A stretch of 64,000 nucleotides of DNA from the NCBI GenBank assembly GCA_963666285.1, contig OY762711.1. One strand, written 5' to 3'. A program made the translations under genes and the position numbers. Positions 1 to 64,000 of the stretch are shown here, in pieces (position 1 is the first letter of the stretch; each line of letters begins with the position of its first letter). This stretch comes from Sedimentisphaerales bacterium (GTDB taxonomy: Bacteria > Planctomycetota > Phycisphaerae > Sedimentisphaerales > SM23-30). The notes beneath the pieces are model-generated. The model saw only the letters and a program-made list of their open reading frames with translations, had not been told where the DNA came from and ran no database searches.

Positions 1-324
1 TTCTGTACCCACAGCATTAAAACGAATAAATGTGCGTTTATCAGTATTTATCTGATTCTGTTTAATAATAGTTTTGTACCAGCCAGGACCGCGGTAATAT
101 GTATCTCCATCCTGACCATCAGCAGCATTCCAAGTATGGGGAACCGTAACATCAGTCCAGCTTACACTATTATCAGCAACATCAATATCGCCTTTAACAA
201 ATTTCCAATCGGTAATCCGCTGTAATTCCCCACTTTCTACAAAAGTACTACCAAATGCTATGACACAAACCCCGCAAAGTACACAAAAAATGGTACAACC
301 AGTAACAATCATATTTCGCTTCAT
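1..324 (-). CDS. Glycoside hydrolase family 2 (beta-galactosidase-like), N-terminal part; runs off window
   Basis: Manual translation from ATG at 324: MKRNMIV...DWKF...VTVPHTWNAADGQDG.YYRGPGWYK...FIRFNAVG, the GH2 sugar-binding N-terminal motif. Confidence 0.85.
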   Translation of the reverse strand, partial: MKRNMIVTGCTIFCVLCGVCVIAFGSTFVESGELQRITDWKFVKGDIDVADNSVSWTDVTVPHTWNAADGQDGDTYYRGPGWYKTIIKQNQINTDKRTFIRFNAVGTE

Positions 325-400
325 CTTAACACCTACTTAATACTTCTATATCATTCATCTATAATTAGTTGAGTCATAAGGACTTAAATGTCAATTGCTA

Positions 401-2008
401 TTATTCTGTAAATCCGTAATACAGATACAAAGCACCATAAGTCCAGTTTGCACCTTTCATGCCGGGATAATTCAATCTATCCATAGTAAGCGACAGATAA
501 GGTGCAGAATAACCTTCCGGCAATGGAACTACATTAGGCCATATTCTAGTACCGCTTCGTTTAACCCATGGCGGCAGGTACATATCAAGTGTTCCTGCCG
601 ATTTAAGATCCGGATATGAATACACATAAACTTTTCTATCCGAACTGCCAAACAAGACATATCGTCTGTCACCAAATCTCTGAATCTGAGTTCCAGTACT
701 GTTTACTGACACCGGCCCTGCTACCAGCGTATACTGACCATCCCAGGTATCAGATTCTCTAATAACAGCTTTATAGCCTTTACAGTTTTCACAAAGCACC
801 ATACGCCATTTACCGGCATCCGAATCATAAATACACTGCGGGTCTTCATAATCTCCTACTAAACCTGTTGCTTTGGCGTTCATTATTGAAATACCTTGTA
901 ATGGAGATTTATCACTATGAACTGCCCAGAGTTCTTTTTTTTCTTTTTTATCCGGATCACCATAAGCTGAAAATCCGGTAGTAAAGCCACGCCACTGGCT
1001 TGCTTTTCTATCAAAGAAAATATTTGAAGCCAGATCATTTCTAAGCAGACCATCAGAACGGTCAAATAATATTATACCTTCAAATTGAATATCAAATACA
1101 GAAGGATTAAAACTAAAAACACCTTGTAATGGATGGGGCAACCCGCGCCCACGGAGAGTTGACAATACCCAAAGCCTGTCATCTTTGAAATATGGCGAAC
1201 CATCTTCATAAGTTACAAATCGTAAATCCGCCTGACCAATACCTGGTGATAGAGATGCCGTTAACCGGTCAATCTCGACAGCAGCTCCTGCATAAAGCAT
1301 ACTGTGCAAGCAAAACTCAAAATGCCGCATTAAGTTTTTTTTTCGCAAATCGAAATGTTTTACAAATTCAAAAGTTCCTATAAGTGAAATATTCTTATTC
1401 TGCTCTATAAATATATTTGCACCAACGGCAAGCATTTGAATTTTCAATGTAAGAGGTTTGTCACATCTTACAGCTTCTGTCAGTAGATATTTCTTTACAT
1501 CTACTTCAGCTCCATTTTTGGTAATTGTACTATTAATAGAGTCGAATACATTATTACTCCCCACCAAGGTAATACTGATACTACTATCTGAATCTGCATC
1601 TCTAAATATAATACCAACCTGCCCAGTCCCGGTAAACTTACTTAATGTAATATCATATACCGCAAAAGGGGTAAAGCTTCCAGCCCAGCGAGTAACGACA
1701 GAGTACTTCTCAGAACTCATAGCTAGTTTGCCATCTCTTATCTTTAACTCAAGATTACCGGAGTTCTCACCTACTCTTGGATGCATAACATCAAGCCCTA
1801 CAATCTTCGATGGATCAAGACCGGCAAGTGGAATATCCTGAGAAGAATCAAAAATCATTCTTTTAACTGCCTGACGACGAAAATGTATCTGATCAGGTGA
1901 TATTGGATCAGCATAAATACCGCTAGAATGGCAACTAAAGAATACAATTAAACATAAATGAGTCAATACCTTACAAATTTTTATATTAAACATATAGCTA
2001 CACCACAA
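401..2008 (-). CDS. Secreted hypothetical protein with probable five-bladed beta-propeller glycosidase-like C-terminal domain
   Basis: 535-aa ORF; signal-like N-terminus; GQAD/YEDG, YEDP and RIWPN motifs; glycosidase gene context. Confidence 0.55.
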   Translation of the reverse strand: MWCSYMFNIKICKVLTHLCLIVFFSCHSSGIYADPISPDQIHFRRQAVKRMIFDSSQDIPLAGLDPSKIVGLDVMHPRVGENSGNLELKIRDGKLAMSSEKYSVVTRWAGSFTPFAVYDITLSKFTGTGQVGIIFRDADSDSSISITLVGSNNVFDSINSTITKNGAEVDVKKYLLTEAVRCDKPLTLKIQMLAVGANIFIEQNKNISLIGTFEFVKHFDLRKKNLMRHFEFCLHSMLYAGAAVEIDRLTASLSPGIGQADLRFVTYEDGSPYFKDDRLWVLSTLRGRGLPHPLQGVFSFNPSVFDIQFEGIILFDRSDGLLRNDLASNIFFDRKASQWRGFTTGFSAYGDPDKKEKKELWAVHSDKSPLQGISIMNAKATGLVGDYEDPQCIYDSDAGKWRMVLCENCKGYKAVIRESDTWDGQYTLVAGPVSVNSTGTQIQRFGDRRYVLFGSSDRKVYVYSYPDLKSAGTLDMYLPPWVKRSGTRIWPNVVPLPEGYSAPYLSLTMDRLNYPGMKGANWTYGALYLYYGFTE

Positions 2009-2076
2009 ATGAATTATCAGGATGTTATTGTATTCTTTACATGTTTGCCTACTATTTAGTAAACCACTAAAATTAA

Positions 2077-2113
2077 TAAAACTGGCCCGAGCTCAGTTGC
2101 CGGACCAGTTTTT
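2077..2113. terminator. Putative intrinsic (possibly bidirectional) terminator
   Basis: AAAACTGGCCCG...CGGACCAGTTTT imperfect hairpin with A/T tails downstream of the 2136-4445 gene. Confidence 0.55.
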
Positions 2114-2135
2114 AACTAAATTTAATTATACTAAA

Positions 2136-4445
2136 TTAGAAACCATTTGCCAACCAGTTACTCGCCATAGCAGCAAAGTCAACCAGATCAACCACACAAT
2201 ATGAGGCTGATGTGTTATCAAAATTATATTCATTGCCAACAAATTCATGGTTACTACAAGGTGTAACACCTAACTCGTTTAGCATAGCATATTCATCAGC
2301 AATATCATCGCCAGATATTTCATAATTATAAATCCGAACTTCATCTATTGCACCAACCATAAATCCGCCAAGCATATGACGATTAGGCTGACCGTTACGA
2401 TAAGCACCGATCAGGTTACTTAATTCCCAAGGTACAAAGTTATTAGGATATGACTGAGAGTTCTGCGCAACCAGTTCACCGTTAATATAAACTTTAACTG
2501 TATTATTTGACCAGGTAGCGCTAAACATATGCCAATATCCATCATAAAATGAATAACCATCCATATATGAGTAACTGCCTTTTGCCTCACCTAGATATTC
2601 CCAGGAATCATCACGAACGATAATTCTTGCGGTATCATCATCGCTTAAATCCATAGCAAAATGATTTCCACCGGAATTATTACCATTTGCAATCACAACA
2701 GAACCATAGTCTAATTTAGCCCAGCAAAGAATAGAACCTTCATCCAGACCACGTCCTAAACCTACCCTGTCAAAATTCTCATCATCACGAATATCACCTA
2801 ATGTATCAAGAGGACCGGCTTTAGGATAACCTTCTGAATCCAGATCAATATATTCATCACCGTCAAGATACAAAGCACTACCTTTAATACCTTCCACTAT
2901 TGTTGGTTCAACTGTTATAGCAACATAAATGTTCGGATCATTTGCAGGAACAGTTTTAACTTCAGCCGCATCTCTTAATGTCCCAACTTCAGATGCAAAT
3001 TCACCGGTATCTTTCATCGGATCCTCTGAATTATCAAATGTATATTCTGACAATAACTTCTTAATTCTAACTAAACGTGTAGCTGTCTGTACATCATCAC
3101 TCGTTACAGTTGTACTAGCTACTGTATTCAATATACAATAATATTTGCCTTCATCATCCAAAGTTGGATTAGCAATAGATAAAGTAGCTGTTCCATCGCC
3201 AACAGTATCAGTAAATGCCACACTTATATCGCCACCAACTTCCAGCTTAACATCATCTTTATACCAGTCAGCTGCAACTACCGGATTCTTCGTTGTGTTA
3301 AATGAAACTGTAAATTCGACAACAGCGTCTGTTTCAAATGCACGCGCATCTACAGGCTGCTCAGTTATTACTGCAATCGAAGGTAGCGTTTCAAAAGACC
3401 ATGTCTCACCAACCAGACAATAATTTGGATCAACATCATCCAAAGTATTTGCCATAGAGAAGTTGTGAGAATGCCCATCAAGAGCATCTACTACTGTCCA
3501 GTAATAAACCGTATCATAATCCAGAGAAACGGTAAATTCAGATTCAACTAATTCTGTACCAGGATCACCAAGCTGACCGAAAAAGTATTGATTATCTGTA
3601 TCTGTACCAATAAATACAAACTCTTCAACTATATCAGAGTCGATATCGTAAATAGCCTCTGTATCAATCGCTGGTTTCCATTTCAAAGTCACATCTACAA
3701 CATTACTGTTTGCAACCTGGCTTACTGATTCATCATAAGGAATATACAATAAATCACCCATATGAATATTGTCAATATACAGATTTTCCGGTGGTGCATA
3801 ATTGCCAATACCTAGCAAAGCGACAAGATCACCTACAGACCCTGAACTTGCATTACGAAATGAAGAACCATAAGCAATCAAAGAGGCGTTCTTAAATATA
3901 GGCTCATCTTTTGCCATATATGCATCATAAGTATCATTTTCCTGGTCTATTATCGCCCAGACATGATACCAGGTCTCAAGATCAATAACAGTTGTATAAG
4001 AGGCTGAACCATTACGAACATAAATATTTGCCTGCCCATCTCCAGATCCGGTACTATCTCCAAAACCAAACTGTACTTCAAAATCACCATAACCATAGGA
4101 TGTCGAGGAATCTCCATCCCTATCTGAAAGGCCAAAGCTGTTATTAACATCCTCACTTACCATATAGACGCTAAAGAACAATACCGTACCCGTTGTATTA
4201 TCAGCTACAGTATCAATATTATTGTTAAATACACCTCGCGCACCGCTATCAAAACCAAAAATTAATACCTGGTTACCTGTACCGTCATCAACAATCTTAG
4301 TTGTACCGGTATTTGTAACTGCTGTCCATGGCGGAGAAGCTACTAATCTAGTTAAGCCAGTATTATAAGATTCAAAGTCATCCACAAGCTTTGCCTGACA
4401 CGCAACAGATAAAACCATCAATAAAGAAATTACAATTTTTTTCAT
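2136..4445 (-). CDS. Secreted LamG/concanavalin-like plus Ig-domain protein with C-terminal dockerin-like motif
   Basis: Signal peptide; Ig motif DEGKYYC; LamG motifs WHMFSATW...VYING, GAIDEVRIYN; C-terminal VDLVDFAAMASNWL typical of Sedimentisphaerales secreted proteins. Confidence 0.8.
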   Translation of the reverse strand: MKKIVISLLMVLSVACQAKLVDDFESYNTGLTRLVASPPWTAVTNTGTTKIVDDGTGNQVLIFGFDSGARGVFNNNIDTVADNTTGTVLFFSVYMVSEDVNNSFGLSDRDGDSSTSYGYGDFEVQFGFGDSTGSGDGQANIYVRNGSASYTTVIDLETWYHVWAIIDQENDTYDAYMAKDEPIFKNASLIAYGSSFRNASSGSVGDLVALLGIGNYAPPENLYIDNIHMGDLLYIPYDESVSQVANSNVVDVTLKWKPAIDTEAIYDIDSDIVEEFVFIGTDTDNQYFFGQLGDPGTELVESEFTVSLDYDTVYYWTVVDALDGHSHNFSMANTLDDVDPNYCLVGETWSFETLPSIAVITEQPVDARAFETDAVVEFTVSFNTTKNPVVAADWYKDDVKLEVGGDISVAFTDTVGDGTATLSIANPTLDDEGKYYCILNTVASTTVTSDDVQTATRLVRIKKLLSEYTFDNSEDPMKDTGEFASEVGTLRDAAEVKTVPANDPNIYVAITVEPTIVEGIKGSALYLDGDEYIDLDSEGYPKAGPLDTLGDIRDDENFDRVGLGRGLDEGSILCWAKLDYGSVVIANGNNSGGNHFAMDLSDDDTARIIVRDDSWEYLGEAKGSYSYMDGYSFYDGYWHMFSATWSNNTVKVYINGELVAQNSQSYPNNFVPWELSNLIGAYRNGQPNRHMLGGFMVGAIDEVRIYNYEISGDDIADEYAMLNELGVTPCSNHEFVGNEYNFDNTSASYCVVDLVDFAAMASNWLANGF

Positions 4446-4523
4446 TTTAGATCCTCCAAAAAAAAGTGTTAATAAAGTTTTCCAAAACCAATGCTTATGC
4501 TACATCGCATTAACAAATTACGT

Positions 4524-7316
4524 TTAATTATTACTATCAACAAGCCAGTCACCGGCAAAAATATCCAGATCTAGCATATCTACAATTCCATCTGAATCAA
4601 AATCTGCCGAAGGGACAAAAGCAGCTTCTTCCAGCCACTGCTCAGAAAGATAGCTAAAGTCGTCCAGATCAACAATACAATCCATATTCAAATCCGCCAT
4701 ATATTCCCCAGGCGCACACCCGATAATTGAGACATTATCAAAAACCGCACCATTAATTTTAACGGTGCTATGAGAACATACCGCTAGTCCGACATTAAGA
4801 TAGTCACCACTAATACCAGGCATACTACTGCCCATTAAAATCCAGGTATTGCCATCATAAGAGAAATAACAGTAAAACCTATTACCTAACCTTCTTATTT
4901 TCAGCCAGATATTATCAGTATCCGTATCAATTGTACTTAAAGATTGAGCTGTCTCACCACTACCACTTCGAACCACATACTGCAACGCCCCATCACCACA
5001 ATAAGACAACATTACCATTGCTGCATCATTTGTAAGCCCGTCACGAAACATAATGGCAGCTTTATCGTCAGAACTGGTATAATCATTTGATACAAATCTC
5101 GCTGAAATCTGACCATCGCCGTACAATTCTCTATATACATAGTGAAAACTATCTTCATCATCCCAGACATCACTGCCAGAACCATTTATCGAAAATGTTC
5201 CTTCATTATATCTGGCATTGCCGGCAAAACTTACATCTCCAATATCTGTGCTTTTCCACGGCCTGGGCAACTCACCATTTGATATCTGAAAGCACATAAT
5301 ACCGTCAAACCTGGCTGTCACACTCTCTGTAAACAGGCCAATTTGTGATTCAGGAAATTCTATTTCATAAGACATGACTTCCTGACCATCAATGAAGAAA
5401 TAGAACCTATCGTATAATTTTACAACACGTAGATTGTAGCTATTGGCACTACTAATTGGAACGAACTGACTAGCTAAAGCCTGACCGTTGAGCATCCCGG
5501 AAACCACAAATTGATTTTCAGCCAGGTCGAAACCGGCTTTAATATAATTATCCTGATCTATTACTGCAGCATAGATACCTGCAATCCCGTCTTCCTGCCA
5601 ACTGGTATAAACCTGGGTAGAAAATTCATATTGATGCATTAGATTACCCTTAAATATTCTACTATATTTGCTAAGGGTAAATAAGCCATCGCCTCCAACT
5701 GCCCACAATCCTTGACGACTGATATCCAGGCCATCGCCCCAACCTCTTATACCTTCATCAAATTCATCCCAGCCGATAGTGTAAATAACACCATCATAGT
5801 AAGCGGCTGCATGGTCTGCATATAAGCCGGGAATACCATCTCCAGCAAAATCAGTTTCGATATTAGCAAAATCCGGCGGCAACACATCATCAATCAATAC
5901 GCGAAACGCATTCCCATTTTTTTCAACGCGAATCTTATGATAAACTGAATAATCAAAATCTCCGTCAAATGAGCCGGCGCAAACAATCTGATCCGTTAAG
6001 TCAGTCTTTATCCGGCAATACCAGTTATCTAAATTATTGTCAGAACTGCGGTCCATACCTATTAACATCCAGTTATTTGCATCTTTGTAATATGCTACAA
6101 CTCCGGCCTTATCTTCTACATCTCTGTCCTGATCAAATTTCATATTAGCTTCAAATAAATAATTTGTTGCAGGTTCGCGATTAGCCAGGTTAAAACTGAA
6201 GCATTCCTGACTGCTCTGATACGCCTGATATTCTTCAACCTGCCAGTTCCCTTCATTCAATCCGGGAGACAACTCCAGCCAGTCAGACTCAGGTAATGGA
6301 CCATCTGGCAGATAAAATAAACTTCTTAACTGCGGCTCTACCGGCCCGGGGTGATAGCCAGGGAAAAGACTGATAGTAGGACCATCTACATAGAGATGCG
6401 TATCAAAGAAGTGTACCCGGTCTATACGCTGTGTCCTGCCGTTGCCTGTAACTCTTGGTTCTTTGGCAAAATAGCCTATCCATTTTTCAAAGCCATTTAA
6501 TCCTTCTATCAGCCATGGTTGGCCAATTGTTTTGATTCTATATTCGGTACCTTCATGCGTATAATACTTCATTGTGAGAACAGGGTCAGGATATTTACCG
6601 GAATTTGAGAACCCATTCGGAGAATCAGCCTCTACGCAGCCGATTGCATATTCTGCCGCTCGGGTATGATTGCCGTTATACAGCATATAATATCTATCAC
6701 GATATCTGAACACAAACGAACCTTCATTAATTTTCTCATCAACCAGCTCCCAATCATATATTGGCCAGATCTGAACATCCGGACTGCTGGTAAGGGTATA
6801 ATAATCACTCATTGTACGATAATCATTATGATTATTACTGACACCACCAAACCTGGTACTATAATAATGTAAAGAGCCGTCCAGATCCTTGAATGTTTTG
6901 ACATCAATACAACTGGTTTCAAAAGGTGCATCTACAGGTTCTGTATATGGCCCCGTAACACTATCACTTATAGCATGAACAATTTTTTGGTCCATATGGG
7001 CGTATAAATGGAATACACCATTGTCATAAGCAATATGCGTGCCATGAATATCTTTGTCACGATCATCATACCTTTGCTCATACCAGGTATTATCCCAGGA
7101 AAAGATATGCATACGCTCTCCCCATTCAGTAAGGTTACGAGATTGATACATATCGCCACTCAGCCAGTTTCCGGTAATATAATATTCACCATTATACTTA
7201 ATAACATCACAATCATTAATTGATGTATCATAACTGAATGGATTATCTACCGCTTTACCGCTTGAATTTATAAACAATAAAACAGTAGCCAGTATAAAAA
7301 TATATTTAGCTTTCAT
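4524..7316 (-). CDS. Secreted GH43-family glycoside hydrolase with lectin-like and dockerin-like domains
   Basis: Signal peptide; GH43-like propeller motifs (DCDV, IDVKTF, NEGSFV); C-terminal ADLNMDCIVDLDDF and ADFDSDGIVDMLDL repeats. Confidence 0.8.
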   Translation of the reverse strand: MKAKYIFILATVLLFINSSGKAVDNPFSYDTSINDCDVIKYNGEYYITGNWLSGDMYQSRNLTEWGERMHIFSWDNTWYEQRYDDRDKDIHGTHIAYDNGVFHLYAHMDQKIVHAISDSVTGPYTEPVDAPFETSCIDVKTFKDLDGSLHYYSTRFGGVSNNHNDYRTMSDYYTLTSSPDVQIWPIYDWELVDEKINEGSFVFRYRDRYYMLYNGNHTRAAEYAIGCVEADSPNGFSNSGKYPDPVLTMKYYTHEGTEYRIKTIGQPWLIEGLNGFEKWIGYFAKEPRVTGNGRTQRIDRVHFFDTHLYVDGPTISLFPGYHPGPVEPQLRSLFYLPDGPLPESDWLELSPGLNEGNWQVEEYQAYQSSQECFSFNLANREPATNYLFEANMKFDQDRDVEDKAGVVAYYKDANNWMLIGMDRSSDNNLDNWYCRIKTDLTDQIVCAGSFDGDFDYSVYHKIRVEKNGNAFRVLIDDVLPPDFANIETDFAGDGIPGLYADHAAAYYDGVIYTIGWDEFDEGIRGWGDGLDISRQGLWAVGGDGLFTLSKYSRIFKGNLMHQYEFSTQVYTSWQEDGIAGIYAAVIDQDNYIKAGFDLAENQFVVSGMLNGQALASQFVPISSANSYNLRVVKLYDRFYFFIDGQEVMSYEIEFPESQIGLFTESVTARFDGIMCFQISNGELPRPWKSTDIGDVSFAGNARYNEGTFSINGSGSDVWDDEDSFHYVYRELYGDGQISARFVSNDYTSSDDKAAIMFRDGLTNDAAMVMLSYCGDGALQYVVRSGSGETAQSLSTIDTDTDNIWLKIRRLGNRFYCYFSYDGNTWILMGSSMPGISGDYLNVGLAVCSHSTVKINGAVFDNVSIIGCAPGEYMADLNMDCIVDLDDFSYLSEQWLEEAAFVPSADFDSDGIVDMLDLDIFAGDWLVDSNN

Positions 7317-7338
7317 TTACTCTTTCCATCTCTCTAAA

Positions 7339-8481
7339 CTATTTTTCAACTATTATACTTTTAATTAAATCTACTTCATCCTGATCATAAGCTGTACCGT
7401 CCGGTCTTATTATATCATGGAACCATATTTCCGGCTCAGCAGTATATTCTTTCTGCCATGATTCCCATGGATACTGCGTCTGAATTTTGCCTGCTACAAA
7501 GCCCCAATTATAAGATCCTATCTTATTAGCCTTAAAGTAAGGTAAATGCTCCTGAAAAGTACTGTCTGCTGTTCTTGCCATGAACTCCGTACATAGTAAC
7601 GGACGACCAAAAGGCTTTATCGAACCAACCCGTTCTTTCATCCGATCAATACTATGATATCCATGAAAGGTAATAACGTCAGAATTTGCCAGCATAAACC
7701 TGTTTATCTCCGTTGCTTTTGGACCTACCCATTCGTTCACCCAGACTCCTGCTGTTAATGGCTGGGATGGGTTTATCTCCCGAGCCCAGATAAACATCTT
7801 TCTAAGCATAATAAGACCTATGTCTTCTTTTTCCTTTAACGAAATCCCATCTTCGCCATTACGGTTACCAGGTTCATTATATAAATCCCAGATTAACACT
7901 CGCGGGTCGTCCTTGAATCTGCCAATAATTCCTTTATAATAACCTTCAAGAGTGTTTTGCTTTTTGATATCAGTTAAAATATCAATATGAGGAGACTGTA
8001 CCCAGCCGGAATTATGAACATGTGGCTTAGGGTCCGGTTGTATACCTAATTGAGGTCGAGGGTTCCATACACTGTCGCAAAGAACAAACATTATTCGTAT
8101 TTTATATTTGTTAGCAACAGCAAGAAATTGATCTATACGTTTTATCAAACCTTCACTGTCCTGCTGCCAGAGCAGATCATGCAGAAAAACGCGATGGGTA
8201 TTCATGCCCATCTCGGCTGACCAACCAAGTTCTCTTGAAATAGTCTCCAGGTCAAATGTCTCAGGCTGCCACATTTCCAATTGGTTGATCGCCGAAGATG
8301 GTGTAAAGTTAGTCCCAACAAGCCAGGGCTGATTAGCATACCATTTTTCTGCTTTTCCTACGGTCCATTGTCCTGGAATCGTAATTTCAGAATTTCCGGC
8401 AATAACAGAATCATTCAATAATGTCATTACTAAAGTAATAAAAACAAACCTGACTAATAAATTCATGCAATAATCCTTCAC
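7339..8481 (-). CDS. Clan GH-A (GH5-like) glycoside hydrolase
   Basis: WDLYNEP acid/base and CTEFMAR nucleophile motifs; NQLEMWQ; signal peptide. Confidence 0.8.
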   Translation of the reverse strand: MKDYCMNLLVRFVFITLVMTLLNDSVIAGNSEITIPGQWTVGKAEKWYANQPWLVGTNFTPSSAINQLEMWQPETFDLETISRELGWSAEMGMNTHRVFLHDLLWQQDSEGLIKRIDQFLAVANKYKIRIMFVLCDSVWNPRPQLGIQPDPKPHVHNSGWVQSPHIDILTDIKKQNTLEGYYKGIIGRFKDDPRVLIWDLYNEPGNRNGEDGISLKEKEDIGLIMLRKMFIWAREINPSQPLTAGVWVNEWVGPKATEINRFMLANSDVITFHGYHSIDRMKERVGSIKPFGRPLLCTEFMARTADSTFQEHLPYFKANKIGSYNWGFVAGKIQTQYPWESWQKEYTAEPEIWFHDIIRPDGTAYDQDEVDLIKSIIVEK

Positions 8482-8509
8482 AAAATGATAAATATATAGA
8501 GAGTCTATT

Positions 8510-8543
8510 CAGATGCCGCCAGAATCTAATCTGACAGCATCTG
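8510..8543. terminator. Putative terminator/stem-loop
   Basis: CAGATGCCGCCAGA / TCTGACAGCATCTG imperfect inverted repeat between genes. Confidence 0.5.
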
Positions 8544-8584
8544 GAAAGAAAAGGTTTTTAATTTAACATATTCCCCAGTATTAA

Positions 8585-9373
8585 CTACTTTATGCGGCGG
8601 ATTCTGCCGACAAAAGCTGTCCCAAAGACTGCAAGAACCAAAGCTCCAGGTGCCGGAACTGTACAAACATATTCACCAAGGCTTACATTGTCAATCCAAA
8701 CATCCTGTTGATCCTGGGCTTTATATCCTAACCCAAGCAATGCTACAAGATCTCCAACTTCTCCTGCTGAGGAATTACGAAAAGCTGCATCATCTGCGAT
8801 GAGAGTTGCTGATGATAATTCATCACCTGTGCTTAAATATGCATCATAGGTGTCATTTTCCTGATCAATAACAGCCCAAATGTTGTACCATGTCTTAATA
8901 TCAATCTCAGTTCCTATTCCGGCACTACCATTTCGAACATAAAGGTTAACCTTGCCATCACCATTAGTTCCGCCATCTATAAGTCCAAACTGTACCTCAT
9001 AGTCATTAAAACCAAATATTGTACTTGAATCACCATTTCTATCAGTAAGGCCAAAGCTATGGTTTATTCTTTCAGCATTAATATAAAGACTGAATGAAAG
9101 TAAATTATTTGTTGTATTATTGGCCACCGGATCAAATTTATTGCAAAAGACCCCTCGTAAGCCTTCACTCCACCCATATGCCAAAACTTGATTACCGGTC
9201 CCATCATCAAAAATATCTGCCTGCCCGGTATTAGTGATCGCAGTCCAAACCGAACCAGCAACATTCCTTACATTTGTTTGCGAACTAATATCATAGCTTT
9301 CAAAATCATCATTAAAACCTGCTCTACATAGTGCTGCACATACAATCAAAACAACCAATACTGCCTTGTTCAT
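8585..9373 (-). CDS. PEP-CTERM-like (VPAPG) sorted surface protein
   Basis: Signal peptide; C-terminal VPAPGALVLAVFG...RIRRIK (motif, hydrophobic helix, basic tail). Confidence 0.8.
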   Translation of the reverse strand: MNKAVLVVLIVCAALCRAGFNDDFESYDISSQTNVRNVAGSVWTAITNTGQADIFDDGTGNQVLAYGWSEGLRGVFCNKFDPVANNTTNNLLSFSLYINAERINHSFGLTDRNGDSSTIFGFNDYEVQFGLIDGGTNGDGKVNLYVRNGSAGIGTEIDIKTWYNIWAVIDQENDTYDAYLSTGDELSSATLIADDAAFRNSSAGEVGDLVALLGLGYKAQDQQDVWIDNVSLGEYVCTVPAPGALVLAVFGTAFVGRIRRIK

Positions 9374-9409
9374 TTCTCCAATCCTCCAAAATAAACTAGA
9401 ATTTAAGAC

Positions 9410-11104
9410 TTATTCAAAAATCAATACAGGTTCTGCCCATAAAAACCAGTCAGAATAAATATTTGTCGGCTTTACATTCCTGCCACGTTTTTTATCATAG
9501 ATCTCTGCATTTATAGGCGAGCCTTCTGTAACTGCTATTGTTAAGAATTTAGCGTTTTCAGGTAATTCAACATTAACATTCTCTATCTGGCCGCCCTCTA
9601 CATTTTGTTTTCCATATACCAACTGGTTATCAACAAATATCCAGATATCCACTCCAGCAAGATCCAGGCCATTTGCGCTTTCACTTATACCACCTTTTGC
9701 ACAAAATCGTCTAATTTCTACGCCCGGTAAATCGTTACGAATAGCTTCCAGGTCATATGTAACTCCAAGGTTTGCATGCATGAATATAGAATGATTTCGA
9801 TTTGTTCCATACTCAATGTTCTCAAGAACAAAAGACCGAGCAAATTCGCTTAATGTCCCATATAAAAGATCACATGAATATAACCCGGATGTATCTGGAA
9901 ATTCTCTGAATATATAACCGTTAGAATTGATTTGACTTGACCCGTCTGGAACAAATACACCATCAACATACCTGATGGCCTGAGAAATATGATATTTTGA
10001 ATCACCTTGTCGAGCCTTAAACCTGAGTTCTTCATGCTTTAAGGATTTTAACATTCCTGTACTCGCTTCAATAACACAGTTTAGCTGTCCAGTCCCAAAG
10101 CCATTGCCACCACCAACAATATCAGAAAGATCCATTTTCTTTTGACCTCGCCATATTACGCCGGCATCTGAATCAATTTCACGTACAAAATATTCTTCTG
10201 CTAAAGGTATTGCCTGAATTTCATTATTATTGGCGTTAAACCTCCTGGCATGATTCTCTTTTAGATTTCGGCATATACTATCTGAATCTGGAAAACTGGA
10301 GTAATATTGAACTTCGCCCTTAATTACATGCAGCTCGGATGATTCATTTGATCCGACAAACACTCCAAATTCCGTCCCTAAATCGATAAACCTGGCATTT
10401 GGTGTATCGACCGCAAAGCCATGCCCTGATGACGGTACACTTGAGTATAATCTGCCGGAAATAAAATCAATACCTTTCTTTTCAATAGCAAACTCTGCCG
10501 GCCCTTCTATAATAACCTCAACCTTATTATCATATAATATCTTTACTATGCCCTTATCAATCTTATATGGAGGCTGGTTAATCTTGATCCTCTCATTGAT
10601 TTCAATCCCATCTGAATTACTATCCCATACAACATTAACTTGATCAACCAGCGTTGCTACTGGTACTGAATATTGAGGAGGGTATATATTCGCATAAATA
10701 ATAAAGAAGACCAATACTACAGCCGCTAAAGAAACAATACCATTGAATAAAGTAAAAAACTTGCTGGACTTAGAAGGTGATTTAGTGACTTCATTTTCGA
10801 TACTGATCTGCTGAATATTGCCTGCTTCATCTTCTACAGCAGGAGCCTGTGTTTCATTTGCCAGCATCTCTCTTATAAACACCTGCGTGTCACAGTCTTC
10901 AGCATTTTCTTCAAGACTGGAAATACCTTGCATGGTGTTCATATTTATATGAGACCATAATACGTCTAGATAATAATCAACAGCTTCAGGGTGTCTTTTT
11001 AATATCTCCTCGAGTTTAGTAAATTCCTCTTCTGAAATTGTTCCATTAAGTGAACTAACAGTCAAGTATGATATTTCATATATTAGTTTTTCATCCTGAC
11101 TCAT
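9410..11104 (-). CDS. FecR-family anti-sigma/sensor with C-terminal NPCBM/NEW2-like domain
   Basis: Single TM helix; FecR motif VDTPNARFIDLGTEFGV; C-terminal HANLGVTYDL...SDWFLWAEP; directly downstream of the ECF sigma. Confidence 0.85.
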   Translation of the reverse strand: MSQDEKLIYEISYLTVSSLNGTISEEEFTKLEEILKRHPEAVDYYLDVLWSHINMNTMQGISSLEENAEDCDTQVFIREMLANETQAPAVEDEAGNIQQISIENEVTKSPSKSSKFFTLFNGIVSLAAVVLVFFIIYANIYPPQYSVPVATLVDQVNVVWDSNSDGIEINERIKINQPPYKIDKGIVKILYDNKVEVIIEGPAEFAIEKKGIDFISGRLYSSVPSSGHGFAVDTPNARFIDLGTEFGVFVGSNESSELHVIKGEVQYYSSFPDSDSICRNLKENHARRFNANNNEIQAIPLAEEYFVREIDSDAGVIWRGQKKMDLSDIVGGGNGFGTGQLNCVIEASTGMLKSLKHEELRFKARQGDSKYHISQAIRYVDGVFVPDGSSQINSNGYIFREFPDTSGLYSCDLLYGTLSEFARSFVLENIEYGTNRNHSIFMHANLGVTYDLEAIRNDLPGVEIRRFCAKGGISESANGLDLAGVDIWIFVDNQLVYGKQNVEGGQIENVNVELPENAKFLTIAVTEGSPINAEIYDKKRGRNVKPTNIYSDWFLWAEPVLIFE

Positions 11105-11676
11105 TTCAAACCCTCACACCGTAAATTTCTACGAAAACAAATTGCCAGTTTTGCGTGAATATTAGAAATAATCCTGTGAATTGAAGGAGGTTTTTTACTG
11201 ATTCTTAAAGATATCTGCTTCAAGGTTAATTCATCTTTATATCTCAATTTAAGCAAAGATTTTTCTTTATTGGCTAACTTTTTTACACATTTATTGAGAA
11301 TATCAATATGATCATCAAGGTTTCCAATTCTGGACTTTACTCTTGCTGCAATTGTCTCACATATCTCTGAATCAAATTGCATCTTGCTGTTTTTGGAAGC
11401 CCGATAAAAATGGAAAACTTTATACTTGGCTATCGTTATTGCCCAGGCAGCAAAATCAGTACCAGGTACAAAAGTTTCATATTTATTCCACATCTCCGAT
11501 GCCGTTTCCTGATATATATCTTCAGCATCATTAATATTTGGAACCAGACTAATGATAAAGGCTTGAATGTGTCTTTGATTAGCCATCAGCAGCTTGATAA
11601 AATCATTTTTATCAAAACCGGAATTGTTATTTGAATTTACATTACTCATAAAATACTCACTAAGAACATATATCAA
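11101..11676 (-). CDS. ECF sigma-70 factor (Planctomycete/Verrucomicrobia type); ATG at 11649 may be the true start
   Basis: DAEDIYQET...FAAWAITIAKYKV region 2 and region 4 HTH; overlaps the FecR gene start. Confidence 0.9.
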   Translation of the reverse strand: MIYVLSEYFMSNVNSNNNSGFDKNDFIKLLMANQRHIQAFIISLVPNINDAEDIYQETASEMWNKYETFVPGTDFAAWAITIAKYKVFHFYRASKNSKMQFDSEICETIAARVKSRIGNLDDHIDILNKCVKKLANKEKSLLKLRYKDELTLKQISLRISKKPPSIHRIISNIHAKLAICFRRNLRCEGLK

Positions 11677-12206
11677 TCACATTAAGGATCAAAAAATTAG
11701 CATAAAAATATAAAACCATCATTCCATACAACATAAATATAATAATTATAATGATTTATATACATGACAATATTGTATGTTTTTTAAATTTAGATTTATC
11801 TGCCCCAAATCACTTTAGCCTATATCAGTCATCGAAAATATTAGCATGAACAATTTACTAATTTGTAAAAAATATACCTTCAACAAAAATATGAGGTGCT
11901 AAACAGATAACAGACACTTGTTGAGAGGTCTATATTCTAATATAAACAAGGAGAAGTTATCATTGGAAAATGTGTAAAATGCCATATAAGATAGATAGGA
12001 CAATATCTGAGAATATCCCCCACTCATCCTTGTCCAAAATCAGACAAACCTCCTCATCCACCCTGTCCAATTCGTGCCCAATTCCCCACTCAAATTTCCC
12101 CTCTCCCAAGTCAAAACTGCGTACACTTGCGCACACAGCCATTTTTTAGGGAATATTTAAAATAGAGAAAGCCTCATAAGTTATTTACTTACAAGGCTTT
12201 ATTAAG

Positions 12207-12251
12207 TACGCCATTTAGGACTCGAACCTAAAACCCACGGATTAAGAGTCC
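12207..12251 (-). pseudogene. 3' half of tRNA-Lys(CTT): att site (island boundary)
   Basis: Minus strand GGA-CTCTTAA-TCCGTGGG-TTTTAGGTTCGAGTCCTAA-ATGGCGTA gives anticodon loop, T arm and acceptor 3' strand; no D arm or acceptor 5' strand upstream. Confidence 0.85.
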
Positions 12252-12379
12252 TAGCCCCGCCTCATAAAGCCTTTATTTACAGCACCTTATAAGCCATTTT
12301 TTGCGTAAAAATGGCGATTACAGGACAACAACAAGACAACACTAACCTCAATAACACGAGGTTGACAGTTGCGATTGAC

Positions 12380-13086
12380 ACCATTTTGACACCACAATCC
12401 TTGTTGAGTCCTTTCAAACTAAACGAAATTTCAAGTCGATAATACATTACCTAGAAAGCACTTAAACCCAATATGAGTTTTTGCCTATTACGCGACAGCT
12501 TTTCAATAAGGATAAAAACAAAGAGCATGCCAAATATAGAAACATTGGATTATTCCACAAAAAAATAAGGTTTGATGCCAAATAATGCGCAAAAAAACTG
12601 CCACTACGACAGTTACATTTCACCCAAACTGCCAAAGCGGCATATACGCGCAATTGATGATTATCAATTAGGTCGGCATTTTAACTACAAAACTTAAAAC
12701 AAACAAGTATATTTTCCTATTATTTACTACTAATTACCATAAATAACTATATATTCCCCCTCGGATGACACCTTTTATGCTCTTTTTACAAATCAACAAT
12801 AGTCAAATCACAGTAAACATTCGAGCTAAGCAAACTGGTATCCCCAAGCAAGTCTTTAACGTGCATTACATTAGCACGATTTTTCACCATATCTGTAGCA
12901 CATGACCGGCGAAATGTATGCGGGGTAATATGCTTTGCTTAGCATATCTTACACTTCAACCATCCTATTTATACCATTTTGACACCGCGATTATTGTTTA
13001 GAGCTTTTGATTAACGCAAAACAATCCAAGCTATAAAGCATTAAATACAAAAACTTAAATCAAAGATGACTTTTTGCCTATTACGC
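12380..13086 (+). repeat. Degenerate 114-bp direct repeat (12380-12493 and 12973-13086)
   Basis: Both copies start ACCATTTTGACACC, end TTTTTGCCTATTACGC and have the same length. Confidence 0.8.
12747..12940 (-). pseudogene. XerC/D-like tyrosine recombinase C-terminal remnant
   Basis: Manual translation: KHITPHTFRRSCATDMVKNRANVMHVKDLLGDTSLLSSNVYCDLTIVDL*KEHKRCHPR (HxxR, LG(H>D), Y, terminal HPR; internal stop; no N-terminus). Confidence 0.85.
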
Positions 13087-13533
13087 CTCAAAGGCCTGGT
13101 TCGCAAAATCTGCTCAGCGAATTAAGTAAAAAGCGACTAACTTAATTTGTCTAACAGTGCAAATGTGCAAACAAAAACTCATGTGGTTAATTGAAATAGC
13201 AGATGGAACTAGTCGCTGCCTCTCTCAATTAAGCGAAACATAGATCTAAGCTCTTGAAAAATAAGATTAACCAACCAGAATGAGAATCACTCCGGCTGGA
13301 TAATCAAAATATTTCATATATTACTTCACCCGTCCACTACATTTAGGACAGTGAATATGCCAATGCAACCCCTTAAACTCTCGTTTGAAATTCTGTGAAC
13401 AATTATTACAATACCTAGCTCCGCATTTCTCGCATTGATAAACTCTTTTAGTGCTATCACACATTTCACATTTTGCCATAAAATTTTCCTTTCTTCAAAA
13501 AATATATTAAAAAAACAAAATATAGTTAATATC

Positions 13534-13767
13534 TTAATGTGGCCGACTTGGGCAAACCGATCCACCACAAAGCGGACAACGAGAAGTTTCCGGTTTTGAT
13601 GCTTCATAAGAATAAGAGCATGATTGACATCTGTGCAACCACTTGCCATGCCCTGACCCGCCTTCTGAATATCTCATAACTTTTTTACAGTCATCACAAA
13701 ATTTTGTTTCATTATAATCACTTCTCTCAGTAGCATTACATACTGGGCAAACATAAGTGTAAGCCAT
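13534..13767 (-). CDS. Small double zinc-ribbon protein (77 aa)
   Basis: Four CxxC motifs; AGGAG Shine-Dalgarno ahead of ATG 13767. Confidence 0.7.
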   Translation of the reverse strand: MAYTYVCPVCNATERSDYNETKFCDDCKKVMRYSEGGSGHGKWLHRCQSCSYSYEASKPETSRCPLCGGSVCPSRPH

Positions 13768-13829
13768 AATATTTCTCCTATTAAAAAAATAATGTAAAAG
13801 AAATAAAATATATGTTAAGTAATAAAAAA

Positions 13830-16800
13830 TCAACTAAATTCTTCAAAATCGGCTCTCTTATCCCACTTTTTTGCGTCCTCTTCATAGTCTTTAGCAATAC
13901 TATCCAATATTGATGCAGTTTTAATCCATTTGATTCTTATTTCATCAGCATACTCTTTATACTTTTTCGATAACTCCCATTCCTGCTTTCCACCTGATCC
14001 TCGAAAAACTGCTCCTCTTTGATTCAAGACTCCAACACCAAACCCATCATGTATAGCTTTATTATAAATATCTTCAATAACATCTCTAACTTCTACGCAC
14101 GGAAATATCCCATCATCAGCTAGTGGGGCATGAGATAATATTTTTCCAATATGAGAATCGCAAAGTCCAACGATGCCAATCTTGTCAGCAAGTTCACGAG
14201 CCTCTTGTATCCACCATTTAAGCTTAGCAACATCAACACTAACTCCATCTTCAGTTTTGGCTAAACCTGGGATGGTGTGAATTCCATTAAGTAAGTGATA
14301 TCCATGCTGTGCTATTCCGCTATCCCTTCCCTGTTCCATTTTATTTCCATCGTCATCAAGATTACAAATTAGTTTAAGTATGGAGATAAATAAGTCAGGA
14401 GAAGAACATACTGTGCTATAAAGTACCTTTATACCTCTTTTTGAATTTTCGAGTAAACGCAAATAACTCCATTCAAGGTTAGAAACTATATTTTCATCAA
14501 CATCTAACGAATCTAAGTAGCAAAATAACTTTTCAATATAATAGCTATTGGCTTGCCTGTTGGAATGCCGAGAAACTGGTTCATTTTTAACTTCCAGAGC
14601 GAATTGTAATAAATCAGCCACGACTTCTCCTGAAGGTAGCTTGGCATGCTCCGATTCGTCACATCTTTCAATTAGCATTGCGAGTAATTCAATTGCATCA
14701 CAAGGATTAGAATATTGTTTCCACTTTTCAAGTGCTATTTCCCATTGCTTTCTCAGTTCAAATCTCGTACCAACATTCAGCCAATACATTTTTTCTACAT
14801 CACTGCCCCATTCCTTAACTTTATCCCATACTGCTTGAGAAGAAGGTAAACATAGTGCTAGGTTTGAATATATGTTATCATTCCAAACAATATTGTATTC
14901 TAACACTTTACTTAACCACTCCTCACTATTTCCAGATTGATTACAATCAGTACAGATATAGCTACGCCCAAACTGCAATAAAGGGCTACATGATAACTGG
15001 TCAGGTGATATTGATAATGCCTTTTGAAAAATCAAATTTACTTCTTCTTTTTCTAACTTGATACTTGCAGTTGTTTGTCCTACGTTTGATGGAATTATGA
15101 CACTCTCAGCTAGCCTTAAAACACCGTCAATTCCATATTGATCATACACTTCATTACACGAGCTAATTCTTTTCTCACTAATCCATTTTTCCCATTCATA
15201 CCCATAGCGTCCATCTGGGCATTCAGGATCATTGGGCTCCCATGTGAAATATGTCTTTACTTTCAACACAGAATCAGATAACTCAAATTTATTATTTATA
15301 TCGTCAAGGTGAGACAGTGCATATTCATCCAAAGCCCAATCAGCATCATTATATGTTCTGTGCCGCTTGATCATTTCATTTAATGTTTCTTTTACAATAG
15401 CTTTATCATTGTCATCCCAAGAATTAACATCAATTTGCATTAGAGAGTCAAATATTATTTTGCCAACTTTTGGCGATCCTTTTTGAATATCCGGATACAT
15501 CTCTAACAGTTCTGATATTCGATTAGGATTACTATCGCACCAGCTAACCATTTTTGTAACCAATACTAAAACAAACTCCCAATACTCTTTGTTTGTGACA
15601 ACTCTCTCTTTTACTTCCCCTAAATAATCAGGTCTTACCGTAGGTGAAGTGATGGCATGCGATTTTGGTAATAATCCAATTGCAACTTTCCATGTTACGT
15701 CTGGAGAGCCCATATACATCCTATCAAGCACATTTACAGAATCATTTAACTCCTCTGAATGTTGAGGTCTCCAGGGAAGTAATATTCTTACTAAACTATC
15801 AAGAGGATTATTCCCGCCAATGTTATTTGGTGCATTTTCAGCAAGTTTTACGAGGATTAATAATACATTATGAAAATATTCATGCATCCATGCAAGTTGT
15901 TCCAATGCCCACAGTAAAAATACATGTGGACTTGTTTGGGTAAATATATCTTGAGTGCCTGAAGAGTCAGGGTAAAACATAGTGGGATTTTTCAACAGTA
16001 TTTCTTCAAGAGAGTCTAAAAAAACAATAGGAGCAGCTTCAGCCAATTCCGAATATACATTTCTTAGTGATATCCACCTAATCTCGGCGTCAGGCAATGA
16101 AGGAGAAATCAAATCTCGAATAATTTTGTTTGCCCATCGTTGTCCTTCACTATGTACTATTGCTAATCTTGCTAGAGAATCAGCTAGTCCTTTACAAAGA
16201 AACCCTGAATATTTTCTAACCTTACCTAGAAGCTGAGCCATACCACGTTTAGAAACTTCAAGGTCTAATGATGGATCTCTTTCACCTATTACTTCAATCA
16301 CAATTTCTTGAAAATTATCTAATGTGGACCTTGTTATTTTTGATGCCAACTGACTCCATACATACTCCTTTGAAGCTGATAGCCAGCATCCATCTTGGCA
16401 TATCCAAGGTCCATCAGGTAACAATGTAGTATGTATCAGATTTTCAATTTCACGATAGCTCTTTCCTGATATTTTTTCAATAATCTTACGATCATTGAGG
16501 TTACTTTCTACCCAACCGCCAGCAAGTAATATTGATGCATGCACTGTAGCATCATTTTGCATTACCCATTTTGGCGATAGATTTGAATCCGCACCTAAGA
16601 TCCAAAATAAAGCAGCTAATGATCCCTTTGAATCAACAACAATTTGCCTGACTTTGTGTTCAGAATAATCAAAATATTTTGATAAATAACTTTCAAGGGC
16701 AGCTCTATTGCATTTCCCAAGAGTAATCTGTTCGTCATTTCTGGTATTACCACTTACCCCGCCTGAAATCCTTGGAATAATTATGCGCCACTTTGGAACA

Positions 16801-17675
16801 TTTTTGGCTTTGATTATTCCCAAAACTTCACAGTCCAAAGGGACAATTATTATGGGTTCGTTGTATGTCGCTAGTAAATTAATATTTGCATCTTTATCAG
16901 CAAAAATCATAGGAGGACATTGAGAAAAGTCGTCGCTTTTAACCTTTACTAATGAAGCTAGAAATAATGCTACTTCATCAACCGATTCTCCGTAAACTTG
17001 GATTTCATTTCTACTGCTAGTGATTGCCTCAACTAGCTCATCTTTAACCTTATTTCGGCCAGCAAAAACCAGCTCTGGAGATAACTCAAAATTGTATAAT
17101 ATTTCTTGAGTTTTTATGTATTGATTAACATCGTATAACCCTTTGGCAGGTAGTCCACAGACATCACAAAACCAAAGCATTACTACTGGACATTGCTCCA
17201 TCCAACTTACAATATCAGTTGAATCATATACACGAATGTCTTTCCACTCTGAATCGTTGGTATTCTTTCTTACCCATTCATGGTAACCCCATTTTTGTGA
17301 TGTGACAAATATGTAAGTTGAATTACTTGGTTTAATATCATCTTGCAGGTTTGAAAAATGCTTGGCTAGTTTTTCATCTGAACTCTTAAAATCATCATCG
17401 GCTTTTCTTTTTGGTTCTTTTGAAGTTCCAAATTCCCACAACGAAACACCATGCGGTATAAATTGATTATTGAACTGATTATCAGTAACCAATATCCCAT
17501 CAGCCCCTGGAAGGTTAATCTGATCGCCATAAGGGAATCGCTTCCAATTTATATGTTTTCGATCAATGCTTGCAGTTACTAATTTGTCAATTAACTGAGC
17601 TAACAGTTCTTGCCCATCTCTTCTGTCTGATGATAAATATTGCTCAATTGTTGTAGCATCTATAAATGATCTCAT
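13830..17675 (-). CDS. Large putative anti-phage protein: N-terminal PD-(D/E)XK-like domain, degenerate NTPase-like middle, helical C-terminus
   Basis: 1281 aa; PGADG...WEFG...KADDDF N-terminus; C-terminal GGKQEWEL...Y...A...W..TA...IA..YE motif of a widespread island-borne family. Confidence 0.6.
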   Translation of the reverse strand: MRSFIDATTIEQYLSSDRRDGQELLAQLIDKLVTASIDRKHINWKRFPYGDQINLPGADGILVTDNQFNNQFIPHGVSLWEFGTSKEPKRKADDDFKSSDEKLAKHFSNLQDDIKPSNSTYIFVTSQKWGYHEWVRKNTNDSEWKDIRVYDSTDIVSWMEQCPVVMLWFCDVCGLPAKGLYDVNQYIKTQEILYNFELSPELVFAGRNKVKDELVEAITSSRNEIQVYGESVDEVALFLASLVKVKSDDFSQCPPMIFADKDANINLLATYNEPIIIVPLDCEVLGIIKAKNVPKWRIIIPRISGGVSGNTRNDEQITLGKCNRAALESYLSKYFDYSEHKVRQIVVDSKGSLAALFWILGADSNLSPKWVMQNDATVHASILLAGGWVESNLNDRKIIEKISGKSYREIENLIHTTLLPDGPWICQDGCWLSASKEYVWSQLASKITRSTLDNFQEIVIEVIGERDPSLDLEVSKRGMAQLLGKVRKYSGFLCKGLADSLARLAIVHSEGQRWANKIIRDLISPSLPDAEIRWISLRNVYSELAEAAPIVFLDSLEEILLKNPTMFYPDSSGTQDIFTQTSPHVFLLWALEQLAWMHEYFHNVLLILVKLAENAPNNIGGNNPLDSLVRILLPWRPQHSEELNDSVNVLDRMYMGSPDVTWKVAIGLLPKSHAITSPTVRPDYLGEVKERVVTNKEYWEFVLVLVTKMVSWCDSNPNRISELLEMYPDIQKGSPKVGKIIFDSLMQIDVNSWDDNDKAIVKETLNEMIKRHRTYNDADWALDEYALSHLDDINNKFELSDSVLKVKTYFTWEPNDPECPDGRYGYEWEKWISEKRISSCNEVYDQYGIDGVLRLAESVIIPSNVGQTTASIKLEKEEVNLIFQKALSISPDQLSCSPLLQFGRSYICTDCNQSGNSEEWLSKVLEYNIVWNDNIYSNLALCLPSSQAVWDKVKEWGSDVEKMYWLNVGTRFELRKQWEIALEKWKQYSNPCDAIELLAMLIERCDESEHAKLPSGEVVADLLQFALEVKNEPVSRHSNRQANSYYIEKLFCYLDSLDVDENIVSNLEWSYLRLLENSKRGIKVLYSTVCSSPDLFISILKLICNLDDDGNKMEQGRDSGIAQHGYHLLNGIHTIPGLAKTEDGVSVDVAKLKWWIQEARELADKIGIVGLCDSHIGKILSHAPLADDGIFPCVEVRDVIEDIYNKAIHDGFGVGVLNQRGAVFRGSGGKQEWELSKKYKEYADEIRIKWIKTASILDSIAKDYEEDAKKWDKRADFEEFS

Positions 17676-18557
17676 GATTAATCTAACCTTCCCAATATAG
17701 TATGAATTTTGCTAATATTTATAAGTTCATATTATAAGCATATTTTATCAGATTAAAATAGGAATACAACCATGCCATAAACTGCATATTTCTGTTGTTC
17801 CGTTCCGTTTTTCAATAATCATGCTAGTATTTTGATAACTCACATTATAATAAGCACTTAAGAATATTGCTGTTGTTCCCGTTCCAGGGGCTTTATATTA
17901 CGTTCCATATCTACACAAGCATTTTTCATAATTATTCATACATTATTCATTACTTTACCCGTGAACGAAGAGAGCGGGTTTCCATACCCATCTATCATCA
18001 TTTACCCAATACATCCCACTATCAAATCCCATTATTCCAAAACCTTAAATGGCGATGAGCATGCGAAGAGCCTATTACGTTTTGGGCTTACCACAACATC
18101 AATTCTACCCATCTTTTCCTTTTCATTCCCATACATACACTTATTCTACTTCTTATCTCTTCCCCATTTTTCCCACTGTCACGCCCACCTTCACTCCTAA
18201 CTTTTTCCCGACTTTTTACGTTTTTAGCGGAGCGACCCTGAAAGGGGAAAAACCTAAAATGGCGGTGCTACGCCAAACACATTTGAAGCTAGCCCGACCA
18301 TTACCATTAAATAAAGGCAATAGAATTTTGTATTCTACTGCCTTTTCTATTACCTCAAAACTTACAAATTTATTATCAAATTCTATACAATACGCTAGTC
18401 ACAGCCACTATCATTTAGCCCATCTTGAAAACCGTCTTCGTATATTTTGTTAATAATAATTTCCAAATCATCATCAAATACTGCTGTTTCAATTTTTAAT
18501 AAATCACGTATTATTTGAATTTTACTTTGTGAATACTTATCCATTTTATGCTACTCC

Positions 18558-19115
18558 TTATTGATTCAACTCAAACTTTCCAGGCAATGCTTTCTTAAAG
18601 CGAGCATTATTACCCTTGCTCTTTATCTCCCGCAGGAAAGTCGCATACAAAGTATTAGCAGGTGTCTTGCCACCCTTGGCAGGTTCCCAGATTTTCCGTT
18701 CCAATGCAAGCTCAACAATATCCTTACAAGCCATCGGCTCTTTTGCATCCCGCAAGATTTCTATTGCTGCTCCAACCAAAGTAACCCTCTTATCCGGTGC
18801 TACCTTTTCAGTATCAGCCTTTACTTTATTAACAACTTTTTTAGTAACCTTTTTCTCAGCAGGTTTAGCTTTTTTAACAGTCTTCTTAGCTACCTTCTTT
18901 ACCGCTTTTTTAACAACTTTCTTTTCCTCCTTTTTAGGTGCGACCGCCGAAGTTACCAACTGTCCTGCTGTCTTAATATGAATCGTTTTTTCTGTTGCGG
19001 TATTTATCGTATCCCAGCCTCCCGATTCATGTTTCCCCGTAATTTTTACCGTTACAAGGCTATTTCTAACTTTAGTCTGGTAAATTCCGCCAATTCTTAC
19101 ATCTTCTGCTTTCAT
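18558..19115 (-). CDS. HARE-HTH (HB1/ASXL) winged-helix protein with Lys-rich linker
   Basis: AAIEIL...EPM..KDIVE...GKTPANTLYA...REI...RF motif; KKAVKKVAKK linker. Confidence 0.8.
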   Translation of the reverse strand: MKAEDVRIGGIYQTKVRNSLVTVKITGKHESGGWDTINTATEKTIHIKTAGQLVTSAVAPKKEEKKVVKKAVKKVAKKTVKKAKPAEKKVTKKVVNKVKADTEKVAPDKRVTLVGAAIEILRDAKEPMACKDIVELALERKIWEPAKGGKTPANTLYATFLREIKSKGNNARFKKALPGKFELNQ

Positions 19116-19256
19116 TTTTAGTCTCCTAAAATATTAGTAATTACTTACAGGGCAATAACTTACATGCCCTAAAACGACTGAGACATTACCTCTGAAAGCA
19201 AATTGCATCAAGTCAATTATCACTTTTTTATCAAAGAAATTTCAAATTGTTTGATA

Positions 19257-21338
19257 TCAGCTAAAAAATCGCGAATTATCCTTATACACAATTTCAACTC
19301 TATCCGGAATCATCAACTCTTTGGCAACCAAAGCCTTCTCTATTTTTTGCATAGCCTTTTCGTTAGTCGCTAACACCACAACAGAAAAGCCCGACAATAG
19401 CCCGTGTCGCAAATTTTTCTCAAAGTCCGACCTTCCGGTCTCAATCTCAAAAATAAGCGTTTGTCCGGCCTTGTGTGCGAAGACATCGGCAACACCGCTG
19501 CCAAGCGTAGCTTCAATCTCAACCGTATAGCCAAGCTCCCGAAGACGGTTGGCATATCTATGCTTGTAATAGTAATGCTCTAGCGACTCATTACGTATTT
19601 CCTGTGGTATATCATTTTTATCCCTGCTTGCATAATCAATGACCAAGCCAACATCAATCCAGCCCTTTTTATCATGCCTAGTAATACCATTGGTCCTGGG
19701 CAGTCCAACTTTTTGAATACCAAAATTCTGCCGGCCTTTATCTGTCAAATGCAAAATGGTCTTTCTGGTATTACCATCATTGACAATTCTCTGGCTTACC
19801 CAACCTAAAGCTAAAAGTTCATCCTTAATTTCATTACCTTTCCATACACTAATACCAAGACGTTTATATCTTACTTTTACACCATCATCTGGATGGAGTA
19901 AAATATCTTGTACCAGACTAATAATCACGTCATCGGGATTATTAGAGGGTATCCGACCACCGACCCCGCAAAACCTGCCCGAATTCGGCAAAATTGGCCG
20001 ACCCTGCCCCGACCCCGCCAAATTCCCGGACATGTGCCGAACTACCACATCATCAGTTACCTGTCCTTTTGTCAGTTTTAGGTGGTCAAACGCCACTAGA
20101 AACGGGTTCGGCCAAGAATTCTGCAATTTTACAATTCCTGTACCAATTTCAAGCTGACTTAGGTAATGTTTTTCCGTATCATCAAGCAATGATAAACCTG
20201 CCGCTTTTGAAATATCAGAGGTATCTTTCAGGTTCAGGCAAATACTGGTGTGGATATTCCCTAGAGCAGATGAAGGCAACTGGCTTGGTTGCTGGTCAAC
20301 CAACACAACACCAATACCAAGCTCACGACATTGCCGAAGTAATGTTTCAGTTAGTGATTCATTAGTACTTTTACTTCTGTGCAGAACATTATGAGCTTCT
20401 TCGAGAATTAAAACTAATGATAATTTCTCACGACTCGAATCTGCAAACTTAACCTGATATGCCCAAGAAAACAACAACGGTACAATAAACTTCCTTGCAG
20501 ACTGTGAAATACTATCCAGTTCAACAATATTAACACCGTTTACCAGTTGTTTGGTAAAGCTTACCTGATCCTTTACAGTTCCGCCAGCCAATTTAGATAA
20601 CTTCAATTCTTCCAATGCTCGAAGTGCGGTTGCTTTCCAGCTATAACTCTTGGTTTTATTACCTACCTTCTTTACCGCATGATCTATTCCTTCGATAACC
20701 TGATCTATACTTATTACTTTACCATACTTATCATAAGCCCAAACCATTGCTTTCTGGATAAGACTTCTGGCACCATCACCTAAAGTATAAGCATTGGCCA
20801 GAACATCTACCAAATGCTGTAAATAGATGCTTGGCTCTATGCCTGGGGGTGGCGAGAATGGATTAAATGGAAATGGACTAACCGAACGACCAACAGTATA
20901 AACATTAGCCTTCTGTCTTGTTTTGAGATATGGCAGTATGTCACGACCATTTTTCTTCCAATCGAAAAATAATACTGGCATCCTTTTATCAACCAACTGC
21001 TTAAACAAGTTCATGACAACATTAGTTTTTCCGGCACCAGATCTACCAAGTATCGCAGTATGTTGTAACAACTGCTGATAGTTTAAGCCAAAGGAATGCT
21101 TTTTGGTATCGTATATAACATAACCAAGTTTCAAAGGTTTACTGGTAACTTTTGCAGGTGGCAATGACAAAACCTTAGCTTTCCTGGGATCACCAAATAT
21201 TTTATATGCAGTTGAGATAATCTGCTTTTCGATCAATTGCCTTGTTGCAAGGTCGCTCATATCACGAGCCTTCATCCATGTTTTGATTTTATCTGGCATT
21301 AAAGGCTCAAGCCAGAGAGCTATTTTCTCGATGTTCAT
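19257..21338 (-). CDS. HerA/FtsK/TraD-superfamily (DUF87-like) ATPase with C-terminal wHTH and PD-(D/E)XK-like nuclease
   Basis: Walker A GRSGAGKT; Walker B LILEEAH; RELG..VVLVDQQPS; C-terminal ESLEH...VEIE...ADV...IFEIETG. Confidence 0.8.
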   Translation of the reverse strand: MNIEKIALWLEPLMPDKIKTWMKARDMSDLATRQLIEKQIISTAYKIFGDPRKAKVLSLPPAKVTSKPLKLGYVIYDTKKHSFGLNYQQLLQHTAILGRSGAGKTNVVMNLFKQLVDKRMPVLFFDWKKNGRDILPYLKTRQKANVYTVGRSVSPFPFNPFSPPPGIEPSIYLQHLVDVLANAYTLGDGARSLIQKAMVWAYDKYGKVISIDQVIEGIDHAVKKVGNKTKSYSWKATALRALEELKLSKLAGGTVKDQVSFTKQLVNGVNIVELDSISQSARKFIVPLLFSWAYQVKFADSSREKLSLVLILEEAHNVLHRSKSTNESLTETLLRQCRELGIGVVLVDQQPSQLPSSALGNIHTSICLNLKDTSDISKAAGLSLLDDTEKHYLSQLEIGTGIVKLQNSWPNPFLVAFDHLKLTKGQVTDDVVVRHMSGNLAGSGQGRPILPNSGRFCGVGGRIPSNNPDDVIISLVQDILLHPDDGVKVRYKRLGISVWKGNEIKDELLALGWVSQRIVNDGNTRKTILHLTDKGRQNFGIQKVGLPRTNGITRHDKKGWIDVGLVIDYASRDKNDIPQEIRNESLEHYYYKHRYANRLRELGYTVEIEATLGSGVADVFAHKAGQTLIFEIETGRSDFEKNLRHGLLSGFSVVVLATNEKAMQKIEKALVAKELMIPDRVEIVYKDNSRFFS

Positions 21339-21781
21339 GACTTTACCAGTTTATGTCTTCCAACTAATGATACCAGTTTTTCCAGACACTTGCACTGACG
21401 GTCAAAAAAGTCCATCTCAATTCGTTTCCTCTTTTCCCATAATATGTTCAACTGCTCCTTTAACTTCGCAGCTTGAGGATCGGCTGGATTGATAAACCGG
21501 GAACCAAGTAAATGCAAACGTTCAAGGTCAGTTGATACCTGGCATTCAGCTTTTAAGATACCGTCAAGTGCATCTTTTTGCATCTGGTTTAACTTGGAAA
21601 TCTGCCATAAAATCAGTTCGGTCGCTTTTTCAATTCCAGAAGTGATAGAATCAGATGAGTTGTTGGGATTGTCGCTTGAATCTACAATTACTTCATTTAA
21701 TACGACCTCTGCTCTACTGATAACATTATCCTTGCCAACCGAATAATCAGGCTCAGATTTAATGTATCTTAAAGCGTTCAT
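21335..21781 (-). CDS. Hypothetical coiled-coil protein
   Basis: 148 aa; 4-nt overlaps with both neighbours (translational coupling). Confidence 0.65.
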   Translation of the reverse strand: MNALRYIKSEPDYSVGKDNVISRAEVVLNEVIVDSSDNPNNSSDSITSGIEKATELILWQISKLNQMQKDALDGILKAECQVSTDLERLHLLGSRFINPADPQAAKLKEQLNILWEKRKRIEMDFFDRQCKCLEKLVSLVGRHKLVKS

Positions 21782-22518
21782 TTACCAACCTCTTTTAATC
21801 GATCATTAGCCATTTGAATATATTCTGAATTCAGGTCAAAACCGATAAAGTTTCTACCGTGTTTCTTCGCAGCAACTGCGGTTGTGCCGCTTCCCATAAA
21901 TGGATCAAGCACTAAGTCGCCTTTATTAGAACTAACACACACAAGCCGTTCTATGAAGTTTAATGGCTTTTCAGTTGGATGTTTGGTATATCTTATACCA
22001 TTGGCATAGTGGAATACATTGATGCAATCCTGTTGAGATAAGAAGTTAAAAGTAACATCCTTATACTTTGAGCCTTTCTTCGAGGAGGACGGCTTTGTCA
22101 TATACATACATAATTCAAAGCTACTCCGCCAGTTACGTTTTGACATACTAGGCAATGGATTCTTTTTAACCATAGCCATAACACGCCTAAGTTGAAAACC
22201 TCTGGCAACGGCCTTTTTAATGAAATAACCATTATCCTCCTGCGCGGTAAACATATAGAATGAACCGCCAGGTTTCAAAACCCTATAACATTCAATTATT
22301 ACCTGACAGATTACATTAACAAAGTCAAAGGGATGGAACGTGTCCCACTTGCCCCATGCATCGGATGTACTTTTCAACTCTCCCTGCTGTATCGTCAAAG
22401 CATTATCAGATGCAATATTATACGGTGGATCTGTTACAATCAGGTCAACGCTGTTTGATTCTAGCTTCTTTAGCCCTTCAAGAGCATCAATTAGGTGGAT
22501 TTTATTTATTTTTAACAT
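21778..22518 (-). CDS. Site-specific DNA methyltransferase (N4-C/N6-A, beta class)
   Basis: TDPPY near the N-terminus; HPTEKP; VLDPFMGSGTT near the C-terminus. Confidence 0.92.
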   Translation of the reverse strand: MLKINKIHLIDALEGLKKLESNSVDLIVTDPPYNIASDNALTIQQGELKSTSDAWGKWDTFHPFDFVNVICQVIIECYRVLKPGGSFYMFTAQEDNGYFIKKAVARGFQLRRVMAMVKKNPLPSMSKRNWRSSFELCMYMTKPSSSKKGSKYKDVTFNFLSQQDCINVFHYANGIRYTKHPTEKPLNFIERLVCVSSNKGDLVLDPFMGSGTTAVAAKKHGRNFIGFDLNSEYIQMANDRLKEVGK

Positions 22519-23209
22519 TTTGAAGATTAGATACTGCTTTTCGCAATAGGTGCTGAAATTGTCTGCCTGTGGCAGTTAGGTCATACATGGGGTATGCACC
22601 ATTAGAATCAACTTTGGAAATTATTCCGTTTTCAACCAGACCTGGAATAACATTGTGGACATTATTCGTACCCATCTTGATATCAGGGTTACAGAATTTA
22701 GCATAGCGTTTGATGTCAGCAGGATATCGCGGCTGGTCTAATGCTAAAATAATAGCCTTTCGATAAGTATAACACACATAGCCATACAACTTCCAATCAA
22801 TATCAGATGATTGGCAGTATTGCTCAAATTGAGGATATAATAGTTTACGCCAGTATCTTCCAATATCAGTAAGGCCATATAGTCTGCTTCTATGTGCTTC
22901 TGGATTCACACAACAGATTATATTCTCCTGACATAAATCAGCTATAACATCACTACAATCTCTACGTGCAATATTTACCGTTGCATATAACTGACTTGCA
23001 GTCATGGGCTGATGGAGTTGTTTTAACAACTTTTGCCGCCTGTGACTTCTCAAAAGCCATTGTCCGGTTCGGTCAAAGTTCATTAGAACTATGTCGTCAC
23101 TACCTAATAACAACTTTCGCCCCTTTAAGGGGGTAAATAAAAAAGAAAAAGTTTTGTCAGCAGAAATACAGCTAACAGAGATACTCCTATATCGGTGTAA
23201 GTTACTCAT
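22502..23209 (-). CDS. Tandem winged-helix DNA-binding protein
   Basis: Two wHTH-like units ending in LYGLTDIG and YDLTATG wing motifs; start uncertain. Confidence 0.65.
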   Translation of the reverse strand: MSNLHRYRSISVSCISADKTFSFLFTPLKGRKLLLGSDDIVLMNFDRTGQWLLRSHRRQKLLKQLHQPMTASQLYATVNIARRDCSDVIADLCQENIICCVNPEAHRSRLYGLTDIGRYWRKLLYPQFEQYCQSSDIDWKLYGYVCYTYRKAIILALDQPRYPADIKRYAKFCNPDIKMGTNNVHNVIPGLVENGIISKVDSNGAYPMYDLTATGRQFQHLLRKAVSNLQNVKNK

Positions 23210-23351
23210 ACCGAGAACGCCTTAAACTGGCTATATAGACGTTATTCGGCATTTATATCCCTTTTTGGCATTAGTTATCCTAAGAGGTTTTACAACCTTA
23301 ACAGGGTTGGTTTTTATAAATAGATTTTAGGTATAAAAGTATTGATTACAA

Positions 23352-23531
23352 ATGAAACAATGTCAACAATGTGAACTAATCCTACGACTAGGACAAAATG
23401 TTATTAAACTGGAAATAGGTGCAATAGGCCCTCACGGATTCCTGCCTCTCAGCAAAGAAATGCTATTTTGCAGTAAACAGTGCATAAGTTGCTTTATCCA
23501 AACCAGCACTAAGGTAGCAAATATACACTAA
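23352..23531 (+). CDS. Small TRASH/MYM-like Zn-binding protein (59 aa), paralogue 1; not in the ORF track
   Basis: MKQCQQCELILRLGQNVIKLEIGAIGPHGF...LFCSKQC; clear paralogue of 24109-24291. Confidence 0.7.
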   Translation: MKQCQQCELILRLGQNVIKLEIGAIGPHGFLPLSKEMLFCSKQCISCFIQTSTKVANIH

Positions 23532-23559
23532 TTTCACTCTCAAATAATTTTAAGATAAA

Positions 23560-24012
23560 ATGAATAACAAAACAGTCAATGAAATATCTAAACGAGTAGA
23601 TGGCGTTTATGCTGAAATGCATGTTATCCAGAATATGCTCATGACTATCCGAGATCAGGATAGCAAGCCTTCAATAGATAATCATCTTGTAATGAAAGTA
23701 ATTAACATTCACCATCCATTACGTATTCAAAGCATATTCAGTAAAATGAGATGCCTGGCTGTGAAAATACGAATTACCAATAATGGCTTTACTGATGGCT
23801 ATAAACTAAGCATGGATTACATTCTACTCCAGAGTAAGGATGAGCATTATTGCAGTTTTCCAAAAGAAAAAGACATTCCTGATACTAGAATTAAATTTCT
23901 TGGGTCAGAAACAATGGTTCTTACTTTCATAGTCCCTAAAGAAATTTCTGAATTTAATATTTTGATTCGTGACCTGCATGGATTAAGAGCAATAGAATCA
24001 ATTTCTCAATAG
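23560..24012 (+). CDS. Hypothetical protein, possible DUF4352-like Ig fold
   Basis: VKIRITNNG...MVLTFIVPK pattern. Confidence 0.4.
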   Translation: MNNKTVNEISKRVDGVYAEMHVIQNMLMTIRDQDSKPSIDNHLVMKVINIHHPLRIQSIFSKMRCLAVKIRITNNGFTDGYKLSMDYILLQSKDEHYCSFPKEKDIPDTRIKFLGSETMVLTFIVPKEISEFNILIRDLHGLRAIESISQ

Positions 24013-24108
24013 AATATTTATGTGTATTTCTTGAACTATCATATTATACTTAGTTTACTGCCTAAATCGATGATTCTTTTATAAAAACTATTACTCTTCA
24101 GAAGTAAC

Positions 24109-24291
24109 ATGAATATAAAGCAATGCCAGAAATGTAAACAATCTTTAAGGTTGGGTGAAAATGTAGTTTGTTTAGAAGTAGGTGTGATTGGGCCTCGTGG
24201 CTTTCTAAGGCTTGATGATGAAATCTTATTTTGCAGCAAGCAATGTTTGTTAACATACTTAAAAGAGTTTTACTATAAATTTATAGAATAA
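24109..24291 (+). CDS. Small TRASH/MYM-like Zn-binding protein, paralogue 2
   Basis: CQKC...LRLGENV..LEVGVIGPRGF...LFCSKQC. Confidence 0.7.
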   Translation: MNIKQCQKCKQSLRLGENVVCLEVGVIGPRGFLRLDDEILFCSKQCLLTYLKEFYYKFIE

Positions 24292-24447
24292 TATATGAAA
24301 TGAAAACAACAGAATTTATTAGGTTTATAGAAGATAACATAAAAACAGGTCTTACCACAGAAGCTATCATGAAAAATGCCTATGCGATATTATCAAATGA
24401 TAACAAATACCATACTATACAAAAATTAAAAACAGAGAATAGAAATA

Positions 24448-24535
24448 CAAAAGGTTCCGGTAAAAACTGAACCTTTTGGGTAAGTCCCCCCTCCCAGATA
24501 TGAACCATAAGGTACATATTTTACCGGAACTTTTT
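24448..24535. repeat. Inverted pair of palindromic sites upstream of integrase
   Basis: AAAAGGTTCCGGTAAAA (24449-24465) vs TTTTACCGGAACTTTTT (24519-24535), 16/17 match; the left site is itself CAAAAGGTTC-N11-GAACCTTTTG. Confidence 0.7.
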
Positions 24536-24561
24536 TATAGCAGTACAATTTATACAATAAT

Positions 24562-25800
24562 ATGGAAGCCAAAGTCGATCATAAAAGAAAATACCTAAAC
24601 GCCAAAGAACGATTGTTTTCAGATGAAAATATATGCGCTGAAAATAGAAATTTATTCAAACGCTTTTTTACATACCAAGAAAGAAAACTTAAAAGAATCA
24701 ACAGATTACAGAATCTTGATCCTTCAACTTACAAAACACTTTATCAATATGTTAACAGATTCAAAAACACAAATAAATGGTTTAACAATAAACCGTGGAA
24801 ATCACTGACAAAAAAAGATATTGAGAAAGTATATAATGATTTAGAAGATGGCATTATCGTCAAAAGTAATGGCGAGATGTATAAAGACAGAGATGGCTAT
24901 TATGATAAAGTTTTCAAAAGTAAACCATTTGACATGGCTGGTGTTGGCAAATACGCCAGAGAAGTAATTGAGTACTGTACGAATATCGCTCCACATGTTA
25001 GATTTGCTAGTGACGAAGAGTTTCAAAAGATTGTTAATATAACATCAAATCCTTTACAAAAATTATTATTGTGGCTCTCGTTTGATATTGGAGAAAATGT
25101 TGATTCATTGCTACAACTTAAAAAAAATGACTTCTATCGAGAAATTAATCAATTTACTAAAGATCCGGAATATAGAGTAAATCTTAGAAATGAGATTCTG
25201 AAACGTAGCAGAAAAGCTAGGGCAGAAATAACAATCTATAGCGAAACAGTTAAATTACTGGATTTGATTTTAGAAGATCTAAAACCTAACGACTACATTT
25301 TTAATTTTGGATATAGAAGTGCAAAGAAATTTTTAGATAGATTAGTAAAAAAAGTTAATGCAAAATGCTTACCAAACGGTGAACTAATCACTTGGAAAGA
25401 CTTCAGAAGTGGTATGGCTTGTTCATTACTAAGAAAGGGATGGGTAACGGATGAAGTAAATGCTAGGTTAGGCCACAGACCTTCATCTAAAGAAATCGAC
25501 AAATATGTTGATTTTTTAGCATTAGATCGTCATAGACCGAAACAAAAAGTGCAGCAATATGAAATGTCTCAATTAAATGATGAACTGCAAAAATATAAAG
25601 AGGATGCAAAATTACAGGCAAAACGTCGTGAAGAAGAAAAGAATAAAGCTAATGAGCAGATGATTCAAATGGTAGAATTGTTAACAGAAAGTCTTATTAC
25701 TAATAGTCCAAAAATGGATCAAGATACTCTGAAAAGAAATGAGCCTATTTTCAATAAGTTGATCGATCTTAAGAGACATCTGATGCATAATAATACATAA
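24562..25800 (+). CDS. Atypical tyrosine recombinase/integrase with C-terminal coiled coil
   Basis: TWKDFRSG...RLGH.PSS..IDKY; the first catalytic Arg position reads IGENV. Confidence 0.75.
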   Translation: MEAKVDHKRKYLNAKERLFSDENICAENRNLFKRFFTYQERKLKRINRLQNLDPSTYKTLYQYVNRFKNTNKWFNNKPWKSLTKKDIEKVYNDLEDGIIVKSNGEMYKDRDGYYDKVFKSKPFDMAGVGKYAREVIEYCTNIAPHVRFASDEEFQKIVNITSNPLQKLLLWLSFDIGENVDSLLQLKKNDFYREINQFTKDPEYRVNLRNEILKRSRKARAEITIYSETVKLLDLILEDLKPNDYIFNFGYRSAKKFLDRLVKKVNAKCLPNGELITWKDFRSGMACSLLRKGWVTDEVNARLGHRPSSKEIDKYVDFLALDRHRPKQKVQQYEMSQLNDELQKYKEDAKLQAKRREEEKNKANEQMIQMVELLTESLITNSPKMDQDTLKRNEPIFNKLIDLKRHLMHNNT

Positions 25801-25857
25801 GCTACCCCCATAATCGGTTAAATATTCATAAACCGTCTTTTTCTTTTTTTTATAACC

Positions 25858-26640
25858 ATGTCTGACCCAATCCAAGAATATGCACTAAATGCAATTTACG
25901 AAAAGCATTACAGCACAATTGAATCAATAATTGATACAGAAGATAAAGAGATAATAGATAATGCTCTTAACGATGCATACGAATCTGGCTTAACCCGTGG
26001 GATTGCAGAACATCCAAGATATACACGTATAGATATCGAAGGCAGAGATGGATGTTATGCGATATACAGAAAAAAGCCTGAAAGCAACACGATTACAACA
26101 GAAGTCCTTACTCCTGGCGTTAATCTAACGATGAAAACACCTGTGGATGATACCGCATTACAAATGGAATCCGCTGATCTTATTTATGAACTTATTCAAG
26201 GTGGAGAGCCAGCAATAGATGAACTTGATTGTTATTTACGACCATTCGAACATTTGGCCTGTAATAAAAATACGGTCAGAACAAACAAGGAAACTAAAAA
26301 GGAGCAGCCTTCGCTTGAAAAAATAGCAATCGAGCATTCAGGGGTAATGAACGATAAATTACCTGAAGGATATTCTCCAATAGAATACTTAGAAGATATG
26401 GGAGAGTTGGAGTATGAAATAAGCGAACTGGTACAGGAAGGAAAAGAATATCTTGCCAAAAATAAATATGATATGGCTTCACTTATATTTAAGGACGTAT
26501 CTAACCTGCAGAGCATACATGACAGCTTGACTGAAGCAGAAATAAAAGAAGTAATTGATGTTGTAGAAATTATGGATACTGCTGCAAGGGATCATATACC
26601 AAACAGGCTTTATAGTAATATCTATAAGATGAAATATTAA
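25858..26640 (+). CDS. Hypothetical protein, tandem paralogue A
   Basis: 260 aa; aligns end to end with the next gene. Confidence 0.75.
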   Translation: MSDPIQEYALNAIYEKHYSTIESIIDTEDKEIIDNALNDAYESGLTRGIAEHPRYTRIDIEGRDGCYAIYRKKPESNTITTEVLTPGVNLTMKTPVDDTALQMESADLIYELIQGGEPAIDELDCYLRPFEHLACNKNTVRTNKETKKEQPSLEKIAIEHSGVMNDKLPEGYSPIEYLEDMGELEYEISELVQEGKEYLAKNKYDMASLIFKDVSNLQSIHDSLTEAEIKEVIDVVEIMDTAARDHIPNRLYSNIYKMKY

Positions 26641-26697
26641 CCCCCTAAATCAGTTAAATATTCATAAACAGTTTTCATATTTTTCGTTTTGATACCC

Positions 26698-27462
26698 ATG
26701 ACTGACCCATTTCAAAAAACCGCAATAAATGCAATATATCAGAAATATTACAATAAGCCAGGCACTTTAATAGATACAGAAGATTCAGAACTGATAAGCA
26801 ATTCACTCAACGATGCCTATCAATCAGGATTAAATCGCGGACTCTTAGAACACCCAACATACAGGCAAATTGACATAGAAGGTTTGCTCGGACATTATGC
26901 CACCTATAAAAGAGAGCCAGATAGTAATATAATAACAACTGAAGTCCTAACCCCTGGAATAGAACTGGTAATTAAAACTTCTGTAGATGACTACGAAGAA
27001 CAACGATATGCTACAGAACAAATTTATAGGTTACTGGAATGTGAAACACCAACAGACAAGGATATTGATAAATATATGCGACCTTTTGAACATCTCTCCT
27101 CCAAGACAAGCAAACAAAAGAATGAACCTAAACCATCCTTAGAAAATATTACAGCGGAGTATAATTGTGGTATTTCTAGTAAGCTACCTGATGGTTATCA
27201 TTTAGTTGACTACATGGAAGATATTGGCGAATTAAAATTTGAGATTGATGAACTAATACATAAAGGAAAACTATCTGTAGAAAAAGCGAATTATCGTATG
27301 GCTGTATCCGAGTTTAAAGATGTTACTGACTTAAAGAGTATTCGGGCTTACTTATTACAAGGTAAATTTTCTAATGCAATATCTGGAATTGACAAACTTG
27401 ATACCAAAGCGAGGGAACACATACCCAATAGATTGTATGGGAAAATATACAAGATGGAATAA
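26698..27462 (+). CDS. Hypothetical protein, tandem paralogue B (start set to ATG 26698 by alignment)
   Basis: MTDP vs MSDP start; shared IDIEG, TTEVLTPG, RPFEHL, LPxGY, ARxHIPNRLY. Confidence 0.75.
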   Translation: MTDPFQKTAINAIYQKYYNKPGTLIDTEDSELISNSLNDAYQSGLNRGLLEHPTYRQIDIEGLLGHYATYKREPDSNIITTEVLTPGIELVIKTSVDDYEEQRYATEQIYRLLECETPTDKDIDKYMRPFEHLSSKTSKQKNEPKPSLENITAEYNCGISSKLPDGYHLVDYMEDIGELKFEIDELIHKGKLSVEKANYRMAVSEFKDVTDLKSIRAYLLQGKFSNAISGIDKLDTKAREHIPNRLYGKIYKME

Positions 27463-27531
27463 CAAACTTGCCTTACAAGTAAATCATCGTTAATATATTC
27501 AGATAACATTATGTAAATATGGAGAAATAAC

Positions 27532-27930
27532 ATGGAACTTAACATTATTGACTATTCATCACTCTGGTTCTGTGATATCAATAAAGAACCGCTTCCAGCT
27601 AAAAGGAATGGCAAATTCATCTTACTCATAAATGAAACTTCAAGGTGGGCAGTATTTTCTCCGAAGGCTCTATCCCCGTACCATGCTAATATTGCTGAAA
27701 GATTTTGTAGCCAACAAAATATCCCTGGGACATATAATGCAGCAAAATCTAAATATTATATCAGCGATCCTACCTGGAATATAAATGGTGGCGGCAGATG
27801 GGATATTGATGATGAGCAGAACTTGCTAACCATATATGGCTCTTCAGATGCTTATGGTAGCCTTGATCTTCACGGCTTATCTCGCATGATCGAAGAAACT
27901 GGTAAATATGAGAATGTGTGGGTGCGTTGA
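27532..27930 (+). CDS. Janus/Ocnus (PHPT1)-like phosphohistidine phosphatase fold protein
   Basis: GKFILL...YHANI...GGGRW...IYGSSDAYG parallels PHPT1 FKYVLI...YHADI...GGGRI...VYGYSMAYG; GGAG SD present. Confidence 0.6.
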   Translation: MELNIIDYSSLWFCDINKEPLPAKRNGKFILLINETSRWAVFSPKALSPYHANIAERFCSQQNIPGTYNAAKSKYYISDPTWNINGGGRWDIDDEQNLLTIYGSSDAYGSLDLHGLSRMIEETGKYENVWVR

Positions 27931-28098
27931 GAAAAAGATATAACCTCTCATATTCCACTGTTAATTTTATCCGCCAATGAGTCCCAATGTACACCAAATT
28001 CATTTACTAGCATTTGTACATCAATAGAACTTTTCATATTGAAAAGCTGACCTGCAATGTAGTGGAGTTCGTAAAGACAAATACCATAAATATGCGTT

Positions 28099-28314
28099 TT
28101 ACTTCATAAGCGAAAAAATACGCTCCTCTCTTTTTGTTGTTATTCCTTTATGCTCTTTTACAATTCCAAGTGACTTCATTAACTCCAACGCTTTAATCGC
28201 AGTACGCCATTGTGTTTGCGTTTTTATGGAAATTTGCCTTACCGACAACTCTTTTTCTGATTCTAAGAGTGATTTTATCAAACCAACGATATCTGGCAAT
28301 GTTCTTCTTATCAT
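28099..28314 (-). CDS. Small winged-helix transcription regulator (archaeal style)
   Basis: 71 aa; LSVRQIS...WRTAIKALELMKSLGIV. Confidence 0.7.
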   Translation of the reverse strand: MIRRTLPDIVGLIKSLLESEKELSVRQISIKTQTQWRTAIKALELMKSLGIVKEHKGITTKREERIFSLMK

Positions 28315-28452
28315 ATCAGTATAACTATGCAGATACCTTTTTATACTACCTCTGCACAGTTATACATATATTGAATAAATTTTTCACTTTTGACTATGTT
28401 TCCGTAGTTAAAGGGAACTAAATATATAAAATGAAAGATAATACAGGTTAAT

Positions 28453-28587
28453 ATGATTGACAAAACAATAAAGGAAATACAGAAAATCATTAACATCTAT
28501 GAGAAAAAAGAAATTTCCGAAAAAGAAGCAATAGAAAGAATCCAGGCAAAGATTGATCTAGTCACTTTTGGATATATGAACAACTAA
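28453..28587 (+). CDS. Small hypothetical protein (~44 aa)
   Basis: MIDKTIKEIQKIINIYEKKEISEKEAIERIQAKIDL...; TATA-like ATATATAAA about 22 nt upstream. Confidence 0.4.
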   Translation: MIDKTIKEIQKIINIYEKKEISEKEAIERIQAKIDLVTFGYMNN

Positions 28588-28595
28588 TTTCATAC

Positions 28596-29885
28596 TTATT
28601 TTGGAATGCATACGACTTTGGAAAAACAAAATTCTTGAAACCCAATGTTTCCGTATTCTTTCGAATTCCCTGAATATTTAAGTCCACCAAATGGAATACT
28701 AGGATTCCAATGATTCGTATTGTTGATCTCAATTGTGCCAGCATTTAGTTTAGATGCAATATTAAGCGCAGTATTCTTATCATTTGTAAATATATTTGCC
28801 CCTAAATCAAATTTGACTGAATTTGCAAGCCTAACCGCCTCATCATCACTTTTGAATGTAATGATTGGTAAAATTGGACCAAACACTTCTTCGTTCCATA
28901 CTTTCATTTGTTCATTAACATTAGATAAAAGCGTAGGTTGAAAAAATAATGGATTACTGTAATCTGTATTGTTCTTATGTTCAATTGCTCCATTATTTAT
29001 TGCATCTTTATACTGCTCACAAATCTTTTTGAAAAAAATATCGTTAATCAACGGCCCAAGTTCTGAAAAGTTATCATTTGGGTCACCAATCTTCTTTTTA
29101 CCAATACAGAATAACATTTTTTCAACAAATTCGTCAATTTTATCTTCATGAATAATTACTCGTTTTATTGCATCACAATACTGACCGTTATTAAAGAATC
29201 TCTCAAAATATATTTTGTCAATAATGCCATCAATGTCTGCATCATTAAAAATAATTGCAGGATTCGATCCACCTAGTTCAAGGTTTGGAATAATGTTTTT
29301 TGGAAGTAAATCCTGTGAAATTACCTTACCAGTCTCTCTACTGCCTGTAAACCAAACACCGTCAATATCTTGGCTAATCATTTTTTCTCCAAGAGTTTTA
29401 TCTCCTTGAAATAATTTCAAATAATCAGCTAAATCAGTTTGAGATAATAATTCATTCATTATTTTTGAAAAATTTTTGCTATACTCTGAGAATTTAACTA
29501 CAACCGTGTTACCAACAAGTAAATTTGGGATTACTCCTGATATAAATATTCCAAATGGAAAGTTCCAAGGAAGAATGACAGCATATAGACCCTTTGCTTG
29601 ATATTAGATTTTTGATATTTGCTTTTTATTTTCAAATAATATTTTATCAGCAATTGACTTTTCTACGTTATTTAAGTACCAATCAAATACTTCTAAATTG
29701 AAATCAATTTCAGCCATAGATTGACCAATAGGTTTATTTGTATCAACCGTTATCGAGTTTGCAATAATATTTTTGTTGCTACAAATCAATTCAAATAGTT
29801 CCTTTATAATATCTATTCTATATTCCAAACCGTTTTCAGACCATGCGATTTGAGTATCCTTTAAATGTTTAATAGTTTGTTCCAT
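28596..29885 (-). pseudogene. Aldehyde dehydrogenase interrupted by one in-frame TAA (29604-29606)
   Basis: The 93-aa and 287-aa ORFs share a frame; the intervening sequence encodes ILPWNFP...GNTVVVKFSE; FTGS, LELGG, GQYC and EEVFGP are present. Confidence 0.88.
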
Positions 29886-29887
29886 TG

Positions 29888-30559
29888 TTATAACATAAAT
29901 TTAGTTCTTTCGTATGACTTGTATAGTACAGCAATCCCTTTTTTGTCTTTGAGATAAATAGGGTATTTTTCAAAATCGAATCCATTAATATTCGCTTTAA
30001 CACAATCACTAAATATCAATGAATAATTATCTGAATCTTGATGTTTTAAAGCCATATAGCTTGAAATTAATTCTGAATGGAAATTTGCTGATATATCAGA
30101 TACTAATCGATTGCTAAATGAAGTATATTTAGGACTAAATATATAATCTTTATTATTGACCTTAATAATTAGATAATTGTGGGGAACGTATCCTAATTGG
30201 GCATATTTCTCGCCAGCAGGAGTTTGCTCAATTATATTTTTTTTATATTTTTCTTCAATTATCCCATAACCCCTAAGCATTTCAATGTTTTTACATCCTT
30301 TAGATATAAGAGCGATTGCTGTTGCGACTGAATATTGATCGCAACCTGAATAGAACCGCTCGTCAAACACTTCTTCATACAACCTTTTTACAAGATCTTT
30401 TTTGTGTATTGCAATCAGAATACTAACAATAGTTTCATCAACAAAATCTGGGTTGTAAGTAATTTCCGAAAATTCTTCCAACCATTTGTTATAGGCTTCA
30501 TTGTCTTTGATATTTTCATTCATATAGAATTTTGATTCATGTTCATTCATGTTTTCCAT
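29888..30559 (-). CDS. Hypothetical protein, possible transglutaminase-like Cys-His motif
   Basis: 223 aa; SGCDQYS...PHNYL; coupled to the ALDH. Confidence 0.55.
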   Translation of the reverse strand: MENMNEHESKFYMNENIKDNEAYNKWLEEFSEITYNPDFVDETIVSILIAIHKKDLVKRLYEEVFDERFYSGCDQYSVATAIALISKGCKNIEMLRGYGIIEEKYKKNIIEQTPAGEKYAQLGYVPHNYLIIKVNNKDYIFSPKYTSFSNRLVSDISANFHSELISSYMALKHQDSDNYSLIFSDCVKANINGFDFEKYPIYLKDKKGIAVLYKSYERTKFML

Positions 30560-30953
30560 TTTTCTTCTCGTAGTCCTCTATTAACCAGACACTCGTTTTA
30601 TTCTCACTAATCATATTATCAATAATATTATTAATATTATGATTAGATAAATCATCAAAGGATGATTTGGTATAATCTATGCCACATAGCAATTGGTCTA
30701 TTGACAATATAAACTTTTGCATACCTGTAGATTTAAGCCCTCCATTATCAATAATAATCACATTTATATTTATTCCTTTTGAGACCGCTTCTTTAAGTGC
30801 TAAGATCGCAGAATGCCGTAATCCTCCATCGCCTAAAATTGCAAAAACATTATTTTGACCAGATAACCTTGAACCAAATGCACTAGCTATTGAACCGCCA
30901 AGACACAGAATTGAATAATAACATATGTAATTCCTCTCTTCCTCAAAGAAGGA
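30543..30953 (-). pseudogene. 5'-truncated TPP-binding domain (IorA-like C-terminus)
   Basis: Open frame with no start codon ahead of the TPP motif: LCLGGSIASAFG...AILGDGGLRHSA...VIIIDNGG..STG.Q (GDG...N TPP motif). Confidence 0.75.
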
Positions 30954-30986
30954 TTAGATGTGCGTTTAAGTCTTCGGGAGATTCAT

Positions 30987-31511
30987 TCAAGAATTATTCA
31001 TTAGATACTTTTGACAGTATTTATGACAACCTTCAATTTCTAGATTTACCTTGCAAAAATGAGCTACATCTTTACACGCAGAGAAATATCCAAGATTAAT
31101 GATGTCAGATTTTATTTCATTATCATAGGCATCGAAAACATCTTTGGTCAAGGTATTTGTAAAAAAGAACACATCAGTATCATTTAATGTAGTATTTAAT
31201 GATAAGTTTAATGATGGATAATAGTCATCGCAGTATTTTTTACAATTTGGTGTAAACGGATATTTTTTGCAATGATTAATAATCTCTGAACATGTTGAAA
31301 AATATTCATTTGTTATTTTATTTACTTGTTCAGCTAAAGGTAAATCATCAAAATTCGATTGAATATAGAATTCTGTTCCCGCTGAATCACTGGTAATTAC
31401 ACTTTCAGTTGAGAAAATCCTTATCCTAAATAAAACAATTATCAACAATAAGGTAAAAATACATATCCCTATACTCAATGCAGGATGTAGCTCTGTATTT
31501 CCCGTTGCCAT
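30987..31511 (-). CDS. Membrane-anchored Cys-rich hypothetical protein
   Basis: N-terminal TM helix; repeated C..HC...C.KYC motif; TTTATAAA 22 nt upstream. Confidence 0.65.
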   Translation of the reverse strand: MATGNTELHPALSIGICIFTLLLIIVLFRIRIFSTESVITSDSAGTEFYIQSNFDDLPLAEQVNKITNEYFSTCSEIINHCKKYPFTPNCKKYCDDYYPSLNLSLNTTLNDTDVFFFTNTLTKDVFDAYDNEIKSDIINLGYFSACKDVAHFCKVNLEIEGCHKYCQKYLMNNS

Positions 31512-31619
31512 TTTATTAACTTATTATCATTTCTTTATAAACATTTTTATCGAAAGATTATAAAAATAAGTAGTAATGTTTATAAAGTTAGAATTCACAA
31601 TTAAAATCTATGGGGGAAA

Positions 31620-32606
31620 ATGATGAAAAATAGTTTAGCTGTTATATTAACATTTCTTTTTGTGCTTACATCTTGTTTAAGCGGTTGTACTTCACACGAA
31701 TTAAACACAGAAAAGCCTTATTCTGAAGTTACAAACTTAGAGGCAACTGAACAAGAAAAAATAATTGTTGATGCTGAGTCTAGCGAAAAAAAGATAGAAT
31801 CACAAGCCCCAACTTATATTGGTAATTTTAGAGTGCAAGACAACGATAGAGAATTAGAAATAATATTTAGTCTTTATGATCCTTCTAAAGCATACATGTC
31901 CTCAAATGGTTATGTATCCATAAGGATAGAATCAAATAATGGAAAGACTTTGTATTTAGATAATCATCGTGTTCTTGAATCTGACTTTTCAACATTTACC
32001 CAGACATTGACAGGAGAACAATTTGAAGCGTATTCATGGAAAATACCTCTTTCTGAAATTAATAAATCAGAAAGTTGGAGTGGTATGGCATATATTCAAT
32101 TTAAGTCGGAAAATGGAATAATATTTGAAGAACTTTCTACATCAGTGTTTGGGTTACCTGAATATTCAAAAGATGAGTTAGATATAATTTCAAGCCTTGA
32201 ATTTAGTAAAAATGCAGTGGTAATCAATAAAACTATTAAACAGGATGGTTTAGAAGTTACTTTAAAACAAATAGGGTTTTTCATTAAAAATGAGTATGAT
32301 ACAAAAACGACTTATTATAGAGCTGATTTTATTGTTTATAATTACGGAAGAGAAGCAAGTAGAATATCTTCTTATAACGGCTACTTAATTCATAATAAAA
32401 GTCAATACGACAGAAGTTACAACAGTAACCTTGATGTATATGACTTAAAAACTGGCATACAAAGAGAAGGATATTTACTTTTTGACAATGTTCCAAGTAA
32501 TCTGGCAGGAGAAATAATCATTAGTGCAGGATCTGCATATGATCGCAACTATAATAATATCGACTACACATTTAGAATTAATCTTGATGACTACACTACT
32601 AAGTAA
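31620..32606 (+). CDS. Putative lipoprotein with C-terminal DUF4352-like domain
   Basis: Lipobox LSGC; ADFIVYNYG...REGYLLFDNVP. Confidence 0.65.
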   Translation: MMKNSLAVILTFLFVLTSCLSGCTSHELNTEKPYSEVTNLEATEQEKIIVDAESSEKKIESQAPTYIGNFRVQDNDRELEIIFSLYDPSKAYMSSNGYVSIRIESNNGKTLYLDNHRVLESDFSTFTQTLTGEQFEAYSWKIPLSEINKSESWSGMAYIQFKSENGIIFEELSTSVFGLPEYSKDELDIISSLEFSKNAVVINKTIKQDGLEVTLKQIGFFIKNEYDTKTTYYRADFIVYNYGREASRISSYNGYLIHNKSQYDRSYNSNLDVYDLKTGIQREGYLLFDNVPSNLAGEIIISAGSAYDRNYNNIDYTFRINLDDYTTK

Positions 32607-32783
32607 AATGTGCAAAACCGTTTTAACAATAAACTGGTTTTTTAAGATGTAGGCATAATGAAATTAATGAATGAATGTGGCGTAGTATTTTACGAATGCA
32701 AATGTATTATTATTTTCTTTATTTTACATTTATTTATTTATTTATTTGTATGCAAATACTCAAATAATACATGTTATTTGATT

Positions 32784-35700
32784 CTATGCCTTTGAATCCA
32801 AATATATTTTAAGGTGCTTATCCTTTGCCTTCAACTTAACATTCTTTAATGCAAGCCGCACATCTTCTTCATCCCATTTATTTTTGATGCAAAAATTAAC
32901 CAGATATGTCAAATCCACATTATTCTCATAATGAGTCTGCAACCAATGAGTAAGTTTATTTATATTCGTCAAATTTGAATGTCTAGGATGCTTTTTTAGA
33001 GTCATGCTACTTAAGTTCTTTTTATTCTGCTGTAACTCAATGATCGCAGTATCAATGTCGCCCCATTCCCAATCATGTTCTCTTAAATGCTCTACAATTA
33101 AAAACAGTTCATGACCAGCCATTAGCTGTTTTTCTATATGATGTTTAAGGACTTCAATTTTATTACCGTGAAGATGATCATCATGCTGATGTAAATAATG
33201 GATATGATGATGACCTTGAGCCTTAATAATATGTTTTGGTAATAGTTTAACTAGAATATTTTTCCATTTTACAGGCATATACATATAAATCAATATCATC
33301 GCTGAATAGAAGTATATACTGCACAATGCAATTGCCATAAAAAATAGTACAATGACATTATTGATCCCTTGCAGAATTCCTATTAACGAAGAAGATGTAA
33401 ATAAGTAATATAGAGATTTCCCAAGAAAGATAACATACATAAACAGACTTTGAATATATAATACATCATAAAATACAACTGCTACTACTGAAAATATAAC
33501 TATAAGACTTGTTATTTCTTTCTTAGCCTTGAAATCAATAAATACTAATGGTAATGTTGATATTATACATATTATTCCTATTATAATCTTATCGTGAGGT
33601 ATTGCTTTTGTTAATATATCAACACCTGCCAACACTCCTTGTTCAATATTAATTGCTTTGAATTCAAATGCAGGATTCAGTAAAAAAGCTGAAAAACTCA
33701 TCGGGAATAAAAATGTTAAAATCATACCAAATTTATAATGCCAATTACTATCTTTATTTTTTAACAAGTTAAATATGGACATTTCGTTTAATGGTTTATT
33801 TTTATGCTTAAATTCATACGACCATATCCAAATCGGAATAAATAACACTAAAAATAATGAAATTATATTTAGTAGGTATGCAGTAAAAAACTGAAAAATA
33901 ATTGGTATTGAAAACCCGACGATGCTGAGTGAAAATAAACTTTCATTTCCAAATACTGAGAATATCGGCATATGACCTGCTGAAAGAATATTTATATATA
34001 CGGGGTCTAGAAATCCCAATGTATATGGGATAACATATATACCTATTTCAGTAAATATGTGCAAGACAAACATTCCTGCAAGTCCCAACGGTAAAAATTT
34101 TGGATGATGAAATAACTCAATCATCCTTTCATAAAAGGTATCTGGCGTTTCAGAGATTGACTCTATTATATGCATCGGTGTTTCTTTATAATGTCTTTTT
34201 ATTCTTTTTGACACAATAGATATAAGTGAAAGCATTAACACAGCAACCAAAATAGGAGCATCTACTGCTATTGCCAGCCACTCAAACATAAGGTTGAAAA
34301 CTAATATGAAAAAGAAAACTTCAACAAATAATATCTGGACAAATCTTATAATAAATCCTTGATGTGTTTTTGTATGATGTATAAATAATGCTCCAATCAA
34401 AGATTCTTTATGCACATGCTTATTAATAGTAAGATATATCGCAACAATAAATAGCCCTAAACAGCCCAATATAAATGTAATTGAAATCACATATGTGCTA
34501 TGATTTATAATGTATGCATACAAATCTCTAACAAAGCTGGTTTCATTCCATGTAGCTTTTGCAACACCTATTAAGTTTTTTATCGTAAGTAGAAAGTACG
34601 ATATCAATAATAGTATATCTGCACCAATTTTTCGTTTCCCAAATAAAACCTTAGTTATGCCAATATGATTAAATATTATTGCAAGCAAAATCCAGGATAT
34701 GACTTTTTTGAAAAAATCAACATCACCTGGCAGAATTTTCATGAAATCAATAATGTTAAGTACAATAAGTGATAATAATATTAAAAATTCTAGTCCGCTT
34801 GCAGTTTTTATAAAGAAAAATCTTATCGGATGTTTTACTGCATTTATTGCCTCAGTGATTGCTTCTTTATCAGCATGATGTTCATCCAGATAGTTTTTTA
34901 TTTGATCTAACGAATATCTTTTTCGTAATAAAATCTTAATTTTTTTAACTAATAGATATGCGTTTGGACTGTGTGGCTTTTCTCTTGTAAAATGCGAGAT
35001 GGACATAAAGAATGTAATTAAAATTATTACAGCAATCAAAGGAGGGTACAGGTTTTCATAGCCAGATTCTTCCTGTTTTACTAATAATATATCTCTTGCA
35101 ATAGCTAGAGTTTCCCCCTCATTCATACAATCTTCATCGGATATTTTCTTTATCTTAAGTTGAATCTCTTCACCCTTTAAGAGCTTATCAAAATGCCAAG
35201 CAACCATAGGGTCTTCATCAATTATTTCAAATTCCATGTTAGATTCTAACTCATCGCTTTGTTCTTTAATTATTTCCAGCAAACATTTTGGAATATATTC
35301 GAAGATAGATACATTATATAAGATTGTTTCATTGTCTTTGAAATCAACATTGATGTTGTATATGGTTTCATTACCTTTTTGAACATAAGTTTTGGTTAGA
35401 TTAATAACCTCTTTAGTTTTCTCAGCATCTTGATGTAACTTTTCAACTTCATCCTCTGTAATATTATTGTGTTCGACAATAACTTGAATCATATCAGGAT
35501 TTATATTTTTATTATTGAATGCGTATTGAAATGATATTTCTTTGAATTGATTAAGCTGACTTGTATTAAACTGTATTACTGGATCACGCTCTATTATGAT
35601 GAAAGGATCTATTTTTATGATATCATCTGTTGTCTCGGCTACTGATTTAGCAATTTTTATTGTTATAGTCACATTCTTTAAATCAAAAGCTTTGGCTTTA

Positions 35701-38700
35701 ATTATTTCAGTAAAACGTGTAACACTTCCAGCTTCTTCTTGTATTCTTTTATGTGAATATGTATTCGTGATTATTTTTTCTTCGACTTTTTGGTCTATTA
35801 CTCGTGGCAATAATTCTTCATTTTTAGGTTTTGAAGTTTCAGTTTCAGGTTCAATTATTAGCTCTTCTTCTTTTACTTCAGGAGTTTCAGTTACTTCTGA
35901 AACAGGTTCTTGTCTTTCTGGTGCTGGCATGACTGACGCACTGGTTTCTCTGTTACTTTGAGTCTCTGATGTACTTGATGCAACCTTTTTGCTACAAGCA
36001 GAATTCTTCCATTCATATATATATGAGCCACCACTATCACCAGTCCCAATTATAAATCCCGCCTGAGTATCATCACAATCAATAAGATCTATGCTTAAAG
36101 TATTTTTTAGAGTAGCATAAAACGGACATGCCTGATAATCATAATATCCATCGTTGTCACTATCCCATGTTTCATCAATAAGGCCATCGCAGTCATTGTC
36201 GTATCCATCACATATTTCTGCATGGTTATTTATTAGCAACGAATCAGACCATGCGCCTTTTGTATATGATCCATCTATTGCCTGTACTGAAACATTGAAA
36301 CACGAATCTGGCAGATTAAGATTAGCGGTAGTTCTTGAGAACTGATTTCCGTATTGACCTTGCGTTGGATTGCTTGACGTACCTTTTTCACTTGAATAGA
36401 ATTTATACGGGCTTATTTGATCCCCAATACGCAAATTATATGTTAAAGCCTCAGCAGGTGTAATATCGTCACTGCTTTGTGTCCAGTTCAATGTAAGCGC
36501 ACTTGTTACATTATTATAAGAACCATTTATAATCGGTGCTGTTGGCGGAGAGTTCGCCGTTGGTTGAGTGTTTTGGTATAGGATGGATATATATTCTTTG
36601 TTAATAGTTGATACTGCACCTGTCACAAATAAGTCTAGGTCATTATCATTATCTTTATCAAAAAGTAACGACGAACCTAATTTAACACCTTGTACTTGCA
36701 CAGTTGATTTTGTTTCAGTAAAGTTCGTACCGTTAAAAATGTATGAAGTAGAAAATAGTCCAGTTTCAGCTTCTCCTATAAGAATTAAAGTTTGGTTTTG
36801 ATTTATTTCACCATAAACAATAGAAGAAGATTTTAAGCCTGTTAACTGTTCTGATAATGTAGAATTTAATTGCATTACTCCTTGATTATTTGAATATATT
36901 TTTAGATTCCAATCTGACATTATAGAATCTCCCGTCTGAATCATATCTAAATCACCATCTAAATCATAATCGTAAAAAATTGATTCTCCTTCTTTCAATT
37001 CAAGATAATCATTAGTTTTATTAAAATCAGTACCGTTGAAGTAAAATTCAAAAGCCATATTTGTTGTGTCATCAAACGCACCTTGCATCACATATTCAGT
37101 TTTATTATCTAAATTGATATCACCATAGGATATTGAGCATTCTTTTAGATTTGGTAATGAATGACTTTGTTTTGTAAAACTTAGTTTTCTAAAATAATTT
37201 TCAGCAAGATTATTCTGATAGATTACAGTTTCAGGATTTCCTGACGAATTTTCACCGCATGCAATTATATCATTATCTCCGTCGTTGTCATAATCAGAAA
37301 CTACTACTGAACCTTTTTTAAGCGGAGTTAATTGTGTTTTTAAGTTGTCAACTTCATAATAAAATAATGGCATTTCATCTTCATCACTGCCAAGAGCTAC
37401 TAAATCATTTATGCCATCATTATCTAAATCAGAGATTGAAACTGAAGTAAGATACAAACTCCGGACATAGTTAGAATAAGAATAGGTTTTTCTTGGATAC
37501 TCTTGATTTGAACCAGTATAAAACAAATCATCATTCCAAAATACAGACCCCAAATACACTCCTTCATACTCCTGCTCCTTTACAAACCATGCACCTTCGT
37601 CAATAATTGTGACTGTAAAATTTTCTTCAATTGCTTCAAATGAAATGTTATCAAAACAAGATACAGTAATATTTATCTGATTCCATTTTAGATCTGAATC
37701 AGAAAAAGTAATTGTATAATTATAGCCATTGGATATATTAAAATCCATTTGAGTTTCTACAAGACCGGCAGTTGTTATGTTACAAGTAGCGGTGATTTGC
37801 TCTGAGTCATTAGAATAATTGTGATAACTGAAGAATATATTCGTTGGTGTGTCAAAGGTAATATATGAATCATTCAATAATTCTATTTTACTGTTTGGTG
37901 CTGTTGTGTAAGTACTAAATCCTGTCACATTAAAGCTAACATTATTCGAATAATAATTAATTAAGCAATCAGCACACAATTCATCATTTTTCAGAATCAC
38001 TGGCTTATTAGTATAAGATATTCCAAAAACAGTGACTGCCGCATTTCCAGCAGGGAATAGTGAATTGTTTACATAAACGCTATTTTCGGAGATAACAATC
38101 AATGAACTTAAGTTCTTTTCAGTTAAGTTAACTGGATCGTGAAATTGAATTTTAGCATAACTATTTGATATATTTACACTAGACAGGTTTGAAAATAATA
38201 TTCGATCTTCCACTTCGTTGCCAGTAAGCAATGAAGTAAAGTTTGTAGTACTTAGTGATAGAAAAGAATCCCACAATGGTTCAGGAGTTCTTTTTAGCAT
38301 AATTATAATTGTTTCATTTTCAGTCACATTCGCTGTAGTAACATTATTATAATAGTATCTTTTACTGAAATTGAAATCATAGGAGTAATTGGTTCTTGTA
38401 TTGGACGAATCTAGGGTAAAACCTGTAAGGTTAATTGGATGACTAAAAGCAATTGAATTATTCTTTACACCTGATAATGAATTATCATATTGATCTTTGA
38501 ATTCAAAATCAATTTCATATATGCTTTCAAAAACACTTGTAGAAGCAAAAGTAATATTATCAAATTTTACATCAAAAGATTTTGTATGGTTATTGATTTG
38601 GAGAATAGCATTTAAGAATTTAGATTCTGAAATATTCAATGGCCGATTAATTTCTAACCCAATATAATCTAGAATAACATAATCAATTGTAATGTTACCT

Positions 38701-41063
38701 GTATCCAATATTATATTTGAATTATTTCCTGACAAAGTTTTATGAGGAAACACAAACAATGTCCCGTTATCTATTGTAATGTTTGATTTGTATCCAATTG
38801 TAGCATCGTCTGAAATCTCAAAAGTTGCTCCATCTTTTACTGTAACATTTACATTACTGCTGATATTACCACTTAATGAACAATCATAATCTATTATCCA
38901 ATTTCCTGAATTTGGCGAAATGCAATCATTAAATTCTTTTATTGCCCAAGCGGAATGAGCAAGACCGTTATCAATTGCCTGGACTTTAATTCTGACCGCA
39001 CCAGTTGAAATATTGTTTAATGTGTAATTTGTTGCAAACTGCATATTACCTCTATATCCTTGTGCTGGATGGGTAGACAATGGGTATCTGCCTGAAAGCA
39101 GAATATCACCGTTTATCTTCTCAACTTGGAGGTTATATGATAATTGATCTTGTGGTGTTAAGTCGTCTATTGTTGCGTTCCATTCAATGAAAAGCTTACT
39201 GTTATTATATGATATATTTATTGAATCTGAATCTATCGCAATTGGTGGTTGGTTTAGTGTATATTCTGATAAAGTATTATTAAATAATTTAATAGGGTTT
39301 ATTCCACCAACTCCAGACAAAGCTAAATCTAAGTCACCATCCGAATCATAGTCTGAAGCTGACAAAGAACAATCTGAAACGTTATAATGTGAACCATCTA
39401 AGATACTTTGAAGGTAATAGTTGGATTCATTATTTTTATAATAATACAAATACTTATTTGAATCATTTTCACCACACATGATAATATCATTTAATCCATC
39501 TGAATCAAAATCTGCAACGAATACATCTGATTCTGTTAAACCAGAAAAATTTGGCAATTCAATATTTATTTTATTGAATTCACTATCATAAAAATAATAT
39601 TCATTTTCTGCACCATTATCTCCGAATACAAACAAATAAGGTTCTGTGTGATTCAGAAAATAATTGTATGTACAACTTCCAGACTGCAATTGATCTAAAG
39701 ATCTTTGAAAAGTAAAATTACCTGTTTCATTTGTTAGCCATATACTTGTGTTAATATTACTTCCATCATTTCCTGCTAAATAGATATCAGGAAATCCATC
39801 TTTATTAAAGTCTGCGGTACAGACCATCCCGTTTTTTAGATTTGGTAGTGGCTGGGATAGTTGAATGAAATTATAAAAATAGCTTTTAGGATTTGCCTCA
39901 ACATTGTTCCCAAATACAATAACATCATTAATACCATCTGACTTACTATCAATAATCACTCCTGAAGCTTTTTCTAAATCATGCAAAGAGGTATTAAGCT
40001 CTATTTGAGAAAAACTGTTAGAAGCATCAAATAAGTTTCCTTCGTTATAGTAAAAGCCTGTATAAAATAAATCGTTAAAGAATTTAGATGTTTTATGAAA
40101 TTGTGCTAAGAATCCGTCATATAATTGATAATCCGAGTTTGCAAAAATACTTTGTTGATTTGAAAAGATTGATGTTCTTGAAGATAGATTTATTATAGAC
40201 ATTATTGAATCAGGAAAAACAAATGTAGAATAAGTCAATAATCCCGTGTCCTGTGAATTAGATAAAATAACATTACTTCGTTCATCACTTCCTGTGAGCA
40301 AGCTTAATCCCGAATCTTCGAGCAACGGTTTTCTATCTGTTACATCTACAGTAAAATTAAAAGAGTCATACCAATTACTACCTTTTCTACAACTTGCGTT
40401 TAGAACATGGTTTCCTACTGAATCAAAAGTAATATTACCATAATAATAATTTGCATTTTCAGCCAACAAAATGATATTACCATCATATTTAAGTTGACAT
40501 TCATCAACCGTTGTATAAGGAGGAGTCAAGTCAACTCCTGACATATTTTGTATTCCGATCTTAAACTCTGCTGGAATGCCTTTTAATATATAACTTTTTG
40601 AAGTGTAATTAGTCTGATTTGAAATACTAATCTTTAATTGAGGATAAACAGTGATTGTGCCAGTATGTATATATGAAATATCAAATGAACTGTTTTCGCT
40701 ATGGTTACAATAATAGCCAAATGAAATATTATTTGATGCTTTTGTAAATGTATAGTCGAAGTGATATACTTCACTGGCAGAAACATACGGTAATTGGGTT
40801 AATTGAGATGAAATATTTACATAGCAGCTACCAACAGAGTCGGCAAATACTGCATTATCCGTTTTGTTTGCATACCTTACAGTAAGATTTACAGATGTTG
40901 AAGAATCTAGCTCATCATTTTGAAAAGGTAGTGTTATGTTTATGGTGGAATCATCAGAACTATCCGAATGGACATGTTCAAATGAGAAAGATATGCCTAC
41001 ACAAAAGATTATCAATGCAAAAAAGCATATACTTCTAATTACCTTACTAATTGATGCCCCCAT
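32784..41063 (-). CDS. Giant surface protein: FG-GAP/VCBS propellers, FN3-like and MopE-like motifs, archaeal surface modules, polytopic membrane C-terminus
   Basis: 2759 aa; signal peptide; repeated DFDxDGxxD; EICDGYDNDCDGLIDE; IIERDPVIQF and IIDEDPMVAWHF; many C-terminal TM helices. Confidence 0.8.
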   Translation of the reverse strand: MGASISKVIRSICFFALIIFCVGISFSFEHVHSDSSDDSTINITLPFQNDELDSSTSVNLTVRYANKTDNAVFADSVGSCYVNISSQLTQLPYVSASEVYHFDYTFTKASNNISFGYYCNHSENSSFDISYIHTGTITVYPQLKISISNQTNYTSKSYILKGIPAEFKIGIQNMSGVDLTPPYTTVDECQLKYDGNIILLAENANYYYGNITFDSVGNHVLNASCRKGSNWYDSFNFTVDVTDRKPLLEDSGLSLLTGSDERSNVILSNSQDTGLLTYSTFVFPDSIMSIINLSSRTSIFSNQQSIFANSDYQLYDGFLAQFHKTSKFFNDLFYTGFYYNEGNLFDASNSFSQIELNTSLHDLEKASGVIIDSKSDGINDVIVFGNNVEANPKSYFYNFIQLSQPLPNLKNGMVCTADFNKDGFPDIYLAGNDGSNINTSIWLTNETGNFTFQRSLDQLQSGSCTYNYFLNHTEPYLFVFGDNGAENEYYFYDSEFNKINIELPNFSGLTESDVFVADFDSDGLNDIIMCGENDSNKYLYYYKNNESNYYLQSILDGSHYNVSDCSLSASDYDSDGDLDLALSGVGGINPIKLFNNTLSEYTLNQPPIAIDSDSINISYNNSKLFIEWNATIDDLTPQDQLSYNLQVEKINGDILLSGRYPLSTHPAQGYRGNMQFATNYTLNNISTGAVRIKVQAIDNGLAHSAWAIKEFNDCISPNSGNWIIDYDCSLSGNISSNVNVTVKDGATFEISDDATIGYKSNITIDNGTLFVFPHKTLSGNNSNIILDTGNITIDYVILDYIGLEINRPLNISESKFLNAILQINNHTKSFDVKFDNITFASTSVFESIYEIDFEFKDQYDNSLSGVKNNSIAFSHPINLTGFTLDSSNTRTNYSYDFNFSKRYYYNNVTTANVTENETIIIMLKRTPEPLWDSFLSLSTTNFTSLLTGNEVEDRILFSNLSSVNISNSYAKIQFHDPVNLTEKNLSSLIVISENSVYVNNSLFPAGNAAVTVFGISYTNKPVILKNDELCADCLINYYSNNVSFNVTGFSTYTTAPNSKIELLNDSYITFDTPTNIFFSYHNYSNDSEQITATCNITTAGLVETQMDFNISNGYNYTITFSDSDLKWNQINITVSCFDNISFEAIEENFTVTIIDEGAWFVKEQEYEGVYLGSVFWNDDLFYTGSNQEYPRKTYSYSNYVRSLYLTSVSISDLDNDGINDLVALGSDEDEMPLFYYEVDNLKTQLTPLKKGSVVVSDYDNDGDNDIIACGENSSGNPETVIYQNNLAENYFRKLSFTKQSHSLPNLKECSISYGDINLDNKTEYVMQGAFDDTTNMAFEFYFNGTDFNKTNDYLELKEGESIFYDYDLDGDLDMIQTGDSIMSDWNLKIYSNNQGVMQLNSTLSEQLTGLKSSSIVYGEINQNQTLILIGEAETGLFSTSYIFNGTNFTETKSTVQVQGVKLGSSLLFDKDNDNDLDLFVTGAVSTINKEYISILYQNTQPTANSPPTAPIINGSYNNVTSALTLNWTQSSDDITPAEALTYNLRIGDQISPYKFYSSEKGTSSNPTQGQYGNQFSRTTANLNLPDSCFNVSVQAIDGSYTKGAWSDSLLINNHAEICDGYDNDCDGLIDETWDSDNDGYYDYQACPFYATLKNTLSIDLIDCDDTQAGFIIGTGDSGGSYIYEWKNSACSKKVASSTSETQSNRETSASVMPAPERQEPVSEVTETPEVKEEELIIEPETETSKPKNEELLPRVIDQKVEEKIITNTYSHKRIQEEAGSVTRFTEIIKAKAFDLKNVTITIKIAKSVAETTDDIIKIDPFIIIERDPVIQFNTSQLNQFKEISFQYAFNNKNINPDMIQVIVEHNNITEDEVEKLHQDAEKTKEVINLTKTYVQKGNETIYNINVDFKDNETILYNVSIFEYIPKCLLEIIKEQSDELESNMEFEIIDEDPMVAWHFDKLLKGEEIQLKIKKISDEDCMNEGETLAIARDILLVKQEESGYENLYPPLIAVIILITFFMSISHFTREKPHSPNAYLLVKKIKILLRKRYSLDQIKNYLDEHHADKEAITEAINAVKHPIRFFFIKTASGLEFLILLSLIVLNIIDFMKILPGDVDFFKKVISWILLAIIFNHIGITKVLFGKRKIGADILLLISYFLLTIKNLIGVAKATWNETSFVRDLYAYIINHSTYVISITFILGCLGLFIVAIYLTINKHVHKESLIGALFIHHTKTHQGFIIRFVQILFVEVFFFILVFNLMFEWLAIAVDAPILVAVLMLSLISIVSKRIKRHYKETPMHIIESISETPDTFYERMIELFHHPKFLPLGLAGMFVLHIFTEIGIYVIPYTLGFLDPVYINILSAGHMPIFSVFGNESLFSLSIVGFSIPIIFQFFTAYLLNIISLFLVLFIPIWIWSYEFKHKNKPLNEMSIFNLLKNKDSNWHYKFGMILTFLFPMSFSAFLLNPAFEFKAINIEQGVLAGVDILTKAIPHDKIIIGIICIISTLPLVFIDFKAKKEITSLIVIFSVVAVVFYDVLYIQSLFMYVIFLGKSLYYLFTSSSLIGILQGINNVIVLFFMAIALCSIYFYSAMILIYMYMPVKWKNILVKLLPKHIIKAQGHHHIHYLHQHDDHLHGNKIEVLKHHIEKQLMAGHELFLIVEHLREHDWEWGDIDTAIIELQQNKKNLSSMTLKKHPRHSNLTNINKLTHWLQTHYENNVDLTYLVNFCIKNKWDEEDVRLALKNVKLKAKDKHLKIYLDSKA

Positions 41064-41090
41064 CTCTACTCTAATTTTGGGGCAGAAGTA

Positions 41091-41156
41091 TTTATAAACC
41101 TTTTTATACTATTTAATTGGATTGGTTTAATAATAATTTGAAGTAATATTTATAAA
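41091..41156. promoter_or_regulatory. Divergent archaeal-type TATA promoters
   Basis: TTTATAAA at 41091-41098 (preceded by AAAAAGG on the minus strand, 27 nt before ATG 41063) and at 41149-41156 (22 nt before ATG 41179). Confidence 0.65.
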
Positions 41157-41178
41157 TTTAATATATTTAACAAAATGT

Positions 41179-42129
41179 ATGGATGAAGGAAATAATAAAC
41201 TTAATCATGTAATTTTATTGGATGGTGATTCTTCTGTTGACGGATTTCTTGGTGGAAAAGGTAAATCATTGCAAAAATTAAAAAGGGATGGCTTTCCATC
41301 TTTGCCAGGATTTGTTATTACTTATAGATATCTTAAAACTATTTTAGATTCCCCACAACTACAAAATGAATTAAGGAGCTTTGATGAGATCTCACACAAA
41401 GACTTAAAGTCCTTAAAAGAATTAAGCAAATCGATAACATCACAATTAGAGTCAATTTCAATTTCTGAATCTTTTAGAGAAGAAGTGTTTAAAGTATATG
41501 ATGATTTAAACTTATCTAAAGTGGCAGTTAGAAGTTCAGCTTTGATGGAAGACTCTTCTGCAAATTCATGTGCTGGATGCCTGGAAACGTTTCTTAATGT
41601 ATCAAAAAACGAACTAATAAAAAATATTGTTAATTGTTGGAAATCATTGTTTTCTTTAAGATCACTATATTATCTAAAATCAAAGAATATTCAATCTCAA
41701 GACCTTATTATGTCTGTTGTAATCCAAAAAATGGCAGAACCTCGTGTAGCTGGTGTTTGTTTTACAAGAAACCCTGTTACATCAAATCCGCATGAAATTC
41801 TTATTGAAGCCGGAATTGGTTTAGGGGAAGTAGTGGTCAATGGATCAATAACTCCGGACAGGTATATTGTTGACGAAAACTTTAATATATTATTAATAGA
41901 GGTTGGTAAGCAGGATACAATGATATCTACCAATAGTGATGGCATTGTAAACGAGAAATGTACTTTTGAAGAATCAGCTAGTCAAAAATTACCTGACAAA
42001 CATATAATTGAACTTTCTAGGATAGCAAAAGATATTGAAAAAGCAAATGGTATGCCTATGGATATCGAGTGGGCATTGACTGAAGTTGGGTTAATTATTC
42101 TTCAGGCAAGACCAATTACAACATTATGA
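41179..42129 (+). CDS. PEP/pyruvate-binding (PPDK_N, ATP-grasp) domain protein
   Basis: GGKG..L, VAVRSSA..ED..S.AG, GLGE.VV.G..PD, DIEWA...LQARPIT. Confidence 0.9.
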   Translation: MDEGNNKLNHVILLDGDSSVDGFLGGKGKSLQKLKRDGFPSLPGFVITYRYLKTILDSPQLQNELRSFDEISHKDLKSLKELSKSITSQLESISISESFREEVFKVYDDLNLSKVAVRSSALMEDSSANSCAGCLETFLNVSKNELIKNIVNCWKSLFSLRSLYYLKSKNIQSQDLIMSVVIQKMAEPRVAGVCFTRNPVTSNPHEILIEAGIGLGEVVVNGSITPDRYIVDENFNILLIEVGKQDTMISTNSDGIVNEKCTFEESASQKLPDKHIIELSRIAKDIEKANGMPMDIEWALTEVGLIILQARPITTL

Positions 42130-42762
42130 AATTTGTTGCAATACGTCAAAAACATCTTCAATAATTTTGATTTGTGCATCTGCATTACAATGGTTTGGGT
42201 TTTCATTGAATTCTATGCAAAACATATTTGCAGATTTTGCAGAGCATACTCCATACTCCGAATCTTCAATCACAACGACTTCATTATTACTTAGATTAAG
42301 TTGTTCTAGACAATTCAAATATGGTTGAGGGTCAGGTTTTAGAAGTTTACAATCATCTTTAGTTACAATTTTCTCAAAATAATGTATTAAGCCTTTTTCT
42401 TTCAATATTTCATAAACAAATTCTTTACTTGAAGATGTAACTAGGGCTAATCTATATTTTTGCTTTAAGCTTTCAAGAGTTTTGTGAACATTTGCCATTA
42501 TTTCAATATTTTCATAAAATGAATCAGAGTTGATTATTGTTATAAAAGACTTTTCTAGTTTGTCTACAATTTGAATGTTCAGATTATTATTTTGGACAAT
42601 ACTTCTAAATATATTTATAGAAGACATCCCCTTAAACACCCCCCAATTGATATTATTGGTGTTTATGCCATATTCGATACATGTTTCTTTTTGTGCTTTG
42701 GAGTAAGCATTCTCCGAATTTATAATTACTCCATCTAGGTCAAAAAGTATTGCTTTAATCAT
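42124..42762 (-). CDS. HAD-superfamily phosphatase (beta-PGM-like)
   Basis: FDLDGV, VTSS, KPDP, IEDS..GV motifs. Confidence 0.9.
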   Translation of the reverse strand: MIKAILFDLDGVIINSENAYSKAQKETCIEYGINTNNINWGVFKGMSSINIFRSIVQNNNLNIQIVDKLEKSFITIINSDSFYENIEIMANVHKTLESLKQKYRLALVTSSSKEFVYEILKEKGLIHYFEKIVTKDDCKLLKPDPQPYLNCLEQLNLSNNEVVVIEDSEYGVCSAKSANMFCIEFNENPNHCNADAQIKIIEDVFDVLQQIS

Positions 42763-43693
42763 TTAATTTCTTTAAGTATATCTTATCCGCTAAACAATTT
42801 TTTAATCCAGTCCTATGACATACTTTTGTTTCTGGAAATGGTATTTGTAAGTCTTTTGATATACTGATTCTTTTGTCCTGTGCAATTTGATAAAGGCATG
42901 GGATATAATAATCGTTGTAAATGTTTTTGAATCTGCATAGTTGGTTTTCTGATTGTTTTGGCAGATTATCCGTATATAAAACACCCTTTGTAAAAATGTC
43001 TAAATTCAATCTCCCTTCGTAAGTGTCAATTAGCTTTTGAATAATAGTATAATATTCATTAAATGGAATTATGTACTCTTGATTGTCATTCCAATAATCT
43101 TCCTCATCTCTAATTAGTCCGATTGTTAATGTTTCAATATTTGGCAAATTTGTTTCAACGTATTTTATGACTTCTGTAAGTTGGTTCTTATTATATTGAG
43201 TCATTAAAAATACTAATTTGACTTTGTAAAATTTAGAGTATTCGTTTATATTTTCTGTAATGTCTTTAAGTGGTTTGAATGATTTATCTTCTGCCTCTAA
43301 AGATTGGAAACTAATTCCTAGTTTGATATTTTTATGTTTTTTATCTAAATTACGCAATAAATACCCATTAGTATATACACCTACTGTTTTATTTTGAGAT
43401 TCAAGATATGTAATAAATTTATTTATATCTTTATGGATTAACGGCTCTCCGCCTTGTAAATCGTATTTCTCAATTTGTGGGTTATTTTCGACGATTTTTT
43501 TGATATGCCCTAAATCCATAACATTTCTTCTAGCCATACTTTTGTTATTAAAACAATAAGCACAATTTAGATTACAATCACTTGTTATAAATAGCAGAGC
43601 AGTTTTTGAATAATGCTTATATTGCTCTTTCCACCTATTTGGATCAATTCTTAATTTGAACCTTTTATGATTCTTATTTGCAACTTGCTCCAT
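42755..43693 (-). CDS. Radical SAM protein
   Basis: CNLNCAYC, GGEP, TNG; additional C-terminal cysteines. Confidence 0.9.
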   Translation of the reverse strand: MEQVANKNHKRFKLRIDPNRWKEQYKHYSKTALLFITSDCNLNCAYCFNNKSMARRNVMDLGHIKKIVENNPQIEKYDLQGGEPLIHKDINKFITYLESQNKTVGVYTNGYLLRNLDKKHKNIKLGISFQSLEAEDKSFKPLKDITENINEYSKFYKVKLVFLMTQYNKNQLTEVIKYVETNLPNIETLTIGLIRDEEDYWNDNQEYIIPFNEYYTIIQKLIDTYEGRLNLDIFTKGVLYTDNLPKQSENQLCRFKNIYNDYYIPCLYQIAQDKRISISKDLQIPFPETKVCHRTGLKNCLADKIYLKKLND

Positions 43694-43797
43694 TTATAAG
43701 TGGAATATCTATTACTTTATAAACATTATTAAGGCATTTGGATAAAACAGTGCCAATTAAAAGAAAACTTTTTAATAAGTTATATTTTGATATTTAT

Positions 43798-44916
43798 ATG
43801 GTCACTGTAGATGGAACAGAATTTAAGCTGATGGGATATGAACGCTTTTTTGAGGTACAGGGAGCTTCTTATTTATTTAGCAGTTTTTATGCAAAGCTTT
43901 ATTCTGATTTAGGATTACTTATTATCAATAATGATGGTTTCGTTTCATTATTTTTGGATAAAAATAAGGTATCAAAAAACCAAAGAGATTCTTTTGCATT
44001 TTATAGTAGTTTAGATGAATTTCAAAACTATCTTACTTCTTTCAAACAATTTCTTTCTGAATCAGACTCTTTTTTTGAATCAATATTGTCTAAAGAGAAA
44101 ATTACAAGCTTAGATTTAAATACTTATTTCAAGCAGATCATCAAATTCTTTAATTTCTATAAATGGACTGAATTCTTTTATAGCGACTATTCTTACATTG
44201 CTGTTAAAGATAATTCTACGCTAAAGAATGGTACACTTGAAAATAATTTATTGCAATTAGGGGAAATCAAAACAGATGGGAGAATTCTTTTGAATAAGAT
44301 ATTTAATAAATCCGATTCTTATTTGAATCGTTTTTTAGATAAAATTGCTAAACTTAAACCTATAAATAGGGATGATTTGAAACTGCTTACTTATTCAGAA
44401 ATTGTCATTTACTTTGATAACGGAGTAGTGCCAAAGATAGATAACAGAAAAAATGACTTTACATTATTAACAAGCCCAGGTCTGAATTTATTAAAAAACG
44501 CCCTACATCAGGATTTTATTACGGAATTCAAGGAGCAGACTTCAGACGTTGTTAAAGGAATAGTAGCTTGTGAAGGAGCTATTGAAGGTACTGTTAGAGT
44601 TTTAGATTTCAACTTTGATAATTTTGATATTCTATTTGATTTAATTAATGAAATGAATGATGGTGAAATATTGGTGGCAGAAACAACATCTCCTGACATA
44701 TTTCTTGCGTGCGAAAAAGCTTCAGCGATTGTTACTAATCAAGGTGGTGTAGGATCACACGCTGCAATTGTTAGCAGAGAAATGGGTATTCCGTGTATCG
44801 TTGGAACTAAAGATGCAACTAAAGTATTGAAAACTGGTGACTTGGTAAAAGTTGATGCGTTTAAAGGAGTAGTTCAATTTATCAAAAAAGTGCCAAGGAA
44901 TGAAGATGGAAAATAA
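43798..44916 (+). CDS. PEP-utilising enzyme, phosphohistidine mobile-domain protein (start revised to ATG 43798)
   Basis: GEILVAETTSP...GGVGSHAAIVSREMGIPCIVG; GAAAACTTTTTAAT box about 22 nt upstream of ATG 43798. Confidence 0.88.
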   Translation: MVTVDGTEFKLMGYERFFEVQGASYLFSSFYAKLYSDLGLLIINNDGFVSLFLDKNKVSKNQRDSFAFYSSLDEFQNYLTSFKQFLSESDSFFESILSKEKITSLDLNTYFKQIIKFFNFYKWTEFFYSDYSYIAVKDNSTLKNGTLENNLLQLGEIKTDGRILLNKIFNKSDSYLNRFLDKIAKLKPINRDDLKLLTYSEIVIYFDNGVVPKIDNRKNDFTLLTSPGLNLLKNALHQDFITEFKEQTSDVVKGIVACEGAIEGTVRVLDFNFDNFDILFDLINEMNDGEILVAETTSPDIFLACEKASAIVTNQGGVGSHAAIVSREMGIPCIVGTKDATKVLKTGDLVKVDAFKGVVQFIKKVPRNEDGK

Positions 44917-45364
44917 AATAATTGTTTTAGTTTCTTCTATTGCCATAAAAAATAACAAATTATTAATTGTACATAATAAATGGTCTGATGATAGATTTGG
45001 ATGGACTTTACCTTGTGGACATGTTGAACCAAATGAAAAGCTGGATGTAGCAGTTAAACGAGAATTTATGGAAGAAACTGGTTTACAACCATTAGAGCCG
45101 TTTAAGTTTGAGTTTTTATTACAAGTGAAAAAAGCTACAACAATGATTTATCATTTTTTTTATTCAATAACTAGATTTGATGGAGTTCCGCATGTAAACA
45201 ATGACCCTGATACTATCATTACTAATCTGGAATATTTTTCATTTTCAGAGGGTGTGTCTAAAATCTTATATGAAGATGTCAGATTTGCATTAAACAAATG
45301 GAACTCAAAAGAGACTGCTAGTCCATTATTTTATGACTTAACTACTCCTAGAGAACATTTATAA
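44900..45364 (+). CDS. NUDIX hydrolase
   Basis: GHVEPNEKLDVAVKREFMEETGL Nudix box. Confidence 0.9.
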   Translation: MKMENKIIVLVSSIAIKNNKLLIVHNKWSDDRFGWTLPCGHVEPNEKLDVAVKREFMEETGLQPLEPFKFEFLLQVKKATTMIYHFFYSITRFDGVPHVNNDPDTIITNLEYFSFSEGVSKILYEDVRFALNKWNSKETASPLFYDLTTPREHL

Positions 45365-45388
45365 AATATTTGAGACTCCATATTAGTT

Positions 45389-46906
45389 ATGAGTCCAGCA
45401 AAAAATGATTCAAGTGCAAGAGATGAATTGATGAGATACATTTCTGAGAAGGGATTGGTCTATGGCCCTAGCCCTAATATATACGAAGGTGGTGTTAGCG
45501 GATTTTATGATTTCGGCCCTTTAGGGAAATCATTAAAGAACAATATTGAAAATTCAATTAGAAAAGCATTTGATATCTTTTCTTTTTATGAAGTTGAATG
45601 TCCAATTGTTGTTCCTGAAAAGGTTTGGAAAGCCTCTGGTCATATTGATGGTATTTCTGATCCTATTGTAACTTGCTCTAAGTGTAATGCTGTTTGGAGA
45701 ATTGATAATTTAATAGAAGAGCAAAATTCTGATATTGATGCTGAAAACATGACTACTAAAGACATGTCTGATTTCTTATCAAACAATGAAGTTATTTGTC
45801 CTAGTTGTAAGGTTAGGTTGCCTTCTGAAGTAAAAGAACATAATCTTATGTTAAAGACAACAGTTGGTTTTGGGACTCCTATGTATAATAGACCTGAAAC
45901 AGCAACTACTACCTATTTACCATTCTTAGAGTATCTTAGATTTTTTAGAGATAAACTACCTTTTGGAGTCTACCAAATTGGAAATGCCTATAGGAATGAG
46001 ATTTCACCAAGACAGCATTTACTAAGAGGTAGAGAGTTTACGCAAGCAGAAGCACAGCTATTTCTTTTTAAGGATCAAAAAGAGAACTTTGCAAAGTTCG
46101 AAGAAGTTGCAGATCTGGAATTACCGTTTTTAACTGCTGATGCTCAATTTAATAATGGAAATGTAATTACAATGTCACTGGCTGATGCAATTACTAATAA
46201 GGTACTTAAAAATAAAGCTTATGCCTGGACGTTGGGGATGACTTATAAATTATTTAGAGATTTAGGAATTCCTCGTGAAAATTTAAGATTTAATCAACAC
46301 TTACCAGACAAGCTTGCTTTTTATGCTGATGATGCATGGGATTTAGAGGTGAAATTCAAAAGTTTTGGTTGGGTTGAATGTTGCGGTTGTCATGATAGAA
46401 CCGATTATGACTTAACAACTCATAGTAAATTTAGTGGTAAAGAGTTAGTTGCATTAAATTTGACTACAAACAAAAAGGAAACACCTCATATCCTTGAAAT
46501 TGCTATTGGGCCAAATAGGCTTCTTTTGGCTGTTTTAGACTTAAATTTAGATTTAGGAATTGAAGGTGTCAGTAAACCCAAGTTAAAGCTTCCATCAAGC
46601 CTTTCTCCTATTAAAGTAGCTATTTTACCATTGTCAAAAAAAGAGCATATATTGGAAAAATCCGAAGAGATTTATTTGAATTTGAACAAAAAGATGAGAG
46701 CTCAATTAGATGAATCTGGAAGCATAGGGAAAAGGTATTTAAGACAAGATTCTATAGGTACTCCTTTTTGTATCACTGTTGATTTTGATTGTTTAGAACA
46801 AGACAATGAGAATTATGGAAAAGTAACAATTAGAAATAGAGATTCAGAAAAACAAGAAAGGGTAAAATTTGACAATATTGAATCTTGGATTGCTACAAAG
46901 TTATAG
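45389..46906 (+). CDS. glyS: Glycine--tRNA ligase, alpha2 homodimeric, archaeal/eukaryotic type
   Basis: GFYDFGPLG, WKASGH, RPETA, RNEISPRQHLLRGREFTQAE, C-terminal anticodon-binding domain SIGKRY..QD.IGTPFCITVD. Confidence 0.92.
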   Translation: MSPAKNDSSARDELMRYISEKGLVYGPSPNIYEGGVSGFYDFGPLGKSLKNNIENSIRKAFDIFSFYEVECPIVVPEKVWKASGHIDGISDPIVTCSKCNAVWRIDNLIEEQNSDIDAENMTTKDMSDFLSNNEVICPSCKVRLPSEVKEHNLMLKTTVGFGTPMYNRPETATTTYLPFLEYLRFFRDKLPFGVYQIGNAYRNEISPRQHLLRGREFTQAEAQLFLFKDQKENFAKFEEVADLELPFLTADAQFNNGNVITMSLADAITNKVLKNKAYAWTLGMTYKLFRDLGIPRENLRFNQHLPDKLAFYADDAWDLEVKFKSFGWVECCGCHDRTDYDLTTHSKFSGKELVALNLTTNKKETPHILEIAIGPNRLLLAVLDLNLDLGIEGVSKPKLKLPSSLSPIKVAILPLSKKEHILEKSEEIYLNLNKKMRAQLDESGSIGKRYLRQDSIGTPFCITVDFDCLEQDNENYGKVTIRNRDSEKQERVKFDNIESWIATKL

Positions 46907-47047
46907 AAATTGTATTTCTTTCTTTTTAATTATCCTTCAAGAAGGATTGATAAATAAATGAAAGCTAGCATACCACTAGCCTTCACAAATGAAATTCTTC
47001 CAAAACTTTCCATATGAATATCAAATAAAAACTAAGAAAATAAGAGA

Positions 47048-47896
47048 TTAGTCTCTTTTTCTTCTACTTAAATATGTTAGAATTCCTGTTGCAGCCAAAC
47101 CTAATGTTCCTGGCTCTGGTACAATTGGAGTATAGTCTTCTGAAACCATCACTCTTCCTGCTCTTCCGCCAAAATCATCTCCCGCTAAGTACATATTACT
47201 ACCATCTATAGCAACATCAGTAAGATTTCCATAATCCCTTCCAAGCATATATTCAGCTACAATACCTTTACCAACTCCACCTTCTAAGATAGTTTGATTG
47301 TCAGTTGTAAACAAGAAAGGCATACTTGCCAAACTTGAACCTGTACCGTTACCAAGTCCAGTGATTGAGCTTGTACTATTAAAAGCAAGATCAGTAGTTG
47401 TGATTGAACCATTTAATAGATTAAGCAAATCTAATCTATAATCATTATTACCAAGACTTTTTACTAATGGAGCATAATCGCTTCCGTTTAATGAAAAAGC
47501 ATCACCAACACCCTTATATGCACTAGCTACACCAAATGAAGCATTATCGAACTCATTACTTCTATTATAAATTTCTAAATCTCCATTCTGAAGATCAAGT
47601 GCGTAATTAATACCATTTTTATTCCAATTACCAGTATCTTGTACACTACTTGCATTACCTACAGTAGTTTCAAAAGTTAAATCTTTTCCAGAATCTACAG
47701 CAGCACCACCAGTACCGCTAGCATAGATTTTATCATCAGTTGTAGTAATACCTACTAATGGACCAGGCAACAAAACATCCTTATCAATGTTTATTGTCTT
47801 TGTAAGTGCTGCATCTGCATTTGGGGCTCCGGCAATACCAGCAGCCAATAAAGCAAGCCCTGTAAGTGGCTTTTTTAGGAAATTTGGAGTTTTCAT
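47048..47896 (-). CDS. PEP-CTERM sorted surface protein
   Basis: Signal peptide; VPEPGTLGLAATGILTYLSRRKRD. Confidence 0.85.
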   Translation of the reverse strand: MKTPNFLKKPLTGLALLAAGIAGAPNADAALTKTINIDKDVLLPGPLVGITTTDDKIYASGTGGAAVDSGKDLTFETTVGNASSVQDTGNWNKNGINYALDLQNGDLEIYNRSNEFDNASFGVASAYKGVGDAFSLNGSDYAPLVKSLGNNDYRLDLLNLLNGSITTTDLAFNSTSSITGLGNGTGSSLASMPFLFTTDNQTILEGGVGKGIVAEYMLGRDYGNLTDVAIDGSNMYLAGDDFGGRAGRVMVSEDYTPIVPEPGTLGLAATGILTYLSRRKRD

Positions 47897-47992
47897 TTTA
47901 TTATAACCTCTTTTGGTTTATGTTGTGGAATCAGACATAGTTTATATATCTTCTCCTTTTAACTATTCCTATGTGACTACACCCTGAATCAG

Positions 47993-48639
47993 TTAAAGCA
48001 TTAGTCGTTCTAAAGCCATATCAGCATCAGAATCCATCACATCTGCATATACTTGCGTTGTTGTAATCCTGGAATGACCAAGCTGTTTTTGGACAAGTCG
48101 AAGGTTACAATCGCTTGCCTTATATAAAAAGGTAGCGTATGTATGCCGAAGACTGTGGATCGAATACTGCGAGTCAAGTTTAGCTTTTTTGGCACAACGC
48201 TTGAAAGCTTTCTGTAAGGCTCTGGTGGTCAAATGCCCGCCTGTCCTGGTAGATATAAGTAAAGGTGCATCTGCATCTGTTGGTTCGCCAACGCTTTCTT
48301 TCCATTTCAGAAACTGAATACAGAGTCGCTTTACCTTTTTGGGCATAAATACCAAACGCTGCTTGCCGCCTTTACCATTTCTAACAAGAAGTGCCGGCTT
48401 TTTTGTATTGTTCAAATACATATCACCGCATGTTAAAGCTGCAAGCTCCATTACCCGAAGTCCGGTACTGATGGTTAGATGTGATACAAAGAAATCCTTG
48501 TATGCAACTCGTTCAGTGTAGGTCTGCGGTATCCTTGCATCCTTTTTGGTGATTTCTAGCAGCCACAAAGCCTCATTTCTGTCCAAAAACTTGTTTGGTG
48601 TCAGAATCCAATCATCCGAAATTAAGTTTTTTTATACAT
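47993..48639 (-). CDS. Xer-like tyrosine recombinase (catalytic domain only); 5' end out of frame at an A7 tract
   Basis: TGLRVMEL, GKGGKQR, HSLRHTYA, QLGH, TTQVY; AGGAG + ATG 48639 is one nucleotide out of frame with WILTPNKFLDR... Confidence 0.88.
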
Positions 48640-48659
48640 ATTCAATTCTCCTATAATCG

Positions 48660-48893
48660 AGTTCACATTTGGCGAGAAATATGAACTGAATAAAGAAGAC
48701 TTGACTTATTTAAATAATTGACTATAAAGGAGATAGGGCTTTTTGAGAGTCTTAATGAATTGAAGACAGCTTAACTAAATTAACACTGGAGAAATGTTAA
48801 AAATAGCCTATTATGGGCTGTAAAGTTGAAATTCTAAATAATTTGAAAATATGAAAGAAAAAACCAGTTCATATTTCTCGCCTTATATGAACT
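48660..48893. promoter_or_regulatory. Inverted pair of dif-like 11-6-11 recombination sites enclosing a sigma70-like promoter
   Basis: AGTTCACATTT-GGCGAG-AAATATGAACT (48660-48687) and AGTTCATATTT-CTCGCC-TTATATGAACT (48866-48893); TTGACT-N16-TATAAA at 48701-48728. Confidence 0.8.
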
Positions 48894-49283
48894 GGCTGGT
48901 CTCCGATTATACCAAATTTAGCCCGATTTCTAATCAATAAAAATAAGGATTTATAGAAGATTTTCACTATTTCTTATGAATTCTAACGAAAAAATAGCTT
49001 GTGTCTTAGAACTGCTTGCTGTTAAAATAACTAATGGAAATACAGTAATTTCTGTTATAGCAGTTATTTTGGGAATTATTACTGTAGATTAGGTTGAGAT
49101 TCGACTGGGATTCGGTCGGATTACTACAAGCAAAATATATATTATTCCAACGCATAAGTTAAGTTTATACGCTTTTGAAAGCATAAAACTTGATGAATAC
49201 CATACGAGAAGTATTATGTGTAGAAGTCGGGATATTGGAATATCCCGGAATTTAATATTATTTCCTTCGTAAAGGAGACCATT

Positions 49284-52200
49284 ATGAAAGTGATCCGTTT
49301 GTTAGTGTTACTACTGTGCTTAGCAACTGTAGTATCTGCTCAAAATACAGCACCCCTTACTATTCAGGCAGCACCAATGTCTGGGGGAGCTTCATCTTAC
49401 CCACCTGTTCCATTTGACACAAATAAATCTTTTCTGATATATACCACTGATAATGGTGATTTAGTTTCAGCGATGAATTATTATGGTTTGTCATACACTA
49501 CTCGTTCTGCTTCACAACCAGTTACTCTAAATGACTTAAATACCCATGATGTCCTTATTGTTGGATGGAATACTAGTGATAGTCCAACAACAATGTCAGG
49601 CTTAGACCCTGATATAATCTATTCAGGAATAACAGGAAGAGCTGTAATTACTGGTCATGATGCGGATTATCATGTTACTCATTCTCCCGAAGCTGGTAAT
49701 GAAGTTTTTGAACAAATGATTAAATTTGCTCTTGATGGTGTAGGTACTGGACTTGTTGCTTTTGGTGACGATAAACGTGATTTTGAATGGTTGCCAGAAG
49801 AATGGGAAATAGTAGCAGACCATGCAGATGAGGGCGAATATGTTGACAGCATAACTGAAGAAGGACAAAGTAGTGGAATTTATGACAATCTAAAAGCTCA
49901 TGCAGAAACTGGTGATCCCACCGGCATTATGTACCTTTCAAATTGGAGTAAATCATATCATAATATATTTGAAAGCTGGGGAAATGGTTTTGAACCTTTT
50001 GAACTACAAAGTAGCACTGGTAATGACGCTGTAACAATTGGAACGCCTTTTAATGCTAATGGCTTTATTTTTACAAAAGAAGACGATGTTGCTGATGATA
50101 GTTGCGTATCTCCTGAAGATGATTTAACATACACAATCTGCTACAACAACACTTCTGGTATTACTATTTATAACGCTAAAATTGTTGACTATCTGCCTAA
50201 AGGTGTTACTTACCCAGAGGGTTTCTGGAGTATTGATGGGGATATGAACCCTATACCACCAGATCCTGCGTATGATCCAAACTTCCATACTTACACTTGG
50301 GATATTGGTACTATTATACCAGATGAAGACCCCAATGCTCTGCATTGTGAATCATTAGATGTCGTTGTAAATGAAAATGCTATTCCAGGCATGACGCTTT
50401 ATAATGAAGCATGGCTTATTGGCGAATATGAAATCATAGACCCTAATTCAAGCGACCCGAATAATCCCAGTACTCTACTTGTCGAAAGAGTATTTGCTAT
50501 TGCAACAGAAGAAACTGATGTATGCTGTTGGACAACACCAACACCAACACCAAATATTATATACGTTGATAAATATGCAACAGGTGCAGATACAGGAATA
50601 GATTGGGAAAATGCCTATAATACAGAATTTGGTGTAAAGAAAGCACTAGTTCAAGCGTGGGAATCAACTTGTAGTGGCCCTTTCACAATCTATGTAGCTG
50701 AAGGAACATACTTACCTGGTACTGATTATGTGGATAGTTTTGATCTTCCAGAGGGAACTAAAGTCTATGGCGGTTTCTTAAGCGGTGGTTGTGAATTCAA
50801 TAGTAGAGACCCTAAAGGATATGAAACTAGATTGTCAGGCTATTTAGCTCAAGCTGACGCTTTGCATTTAGTTACAATGGGACATAATACTTTACTGGAT
50901 GGTTTCACTGTAGAGAGTGCTTCAGATACGCTTATTTCAGGTGAAGGTGCCGACTTTACTGTTGAAAACTGTGTTATTAAAGATAGTTGGCAAACAGGTG
51001 TTTATGCTGAAGGATGTAATGTCACTATCAAATATTGTTTGATTAAAAATAATGGTGAGCATGGTATCTACCATCAAGGTAGTGAAGTTCTTAATTTTGA
51101 ATTAAATATATTTAATTCATGGATAATGAGAAATGAAGAACATGGCATACAATGCCTATATTCAACACCTACTATAAAAAACAGCATAATATCTGAAAGT
51201 GATATGGCTACTGATGGTAAAGAAGGTATTAGAGTTACTAATCCATTCCAAAAACCCATTATATACAATAACACAATTTCAAATAACAAAGGAAAAGGAA
51301 TATATTTTGAGGATGATGGCAATGCTAGTGGCGACCCAAATGACGTAAGCCTTGATTATCCTGATATCCAGAATTGTATTGTATATTACAATAACAATAA
51401 CCTAGTGCAAATGGAAGGATTCGACCCAAATACTAATGTAGCCTATAGTTGTATACAAAACTGCTTTGAGGTTAATAACAACATAAACGCTGCACCATTA
51501 TTTGCTTATCCAGTTAATCCATTAGGTGCACCTGACCCAGATAATTATCATCTTGCTCATAACTCAATATGTCGCGATATGGGAAGTCCTTACCTTGATT
51601 ATTCTAGTCAAGTAGATTATGACAAAGAAATTCGTGTTGCAGGCATTAAGGTAGATATTGGAGCTGATGAGTTATATAGCTGTGACGGTGACTATACTGA
51701 AGATGATTTCTCAAACGATGCCGATTGGAATGCTGATGGTATTGTAAATATGTACGAGTTCAGCATATTTGCAGGTTCCTGGCTTACTAATGACCCCAAT
51801 AGTGTCGCAGGCCAGGCAGACCCCAACAGCACAATAGGTTGGGATTCAAGATGCAATTTTGATGACACTAGTAGTAGTGCCGACACCATTGATATCGCTG
51901 ACTTTGCATTCTTTATTGGTGAAGTTCCATGGCTCTGGAAAGCTTGCTGGTATGATAATTACCAAGCAGTAATGGGGGGCGAAGCTGCTATGATGTCTAC
52001 ACCTGAAACTATATCTTTAATGACTGTTGAACCAGTTGCTAGAGCAATGGCCATGACATCATTTAATACCGACACTGGGCCCACCAAAACAGGAGTGGTT
52101 GGAAAAGCTGATCCATACAGTTATTTGACAAATGAACAACTAGCTATATTTGTAAAAGATATCTATGAAATTGAAGGTATGGTAATAGAGCAAATTGAGG

Positions 52201-52289
52201 CTGGAAGTGAAGATAAAGAAGATTTAACGGAAATATTGGTTTTCTTTGATGAAATCTTGGTTGATATTCAAGAAACTTTAACCAAATAG
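49284..52289 (+). CDS. Secreted protein with DUF11-like domain, right-handed beta-helix and dockerin-like motif
   Basis: Signal peptide; AGGAG SD; IVDYLPKGV; IIYVDK.ATG...W.NA; IDIADFAFF; recurrent DPN motifs. Confidence 0.8.
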   Translation: MKVIRLLVLLLCLATVVSAQNTAPLTIQAAPMSGGASSYPPVPFDTNKSFLIYTTDNGDLVSAMNYYGLSYTTRSASQPVTLNDLNTHDVLIVGWNTSDSPTTMSGLDPDIIYSGITGRAVITGHDADYHVTHSPEAGNEVFEQMIKFALDGVGTGLVAFGDDKRDFEWLPEEWEIVADHADEGEYVDSITEEGQSSGIYDNLKAHAETGDPTGIMYLSNWSKSYHNIFESWGNGFEPFELQSSTGNDAVTIGTPFNANGFIFTKEDDVADDSCVSPEDDLTYTICYNNTSGITIYNAKIVDYLPKGVTYPEGFWSIDGDMNPIPPDPAYDPNFHTYTWDIGTIIPDEDPNALHCESLDVVVNENAIPGMTLYNEAWLIGEYEIIDPNSSDPNNPSTLLVERVFAIATEETDVCCWTTPTPTPNIIYVDKYATGADTGIDWENAYNTEFGVKKALVQAWESTCSGPFTIYVAEGTYLPGTDYVDSFDLPEGTKVYGGFLSGGCEFNSRDPKGYETRLSGYLAQADALHLVTMGHNTLLDGFTVESASDTLISGEGADFTVENCVIKDSWQTGVYAEGCNVTIKYCLIKNNGEHGIYHQGSEVLNFELNIFNSWIMRNEEHGIQCLYSTPTIKNSIISESDMATDGKEGIRVTNPFQKPIIYNNTISNNKGKGIYFEDDGNASGDPNDVSLDYPDIQNCIVYYNNNNLVQMEGFDPNTNVAYSCIQNCFEVNNNINAAPLFAYPVNPLGAPDPDNYHLAHNSICRDMGSPYLDYSSQVDYDKEIRVAGIKVDIGADELYSCDGDYTEDDFSNDADWNADGIVNMYEFSIFAGSWLTNDPNSVAGQADPNSTIGWDSRCNFDDTSSSADTIDIADFAFFIGEVPWLWKACWYDNYQAVMGGEAAMMSTPETISLMTVEPVARAMAMTSFNTDTGPTKTGVVGKADPYSYLTNEQLAIFVKDIYEIEGMVIEQIEAGSEDKEDLTEILVFFDEILVDIQETLTK

Positions 52290-52300
52290 CACTTGATTTT

Positions 52301-52332
52301 ACCTGCCGTCATTTGATAGAATGGCGGTGGGT
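52301..52332 (+). terminator. Hairpin after the 49284-52289 gene
   Basis: ACCTGCCGTCATT...AATGGCGGTGGGT followed by T-rich sequence. Confidence 0.5.
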
Positions 52333-52368
52333 AATTTTATTTATACAAACAACTTACAGGAGAGAAAT

Positions 52369-53007
52369 ATGAAAATAATGTTATTGGTGGTTATGGTATT
52401 ATCACAACTGAGTTTCGCAGGTTATTTTGATGCAAACCATGTAACAGAAGATGGTTTACTTGAAGATGGTGAATATGGCATTGCAGCAAGAGTTGACGGT
52501 TCTAGTACTTTGACTGTTACTGGTGGTGGTGCAGAAAGCATAGATATTTTGGGTAGTGCTCATTTAGATGTAATATCGACCAAAATTCCTTTATCTGATT
52601 CTTATAATGGAGGTGGAGGAATTTATGATATTAATGTCGAGAATTACGCCTCACTTACTTTTTCTGGTGGAGTTGTAGATAGCATTGAAATTTATAATAA
52701 TGCTACAGCAATACTTAATGGTGGAACAATAAACTCACTTGAAATTTATCAATATGGCTCTTTAGGCCAAACAGTAAGAATCGAATGCTGTGATGGTTGG
52801 AGCTGGATTTATGGTATAGAACAACAAATCAAAGGAATAACGGGTAATTGGCAAAATGGAACTCCATTCTCTATTGATTTTATAGATGCAATAAGACGAC
52901 CAGATCTTAACCCACCAGTACATACTCATGTTGAAGTTGTAACTCCTGAACCTGCATCTTTACTGATGCTCGGCCTTGGTGGATTAGTCCTTAGAAAACG
53001 AAAATAA
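52369..53007 (+). CDS. PEP-CTERM protein
   Basis: AGGAG + ATG 52369; TPEPASLLMLGLGGLVLRKRK. Confidence 0.88.
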   Translation: MKIMLLVVMVLSQLSFAGYFDANHVTEDGLLEDGEYGIAARVDGSSTLTVTGGGAESIDILGSAHLDVISTKIPLSDSYNGGGGIYDINVENYASLTFSGGVVDSIEIYNNATAILNGGTINSLEIYQYGSLGQTVRIECCDGWSWIYGIEQQIKGITGNWQNGTPFSIDFIDAIRRPDLNPPVHTHVEVVTPEPASLLMLGLGGLVLRKRK

Positions 53008-53028
53008 ATCGAATTTGGAGTGTGCCTT

Positions 53029-53790
53029 ATGAAATACATAATTATAATGTTATGTTTATGTTCGTCAATTTTTGCAGCAAACTTTGATTACGTTGTTTCT
53101 AATGAATATCGCAATGAAACTATGATGTTGCTAAATGAGTCTTTATTAGTTGAAAATGGTGGTGTTAGTGTAATCAAAGCATATGGGAATGAAACATATG
53201 TTAAAGTTACAAGTACTACTTCCTATTCATATCAAGAAGGCGGGATTGGTGGTATAAATATATTTGATAGTAAAGTTGATATTGATAGCGGTGATGTTGG
53301 AAACATCATTACAGAACGATCTAGTACACTTATTTATAATGCTGGCAATTTAGACTGGATACATGTTAAAGACAGTAGCACTGTAAACTTCCATGATGTT
53401 AATTTTACAAACGCACATGTTTACGATAATAGTTCATTTCACATGAGTGGTGGGCATGCTGACTATATGTTTATATTAGATAATTCATCAGTAACATTAT
53501 CTGGTGGCAATATAGATACCATTCGCAATACTCAGTTTGTATCTTTAAGCGAGGATATTAGTTTTAATATTATATGTAAAGATTGGTCTTGGAACGATGA
53601 AACTAATATGCTTAGTGGACATTGGGAAGATGATTCAACTTTCAATATAAAATTAACAGATACAGAATGGGAAGATGATACGCCATATGTATTGTTTGAC
53701 CAAATAGATTTTACTATAGTACCTGAACCCACTTCTTTAACTTTTGCTGCAATTGGCGGTTTAATACTAAAGAAAAGATACAAGAAATAA
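53029..53790 (+). CDS. PEP-CTERM protein, paralogous to the preceding gene
   Basis: GGAG + ATG 53029; VPEPTSLTFAAIGGLILKKRYKK; shared G.W.(N/D)..F.I motif. Confidence 0.88.
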   Translation: MKYIIIMLCLCSSIFAANFDYVVSNEYRNETMMLLNESLLVENGGVSVIKAYGNETYVKVTSTTSYSYQEGGIGGINIFDSKVDIDSGDVGNIITERSSTLIYNAGNLDWIHVKDSSTVNFHDVNFTNAHVYDNSSFHMSGGHADYMFILDNSSVTLSGGNIDTIRNTQFVSLSEDISFNIICKDWSWNDETNMLSGHWEDDSTFNIKLTDTEWEDDTPYVLFDQIDFTIVPEPTSLTFAAIGGLILKKRYKK

Positions 53791-53807
53791 TTTGACACTC
53801 AATTTTG

Positions 53808-53882
53808 GCTGGTGTGGTTCTGTTCAATTTCCCTTCTGAATCCCGACCATAACATCATAGAATGGGATCACACCGGCTTTTT
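53808..53882 (+). terminator. Long RNA stem-loop with U tract
   Basis: 18-bp stem (53808-53825 with 53860-53877), fully paired on the + strand with five G-U pairs; 34-nt loop; TTTTT. Confidence 0.6.
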
Positions 53883-54468
53883 ATCAATAATCTTTATGGC
53901 TAATGTTTTAAATATCTTCAGGTGACACATATGTCCTTTGTGTTCGGGAAGCGACCATGAAAGTCAGTTATACCTAGTTCAAGCAAGTATTGAAAATATA
54001 ATCGATTATCTCGAATTATCCTCAGAAATCATTATTTATGTCTTTTTCTGAACTTTTTAATTCAATTTATGAAATATGACCCTAATTTCAGGTTTGGGGA
54101 GAAAATACTCAATAGCAAAATAACGGTTGACAGAAAGCCTTAATAACTGTTAAATATAGCGTTATGTCAACGGAGCCGAAACTCCAGCCTCTTATTCCAT
54201 GAAATGCATAGTTAGAGTCAAAAATGAATGAAAAAATGATAAATTACGACTATTGATGTTCTAGCAATATATTTGAAAATTGCCCAATTTATGCTATATA
54301 AGCTTGCTCAAGAAAGCAAATTCCGGTCATAAGATTGAACAACATTGGAGGTTTCACCAGAAAGCTGTTGATCACTTTGTGAAAATGGGTCATTGGCAGA
54401 CAAAAAGATTTAAAAATCTGTACAAAGCAATTTGTTATATTATTTGCAGTTACGGAGATGTTTAATAT

Positions 54469-56907
54469 ATGGCGTTGAAAAAATCACAACTTTATAGTTC
54501 TTTATGGAAAAGCTGCGATGAGCTTCGTGGCGGCATGGATGCTTCACAGTACAAAGACTATGTTCTTACATTACTTTTCATGAAATACGTGACTGACAAA
54601 TCAGGTCAACGTGATTTTTTGATCGATGTTCCAAAAGGTGGTAGCTTCAATGATATGGTTGCCCTTAAGGGCGACAAAGAAATAGGCGATAAGATTAACA
54701 AGATTATCGGTAAATTGGCAGAAGCCAACGACCTTAAAGGTGTGATCAACGTCGCAGACTTCAATGACGAAGATAAGCTCGGCAAAGGCAAGGAAATGCA
54801 GGATCGCCTTTCAAAGCTGCTGGCAATCTTCAATGACCTTGATTTTAGTTCCAATCGTGCCGAAGGTGATGATTTACTTGGTGATGCCTATGAATATCTG
54901 ATGCGGCATTTTGCTACAGAATCCGGCAAAAGTAAAGGGCAATTCTACACTCCGGCAGAAGTGTCTCGTATCATGTCCAAGGTTGTGGGCATCGGGCCTA
55001 AGACAAGTCAGGACAAAACCATCTATGACCCAACATGCGGATCAGGTTCCTTGCTGTTGAAAGCTGCCGATGAAGCACCAAGAGGTTTAAGTATATATGG
55101 TCAGGAAAATGATAATGCTACATGGGCACTTGCAAAGATGAATATGATCTTGCATGGACACCCCACAGCTGACATATGGAAGGACAATACACTCTCTAAG
55201 CCGTATTTTAAGAATTCCGCTGGAGGCTTACAGGCTTTTGACTTTGCTGTTTCCAATCCGCCATTTTCAACAAAATCATGGTCGAGCGGCTTTAATCCCT
55301 CGAATGATAAATATGGGCGTTTTGAGTACGGTACTCCACCAGCTAAAAATGGTGATTATGCGTTTTTGCTTCATGTCCTTAAGTCCCTTAAAAGTACAGG
55401 TAAAGCGGCGATTATTTTGCCGCATGGTGTATTGTTCCGTGGTAATGCCGAAGCGGACATTCGAAAGAATCTGATAAAACATGGTTTTATCAAAGGCATT
55501 ATTGGATTGCCTGCTAACCTGTTTTACGGCACTGGTATTCCAGCCTGTATTATTGTGCTGGACAAGAACAATGCACATGCTCGTAGCGGTATCTTTATGA
55601 TTGATGCCAGCAAGGGCTTTATTAAAGACGGCAATAAGAATCGCCTTCGTGATCAAGATATCCATAAGGTTGTCGATTGTTTCAATAATCAGATAGAACT
55701 GGAACGATTCTCTCGAATGGTTCCGGTCAGCGAGATCTCAAGCCCTGCCAATGATTACAATCTTAATATTCCACGCTATATTGATTCCAGTGAGCCGGAA
55801 GATTTGCATGACATAGAAGCACATCTTCGAGGCGGGATTCCTAATCGAGACATTGATGCATTGGATGATTACTGGCAGGTTTTCCCTACTCTGAGAAAAG
55901 CGGTTTTCAAACATGGAGATCGTGCTGGTTATAGCTTGCCTAGAATTGAGAGCCGTGAGGTCAAGTCTGAAATTCTAGCACATGAGGAATACGGCGTTTT
56001 TGCTGATAAGGGTATGAAGATATTTACCCAATGGTGTGCCAAGCATGAACCTGCTTTAAAAGCTCTACGGAAAGGTTCCGTCGCGAAGAAAATCATCAAT
56101 GTGCTATCCGAGGATATCCTTGAAAGGTTTGAAAGGCTGCCGTTGCTTGATGAATATGATGCTTACCAGCGGCTGATGGACTATTGGATGGAGATTATGC
56201 AGGACGATGTTTATTTAATTACTGCTGAGGGCTGGGCAGAAGCTGCCAAACCAAGGGGCATCATTGATGACAAAGAAAAGAAGATCAAGGAATCGCCTGA
56301 TCTGGTTACCAAAAAGTCCAAATACAAGATGGATTTAATTCCACCATCTTTAATAGTAGCGAAATACTTTGCTGAAGAGAAAGCTGTAATTGATGAACTT
56401 CAAAACAAGGCGGAAGCTATTTCTCAAAAACTGGAAGAGTTTACCGAAGAGCATTCTGGGGATGAGGGCCTGCTGGAGGACGCCAAAACAGATAAAGGCA
56501 ACCTGACCAAGGCTTCCGTTACTGAACGGCTGAAAGAAATCAAAGGTGATGCTGATTTTGAAGACGAATACAAAGTATTGACGCAGGCATTGAAATTAAT
56601 TGAGTCGCTGGCAAAGGCCAACAAGGCTGTAAAAGATGCTCAAGAGAAGCTTGATAACAGAACGCTTGCTCAATACGGCTTACTTTCAATTGATGATATC
56701 AAAATCCTAGTCGTCAATGATAAGTGGTTAGCAAGCATGGAAAATGCTATTTCTGAAGAACTTGAACGGCTCATCCAAAAACTGGCTTCACGAGTAAAGG
56801 AGCTTGAGGATCGTTATGATGAAACATTACCTGAATTGACAAAGTTGGTTAATGATTATAGCAGCAAGGTCGAGGCTCATCTTGTGGAAATGGGGATGAA
56901 ATGGTAG
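54469..56907 (+). CDS. hsdM: Type I R-M methyltransferase subunit
   Basis: LWKSCDELRG, GQFYTP, YDPTCGSG, NPPF, YNLNIPRY. Confidence 0.95.
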   Translation: MALKKSQLYSSLWKSCDELRGGMDASQYKDYVLTLLFMKYVTDKSGQRDFLIDVPKGGSFNDMVALKGDKEIGDKINKIIGKLAEANDLKGVINVADFNDEDKLGKGKEMQDRLSKLLAIFNDLDFSSNRAEGDDLLGDAYEYLMRHFATESGKSKGQFYTPAEVSRIMSKVVGIGPKTSQDKTIYDPTCGSGSLLLKAADEAPRGLSIYGQENDNATWALAKMNMILHGHPTADIWKDNTLSKPYFKNSAGGLQAFDFAVSNPPFSTKSWSSGFNPSNDKYGRFEYGTPPAKNGDYAFLLHVLKSLKSTGKAAIILPHGVLFRGNAEADIRKNLIKHGFIKGIIGLPANLFYGTGIPACIIVLDKNNAHARSGIFMIDASKGFIKDGNKNRLRDQDIHKVVDCFNNQIELERFSRMVPVSEISSPANDYNLNIPRYIDSSEPEDLHDIEAHLRGGIPNRDIDALDDYWQVFPTLRKAVFKHGDRAGYSLPRIESREVKSEILAHEEYGVFADKGMKIFTQWCAKHEPALKALRKGSVAKKIINVLSEDILERFERLPLLDEYDAYQRLMDYWMEIMQDDVYLITAEGWAEAAKPRGIIDDKEKKIKESPDLVTKKSKYKMDLIPPSLIVAKYFAEEKAVIDELQNKAEAISQKLEEFTEEHSGDEGLLEDAKTDKGNLTKASVTERLKEIKGDADFEDEYKVLTQALKLIESLAKANKAVKDAQEKLDNRTLAQYGLLSIDDIKILVVNDKWLASMENAISEELERLIQKLASRVKELEDRYDETLPELTKLVNDYSSKVEAHLVEMGMKW

Positions 56908-58736
56908 GTAACATAACAATTCCTGACGGCTTTAAAAAGACCGAGATAGGTCCCATACCTGAGGAATGGCATGTAGTACCTTTGTCTGCATTGGGACGTT
57001 TCTCAAAAGGCCGAGGTATTAAGCGAGATGATGTACGTGAGTATGGGCTGCCTTGCATTAGATATGGAGAGCTTTATACAGACTACGATAACTATGTGAC
57101 TGATCCTAAGTCGCAAATACCCTTCAATGTAGCTTTGACAGCCTTGCCAATTAAATTTGGTGATCTACTTTTTGCCGGTTCTGGTGAAACTGCTGAGGAA
57201 ATTGGTAAATGTATCGCATACCTTGGGGAAGATGCTGCATATGCTGGTGGAGATATAGTTGTATTGACTCCATATGCTCAGCACTCGTTTTTTCTTGCCC
57301 ATCTGATGAACTTCGGCCCCGTTGCAGCTCAAAAGAAACGATTGGGACAAGGAGATGCTGTTGTGCACATCAGTGCAACTAATCTTTCGAAAATTAAAGT
57401 CCCAGTACCCCTGGAATCTGAACAAAATGAAATCACCAAAGCATTGTCCGACATTGACAGTTTAATTAGCAGTCTTAAAAAACTTGTAGCAAAGAAGCAA
57501 GATATTAAACTTGCGACTATGCAGCAATTACTTACTGGAAAAAAACGATTGCCTGGTTTCTCCAAAGATTGGGATGAGAAAAAAATTGGCGACTTCACAA
57601 GTTGTACTGCTGGCGGAACCCCAAGCACAAAAAATGCGAAATATTGGGATGGAGATATTAAGTGGATGAGTTCCGGCGAACTTAATATGAAATTTGTAAA
57701 AGATGTTGAGGGTAGAATTACAAAATTAGGGCTTAATAATTCCAGCACAAAATTAATCCCTTCTAAATGTGTGCTGATAGGACTTGCTGGCCAAGGAAAG
57801 ACTAGAGGCACTGCAGCTTTGAATTATACCGAGCTTTGTACTAATCAGTCAATTGCAGCAATCTTTCCAAATGATAATTTTATTTCTGAATACTTGTATT
57901 ACAATCTTGACATGAGGTATGATGAATTAAGGGGGCTTTCCACAGGAGACGGTGGACGTGGTGGATTAAATCTTAGGATAATCCGTTCTATTGCAGTGCC
58001 TTTCCCAGAGATTGCCGAGCAGGAAGCCATTGCCAATGTACTCTTAAATATGGACACAGACATTGAATTTCTGCAGAAGAAGCTTAATAAAACTAAATCT
58101 CTTAAACAAGGTATGATGCAGGAGTTGCTAACCGGAAGAATTCGTTTTGCAAAAGCTGCTGAAAAGTCAACCAAGAAGCATAACTGGGCAATTGATGAAG
58201 CGGTTATCATTTCTACACTGGTACATAAGTTCGGCAGTGTCAATTTCCCGCTTGGCAGAAAGCGTTATACTAAAATGAGCTATCTTTTCCACCGCTATAT
58301 TGACGGAAAAGCAGAAGGATATTTAAAGAAGGCCGCAGGCCCTTATAATCCAAAGACAAAGTATGGCGGCGTGGAAACGCTCGCTTGTAAGAATGGTTAT
58401 ATCCAGAACTACAAAAATGGAAAGTTTAGTGGTTTTGTCTCAAGCGATAAAATTGAACAAGCTCTTGGTTATTTTAATCAATGGTATGGCGAGGAAGCTA
58501 TGCAATGGCTTGAGCAATTTCGTTATGAGAAAAACGATGTCCTTGAATTATGGGCAACGGTTGATATGGCAGTGCAGGATTTAGAAACTGATGGTAAAGA
58601 AGCAACAGTTGCTAGTGTCAAAGATTTGATCAAAAACGATAAAGAGTGGAAGGCAAAGCTGAAACGAGACATTTTTTCAGATGACAATATAGCCGAAGCG
58701 ATCACAAAAACAAGGGAACTACTAACGGAGGTATAA
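56901..58736 (+). CDS. hsdS: Type I R-M specificity subunit with extra ~190-aa C-terminal domain
   Basis: IPEEW, two TRDs, EQ..I...L conserved helices, QQLLTG and QELLTGRIR, then an extension. Confidence 0.92.
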   Translation: MVGNITIPDGFKKTEIGPIPEEWHVVPLSALGRFSKGRGIKRDDVREYGLPCIRYGELYTDYDNYVTDPKSQIPFNVALTALPIKFGDLLFAGSGETAEEIGKCIAYLGEDAAYAGGDIVVLTPYAQHSFFLAHLMNFGPVAAQKKRLGQGDAVVHISATNLSKIKVPVPLESEQNEITKALSDIDSLISSLKKLVAKKQDIKLATMQQLLTGKKRLPGFSKDWDEKKIGDFTSCTAGGTPSTKNAKYWDGDIKWMSSGELNMKFVKDVEGRITKLGLNNSSTKLIPSKCVLIGLAGQGKTRGTAALNYTELCTNQSIAAIFPNDNFISEYLYYNLDMRYDELRGLSTGDGGRGGLNLRIIRSIAVPFPEIAEQEAIANVLLNMDTDIEFLQKKLNKTKSLKQGMMQELLTGRIRFAKAAEKSTKKHNWAIDEAVIISTLVHKFGSVNFPLGRKRYTKMSYLFHRYIDGKAEGYLKKAAGPYNPKTKYGGVETLACKNGYIQNYKNGKFSGFVSSDKIEQALGYFNQWYGEEAMQWLEQFRYEKNDVLELWATVDMAVQDLETDGKEATVASVKDLIKNDKEWKAKLKRDIFSDDNIAEAITKTRELLTEV

Positions 58737-58739
58737 GGT

Positions 58740-61700
58740 ATGAGCGAAGTCGGCCAGAGGGAGAGAGTTACTCAAGATCGTATCGTCAAGCTTTTCCAAG
58801 ATAAGCTTGAATATCGATATCTTGGCAACTGGATCGACCGAGACAGTAACTCCAATGTAGAAGAGGCCTTACTAAGAGATTGGCTACAAAGTCAGGGACA
58901 TAGTGAAAAGCTTATCGGCAGAGTACTGCGAGAACTCGATCAGGCAAAGTCTATTGGTGGCGGCAAACATCTCTATGATGCCAACAAAGAGGTTTACAGC
59001 AAACTTCGTTATGGTGTAAAGGTTAAGGAGGATGTAGGTGAGCAGAACCAGACCGTATGGCTAATCGACTGGAAAACCCCCGAAAACAATGTTTTTGCAA
59101 TTGCTGAAGAAGTTTCTATCAAGGGAGAAAATAAAAAACGCCCCGATATAGTATTGTATGTAAACGGTATTGCTCTGGGGGTAATTGAACTTAAGCGTTC
59201 CACTGTCTCTGTTAATGAGGGCATCCGACAGAATCTTGATAATCAAAAGAAAACCTTCATACGACCATTCTTTACAACCATGCAATTGTTTATGGCTGGA
59301 AATGACACCGAAGGATTAAGATATGGTGTCATTGAAACTCCTGAAAAATATTATCTGAGATGGAAAGAGTCTAGTGACATAGAAAACCCACTGGACAAGG
59401 AATTGTGTCAGGTTTGTAACAAAAATCGCTTCCTTGAACTAATCCATGACTTTATTGTGTTTGATGCCGGAATTAAAAAGGTTTGTCGCCATAATCAATA
59501 TTTTGGTATCCGTGCTGCACAAGGGCATGTTTCTCGACGTGAAGGCGGTATTATCTGGCACACACAAGGAAGCGGGAAGAGCCTGACGATGGTTTGGCTG
59601 GCTAAATGGATTCGCGAGAATATTAAGCATTCTCGGGTTTTGCTAATAACAGATCGTACTGAATTGGATGAGCAGATCGAAAAGGTATTCAATGGCGTTA
59701 GTGAAGATATTTATAGAACAACAAGCGGTGCCGACCTCGTTAGCGTGTTGAATACAAATACTGAGTGGCTGATGTGTTCGTTAGTTCATAAGTTTGGAAC
59801 ACAGGAAGAAGGTGATGTTGACGAGTATATCAATGATATCAAGGGTCATCTGCCAAAGAATTTTCATGCCAAAGGCGAGATATTCGTGTTTGTTGATGAA
59901 TGCCATCGTACACAGTCCGGTGAACTGCATAAGGCGATGAAGTCCATTCTGCCGAGTGCGATGTTTATTGGTTTTACCGGTACTCCACTTCTTAAAAAGG
60001 ATAAACAAAAAAGCATTGAGGTGTTTGGGCCATATATTCATACCTATAAATATAATGAGGCAGTCAAAGATGGAGTTGTGCTTGACCTGCGTTATGAAGC
60101 TAGAGATATCGACCAGAACATAACTTCTCAAGCAAAAATAGATCAGTGGTTCGAAAGCAAAACTAAGGGACTGAACGACATTGCAAAAGTTCAGTTGAAA
60201 CAGCGTTGGGGAACATTGCAGAAAGTGCTTAGTTCTCAATCAAGGCTTGAGAAAATTGCTGCTGATATTCTTATGGACATGGCAACTCGAGATCGATTGG
60301 AAAGTGGATATGGAAACGCAATTCTTGTTTCAAGCAGTATCTATCAGGCCTGTCGATTCTATGAATTATTATCTAAGACCGATCTTGCCGGTAAATGTGC
60401 CATTGTTACTTCATACAAGCCATCTCCTGCTGACATAAAAGGCGAAGAGTCCGGCGAAGGAATGACCGAAAAGCTCAGACAGTATGACATCTACCGAAAA
60501 ATGCTTGCAGATTTTTTTGATGAGCCTGAGGATGTTGCAGTTAACAAGGTCGAGGCTTTCGAGAAAGCTGTTAAAAAGAAATTTATTGATGAACCCGGCC
60601 AGATGAAGCTTTTGATCGTTGTCGATAAACTTCTTACCGGATTCGATGCCCCATCTGCTACTTATCTTTACATTGATAAGCAAATGCGAGATCATGGTCT
60701 ATTCCAGGCGATTTGTCGTGTAAACCGTCTTGATGGTGATGACAAGGAATACGGATATATTATTGACTATAAGGATTTGTTCAGATCGCTAGAAAAATCC
60801 ATTCATGATTATACTAGTGAAGCTTTTGATCAATATGATCCGGAAGATGTTGAGGGGCTGCTTACTGATAGGCTCGAAAAAGATCGGGAACGTTTGGAAG
60901 ATGCACGCGAAGCAATAAAAGCGTTATGTGAGTCTGTCGAAGCGCCTCGTGACACTCAAGCATATCTAAGATATTTCTGTACGACTAATACTGCTGACGT
61001 TGACCAGCTCAAAGATAATGAACCCAAACGAGTTGCTTTATACAAACTCGCAGTTTCATTAATAAGAGCATATGCGAATTTAGCCAATGAAATGCAAGAG
61101 GCGGGATATTCAGTCAAAGAAACTCAGATTATCAAAGCTGAAGTCGAACACTATGAGAAAGTGCGAACTGAAGTAAAGATGGCTAGCGGTGACTATATTG
61201 ACATGAAGATGTATGAGCCTGCAATGCGTCATCTACTGGATACGTATATTCGGGCAGAAGAAAGCGAAAAATTATCCGCTTTTGACGACTTATCGCTTAT
61301 TGAGCTAATAGTCGAACGTGGCGAAGATGTCGTAGAATCTCTACCGGAAGGAATCCGTAAGAATCCTGAAGCAATGGCCGAGACTATTGAAAACAATGTC
61401 CGAAAACTGATCATTGACGAAATGGCAGTCAATCCGAAGTATTATGAAAAGATGTCAGAATTGCTGGATGCTTTGATTAAAACACGTAAACAGGAAGCTT
61501 GGGACTATAAGGCTTATCTGGCTAAAATCGTGGAGTTGACGAAAAGAGTCAAAAAGCCAAAAGCAAGTTCTTACCCAAGCGATATCAGTACCCCAGCCTT
61601 AAGAGCACTATATGATAATCTTAATAATGATACAGAGCTCGCTATTCAGGTAGACGCCGCAATAAGAAACGTCAAAAAGGCAAATTGGCGTGGAAACCGT

Positions 61701-61805
61701 TTCAAGGAGAAAGAAGTTAGAAACGCAATCGAAGATGCATTAGGCACTGATGGTGAACTTTTAAATTCTATTTTTGCAATTGCTAAGAATCAAAATGAAT
61801 ACTAA
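58740..61805 (+). CDS. hsdR: Type I R-M restriction subunit
   Basis: RPDIVLYVNG...IELK, HTQGSGKS, DECHR, FTGTP, LTGFD, QAICRVNR. Confidence 0.95.
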   Translation: MSEVGQRERVTQDRIVKLFQDKLEYRYLGNWIDRDSNSNVEEALLRDWLQSQGHSEKLIGRVLRELDQAKSIGGGKHLYDANKEVYSKLRYGVKVKEDVGEQNQTVWLIDWKTPENNVFAIAEEVSIKGENKKRPDIVLYVNGIALGVIELKRSTVSVNEGIRQNLDNQKKTFIRPFFTTMQLFMAGNDTEGLRYGVIETPEKYYLRWKESSDIENPLDKELCQVCNKNRFLELIHDFIVFDAGIKKVCRHNQYFGIRAAQGHVSRREGGIIWHTQGSGKSLTMVWLAKWIRENIKHSRVLLITDRTELDEQIEKVFNGVSEDIYRTTSGADLVSVLNTNTEWLMCSLVHKFGTQEEGDVDEYINDIKGHLPKNFHAKGEIFVFVDECHRTQSGELHKAMKSILPSAMFIGFTGTPLLKKDKQKSIEVFGPYIHTYKYNEAVKDGVVLDLRYEARDIDQNITSQAKIDQWFESKTKGLNDIAKVQLKQRWGTLQKVLSSQSRLEKIAADILMDMATRDRLESGYGNAILVSSSIYQACRFYELLSKTDLAGKCAIVTSYKPSPADIKGEESGEGMTEKLRQYDIYRKMLADFFDEPEDVAVNKVEAFEKAVKKKFIDEPGQMKLLIVVDKLLTGFDAPSATYLYIDKQMRDHGLFQAICRVNRLDGDDKEYGYIIDYKDLFRSLEKSIHDYTSEAFDQYDPEDVEGLLTDRLEKDRERLEDAREAIKALCESVEAPRDTQAYLRYFCTTNTADVDQLKDNEPKRVALYKLAVSLIRAYANLANEMQEAGYSVKETQIIKAEVEHYEKVRTEVKMASGDYIDMKMYEPAMRHLLDTYIRAEESEKLSAFDDLSLIELIVERGEDVVESLPEGIRKNPEAMAETIENNVRKLIIDEMAVNPKYYEKMSELLDALIKTRKQEAWDYKAYLAKIVELTKRVKKPKASSYPSDISTPALRALYDNLNNDTELAIQVDAAIRNVKKANWRGNRFKEKEVRNAIEDALGTDGELLNSIFAIAKNQNEY

Positions 61806-62523
61806 GAAGCATCAAATTGAAGTTAAGGGAATTAGAGTGGAGGTTGTTCGTAAGGACATAAAAAACCTGCACGTCGGGGTATATCCACCTAATGGACGTG
61901 TGCGAGTTGCAACTCCCTTGAGACTTGATGATGATGCAGTACGAATGGCTGTAATAACTCGTTTAGGATGGATACGTCGGCAAATCGATAGTTTTGAAAA
62001 CCAGCAACGTCAGTCCGAGCGTGAAATGGTCACTGGAGAAAGTCACTATGTTGGCGGTCGGCGTTATCTCCTTGATGTTATTGAGCATAATAAGCCAGCT
62101 TTACTTCAAATCAAGAATAATAAGACACTGGAGCTTAAAGTTCGTCCAGGAACAAGTGCAAGCAGGAAGCAGGCTATCCTGCAAGAATGGTATAGGCAGC
62201 AACTCAAGACAAAAGTCCCGGAACTAATCGACAAATGGGAACCTATTATAGGTGTTAAGGTTTCTAGCTGGGAAATAAGAAAAATGAAGACCCATTGGGG
62301 TAGCTGTAGTATTGAAAAGAAAAAGATCAGACTCAATCTAGAATTGGCGAAAAAGTCAGAAACTTGTCTTGAGTACATCCTAGTGCATGAAATGATTCAC
62401 TTGCTGGAACGTCTCCACAATGAAGCTTTCAAAAATCATATGGATTATTTTATGCCTCAGTGGCGAATGCACAGAGATGAATTAAATAGTCTACCGTTGG
62501 CAAATGAAGACTGGAAATATTGA
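61795..62523 (+). CDS. YgjP/DUF45 (M48/SprT-like) metal-dependent hydrolase associated with type I R-M
   Basis: WGSC...LNLEL...YILVHEMIHL...H (HExxH); overlaps the hsdR end. Confidence 0.9.
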   Translation: MNTKKHQIEVKGIRVEVVRKDIKNLHVGVYPPNGRVRVATPLRLDDDAVRMAVITRLGWIRRQIDSFENQQRQSEREMVTGESHYVGGRRYLLDVIEHNKPALLQIKNNKTLELKVRPGTSASRKQAILQEWYRQQLKTKVPELIDKWEPIIGVKVSSWEIRKMKTHWGSCSIEKKKIRLNLELAKKSETCLEYILVHEMIHLLERLHNEAFKNHMDYFMPQWRMHRDELNSLPLANEDWKY

Positions 62524-62740
62524 AAATTATTTAAAAGATAAAAAGAAATTACGACATTTTCAGCTAATGTATGTGGATCTGATTTGTACAAAAATCCCGG
62601 CAGCTCAGTCCCATCTATGTCTTCGCTTCACATATAAACAAAGCTTACGTGTTGATTAATGAGATCGAAGAGCTTGTCAGGTTAGTTCCAGAGTTGAAGC
62701 ATAAATTGACCGACATGTCATCTGGCGGTTACTGCCAAAT

Positions 62741-62896
62741 CATACTTCATATTCTTCTTCAACAACAAAATCAAAACTTGCTCCTACCAATGAGCATATT
62801 TCATTTACTTTTTGATATGCCACTTTTTCAGCAGCTTTTATATCATTTGCCTCAATCCAAAAACTAAAGTTTGGTATTACGTTAAACACTTTCATA
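62741..62896 (-). CDS. Small hypothetical protein (51 aa)
   Basis: GAGG SD + ATG; MKVFNVIPNFSFWIEANDIKAAEKVA... Confidence 0.45.
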
Positions 62897-62970
62897 ATCT
62901 TCCTCGTTATATTAAATCATATTGGAGCATTTATATACTCTACTCGCATACGTGACCAATGACCATTGAA

Positions 62971-63375
62971 TCAAGCACTTCCATAACACATAAGCCTGAT
63001 CACATCCCTCAATAGTACCTGCAATACTACCTGCTCTCCTTCATTAAAACTTTTAGTAAGTTCTTTGACTTTAATAAAGAAATTGCCACCACTTCGATTA
63101 ACCCATATTTGTGTGCTATTGTCATTGTATCGATGAACAAAATCAACAGAGTCTTTTTTCCCTATCAATACATTTAATATTCCCCCAAGTTCTGAATCAT
63201 CCATCTTAACTTTTTTCCAGTTATATTTCCCATCTGTTTTAAGCCCAAAATGAAAAAAGCAAACTTTCTTATCATTTAACAATACTTTAAGACAGCTAGT
63301 TTTTCCAAAAAACGCTTTGTTTACAACATACCCTGTTTTCTCTGGCATACTACTTTCATATATTTTTGTTTCCAT
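62971..63375 (-). CDS. Whirly/PC4-like putative ssDNA-binding protein
   Basis: YNWKK...SELGGIL...KDSVDFVH...FFIKV...EQVVL resembles Whirly YDWSRK...TEIGSI...DSCEFFH...FFNL...EFAVL. Confidence 0.55.
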   Translation of the reverse strand: METKIYESSMPEKTGYVVNKAFFGKTSCLKVLLNDKKVCFFHFGLKTDGKYNWKKVKMDDSELGGILNVLIGKKDSVDFVHRYNDNSTQIWVNRSGGNFFIKVKELTKSFNEGEQVVLQVLLRDVIRLMCYGSA

Positions 63376-63446
63376 TGTTTTACCCCGTATATATTTTCAT
63401 GTACCACCATTCCCATCTATACAAACCCAAAAAGTAAAAAAGAAAA

Positions 63447-64000
63447 TCAAATAAGTACCTTTGGTACTTTTCCTTTGATTGCTTCCAAATTCTTTTGCTC
63501 CATAAAGCAGTTTTTCATCTCAACAAGCTTAAGTGTCGGCTCAATTTTTACACCTAACTCATCCCCAAGATTCACAAGTTGCTCTTTTGTATATAATTTC
63601 AGAAATTCCTCATTCATTGAGAAGTGTTTTTCCCAATCTAAGCCAAAAGCTTTTGAGCTTTTCTCTGTTTCAGAAAAATCTAAGTCATACATCGCAACCT
63701 TTGATATTTCAACATACATCTGATCAAGCTTCGCTTCATCTTCTCCATAAAATATCTTCATGAATTTATCTGAATAAGGTGAAAAGCAATAGCCAAATAT
63801 ATTCTTAAACTGCTTTTCAATGCTAGCACGATAATTTTTCAATAGCTGATACAAGCATAGGACTTTAACTTGCTTCATGCCGTTTTTAGCAAGACCGCTC
63901 CCGATCTTTTTCATTTCATCATATTTATAGGCATGTATTCGAGACTTTAGCCGTTGCTCTTTTGTGGCAGTCAATTCCTGTTTTGGTGGTTCATTGTTCT
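63447..64000 (-). CDS. C-terminal part of a probable ParB-like protein of a mobile element; starts beyond window
   Basis: Frame appears open to the window edge; W...F...EEFLKLYTKEQL..L..ELG tail as in island/plasmid ParB-like proteins. Confidence 0.45.
   Translation of the reverse strand, partial: NNEPPKQELTATKEQRLKSRIHAYKYDEMKKIGSGLAKNGMKQVKVLCLYQLLKNYRASIEKQFKNIFGYCFSPYSDKFMKIFYGEDEAKLDQMYVEISKVAMYDLDFSETEKSSKAFGLDWEKHFSMNEEFLKLYTKEQLVNLGDELGVKIEPTLKLVEMKNCFMEQKNLEAIKGKVPKVLI

Follow-up and report, generated by a model that had tools for sequence, protein, structure and literature searches.

How does DNA whose closest relatives appear to be archaeal come to sit in the chromosome of a bacterium labelled as a planctomycete, and in what form did it arrive? 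We examined a window of 64,000 nt (the whole stretch of DNA analysed here) from a Sedimentisphaerales bacterium, in which a sequence-only reading had proposed a single archaeal segment of about 23 kb, bracketed and moved by two inward-facing tyrosine recombinases. The window lies inside a contig of 6,153,384 nt (~6.15 Mb) that carries a full-length bacterial SSU (16S) rRNA (1456 bits), in keeping with the bacterial host that had been claimed. Positions 24448-48893 have a GC content of 31.2% compared with 41.1% genome-wide, so the cargo is indeed AT-rich; just 2 of 1269 genome windows of 5 kb have a GC content of 30% or less, and the cargo block is uniform at ~30%. The expected scarcity of Shine-Dalgarno motifs in the cargo was also apparent by eye (several backbone genes do have such motifs upstream), and tetranucleotide profiles told host and DPANN apart weakly. 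We consider it likely that about 20 kb of AT-rich DNA, with its closest relatives among DPANN archaea (of the Woese-/Pacearchaeota kind), lies within variable slots of a bacterial composite island.

The extent of the foreign DNA follows from a comparison with sister islands, namely island B of the same genome (C1:2946350-2959400) and an island in a genome of the same order (G036). Because both have the same backbone without archaeal cargo, the foreign DNA is in two pieces, at 24.3-25.85 kb (integrase slot) and 28.6-47.05 kb (cargo slot), which together make up ~20 kb. The backbone is bacterial, and its order would run as follows: HerA-like ATPase, DNA methylase, winged-helix and small Cys-rich proteins, integrase slot, 260-aa proteins, small winged-helix protein, slot for a large secreted or surface protein, PEP-CTERM protein and short recombinase. 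Specifically, homology to the sister copies reaches left to 19.2 kb, where a HerA-like ATPase (19257-21338), a 148-aa ORF, an N4/N6 DNA methylase (21778-22518) and a winged-helix protein (22502-23209), all on the minus strand and all but the ORF identified with Pfam, have homologues in conserved order in island B, G036 and a further genome, G039 (59-75% at the amino-acid level). On the plus strand follow two small Cys-rich paralogues (23352-23531 and 24109-24291; homologues in island B, G036 and G039) and a 150-aa ORF (23560-24012; homologue in island B), the island B homologues of the backbone genes in 23352-24291 being 58-79% identical. Between the foreign pieces, 25858-28588 holds tandem 260/257-aa paralogues (homologues in island B, G036 and G039; the 260-aa protein was found in 0 of 151 Nanoarchaeota genomes) and, each with a homologue in island B, a Janus/Ocnus-like 132-aa protein, a 71-aa winged-helix protein (28099-28314, minus strand) and a 44-aa ORF (28454-28588). 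To the right of the cargo, a protein with the bacterial PEP-CTERM sorting signal (47048-47896, minus strand) takes the same position as PEP-CTERM genes in island B and G036. The locus is thus probably an instance of a composite genomic island found repeatedly in the host's bacterial order, here with two slots filled by DPANN-like DNA. What stands of the original proposal is that DPANN-like genes, including a complete extra glycyl-tRNA synthetase (GlyRS), lie in an island of mobile appearance on a bacterial chromosome; the single 23-kb segment does not stand, since 25858-28588 and 47048-47896 match sister-island backbone.

By sequence comparison, three genes point to DPANN archaea: GlyRS, a 2,759-aa FG-GAP/membrane protein and a 412-aa tyrosine recombinase (Int412). 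The first (45389-46906, plus strand) encodes an intact, archaeal-type dimeric enzyme and is a second copy, the native GlyRS of the host (C1:6137869-6139290) being 31% identical to it. Its archaeal/eukaryotic type was correctly recognised from the sequence (TIGR00389, E 2e-140), and among solved structures NEQ417 matched best (E 4.8e-88), followed by the human enzyme (~2e-78) and the bacterial-type 1ati (2.9e-47). All 80 genome loci that were kept as relatives are archaeal by title; the top nine are 59-66% identical, Woese-/Pacearchaeota enzymes are 60-66% identical, and in metagenome contigs identity tops out at 66%. In a FastTree phylogeny of 80 rows the cargo enzyme fell within a 10-row Woese-/Pacearchaeota clade with loci L001-L009 (support 100), and the host's own GlyRS formed a long outgroup. 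The loci of the nearest relatives have a GC content of 26-34%, similar to the cargo, and all five related bacterial genomes searched have the native GlyRS type only. Archaeal GlyRS enzymes prefer A73, whereas all three host tRNA-Gly genes have T at the discriminator position (U73 in the tRNA), so the acquired enzyme probably charges host tRNA-Gly poorly.

The second gene (32784-41063, minus strand) encodes a DPANN-type protein of 2,759 aa with a signal peptide, FG-GAP repeats and a long C-terminal multi-pass membrane region, matching the giant FG-GAP surface protein that had been described. It has 13 relatives in 5.8 billion proteins, and both of those with a taxon name are Nanoarchaeota/Nanoarchaeia. 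At E<=1e-10 it is matched in 39 of 201 Nanoarchaeota genomes (best 1.5e-156, in the membrane part), compared with 2 of 200 further genomes from the host's phylum (E ~1e-24, FG-GAP repeats alone); a match was absent from G002, which is among the genomes with the closest GlyRS. For GlyRS and the giant protein, these searches place the nearest kin in DPANN.

The third gene, Int412 (24562-25800, plus strand; GC 31%), is a divergent member of its class with a weak Pfam match (E 1.5e-3). Its identification as a tyrosine recombinase was nevertheless upheld by an AlphaFold model (pLDDT 87) resembling XerA, XerH, lambda Int and Cre, and by the invariance of R, R, H and Y across 30 relatives. In sister islands the same slot holds an unrelated 374-377-aa integrase. 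Full-length homologues (48-57% identity) occur in 4 of 201 Nanoarchaeota genomes; the homologue in G050 lies 90 nt from a tRNA-Glu gene and that in G177 adjoins a rolling-circle Rep gene, and there is a good chance that DPANN genomes use the family in small integrated elements adjoining tRNA genes. Three of the six taxon-named relatives are bacterial, a search of 200 genomes from the host's phylum found a 52% homologue in one, where it lies in a defence island, and archaeal and bacterial labels are intermixed in the tree. As far as these relatives go, the Int412 family is common to DPANN archaea and scattered bacterial islands and is not archaea-specific.

We infer the mechanism of transfer as follows: an integrative element of an archaeon, equipped with an integrase of the Int412 type, may have taken up adjoining chromosomal genes via imprecise excision, and would then have entered the bacterium and recombined into an island already present. 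The bulk of the cargo is probably passenger DNA. Speaking against this account, no att-like repeats were found at the cargo junctions, and Int412 is set apart from the cargo by 2.75 kb of backbone. With best identities no higher than 45-66%, the donor's lineage has yet to be sampled.

A competing explanation is that the block is a mosaic drawn from a pool of mobile elements of ultra-small organisms (CPR, DPANN) and their neighbours, which reached the host via a bacterial or viral intermediate and not straight from an archaeon. The 12 genes of the cargo slot (~30% GC) include two that fit this explanation. The split pair of a PPDK_N protein (41179-42129, plus strand) and a PEP-utilizers protein (43738-44916, plus strand) is present as announced and is common to CPR bacteria and DPANN, but as an archaeal marker it fails, as it does not separate the two: none of nine taxon-named PPDK_N matches is archaeal (most are CPR), the nearest Atlas clusters of the PEP-utilizers protein are two CPR and one DPANN, and its close homologues are absent from five genomes with the closest GlyRS. 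Pfam/NCBIfam searches also identified a HAD phosphatase (42124-42762, minus strand), a NUDIX hydrolase (44900-45364, plus strand) and a radical-SAM enzyme (42755-43693, minus strand), which is rare, has top matches without a taxon name and reaches only 33-34% identity in Nanoarchaeota. At the left, an aldehyde dehydrogenase (28596-29885, minus strand) is broken into a C-terminal (28596-29459) and an N-terminal piece (29604-29885), separated by stops and lost residues; its best Nanoarchaeota matches are 43-45% identical, compared with 34% in its own genome, which speaks for the DPANN reading and not for a mosaic. Next come a 223-aa ORF (29888-30559), the remnant of a TPP-dependent enzyme (30546-30953; in-frame stops upstream) and a 174-aa ORF (30987-31511), all on the minus strand, and a 328-aa lipoprotein-like ORF (31620-32606, plus strand); no paralogues of the ORFs in 29888-32606 were found in the genome, and no affinity could be assigned to four cargo ORFs. 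The intermixed labels of the Int412 family and the absence of synteny with any DPANN genome also favour a mosaic: across 163 DPANN loci (2.3 Mb) the cargo gene order was not found, other cargo genes near GlyRS being isolated weak matches only. So does the accessible text of a 2026 preprint, which describes protein clusters common to Nanobdellota, Patescibacteriota, Omnitrophota and others, with small mobile partners (bioRxiv 10.64898/2026.05.20.726742). By contrast, GlyRS belongs to the chromosomal housekeeping genes and branches within a DPANN clade, the giant protein has relatives in Nanoarchaeota genomes, the GC content of the block is uniform, and neither a single protein query nor a profile found Int412 relatives in a viral contig collection. 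We therefore regard a mosaic as unlikely.

The originally proposed unit, a ~23-kb element bounded by inverted-repeat sites at both ends and moved by two recombinases, fares worse. Its layout does exist. The right-hand gene (47993-48586, minus strand) is, as had been called, a tyrosine recombinase, of 197 aa with the catalytic domain only (Phage_integrase, E 1.7e-25), and both inverted site pairs proved real: one just upstream of Int412 (24449-24479/24505-24535; 31-nt arms, 25-nt spacer, 84% complementary) and one at 48660-48688/48865-48893 (90% complementary), each unmatched in strength by any other repeat across 31.9 kb and seen in 0 of 30 Markov-1 simulations. No further genome copies of the former were found beyond 1-mismatch chance matches. 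In addition, a 19-nt motif, ACCCCCnnAATCnGTTAAA, has only three copies in the genome (25804-25822, 26640-26658 and 47979-47997, all on the plus strand), and each recombinase gene has one immediately beyond its 3' end, the two being in direct orientation. However, the same two-recombinase frame recurs around ordinary bacterial cargo in both island B and G036 (right-hand homologues 58% and 51% identical, respectively), ~2.75 kb of backbone separates the integrase from the cargo, the left and right repeats are unrelated in sequence, and sister-island homology extends to 19.2 kb, well beyond the proposed boundary. Moreover, the right pair comprises two recombination-site-like elements (11-nt inverted half-sites around 6-nt spacers GGCGAG and CTCGCC), inverted relative to each other and separated by 178 nt, which predicts inversion and not excision. 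From this arrangement, the right recombinase and its sites have the look of an invertible switch rather than of an element's end; a matching site layout lies alongside the island B recombinase, and a comparable repeat was not found in G036. Inversion at 48660-48893 was not seen, the Logan contigs passing through in a single orientation. Movement as a single unit is accordingly very improbable.

Could DPANN reads from the same sample have been falsely joined into a bacterial contig instead? The runs contain hundreds of thousands of contigs, so the sample was a community or an enrichment, and in composition the region stands far apart from the rest of the genome. When bridging of the junctions was checked, however, de Bruijn contigs in the Logan assembly (one of 36,758 nt in each of two runs) covered 27600-47599 with 0 differences and crossed both cargo junctions, which makes misassembly unlikely; in a run from a second sample, 20 of 30 bins yielded short pieces without differences, all these reads being from a single study and possibly the assembly's own data. 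For a chimera, two false joins would have had to fall precisely on the variable slot of an island that is otherwise conserved; moreover, Int412 forms another foreign piece 2.75 kb away, and the contig spans 6.15 Mb. We give this explanation very little weight; the foreign DNA and the bacterial chromosome form one continuous sequence. It is extremely unlikely that the genes are native to bacteria, or were acquired long ago, and merely resemble archaeal ones: synthetase transfer is common and often old (PMC5388404, in its accessible text), but GC lies 10 points under the genome mean, the native GlyRS is kept, the cargo type is absent from the five related genomes searched, and the giant protein is matched, weakly, in only 2 of 200 genomes of the phylum. 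The acquisition of the DPANN-like DNA was recent, because the GC content of the cargo has not drifted towards that of the host, its GlyRS is absent from the five searched relatives and two cargo genes are broken. The locus is thus an apparently fresh example of DNA passing between the two prokaryotic domains.

Compared with known systems, the locus resembles bacterial genomic islands and integrative elements (tyrosine integrase plus variable cargo) in its conserved backbone, which includes defence genes (HerA, methylase, R-M), its hypervariable slot and its sister copies in its own and related genomes. It differs in that island ends or att sites were not found, no tRNA gene was found in the window, and the integrase slot carries non-homologous integrases across copies. 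The 197-aa recombinase presumably resembles the FimB/FimE-like short tyrosine recombinases of fim-type invertible switches: it has ~200 aa, lacks an N-terminal domain and adjoins a short segment between inverted copies of one site. It matches NCBIfam 'tyrosine-type DNA invertase' (E 1e-6), but its best families are Xer-type and no inversion was seen.

As in the acquired or duplicated bacterial synthetases covered by the accessible text of Chaliotis et al. 2017 (PMC5388404), an extra foreign-type synthetase stands alongside the native one; in the present case the donor clade is DPANN, the synthetase gene lies in a large un-ameliorated block on an island, and the enzyme is probably mismatched with the host tRNA-Gly discriminator U73. 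Integrons, presented in the accessible part of Ghaly et al. 2022 (PMC9668308) as platforms for cross-domain gene recruitment, likewise offer a tyrosine-recombinase-linked bacterial locus holding archaeal genes and a concrete archaea-to-bacteria route. The parallel ends there, since no integron-integrase model recognises Int412 (0 NCBIfam families at E<=0.01), cassette boundaries of the attC type were not seen, and the cargo is one 18-kb multi-gene block as opposed to single-gene cassettes. Finally, the protein sharing between DPANN and bacteria set out in the accessible text of bioRxiv 10.64898/2026.05.20.726742 likewise involves cross-domain clusters, Nanobdellota and bacterial chromosomes with mobile partners, and domains intermixed in gene trees; whereas that account concerns single protein clusters from one metagenome, the present locus is a multi-gene block that lies within a single long bacterial contig and has a named integrase family.

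The host is a bacterium, with a full-length bacterial SSU rRNA in its genome (RF00177, 1456 bits), and the stretch studied here (G000:C1:3360001-3424000) lies on a contig of 6,153,384 nt in an assembly of 6.35 Mb. GC content is 41.1% genome-wide vs. 31.2% in 24448-48893, and just 2 of the 1269 genome windows of 5 kb fall at or below 30%. The flanks of the region carry ECF sigma/FecR and PEP-CTERM genes. Composition gave weak support at most to a DPANN origin, as AT-richness dominated the tetranucleotide correlations to host and DPANN profiles and about 5% of ordinary host windows also appeared ‘DPANN-like’; by GC3, the AT-rich cargo (28.6-47.05 kb) was not separable from PEP-CTERM and beta-helix genes native to the host. 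PF07596 (DUF1559), which is abundant in many planctomycetes, had two matches in the genome, both weak. Separately, of six rRNA probe sequences, in the form used here, PLA886 alone matched the 16S genes (G000:C1:1184517 and 1451960; one mismatch at both), and none of three EUB338 variants fitted them within two mismatches.

By comparing the proteins and DNA of the window with the rest of the genome, we detected a sister island (henceforth island B; G000:C1:2946350-2959400, locus L081), which, when read in the opposite orientation, is collinear with two stretches of the window. The first (19223-28584) contains HerA, a 148-aa ORF, a methylase, a winged-helix protein, two small Cys-rich proteins, a 150-aa ORF, the 260-aa proteins, a 71-aa winged-helix protein and a 44-aa ORF, and the second (47827-48687) comprises the beginning of the PEP-CTERM gene along with the short recombinase; protein identity between the two backbones ranges from 36 to 79%. 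The same gene series, plus a HARE-HTH protein, was found at 37-75% identity in a complete genome of the same order as the host (G036). Two positions set the window apart from these relatives. At the integrase slot, island B and G036 encode orthologous Phage_integrase proteins (377 and 374 aa, 65% identical to each other) that are scarcely related to the 412-aa integrase of the window, Int412 (E = 0.01); in Nanoarchaeota, the island B integrase had nothing but generic matches, at no more than 28% identity. At the slot before the PEP-CTERM gene, both encode a secreted protein some 1100 aa long (the pair being 27% identical over about 1000 residues), unrelated to the giant protein of the window (E = 0.16). 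None of 151 Nanoarchaeota genomes yielded the 260-aa backbone protein, and the backbone winged-helix protein was matched in 12 of 151, always partially, over about 80 residues. Because the sister islands share the gene series and the 260-aa protein is absent from these Nanoarchaeota, the backbone is bacterial, and the window's copy of the island departs from its sisters in two slots.

Island B has a GC content of about 35%, likewise under the genome mean, and its own cargo encodes an FG-GAP protein of 1107 aa and a lipoprotein of 100 aa. Directly upstream of the restriction-modification (R-M) genes, about 185 nt are conserved between the islands (window 54197-54381 vs. L081:4792-4978), with different systems behind them: type I in the window and Eco57I/MmeI-like in island B. 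The backbone also encodes a 132-aa protein (27532-27930) with a match to the Janus/Ocnus family (E = 1.7e-6), a mostly eukaryotic family of phosphohistidine phosphatases, and with a 58% identical paralogue at G000:C1:2973984-2974376.

The sequence-only reading had proposed a single archaeal stretch of about 23 kb, which is not what the comparison with island B reveals. Homology to island B stops at about 24320, restarts at about 25939 and stops again at 28584-28588, 8 nt before the stop codon of the dehydrogenase gene, so that the foreign DNA occupies two slots with backbone between them. At the far end of the cargo, 141 nt separate the stop codon of the glycyl-tRNA synthetase (GlyRS; 46906) from that of the PEP-CTERM gene (47048). 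No repeat of at least 11 nt is common to the cargo junctions at 28.6 and 47.0 kb. The two inverted repeats reported earlier do exist, each being unique at its strength in 31.9 kb (0 of 30 Markov-1 simulations), and the integrase genes on the island are those of Int412 and the short recombinase; the left repeat (24449-24535) is not conserved upstream of Int412 homologues. We also found a 19-nt motif, ACCCCCnnAATCnGTTAAA, which occurs three times in the 6.35-Mb genome, always within the island and on the + strand: directly past the Int412 stop codon (25804-25822), past the first 260-aa gene (26640-26658) and at the short-recombinase stop codon (47979-47997). These copies bracket a segment larger than the cargo, and a similar motif occurs twice in the island of a related bacterial genome, G039 (L206:10691-10709 and 7696-7714); the motif may serve the island in recombination or in regulation. 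As for an empty-site allele or an excised circle, the flanks in same-genus genomes are too diverged for a DNA-level match, and no joints were seen in the Logan contigs (k-mer contigs from sequencing runs) that we compared.

Those contigs also bear on the possibility that the assembly is chimeric. Window positions 26500-31500 are present in three sequencing runs, all from one study. Two runs from one sample each yielded a single Logan contig of 36,758 nt, with 0 differences across 27600-47599 and both cargo junctions bridged, and the run from a second sample (X3) yielded identical short pieces, from backbone and cargo alike, in 20 of 30 bins; the runs may be the assembly's own data rather than independent sampling. 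Given that single contigs bridge both junctions and that a misassembly would require two false joins exactly at the variable slot of the island, we consider this explanation very unlikely. If collinear with the window beyond the compared stretch, the Logan contig would have its left end near a short repeated element (12081-12393), which recurs at 86-98% identity at C1:3343398, 3344995 and 2383839 and, in less similar form, in many related genomes.

The origin of the cargo is clearest for GlyRS (45389-46906), which is intact and matches its family models over the full length (TIGR00389, 469 bits, cut-off 243; NF003211, 459 bits, cut-off 312). Among solved structures its best match was NEQ417, which we take to be the Nanoarchaeum GlyRS (E = 4.8e-88); the human enzyme ranked lower, and 1ati, presumably the Thermus GlyRS, much lower still (E = 2.9e-47). 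Archaeal members make up 92-98% of its three nearest Atlas clusters. Relatives are encoded in 237 of 284 candidate stretches (GTDB, one genome per species), and all 80 loci kept were archaeal by title (Woese-, Pace-, Nano- and Iainarchaeota, along with archaeal labels that were in some cases generic or doubtful); the top nine had 59-66% identity, and metagenome contigs contained no GlyRS above 66%. A FastTree tree of 80 rows (the window protein, the host's native GlyRS and the 78 loci in which 430 or more residues aligned, two short loci having been dropped) placed the window protein within a 10-row clade with a support of 100 and the host enzyme as a long outgroup; apart from the host enzyme, the tree sampled DPANN rows only. 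The protein is of the archaeal/eukaryotic type, as had been noted: it resembles archaeal dimeric enzymes more closely than bacterial ones and falls within an archaeal clade of this tree. Apart from isolated weak matches, no other cargo genes were found within ±10 kb of the closest GlyRS genes (80 genome and 80 metagenome loci). The genome retains a native GlyRS, 31% identical to the island copy, and three same-genus and two same-order genomes carry the native type only. Since the host tRNA-Gly genes have U73 (3 of 3) and archaeal and eukaryotic GlyRS prefer A73, the island enzyme is more likely to be a passenger than a working replacement.

The 2,759-aa giant protein (32784-41063, - strand) has 13 relatives among 5.8 billion proteins, and the two that bear organism names belong to Nanoarchaeota and Nanoarchaeia. 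At E ≤ 1e-10 it was found in 39 of 201 Nanoarchaeota genomes, with E-values down to 1.5e-156 across the C-terminal membrane region, which in many of these genomes is a stand-alone protein of about 500 aa; among 200 other host-phylum genomes there were two weak matches, to the FG-GAP repeats alone. A homologue of the island B 1107-aa protein (30%; 9-1298) lies next to homologues of the giant protein (2974-13338) on contig C50 of a DPANN genome (G170), which hints at DPANN relatives for the large surface proteins of both islands. For the remaining cargo the affinities vary. The aldehyde dehydrogenase pieces share 43-45% identity with Nanoarchaeota proteins vs. 34% within their own genome. The subfamily of the radical-SAM enzyme is rare, with 13 representatives at E ≤ 1e-30 among 1.84 billion, none of them taxon-named, and Nanoarchaeota at 33-34%; cluster look-ups likewise gave no organism names for its relatives or for those of PPDK_N. 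Family searches recovered the split pair of PPDK_N and PEP-utilizers proteins and the FG-GAP giant as originally described; PPDK_N had matches of 38-44% only (0 of 9 taxon-named ones archaeal, the majority CPR), and of the Atlas clusters nearest to the PEP-utilizers protein, two were CPR and one was DPANN. The HAD phosphatase, the NUDIX hydrolase and the four ORFs at 29.9-32.6 kb were assigned to no group. Two cargo genes are broken: the dehydrogenase consists of two pieces with stops between them, and the TPP-enzyme frame is preceded by in-frame stops. A Nanoarchaeota genome (G145:C16:18150-21248) encodes an aldehyde dehydrogenase homologue (43%) less than 1 kb from a homologue (29%) of the membrane domain of the giant protein, and this pair is the sole trace of a neighbourhood in common with the cargo.

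Int412 (24562-25800, + strand), the occupant of the second foreign piece (24.3-25.85 kb), matched no family in Pfam, NCBIfam or PHROG at usual thresholds; its score against Pfam Phage_integrase was under the curated cut-off (18.8 vs. 27.1 bits; E = 1.5e-3), and many of its relatives carry PF00589 in precomputed annotation. An AlphaFold model built on an alignment of 30 relatives (pLDDT 87) has core-binding and catalytic domains, and its top Foldseek matches were XerA (5hxy), XerH, lambda Int and Cre, each with a probability of 1.00. Residues R215/R217/R220, R282, H305 and Y315 are invariant across the 30 sequences, the catalytic roles of this Arg...Arg...His...Tyr series being assigned from position alone. 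By these structural matches and the invariant R, R, H and Y residues, Int412 is a tyrosine recombinase. We ruled out an integron integrase, as no NCBIfam family matched at E ≤ 0.01, including the integron-integrase models TIGR02249 and NF011946, and dropped a viral origin, as neither a single-protein search nor a 30-sequence-profile search found relatives in the viral contig collection.

Full-length homologues of Int412 (48-57% identity) occur in 4 of 201 Nanoarchaeota genomes. One lies 90 nt from a tRNA-Glu and another adjoins a rolling-circle Rep gene and housekeeping genes, settings that are usually those of integrated elements; none of the four DPANN homologues has window backbone genes in its flanks. 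The six relatives with taxon names are divided between Pacearchaeota (three) and bacteria (Opitutaceae, Bacteroidetes and Sumerlaeota), 1 of 200 host-phylum genomes encodes a 52% homologue inside a low-GC defence island with a HerA-like gene, and archaeal and bacterial labels are mixed in a tree of 33 rows. The family is thus not confined to archaea. The host-phylum island (L192/L193, G296:C8:1-25000) spans about 24 kb of low GC in a genome of about 55% GC, abuts a Mg-chelatase/ComM-like gene and contains, besides the Int412-family integrase and HerA-like ATPase, type III-like R-M genes, a PLD nuclease and a serine recombinase. Taken over the whole stretch, the archaeal affinities anticipated by the sequence-only reading held for GlyRS (best hits and tree placement) and the giant protein (best hits), both DPANN, and did not extend to PPDK_N (mostly CPR), the PEP-utilizers protein (CPR/DPANN) or Int412 (mixed labels).

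The right-hand ORF (47993-48586, - strand) is a recombinase, as had been claimed, with 197 aa and a catalytic domain only (TIGR02249, 80.5 bits, under the cut-off of 265). Each arm of the adjoining repeat consists of 11-nt inverted half-sites about a 6-nt spacer, and because the spacers (GGCGAG and CTCGCC) are mutually reverse complementary, the arms constitute two inverted copies of one asymmetric site, 178 nt apart (48660-48893), with no further copies in the genome. This layout recurs in island B, again adjacent to the recombinase (L081:5132-5374; a segment of about 180 nt), and no comparable layout was found beside the recombinase of G036. Known fim-type switches act by inversion of a short segment. 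As inverted copies of one asymmetric site flank a short segment here too, the pair predicts inversion of that segment and not excision of the cargo, contrary to its proposed role as an element end, and we consider 48660-48893 a candidate invertible switch. Promoter-like hexamers in and around the segment (48580-49300) were not above shuffled controls. The second orientation was not seen in the 36,758-nt Logan contigs, which have about 1.5 kb of room beyond the compared 27600-47599 and, if collinear, would run unbranched through the segment to about 49.1 kb, the segment itself lying outside the compared stretch and such contigs dropping rare variants. The putative switch faces a beta-helix/PEP-CTERM cassette and then the type I R-M system in the window, and the Eco57I/MmeI-like R-M gene in island B.

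In sum, the window contains a bacterial island whose variable slot and integrase slot both carry DPANN-type genes, and these genes arrived recently. As to how, an archaeal integrative element with an Int412-type integrase would have taken up adjacent chromosomal DNA, entered the bacterium and then recombined with the island already there; the 2.75 kb between integrase and cargo may reflect subsequent exchange with the backbone. In its boldest form, the Int412 family would mark an element that works in both domains, and a Woese-/Pacearchaeota-like DPANN archaeon attached to the host bacterium would have been the source, its integrative element and neighbouring archaeal chromosomal genes having entered and integrated there. 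We regard this version as doubtful. Were it true, the block would be a genomic footprint naming a bacterial host for a DPANN lineage, and the large-surface-protein slot of the island family could take part in archaeon-bacterium contact, as hinted by the DPANN homologue of the island B 1107-aa protein in G170. We know of no hosts for most Woese-/Pacearchaeota, and a recent DNA transfer into the host bacterium nominates it and one such archaeon as a pair. Archaea-to-bacteria gene transfer is well known from phylogenies but, to our knowledge, has rarely come to light as a large block of several genes, still un-ameliorated, that lies within a long bacterial contig and beside a candidate vehicle. 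The Int412 family also raises the testable question of whether it recombines in bacterial and archaeal backgrounds alike, and at which site, and a foreign-type synthetase on a mobile island, facing tRNAs with the ‘wrong’ discriminator base, offers a natural experiment on housekeeping genes that cross domains.

In the open-access literature searched, we found no report of the Int412 integrase family, nor of a bacterial chromosome with a block of several DPANN genes. Related observations exist: an ocean study states that DPANN may interact with both archaeal and bacterial hosts, and a 2026 preprint describes DPANN-bacteria protein clusters with small mobile partners (bioRxiv 10.64898/2026.05.20.726742). 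Among known systems, integrons recruit archaeal cassettes into bacteria (PMC9668308); the present island differs in that Int412 is not an integron integrase.

Follow-up and report, generated by a model that had tools for sequence, protein, structure and literature searches.

Archaeal-type TATA promoters on archaeal DNA within a Sedimentisphaerales mobile island

The window analysed here, 64,000 nt of DNA from a Sedimentisphaerales bacterium, contains about 18 kb of cargo (28.6-46.9 kb) with archaeal genes, archaeal promoters and archaeal codon usage, joined to DNA of bacterial origin. The explanation we favour, and regard as probable rather than secure, is that genuine Nanobdellota-type BRE-TATA promoters, mostly leaderless, sit on archaeal DNA in a mobile island of this bacterium, brought there as bacteria repeatedly captured integrative DNA that had been excised in archaea. 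The archaeal block is explained by a mobile module in which an attP-like site, the integrase gene intB, the cargo, a PEP-CTERM gene and the recombinase gene intA follow in that order, nested in a 66-kb tRNA-Lys island. The island is bounded by an 84-nt repeat whose copies lie 66 kb apart, with an intact tRNA and a bacterial-type integrase beyond the window (C1:3436756-3438169); with an integrase adjoining a tRNA and a direct repeat of the tRNA 3' end, it is a bacterial tRNA-integrated genomic island. The features are as follows.

12168-12251, minus: attL of the 66-kb island, 84-nt repeat of the tRNA-Lys(ctt) 3' end
18558-19115, minus: HARE-HTH protein, element backbone, 45% to the G025 copy
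19257-21338, minus: HerA/VirB4-like ATPase with MarR-like wHTH and C-terminal domain, candidate DNA translocase
21335-21781, minus: Y, small partner gene, directly upstream of HerA in archaeal as well as bacterial copies
21778-22518, minus: N6/N4 DNA methyltransferase, backbone
22502-23209, minus: double winged-helix regulator, backbone
23313-~23500: decayed duplicate of the 60-aa ORF, with its own TTTATAAA
24078-24291, plus: TTTATAAA (24078-85) 23 nt before a conserved 60-aa Cys-rich ORF (24109-24291)
24449-24535: attP-like site, 31-nt inverted arms flanking a 25-nt tRNA-3'-like core
24533-25800, plus: intB, tyrosine integrase of a Nanobdellota tRNA-targeting family; TATA variant TTTTATAG at 21 nt
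25804-27462, plus: two tandem paralogues (25858-26640, 26698-27462), each after RGTTAAA-TATTCATAAA; family named only in Planctomycetota
27532-27930, plus: Janus/Ocnus-like gene with SD and no box, 58% to a gene elsewhere in island 2
28099-28587: divergent pair, a 71-aa HTH-like gene (28099-28314, minus) and a 44-aa ORF (28453-28587, plus), weak boxes at 24 and 21 nt; kept in copy 2
28596-30990, minus: partly decayed cargo operon of aldehyde dehydrogenase, 223-aa ORF and truncated TPP-enzyme-like gene (presumably so, from a GDG motif)
30987-31541, minus: 174-aa membrane protein, TTTATAAA 22 nt upstream (31534-41)
31579-32606, plus: 328-aa lipoprotein-like gene, TTTATAAA at 33 nt, short leader with SD
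32784-41098, minus: 2759-aa FG-GAP surface protein, TTTATAAA 27 nt upstream (41091-98)
41149-42129, plus: PPDK_N (PEP-synthase-like) gene, TTTATAAA at 22 nt
42124-43723, minus: radical SAM and HAD operon, TTTATAAA 22 nt upstream (43716-23)
43769-45364, plus: PEP-utiliser mobile-domain gene (43798-44916) and NUDIX gene, weak box TTTTTAAT at 21 nt
45358-46906, plus: dimeric GlyRS of Nanobdellota type, TTTATAAA at 23 nt
47048-47947, minus: PEP-CTERM gene, bacterial-type protein, ATATAAAC at 43 nt and SD
47993-48625, minus: intA, short tyrosine recombinase that closes the module

An earlier note on this DNA had placed TTTATAAA 22 nt before the ATGs at 31511, 41179 and 43693 (at 31534-41, 41149-56 and 43716-23), 27 nt before that at 41063 (41091-98) and also at 31579-86, and every one of these coordinates and distances is exact; two further copies lie before GlyRS (45358-65) and the 60-aa ORF. 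The raw count of the motif is not enriched: the window has 10 copies, shuffled sequence gives 7.3 +/- 2.6, and 16 shuffles out of 100 reach 10. What is enriched is its position: eight of the 10 copies lie 22-33 nt before an ATG, and an exact copy 19-32 nt upstream is found for five of 17 automatically called block genes (at 22-27 nt) compared to 13 of 4382 other genes. We then scored starts with a BRE+TATA matrix trained on 149 sites from Nanobdellota loci only, with a distance peak at 21-22 nt. Scores of at least 8 were obtained for 6/19 curated block starts, 15/3562 host starts and 9/1081 AT-matched host starts (and for 145 of the 686 training starts), and none of 1000 dinucleotide shuffles reached six matrix-positive starts (mean 0.17). 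Matrix positions -7 to -3, corresponding to the BRE, are A-rich, and the six strong block sites score 8.2-13.7. The comparison proposed in the note, inside versus outside the block with AT-matched and shuffled controls, shows positional enrichment in the block.

Together with Nanobdellota geometry and a host genome in which no match to TBP or TFB was found, this enrichment supports reading the boxes as promoters of the archaeal TBP/TFB type, leaderless for the most part, that lie on foreign DNA within a bacterial genome. Like known archaeal leaderless promoters, and with the geometry of Nanobdellota loci, they combine an A-rich BRE with a TTTAWAWA box that ends 21-23 nt before the ATG and no SD; unlike them, they lie in a bacterial chromosome without a TBP/TFB match and are known from sequence alone. 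Boxes had been described throughout the block, which holds for the first genes of transcription units and not for operon-internal starts, since 29459, 29885, 30559, 42762 and 44900 have no box. The variants reported before 43798 (21 nt), 28453 (21 nt) and 28314 (24 nt) are suitably spaced but score weakly (3.7, 3.5 and -0.5), while the boxes before 31620 (an exact TTTATAAA) and 47896 lie 33 and 43 nt away from starts that both have an SD; the boxes of the tandem paralogues (TTCATAAA) are present at 25 and 29 nt, but before genes of a planctomycete-named family. The note's suggestion that bacterial RNA polymerase may not express these genes may hold in a host without a TBP/TFB match, but sigma-70-like sites abound, if no more often than chance predicts (140 observed, 123 +/- 10 expected).

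Strong taxonomic evidence within the module is confined to GlyRS and intB, and promoters, composition and weak matches suggest the origin of the other cargo genes. Among the 120 GlyRS matches listed, 18 of the 19 that carry organism names are archaeal, 17 of them DPANN; the best of those listed reaches 74%, as against 31% for the host's own GlyRS. The five closest Nanobdellota orthologues (59-62%) have chromosomal context, with a box called 22 nt upstream in three, and at none of these five loci was a neighbour shared with the cargo. The FG-GAP profile occurs in one of 341 Nanobdellota genomes. GC3 is 0.22 in the cargo versus 0.41 in the host, and cargo codon usage correlates with nine low-GC Nanobdellota loci at r = 0.89-0.97, with one high-GC locus at 0.03 and with the host at 0.54. 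The claim that transfer was recent draws support from this composition only: two cargo genes are already broken (the aldehyde dehydrogenase by an in-frame stop at 29604-06, the TPP-enzyme-like gene by truncation), and retained boxes are no clock for transfer age, because they persist in ameliorated copies. For example, four intB genes in high-GC bacteria (L115, L126, L124 and L083; GC3 0.71-0.75) still have a box 21 nt before the ATG.

The family of intB, which has no match in Pfam or NCBIfam, was found at 80 loci, of which 34 are DPANN, 27 Planctomycetota and 19 other, including Opitutales, Zixibacteria, Sumerlaeota and further bins. In Nanobdellota it sits just downstream of tRNA 3' ends: a tRNA lies within 1.5 kb at 19/34 DPANN loci, mostly 45-75 nt upstream (Glu, Arg, Val, Asp or Thr), versus 0/27 in Planctomycetota and 1/19 elsewhere. 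Many bacterial copies have no adjoining tRNA and instead an arm-core-arm site, the form expected of an excised circle, with inverted arms at 7/18 planctomycete and 7/14 other loci and at 0/30 in DPANN. The att core is within two mismatches of a Nanobdellota tRNA end at 13 of 32 non-DPANN loci, compared to none of 32 for G000 tRNAs; the core in the window matched no tRNA, and that of module copy 2 matches tRNA-Glu with two mismatches. No integrated form, with attL and attR at an archaeal tRNA, was found at the window locus, which has attP-like arms and no tRNA in the window.

In the intB tree the domains interleave, with at least seven label changes forced by well-supported branches, whereas the HerA tree needs two domain changes, one of them forced; both are quick SH-aLRT analyses, unrooted and based largely on MAGs, among which some bins appear to be faulty. 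The trees point to several cross-domain moves of intB while the adjoining HerA backbone splits almost cleanly by domain. The ATPase has a HerA fold (best match 4d2i); its C-terminal domain, barely covered by the fold search, carries a conserved D..E.ETG motif and is nuclease-like by motif only. The ATPase family occurs in 41 of 401 genomes of the Nanobdellota phylum, and HerA adjoins intB at 10/27 planctomycete but 0/34 DPANN loci. Y has no Pfam family. Homologues of the 60-aa ORF, a candidate directionality factor or regulator, lie near intB at 17/27 planctomycete, 2/19 other and 0/34 DPANN loci.

The module recurs with different cargo. Copy 2 in the same genome (C1:2946410-2959385) resembles the window up to 28567, and its PEP-CTERM gene keeps the promoter and signal peptide with a different body. 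In G025, a one-contig genome of the host's order, the cargo is a 1160-aa protein with a box at 22 nt, and the protein is named from the cultured species Limihaloglobus sulfuriphilus. Three further loci (L053, L054, L062) have DPANN-style genes after intA with boxes at 20-21 nt, and intA occurs in 14 of 201 genomes of the order.

Several known systems resemble parts of this arrangement. As in pNOB8/SNJ2-like archaeal elements (PMC8371274), an intact tyrosine integrase adjoins an att site with a preference for tRNA 3' ends, but here attP and intB lie unintegrated within a bacterial island; "DPANN" does not occur in the accessible part of that review. In Thermus thermophilus, ICETh1 is described as tRNA-integrated and excisable, with a hexameric ATPase, TdtA, driving DNA out to adjoining cells and transferring chromosomal markers as well (PMC5365140). 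A HerA-like ATPase in a tRNA-integrated element, here with a nuclease-like tail and a methyltransferase and known from its genes, is a likeness by description rather than by sequence, and transfer in our case would be cross-domain; no NurA or type II restriction nuclease was seen adjoining the window HerA. Integrons are described as cross-domain capture platforms through which bacteria recruit archaeal genes (PMC9668308), and share tyrosine recombinases adjoining variable cargo; the cargo here spans several operons and brings promoters of its own, unlike single-gene cassettes, a repeat search in the window revealed no array, and the IntI profile TIGR02249 (cut-off 265) gave only 80 bits for intA and no match for intB. 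Sharing of genes on small plasmids between DPANN archaea and Omnitrophota or Patescibacteriota (bioRxiv 10.64898/2026.05.20.726742) is likewise cross-domain and involves Nanobdellota and mobile elements, but is described at protein-cluster level for symbiont-associated bacterial partners, and "Phycisphaer" is absent from the accessible main text. Among the island proteins scanned, several of them large ORFs without family, we found no mating-pair formation genes or MOB relaxase as in a classical ICE, and no capsid or terminase Pfam match as in a provirus; Ced DNA import was rejected (CedD 73 bits, cut-off 600; CedB 57, cut-off 700; for CedA, Y has no Pfam assignment). IMG/VR yielded no relatives of the paralogue, intB or HerA.

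How might such an island have arisen? Under the favoured explanation, tRNA-integrated elements of Woese- or Pacearchaeota would excise, at times taking chromosomal DNA (GlyRS, for instance) with them, and pass into Phycisphaerae, most likely via cell contact, with the Y-HerA translocase perhaps pumping DNA by analogy with TdtA. Incoming DNA would recombine into a resident, distantly related island away from attP, so that attP stays unused; intA is the candidate recombinase. The island might then spread between bacteria via its own tRNA integrase. In bacteria the cargo promoters would probably not fire, or would be used only by chance, and the cargo would decay. Several points weigh against this explanation: the best GlyRS match listed reaches 74% and the five Nanobdellota GlyRS loci share no neighbours with the cargo, taxonomic evidence is strong for GlyRS and intB only, the att core of the window matched no tRNA, the trees are quick and unrooted, and simple decay does not account for the boxes retained in ameliorated bacterial intB copies.

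Two rival readings concern the motif and the assembly. That the motif simply reflects AT-rich sequence, to which we give next to no credence, fits a window total no higher than in shuffles but not the positional enrichment over AT-matched host genes and shuffles, nor the same 21-22 nt peak in Nanobdellota; the matrix test refutes it for the six strong sites, though the weak variants may yet be explained in this way. A chimera, in which a co-sampled archaeal contig was joined to the bacterial chromosome, would be conceivable given an apparently metagenome-derived genome with 2.6% estimated contamination and block-spanning runs from one sample, but is largely refuted and very improbable. The host has two 16S genes, both bacterial. 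A 36,758-nt Logan contig spans 30501-49121, including the right junction, with zero differences and flat depth (22.4/26.8 in runs X1 and X2 of one sample, possibly the source, versus 19.9/24.5 for the next bacterial contig), and identical block and flank pieces occur in a second sample. Moreover, the same architecture is present twice in the host and in one-contig G025, tRNA att repeats bound the island, and a search with 1255 Nanobdellota proteins revealed no further archaeal block.

Two others concern how archaeal DNA travels. In an unlikely scenario, the element shuttles both ways, its archaeal integrase, attP and TBP/TFB promoters being kept since it returns to Nanobdellota, and the bacterial integrase being used in Phycisphaerae. 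This would fit the persistence of attP arms and boxes even though intB has ameliorated in high-GC Phycisphaerae (GC3 0.59-0.90 versus a DPANN median of 0.25, n=28), planctomycete intB starts that score at least 8 in 2/18 and at least 7.7 in 4/18 cases (5/269 other genes), TATA-like 6-mers that often lie 21-23 nt before the bacteria-only 60-aa gene (post hoc), and Y-HerA beside tRNAs in five Nanobdellota genomes (G690, G564, G665, G706, G823), in two of them beside integrases. However, HerA divides by domain, HerA and intA are absent within 10 kb at all 34 DPANN intB loci, as are the paralogues, the 60-aa gene and any PEP-CTERM gene, and a weak search found PEP-CTERM in one of 301 Nanobdellota genomes, on an apparently misbinned contig of 63-68% GC. 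Alternatively, and decidedly improbably, the island is a general platform that takes up free environmental DNA without cell contact, old archaeal acquisitions spreading and AT-rich boxes now serving bacterial polymerase or some activator of the element. Donors skewed strongly to one host-dependent archaeal phylum, recipients skewed to one bacterial class, contiguous unameliorated 18-kb cargo and the excised-circle form of attP all argue against this, whereas the spread of intB beyond Planctomycetota, the purely bacterial cargo at many intA loci and a conserved RGTTSA motif before backbone-gene boxes (6/25 versus 6/215 controls, post hoc) speak for it.

Returning to the capture of excised archaeal DNA, related islands appear to have acquired such DNA several times, a hint at close contact between these bacteria and the tiny, host-dependent archaea. 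To our knowledge, the hosts of Woese- and Pacearchaeota are not established; the described DPANN host pairs available to us have archaeal hosts. Recurring, lineage-skewed Nanobdellota integrase-attP modules and multi-operon DNA in Phycisphaerae suggest a candidate bacterial partner, for which intB, attP and intA would be markers, and imply that genes of DPANN type in planctomycete MAGs should not in every case be put down to contamination. Tentatively, and with more doubt than belief, we suggest that Woesearchaeales and Pacearchaeales attach to Phycisphaerae and that integrative elements repeatedly cross this contact, perhaps both ways, keeping archaeal integrase, attP and TBP/TFB promoters. 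If so, such islands would document, in genome sequence, that DPANN archaea have a bacterial host. Since one copy is in a cultured species, direct tests would be feasible both of archaeal promoters inside bacteria and of att recombination across domains.

The archaeal-like cargo of the tRNA-Lys island (28.6-46.9 kb of the window) carries archaeal promoters, BRE-TATA boxes which the earlier note had described at a near-constant distance from start codons throughout the block, and whose positions and distances to ATG, as given there, proved exact on recheck. The raw motif count in the window is unremarkable (10 versus 7.3 expected); position is enriched, the motif standing 19-32 nt before the ATG in 5/17 block genes versus 13/4382 others. 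We also scored starts with a BRE+TATA matrix trained only on 149 sites from Nanobdellota loci, where the box ends 21-22 nt before the ATG in 119 cases among 686 starts. At a score of at least 8, the matrix picks out 6/19 block starts, 15/3562 host starts and 9/1081 AT-matched host starts, and 0/1000 shuffles reached 6 block starts at this cut-off, so that in the inside-versus-outside comparison proposed by the earlier note the block is enriched over host, AT-matched host starts and shuffles alike. Next to these counts, the idea that the boxes are a chance product can hardly be maintained.

The claim of boxes throughout the block applies to the first genes of units but not to operon-internal starts, which have no box. 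Spacing of the variants is similarly mixed: it is kept, with weak scores, before 43798 (21 nt), 28453 (21 nt) and 28314 (24 nt), and distances are larger before 25858 (25 nt), 26698 (29 nt), 31620 (33 nt, with SD) and 47896 (43 nt, with SD), all of these being weak or off-distance variants. Two further strong sites, at 45358 and 24078, had escaped the earlier note. Outside the islands, the seven best-scoring boxes lie upstream of ordinary bacterial-looking genes, and both neighbourhoods inspected are bacterial.

Similar sites were seen elsewhere. In the same island past the window, two convergent genes at G000:C1:3427427-3428576 (host genome, main contig; L013:3427-4576), one nucleotidyltransferase-like and the other encoding a 108-aa protein, each have TTTATAAA 22 nt before the ATG, and the second island of the host has another such site at C1:2963636-2964091. 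As a post hoc observation, RGTTSA followed 4-8 nt on by a TATA-like box recurs upstream of a 60-aa gene and the tandem paralogues in bacterial elements, even in genomes of 55-65% GC; it is a possible operator of the wHTH protein.

Like its promoters, the cargo itself is archaeal. GC is 0.305 and GC3 0.22, compared with 0.43 and 0.41 in the host. Codon usage follows that of nine low-GC Nanobdellota loci (r = 0.89-0.97) more closely than that of the host (0.54) or of a single high-GC locus (0.03), in part as a GC effect. The cargo GlyRS shares 31% identity with the host's own GlyRS and up to 74% with database proteins; among the matches listed, 18 of the 19 that name an organism are archaeal. 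Its five closest Nanobdellota orthologues have chromosomal surroundings (CysRS, ribosomal proteins) and share no common neighbours with the cargo in 5/5 cases; three of them have a box call at 22 nt. An in-frame stop interrupts the aldehyde dehydrogenase gene of the cargo and a TPP-enzyme-like gene is truncated. A search of the host genome with 1255 Nanobdellota proteins returned no second archaeal block, and a Nanobdellota origin of the PEP-CTERM gene was not supported. We further note a 223-aa cargo protein (29888-30559), whose Pfam match to a family with papain-like fold stays below cut-off (E 0.003), and an (ATTT)n run 3' of the giant gene (32718-32758) where reads appear cut.

The host is bacterial, with two bacterial 16S genes and ECF/FecR and PEP-CTERM flanks; a TBP/TFB search of its genome gave no match, while four archaeal controls were positive. 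Linkage of cargo to bacterial DNA is physical. Each of two runs yields a 36,758-nt contig identical to the window over 30501-49121 (depth 22.4 and 26.8; next contig, bacterial, 19.9 and 24.5), which would start near 12364 if collinear beyond the match. For a second sample of the same study, one run likewise contains identical fragments, from block as well as flank. Because both spanning runs are from one sample, which may be the source sample, recurrence of the module is the stronger evidence for the join, and an assembly chimera is very improbable. In X3, from that second sample, the match of a 1609-nt contig to 47593-47997 is preceded by about 1.2 kb of different sequence, which suggests an insertion within the PEP-CTERM gene at 47593.

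Island limits are set by an 84-nt tRNA-Lys repeat and a bacterial integrase adjoining the tRNA 66 kb away:

12168-12251: attL repeat, 84 nt of the tRNA-Lys 3' end (basis: repeat)

Within it, gene order is HARE-HTH, the HerA-like ATPase, its small partner Y, methyltransferase, wHTH, 60-aa ORF, attP-like site, the tyrosine integrase intB, paralogues, HTH pair, cargo, PEP-CTERM gene and the short recombinase intA. A second island of the host, at tRNA-Asn, repeats this order with an intB of a different family and an FG-GAP protein of 1107 aa that has a box at 22 nt. G025, a genome of the same taxonomic order with a cargo protein that bears the name Limihaloglobus sulfuriphilus, a cultured Sedimentisphaerales species (PMC11266412), holds a third version, in which a protein of 1160 aa has its box at 22 nt. 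Block and intA were not found in three same-genus genomes (G001-G003) with the queries used, and intA is present in 14/201 genomes of the order. Among 15 further intA loci inspected, there are three (L053, L054, L062) where the PEP-CTERM gene comes before genes of DPANN style, including DUF5678/retropepsin and a RelE-like pair; their boxes lie at 20-21 nt, and one such gene has what we take to be an archaeal pilin-like N-terminus. Many of the others hold bacterial cargo only.

A repeat at 25804/26640/47979 was considered as attL/attR of the block and rejected: it is absent at the corresponding place of the second copy and fits a promoter-like motif of the paralogues. Searches of IMG/VR for a viral origin found no relatives, Rfam gave no match and an Atlas search with a paralogue no usable match; a metagenome scan with the paralogue found one short locus, again 3' of an intB2-type integrase. 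Around intA, the ATG of the second copy aligns with TTA in the window (48586-48640), so that the start may have been lost or the gene shortened, and a 29-nt inverted repeat upstream (48660-48893), also present in the second copy, is a candidate binding or recombination site. Another tRNA-Lys att repeat at G000:C1:3343438-3343521, 29 kb further left, indicates tandem islands at one tRNA. Both islands have a PP2C-FHA / kinase-FHA / vWA triad (L013:9198-12178 and C1:2967631-2970703); the first additionally holds ArdC, a ParB-like gene and, at 54469-62523, a type I restriction system. A 1281-aa protein (13830-17675) belongs to no Pfam family; it shares 43% identity with a gene of the related element in G349 and is possibly a defence gene. 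An array of nine tRNA genes (G000:C1:5226832-5229866) probably sits on another mobile element.

The intB family has crossed between domains several times. We kept 80 intB loci from GTDB (85 confirmed), titled DPANN or 'archaeon' in 34, Planctomycetota in 27 and other in 19. On a quick tree of 68 rows, with 13/80 loci left out for short matches, it takes 11 changes to explain the Planctomycetota label, 7 of them forced by branches with SH-aLRT of at least 95, and the nearest row to the window's intB is Woesearchaeota. The family targets tRNAs: one lies within 1.5 kb of intB in 19/34 DPANN, 0/27 Planctomycetota and 1/19 other loci, in the order tRNA, arm, BRE-TATA, 21 nt, ATG, and tRNA 3' ends are a known preference of archaeal integrases (PMC8371274, section 18). 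Upstream of intB (62/80 loci analysed), inverted arms surround a core in 7/18 Planctomycetota, 7/14 other and 0/30 DPANN loci (window score 18.5), and the core is within 2 mismatches of a Nanobdellota tRNA end in 13/32 loci versus 0/32 for tRNAs of G000. Judged by its sequence, this arm-core-arm site of bacterial copies corresponds to attP as found in an excised circle. In the window, the core matches no tRNA end in the comparison, and its assignment to an archaeal tRNA-Tyr end was unsupported (0/5 genomes). In high-GC hosts intB has ameliorated (GC3 0.59-0.90 versus 0.25), several copies still having a box at 21 nt. Contigs L195 (G633), L166 (G831), L071, L092 and L136, with GC or promoters at odds with their bin label, are probable misbinning in public MAGs.

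Backbone genes adjoin intB mainly in Planctomycetota loci (HerA 10/27, wHTH 13/27, methyltransferase 11/27) versus DPANN loci (0/34, 2/34 and 1/34). The HerA family occurs in 41/401 Nanobdellota-phylum genomes, a count that takes in the unpublished G703 and G856; G831 looks misbinned. There, Y-HerA lies beside tRNAs and integrases in two genomes (G690, G564), beside tRNAs in three (G665, G706, G823) and amid core genes in G835, G546 (L175-L178) and G566 (L179), the last arrangement suggesting a domesticated DNA translocase. The protein has a HerA-fold ATPase, a MarR-like wHTH (Z 11.5, rmsd 3.4, 76 aligned) and a tail in which the motif D..E.ETG is invariant; a fold search with the tail matched the wHTH part only, and Ced and VirB4 profiles scored under cut-offs. 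The main rival to one-way transfer is a two-way shuttle, to which retention of boxes and attP would be congenial; yet on the HerA tree, with its 32 rows, no more than 2 changes of domain are required, 1 of them forced, and the bacterial backbone genes are absent from DPANN loci, so that we regard a shuttle as unlikely. Uptake of free DNA whose boxes were then re-used by bacteria seems to us more doubtful still.

The promoter-box observation is real, and the parts are of known kinds: archaeal promoters, tRNA-targeting elements and genomic islands. Published accounts describe cross-domain transfer for integrons (PMC9668308) and plasmid-borne sharing between DPANN and Omnitrophota (bioRxiv 10.64898/2026.05.20.726742), and the main text of a survey covering 208 complete Nanobdellota genomes (bioRxiv 10.64898/2026.05.13.725050) does not mention integrases or planctomycetes. 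Our literature search found no description of a recurring Nanobdellota-to-Phycisphaerae module, although most subscription papers and preprint supplements were outside its reach and absence is unproven.

How might such DNA have come to lie in a planctomycete? The course of events that we consider probable begins with an element that would excise in a Nanobdellota cell, sometimes taking chromosomal DNA along. By analogy with TdtA/ICETh1, as outlined in PMC5365140, a Y-HerA pump would move the DNA at cell contact, and insertion into a resident island would follow at a site other than attP, perhaps through intA. The island would then spread among Phycisphaerae, and its cargo, probably silent, would decay.

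Follow-up and report, generated by a model that had tools for sequence, protein, structure and literature searches.

The 64,000-nt stretch of DNA analysed here (the window) carries, upstream of a short tyrosine recombinase gene, a small segment that is best read from its sequence as an invertible transcription terminator gating the recombinase's own operon together with its cargo. This reading is given a probability of about two in three. Matched inverted 11-6-11 recombination sites and reversed copies of the segment are seen directly in the sequences, and the adjacent short recombinase likely flips the segment. The prediction places a fixed sigma-70 promoter immediately beyond the distal site, directed toward the recombinase. 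In the common orientation the arms of this site would form a hairpin, the segment would add a U-run, and the transcript would end after about 40 nt (OFF). After inversion the U-run would be gone, and RNA polymerase could read through to the recombinase and to a variable secreted or PEP-CTERM gene (ON). Recombinase made by ON cells would tend to turn the segment back, and its level would be held low by an out-of-frame leader ORF, to which the Shine-Dalgarno (SD) sequence belongs. Together this should make the ON state rare.

Recombination sites and segment of the window

The window corresponds to C1:3360001-3424000 of the genome. The proximal site (AGTTCACATTT-GGCGAG-AAATATGAACT, 48660-48687) is located 35 nt upstream of the family start position of the recombinase, and the distal site (AGTTCATATTT-CTCGCC-TTATATGAACT, 48866-48893) is inverted relative to it, its spacer being CTCGCC on the plus strand and GGCGAG when read toward the recombinase. 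As an earlier sequence-only reading had described, the sites are 28 bp long with 11-6-11 form, their spacers are exact reverse complements, an 18-bp perfect inverted repeat is formed by 48671-48688 and 48865-48882, and 178 bp separate the two. Also present as described are a TTGACT-N16-TATAAA motif on the plus strand (48701-48728; TTGACT at 48701-48706, TATAAA at 48723-48728) and an SD sequence AGGAGA on the minus strand (48647-48652). Measured from spacer to spacer, the segment (48671-48882) stands in the common, predicted OFF orientation, as scored against 75 other segments.

The site pair is the longest inverted repeat within 46500-50500 (29 nt, 90%). The site pattern was matched in the 64-kb window by these two sites only (four strand matches); shuffled controls gave a mean of 0.11 matches, and 0 of 100 reached four. 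A search of the complete 6.35-Mb genome with the family profile gave two inverted pairs with complementary spacers and no others; each immediately precedes one of the two full-length copies of the recombinase, and the window sites scored highest in the genome. No orphan switches were found elsewhere in this whole-genome search. The search for more copies of the site, which had been suggested before, was thus rewarded by one further inverted pair, situated before an intact paralog of the recombinase. This paralog module (L223, C1:2946131-2947800) has sites at 2946131 and 2946348 with the spacers GACGTG/CACGTC and arms similar to those of the window, a recombinase gene with ATG at C1:2946410-2947039 and, behind it, a PEP-CTERM gene. 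A third copy of the recombinase, a C-terminal fragment at C1:4086438-4086551 (66% over 38 aa), is without sites.

No flipped copy of the window locus was seen in the contigs of four runs, which show presence, not absence, and drop rare variants. Two of the runs (X1 and X2) come from one sample, possibly the source of the window; X3 covers the distal site only, and X4 holds nothing relevant. The contigs of X1 and X2 cross both sites unbroken at a depth of 22-27, without differences and without a strand-change joint. The segment is very likely invertible.

Occurrence of the module and both orientations in homologous loci

The module sits upstream of a catalytic-domain-only tyrosine recombinase of ~209 aa, mainly in Planctomycetota. 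For its analysis 170 loci (160 + 10) were collected; 60 loci on viral contigs, which held distant integrases only (best segments of 26-50% identity, mostly partial), were omitted as distant and excluded from all counts. The filters (at least 44% identity, N-terminus matched, more than 90 nt upstream) were passed by 146 loci. After removal of near-duplicates 113 were left, and 100 non-redundant loci had at least 330 nt upstream. The site profile was trained on proximal sites alone, with the spacer columns zeroed.

Both sites with a 6/6 inverted spacer match were found in 76 of the 100 non-redundant loci, window and paralog included, and direct-orientation pairs in none. One further locus had both sites but no spacer match, and 23 were below a threshold, three of these still with a 6/6 match. 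The 76 paired loci hold 37 distinct spacers and arms that are only 64% alike. Spacers of different loci matched in 276 of 5700 comparisons (4.8%); the loci are related, so that such statistics overstate. Among 31 further loci 25 were duplicates, and three of the six new ones were paired, all with 6/6 inverted spacers. Tyrosine recombinases need spacer identity for strand exchange, and spacers that are specific to the locus and always complementary are therefore the mark of selection for inversion.

Three of the loci below threshold (L014, L028, L046) keep the layout with different arm sequences. The same layout with other arms, e.g. ACGACACAT arms, is also present in L049 and L050, and these five loci form a natural test set for recombinase-arm specificity. 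In six other loci (L039, L038, L042, L025, L135, L152) the proximal site is decayed, and behind the gene, 720-855 nt beyond its start, another site is located. L039 has inverted matching spacers at -275 and +851, an arrangement in which the recombinase gene itself would flip.

Reversed segments with breakpoints at the spacers were identified in 3 of the 76 paired loci. In the clearest alignment, L095 against L084, 157 of 192 positions are identical with the segment reversed versus 100 of 212 as given, the outer arms are identical and the flanks are colinear. The corresponding values are 145/207 versus 110/231 for L031 against L120 and 126/206 versus 112/224 for L140 against L032, the weakest of the three. 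The three loci are placed in separate parts of the recombinase tree, and their nearest relatives are unflipped. This tree is a quick version, and its count of changes ignores ungrouped rows; therefore only placements and nearest neighbours were used. A fourth locus, L262, may also be flipped, although the indication is weak, and no flipped segment was found among 23 further pairs (duplicates and borderline loci). Inversion within the family is regarded as highly probable, and the linkage of gene and segment suggests that the adjacent recombinase performs it. A single orientation in deep reads and in homologous loci had been named by the sequence-only reading as an argument against a switch. 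One orientation is indeed what the contigs of the window locus show, but the homologous loci show both.

The distribution of the recombinase family is patchy. Own genome included, it is present in 29 of 401 genomes of the order, in 8 of 401 of the class and in 6 of 401 of the phylum, and none of the 24 other genomes from the host's family has it. Plasmids gave no match at 1e-20, and phages gave four records only, all under 33%.

Predicted promoter and terminator, and third dyad

In the 60 nt outside the distal site an inward sigma-70-type promoter was scored by consensus match in 45 of 67 loci, compared with 1-7 of 67 in seven control windows and with a mean of 6.8 and a maximum of 17 in 200 shuffles. 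The -10 element ends 9-13 nt from the distal site in 34 of the 45; no outside promoter was scored in the other 22 loci. The predicted fixed promoter of the window is an extended -10 sequence, TG-N-TATAAT, on the minus strand (48906-48914), 12 nt from the distal site and directed toward the recombinase. Its -35 element is poor, and it was missed by the promoter scan, which requires one.

The transcript from this promoter would run at once into the distal site, the minus-strand copy of which (48866-48893) doubles as the stem of a predicted intrinsic terminator (48854-48897). The arms of the site form a 13-bp stem with a loop of 10 nt, and the segment contributes U6-C-U3. The hairpin has a predicted energy of -15.8 kcal/mol (z -4.7), and none of 200 shuffles was as stable; after flipping the window in silico it is reduced to -10.8 kcal/mol and the U-run is gone. 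With a hairpin of -6 kcal/mol or lower plus at least 5 T of 8 as the criterion, the distal site is terminator-like in 58 of 76 loci in the common orientation and in 8 of 76 when flipped, and the proximal site in 2 of 76 and 1 of 76. Two of the naturally flipped loci, L095 (-8.9, 5 T) and L140 (-10.2, 6 T), are still terminator-like and belong to the eight. Since the common orientation brings hairpin and U-run together, recombinase and cargo are predicted to be OFF in the common state.

A third conserved dyad of 11-7-11 form (48709-48737) is located 21 nt inside the proximal site and overlaps the -10 element of the sequence-only reading. Of the 76 loci 56 have such a dyad 20-23 nt inward of the proximal site, against 2 of 76 in each control, and re-flipping the three reversed loci in silico puts it back at the usual 21-23 nt. 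It is likely the site of an accessory protein; that its binder is a directionality factor is a guess. An archaeal TATA box inside the segment was considered and rejected, as the TTTA-rich motif is one arm of this dyad. A second TTTATAAA motif is present in a 233-bp subfamily.

The internal TTGACT-N16-TATAAA motif is not conserved in the family and is possibly a secondary promoter of the window copy. In a clade of five loci (L016, L145, L151, L154, L157) an internal promoter replaces the outside promoter and the U-run; four of them (all but L157) have TTGACT-N17 promoters inside the segment which point away from the recombinase in the common state. One family would hold both terminator and promoter switches.

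Recombinase gene, leader ORF and Shine-Dalgarno sequence

The recombinase gene (47993-48625, minus strand) is open over 210 codons and encodes a catalytic domain only, with intact catalytic residues. It was assigned to the phage-integrase-family tyrosine recombinases (1960 hits of 2099 candidates for the ~209-aa family). R57, K85/K88, H157, R160, H184 and Y193 are invariant in 18 aligned sequences, and the predicted structure (pLDDT 76.7) has XerA 5hxy as its closest fold (TM 0.73).

In the window copy the family start ATG is replaced by TTA, and the next common start, TTG at 48586, would give a protein of 197 aa. It is one of 3 among 76 loci without an in-frame ATG at the family start, and its branch is long (0.77 versus a median of 0.18). 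A relative with 79% identity was likewise called at 197 aa; this may reflect an unusual start common to both, either ATT at 48622 or slippage in an A7 run, and not decay. The sequence-only reading had proposed an inversion assay with a frame-corrected recombinase, which mistakes the defect: a simple frameshift was rejected, and what is lost is the start codon behind the leader ORF of the family. An assembly error in the A7 run was rejected as well; the contigs show no gap, and they identify TTA in place of ATG as a real feature of the DNA. Given the missing ATG, flipping of the window copy is probably rare, or dependent on the intact paralog of the second island described below.

The SD sequence is spaced for an out-of-frame leader ORF, not for the recombinase start. 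This ORF (MYKKT-stop, with the A7 run; 48622-48639, minus strand) overlaps the start position of the recombinase. An out-of-frame start 14 nt before the true ATG is present in 49 of the 73 loci with a normal ATG, and in 41 of these 49 the SD serves the out-of-frame start alone; the product is often M-x-K-K-x-stop overlapping the true ATG. A leader ORF that owns the SD would keep the recombinase low. Moreover, the SD is predicted to pair with the segment end in the OFF state (unpaired 0.02 in the window, versus 0.79 ON). Over 66 loci the mean unpaired value is 0.31 OFF versus 0.54 ON, with 0.36 in the shuffled control (p 0.07), and this anti-SD layer is suggestive, not clearly beyond base composition.

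Predicted switched operon and flanking genes

The second gene of the predicted switched operon encodes a PEP-CTERM surface protein of 282 aa (47048-47896, minus strand), a homolog of which follows the paralog recombinase. A separate promoter-like match precedes this gene at 47929-47900, and a terminator-like hairpin (46958-46986, minus strand) closes the operon. Across the family 54 of 57 loci have the first gene past the recombinase in the same orientation as the recombinase, its identity varying by locus, whereas past the distal site the nearest gene may point away (33 loci) or toward it (25). Scored with a crude heuristic, 33 of 47 genes behind the recombinase are signal-peptide-like, compared with 72 of 467 other ORFs; for PEP-CTERM-like genes the counts are 11 of 47 and 11 of 467. 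Pfam searches of these genes gave PEP-CTERM, GLUG, FG-GAP, LamG, RCC1, Calx-beta and peptidase domains in some and nothing in 25 of 46.

Inversion had been expected by the sequence-only reading to redirect a promoter from the surface genes at 49284-53790 to the recombinase and the archaeal-type genes beyond it. Neither the surface genes nor the archaeal-type genes are supported as targets. The leader of the 49284 gene (48894-49300, plus strand) has its own extended -10-like site near 49020-49028 and a 77%-identical copy at C1:1256119-1256521, before a similar gene cluster and with no site pair; the genes at 49284-53790 therefore look independent of the switch, an outcome for which the same reading had allowed by noting a possible promoter near 49000. 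On the other side, the glycyl-tRNA synthetase (GlyRS) gene at the near end of the archaeal-type block faces the operon, and the operon ends at its closing hairpin, so that the block is not under the switch. The paralogous leader and surface-gene cluster spans C1:1256119-1264598. The homology starts precisely at the distal site's outer edge; the cluster is fused into a broken gene, and an IS3-like element (judged by eye) interrupts it. Behind the final surface gene of the window a structured repeat of ~95 nt (53794-53882) was observed, with 13 matches in the genome, including contigs C2-C4, which usually lie behind genes and end in a hairpin plus T-run. An Rfam scan of 46000-55000 gave one chance match only and none for this repeat.

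Genomic islands and archaeal-type DNA

The island that holds the switch measures ~66 kb and is delimited by an 84-bp direct repeat (94%) of a tRNA-Lys end. The left end of the island is at 12168-12251 (plus strand), and the tRNA-Lys end at C1:3438058-3438141 lies beyond the window; an integrase-like ORF is found beside the tRNA-Lys (motif judged by eye). A second island of ~40 kb at tRNA-Asn shares with the first a 4.6-kb block of HerA-like ATPase, methylase and wHTH genes (68%); the two islands also have in common the recombinase (59% aa) and the PEP-CTERM gene that follows it. Each island has direct repeats of its own tRNA end and, next to that tRNA, a further integrase-like gene, so that the short recombinase does not serve as island integrase.

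Inside the bacterial island of the window about 22 kb of low-GC DNA (31%; ~24500-46906) include split PPDK-like genes and a membrane-anchored protein of 2759 aa. Nearly all named neighbours of the GlyRS (45389-46906) are Nanobdellota, Woesearchaeota or Pacearchaeota proteins, and the host's own GlyRS is 31% identical. The block is apparently an inter-domain transfer from DPANN archaea, and a read-derived contig joins the GlyRS to the switch over 40000-49121. The second island carries similar-looking cargo. A HerA-like ATPase occurs in the islands of 13 of 76 paired loci and a Cdc6/Orc1-like AAA+ protein in eight loci; islands such as those of L031, L034, L045, L116, L119 and L136 carry HerA-like and Cdc6/Orc1-like genes or a ThiF/JAB/ThiS block, and some of these module contigs (L012, L031, L035, L042) are binned in archaeal MAGs.

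Alternative explanations

The idea of an invertible promoter, from which this analysis started, holds in part: inverted tyrosine-recombinase core sites are present and both orientations occur in homologous loci, but an internal promoter as the flipped element is not supported. In that form the internal TTGACT-N16-TATAAA would be turned from the genes at 49284-53790 to the recombinase. The motif exists, the internal promoters of L016, L145, L151 and L154, without outside promoter and U-run and in one clade with L157, suggest that such a design occurs, and L262 weakly resembles its ON state. A promoter at the proposed position is, however, found in 4 of 67 loci against 45 of 67 for the outside promoter; the -10 lacks its last T and falls inside the conserved dyad; outside promoter and U-run place the window with the main type; the leader of the 49284 gene has a switch-less paralog; and the genes beyond the distal site vary in direction. 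For the window the inverted promoter is improbable. Somewhat less improbable, though still unlikely, is a segment that flips and exerts control by protein binding or translation, with recombinase bound to the distal site blocking the promoter, or with the third dyad or SD pairing as the regulator. The distal site begins only a few bases after the predicted transcription start, the third dyad keeps a fixed distance of 21 nt, and the SD is predicted to be paired in OFF. A U-run beside the distal hairpin and not the proximal one (58 versus 2 of 76) speaks for termination instead, and the SD pairing does not clearly exceed base composition. Attachment, dif-like or resolution sites serving integration, excision or dimer resolution, with no switch, would agree with the Xer-like 11-6-11 form, with the XerA/XerC/XerD catalytic domains as best profile and structure matches and with the transport of the module in genomic islands. 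This reading is largely refuted and very improbable, as the pairs are always inverted and never direct, both islands own tRNA-end repeats and a separate integrase-like gene, and reversed segments exist.

An invertible terminator in the family is compatible with a further possibility, which concerns the window copy only: its recombinase may no longer be made, leaving the segment a relic frozen in OFF. The change of ATG to TTA, shared in kind by few loci, the long recombinase branch and the single orientation in the contigs point in this direction. The frame, on the other hand, is open over 210 codons with all catalytic residues kept; the sites score highest in the genome and retain the perfect 18-bp repeat; promoter, hairpin, U-run, third dyad and leader ORF are all retained; the 79%-identical relative is also called at 197 aa; and an intact paralog with similar arms is present in the same genome. 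The odds of a relic are put at somewhat less than even, and it is rather doubtful that the window copy still switches on its own.

Comparison with known systems

In C. difficile cwpV (Cdi1), as described, a ~195-bp segment lies between a fixed upstream promoter and the gene, the OFF state consists of a stem-loop plus poly-U at the junction of left repeat and segment, the target is a surface protein, ON is the minority at about 5%, and the unlinked RecV flips the segment (PMC2784873; PMC5903667; PMC5386303). The module resembles the cwpV switch of PMC2784873 in its reversed segments (3 of 76 homologous loci), in a promoter outside the segment (consensus match, 45 of 67) and in an intrinsic terminator in one orientation (predicted, 58 versus 8 of 76). 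It differs from the switch described there in that recV is unlinked and ungated, whereas here the recombinase is adjacent and downstream in all paired loci, as the first gene of the gated operon (PMC2784873). Moreover, it is the core site whose dyad here forms the stem, the sites are of 11-6-11 form with locus-specific spacers, and the whole is a mobile module of Planctomycetota with variable cargo (compare PMC2784873).

E. coli fimS is flipped by FimB and FimE, and its orientation is reported to feed back on fimE via a detachable terminator (PMC9993118). As in fim, a tyrosine invertase of ~200 aa adjoins a small invertible segment, and a segment-borne terminator would feed back on recombinase output (PMC9993118). 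In the account of fimS the promoter is inside and a Rho-dependent terminator is 3' of fimE, unlike the outside promoter and the predicted intrinsic terminator 5' of the recombinase found here (PMC9993118). A promoter inside the segment was scored in 1-7 of 67 loci in the internal windows, and the five-locus clade is fim-like in this respect. The recombinase does not belong to the FimB/FimE family (27-40 bits against cut-offs of 221-222), nor is it an IntI-family integrase (80-82 bits versus 265). The 11-6-11 core site is shared with Xer/dif, and by profile and fold XerA/XerC/XerD have the closest catalytic domain. In contrast to these proteins the N-terminal core-binding domain is absent, matches starting at profile position 95-134 with 96-136 bits versus 220-335; and unlike dif, one chromosomal site for dimer resolution, there are two inverted pairs inside tRNA-integrated islands. 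Salmonella Hin is a serine recombinase; like the Hin switch, L039 and probably L038 enclose the recombinase gene in the segment that inverts, whereas it is outside in the window and the 76 loci.

In Lactobacillus, recombinase transcription in one orientation has been proposed to destabilise a variant (PMC9881135), and the main text of a classification of tyrosine recombinases does not mention Planctomycetes (PMC8138268). No published account of the module was found in the literature searched; inverton lists in supplements could hold these loci.

Implications

What appears to be new, as far as the sequences and the literature found allow, is a recombination site that would serve as terminator stem and a gated operon that starts with the recombinase. 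A more far-reaching reading, tentative and on balance unlikely, is that of a portable self-gating cassette, in which one 28-bp element acts as recombination site, terminator stem and operator and the recombinase switches its own gene and a surface gene on and then off. If true, islands of Planctomycetota, which also carry DPANN-archaeal DNA, would give acquired surface genes a rare, self-limiting ON pulse; the module would serve bet-hedging as an integron-like platform, and its spacers, at least 37 in number, would be a natural orthogonal set for a compact invertase. With its natural variants of spacer and arms, the 209-aa invertase may be useful in genetic memory circuits. The module is widespread, with at least 76 non-redundant loci, and would be the first phase-variation system for planctomycetes of the Phycisphaerae type, tying PEP-CTERM and other surface proteins to bet-hedging.
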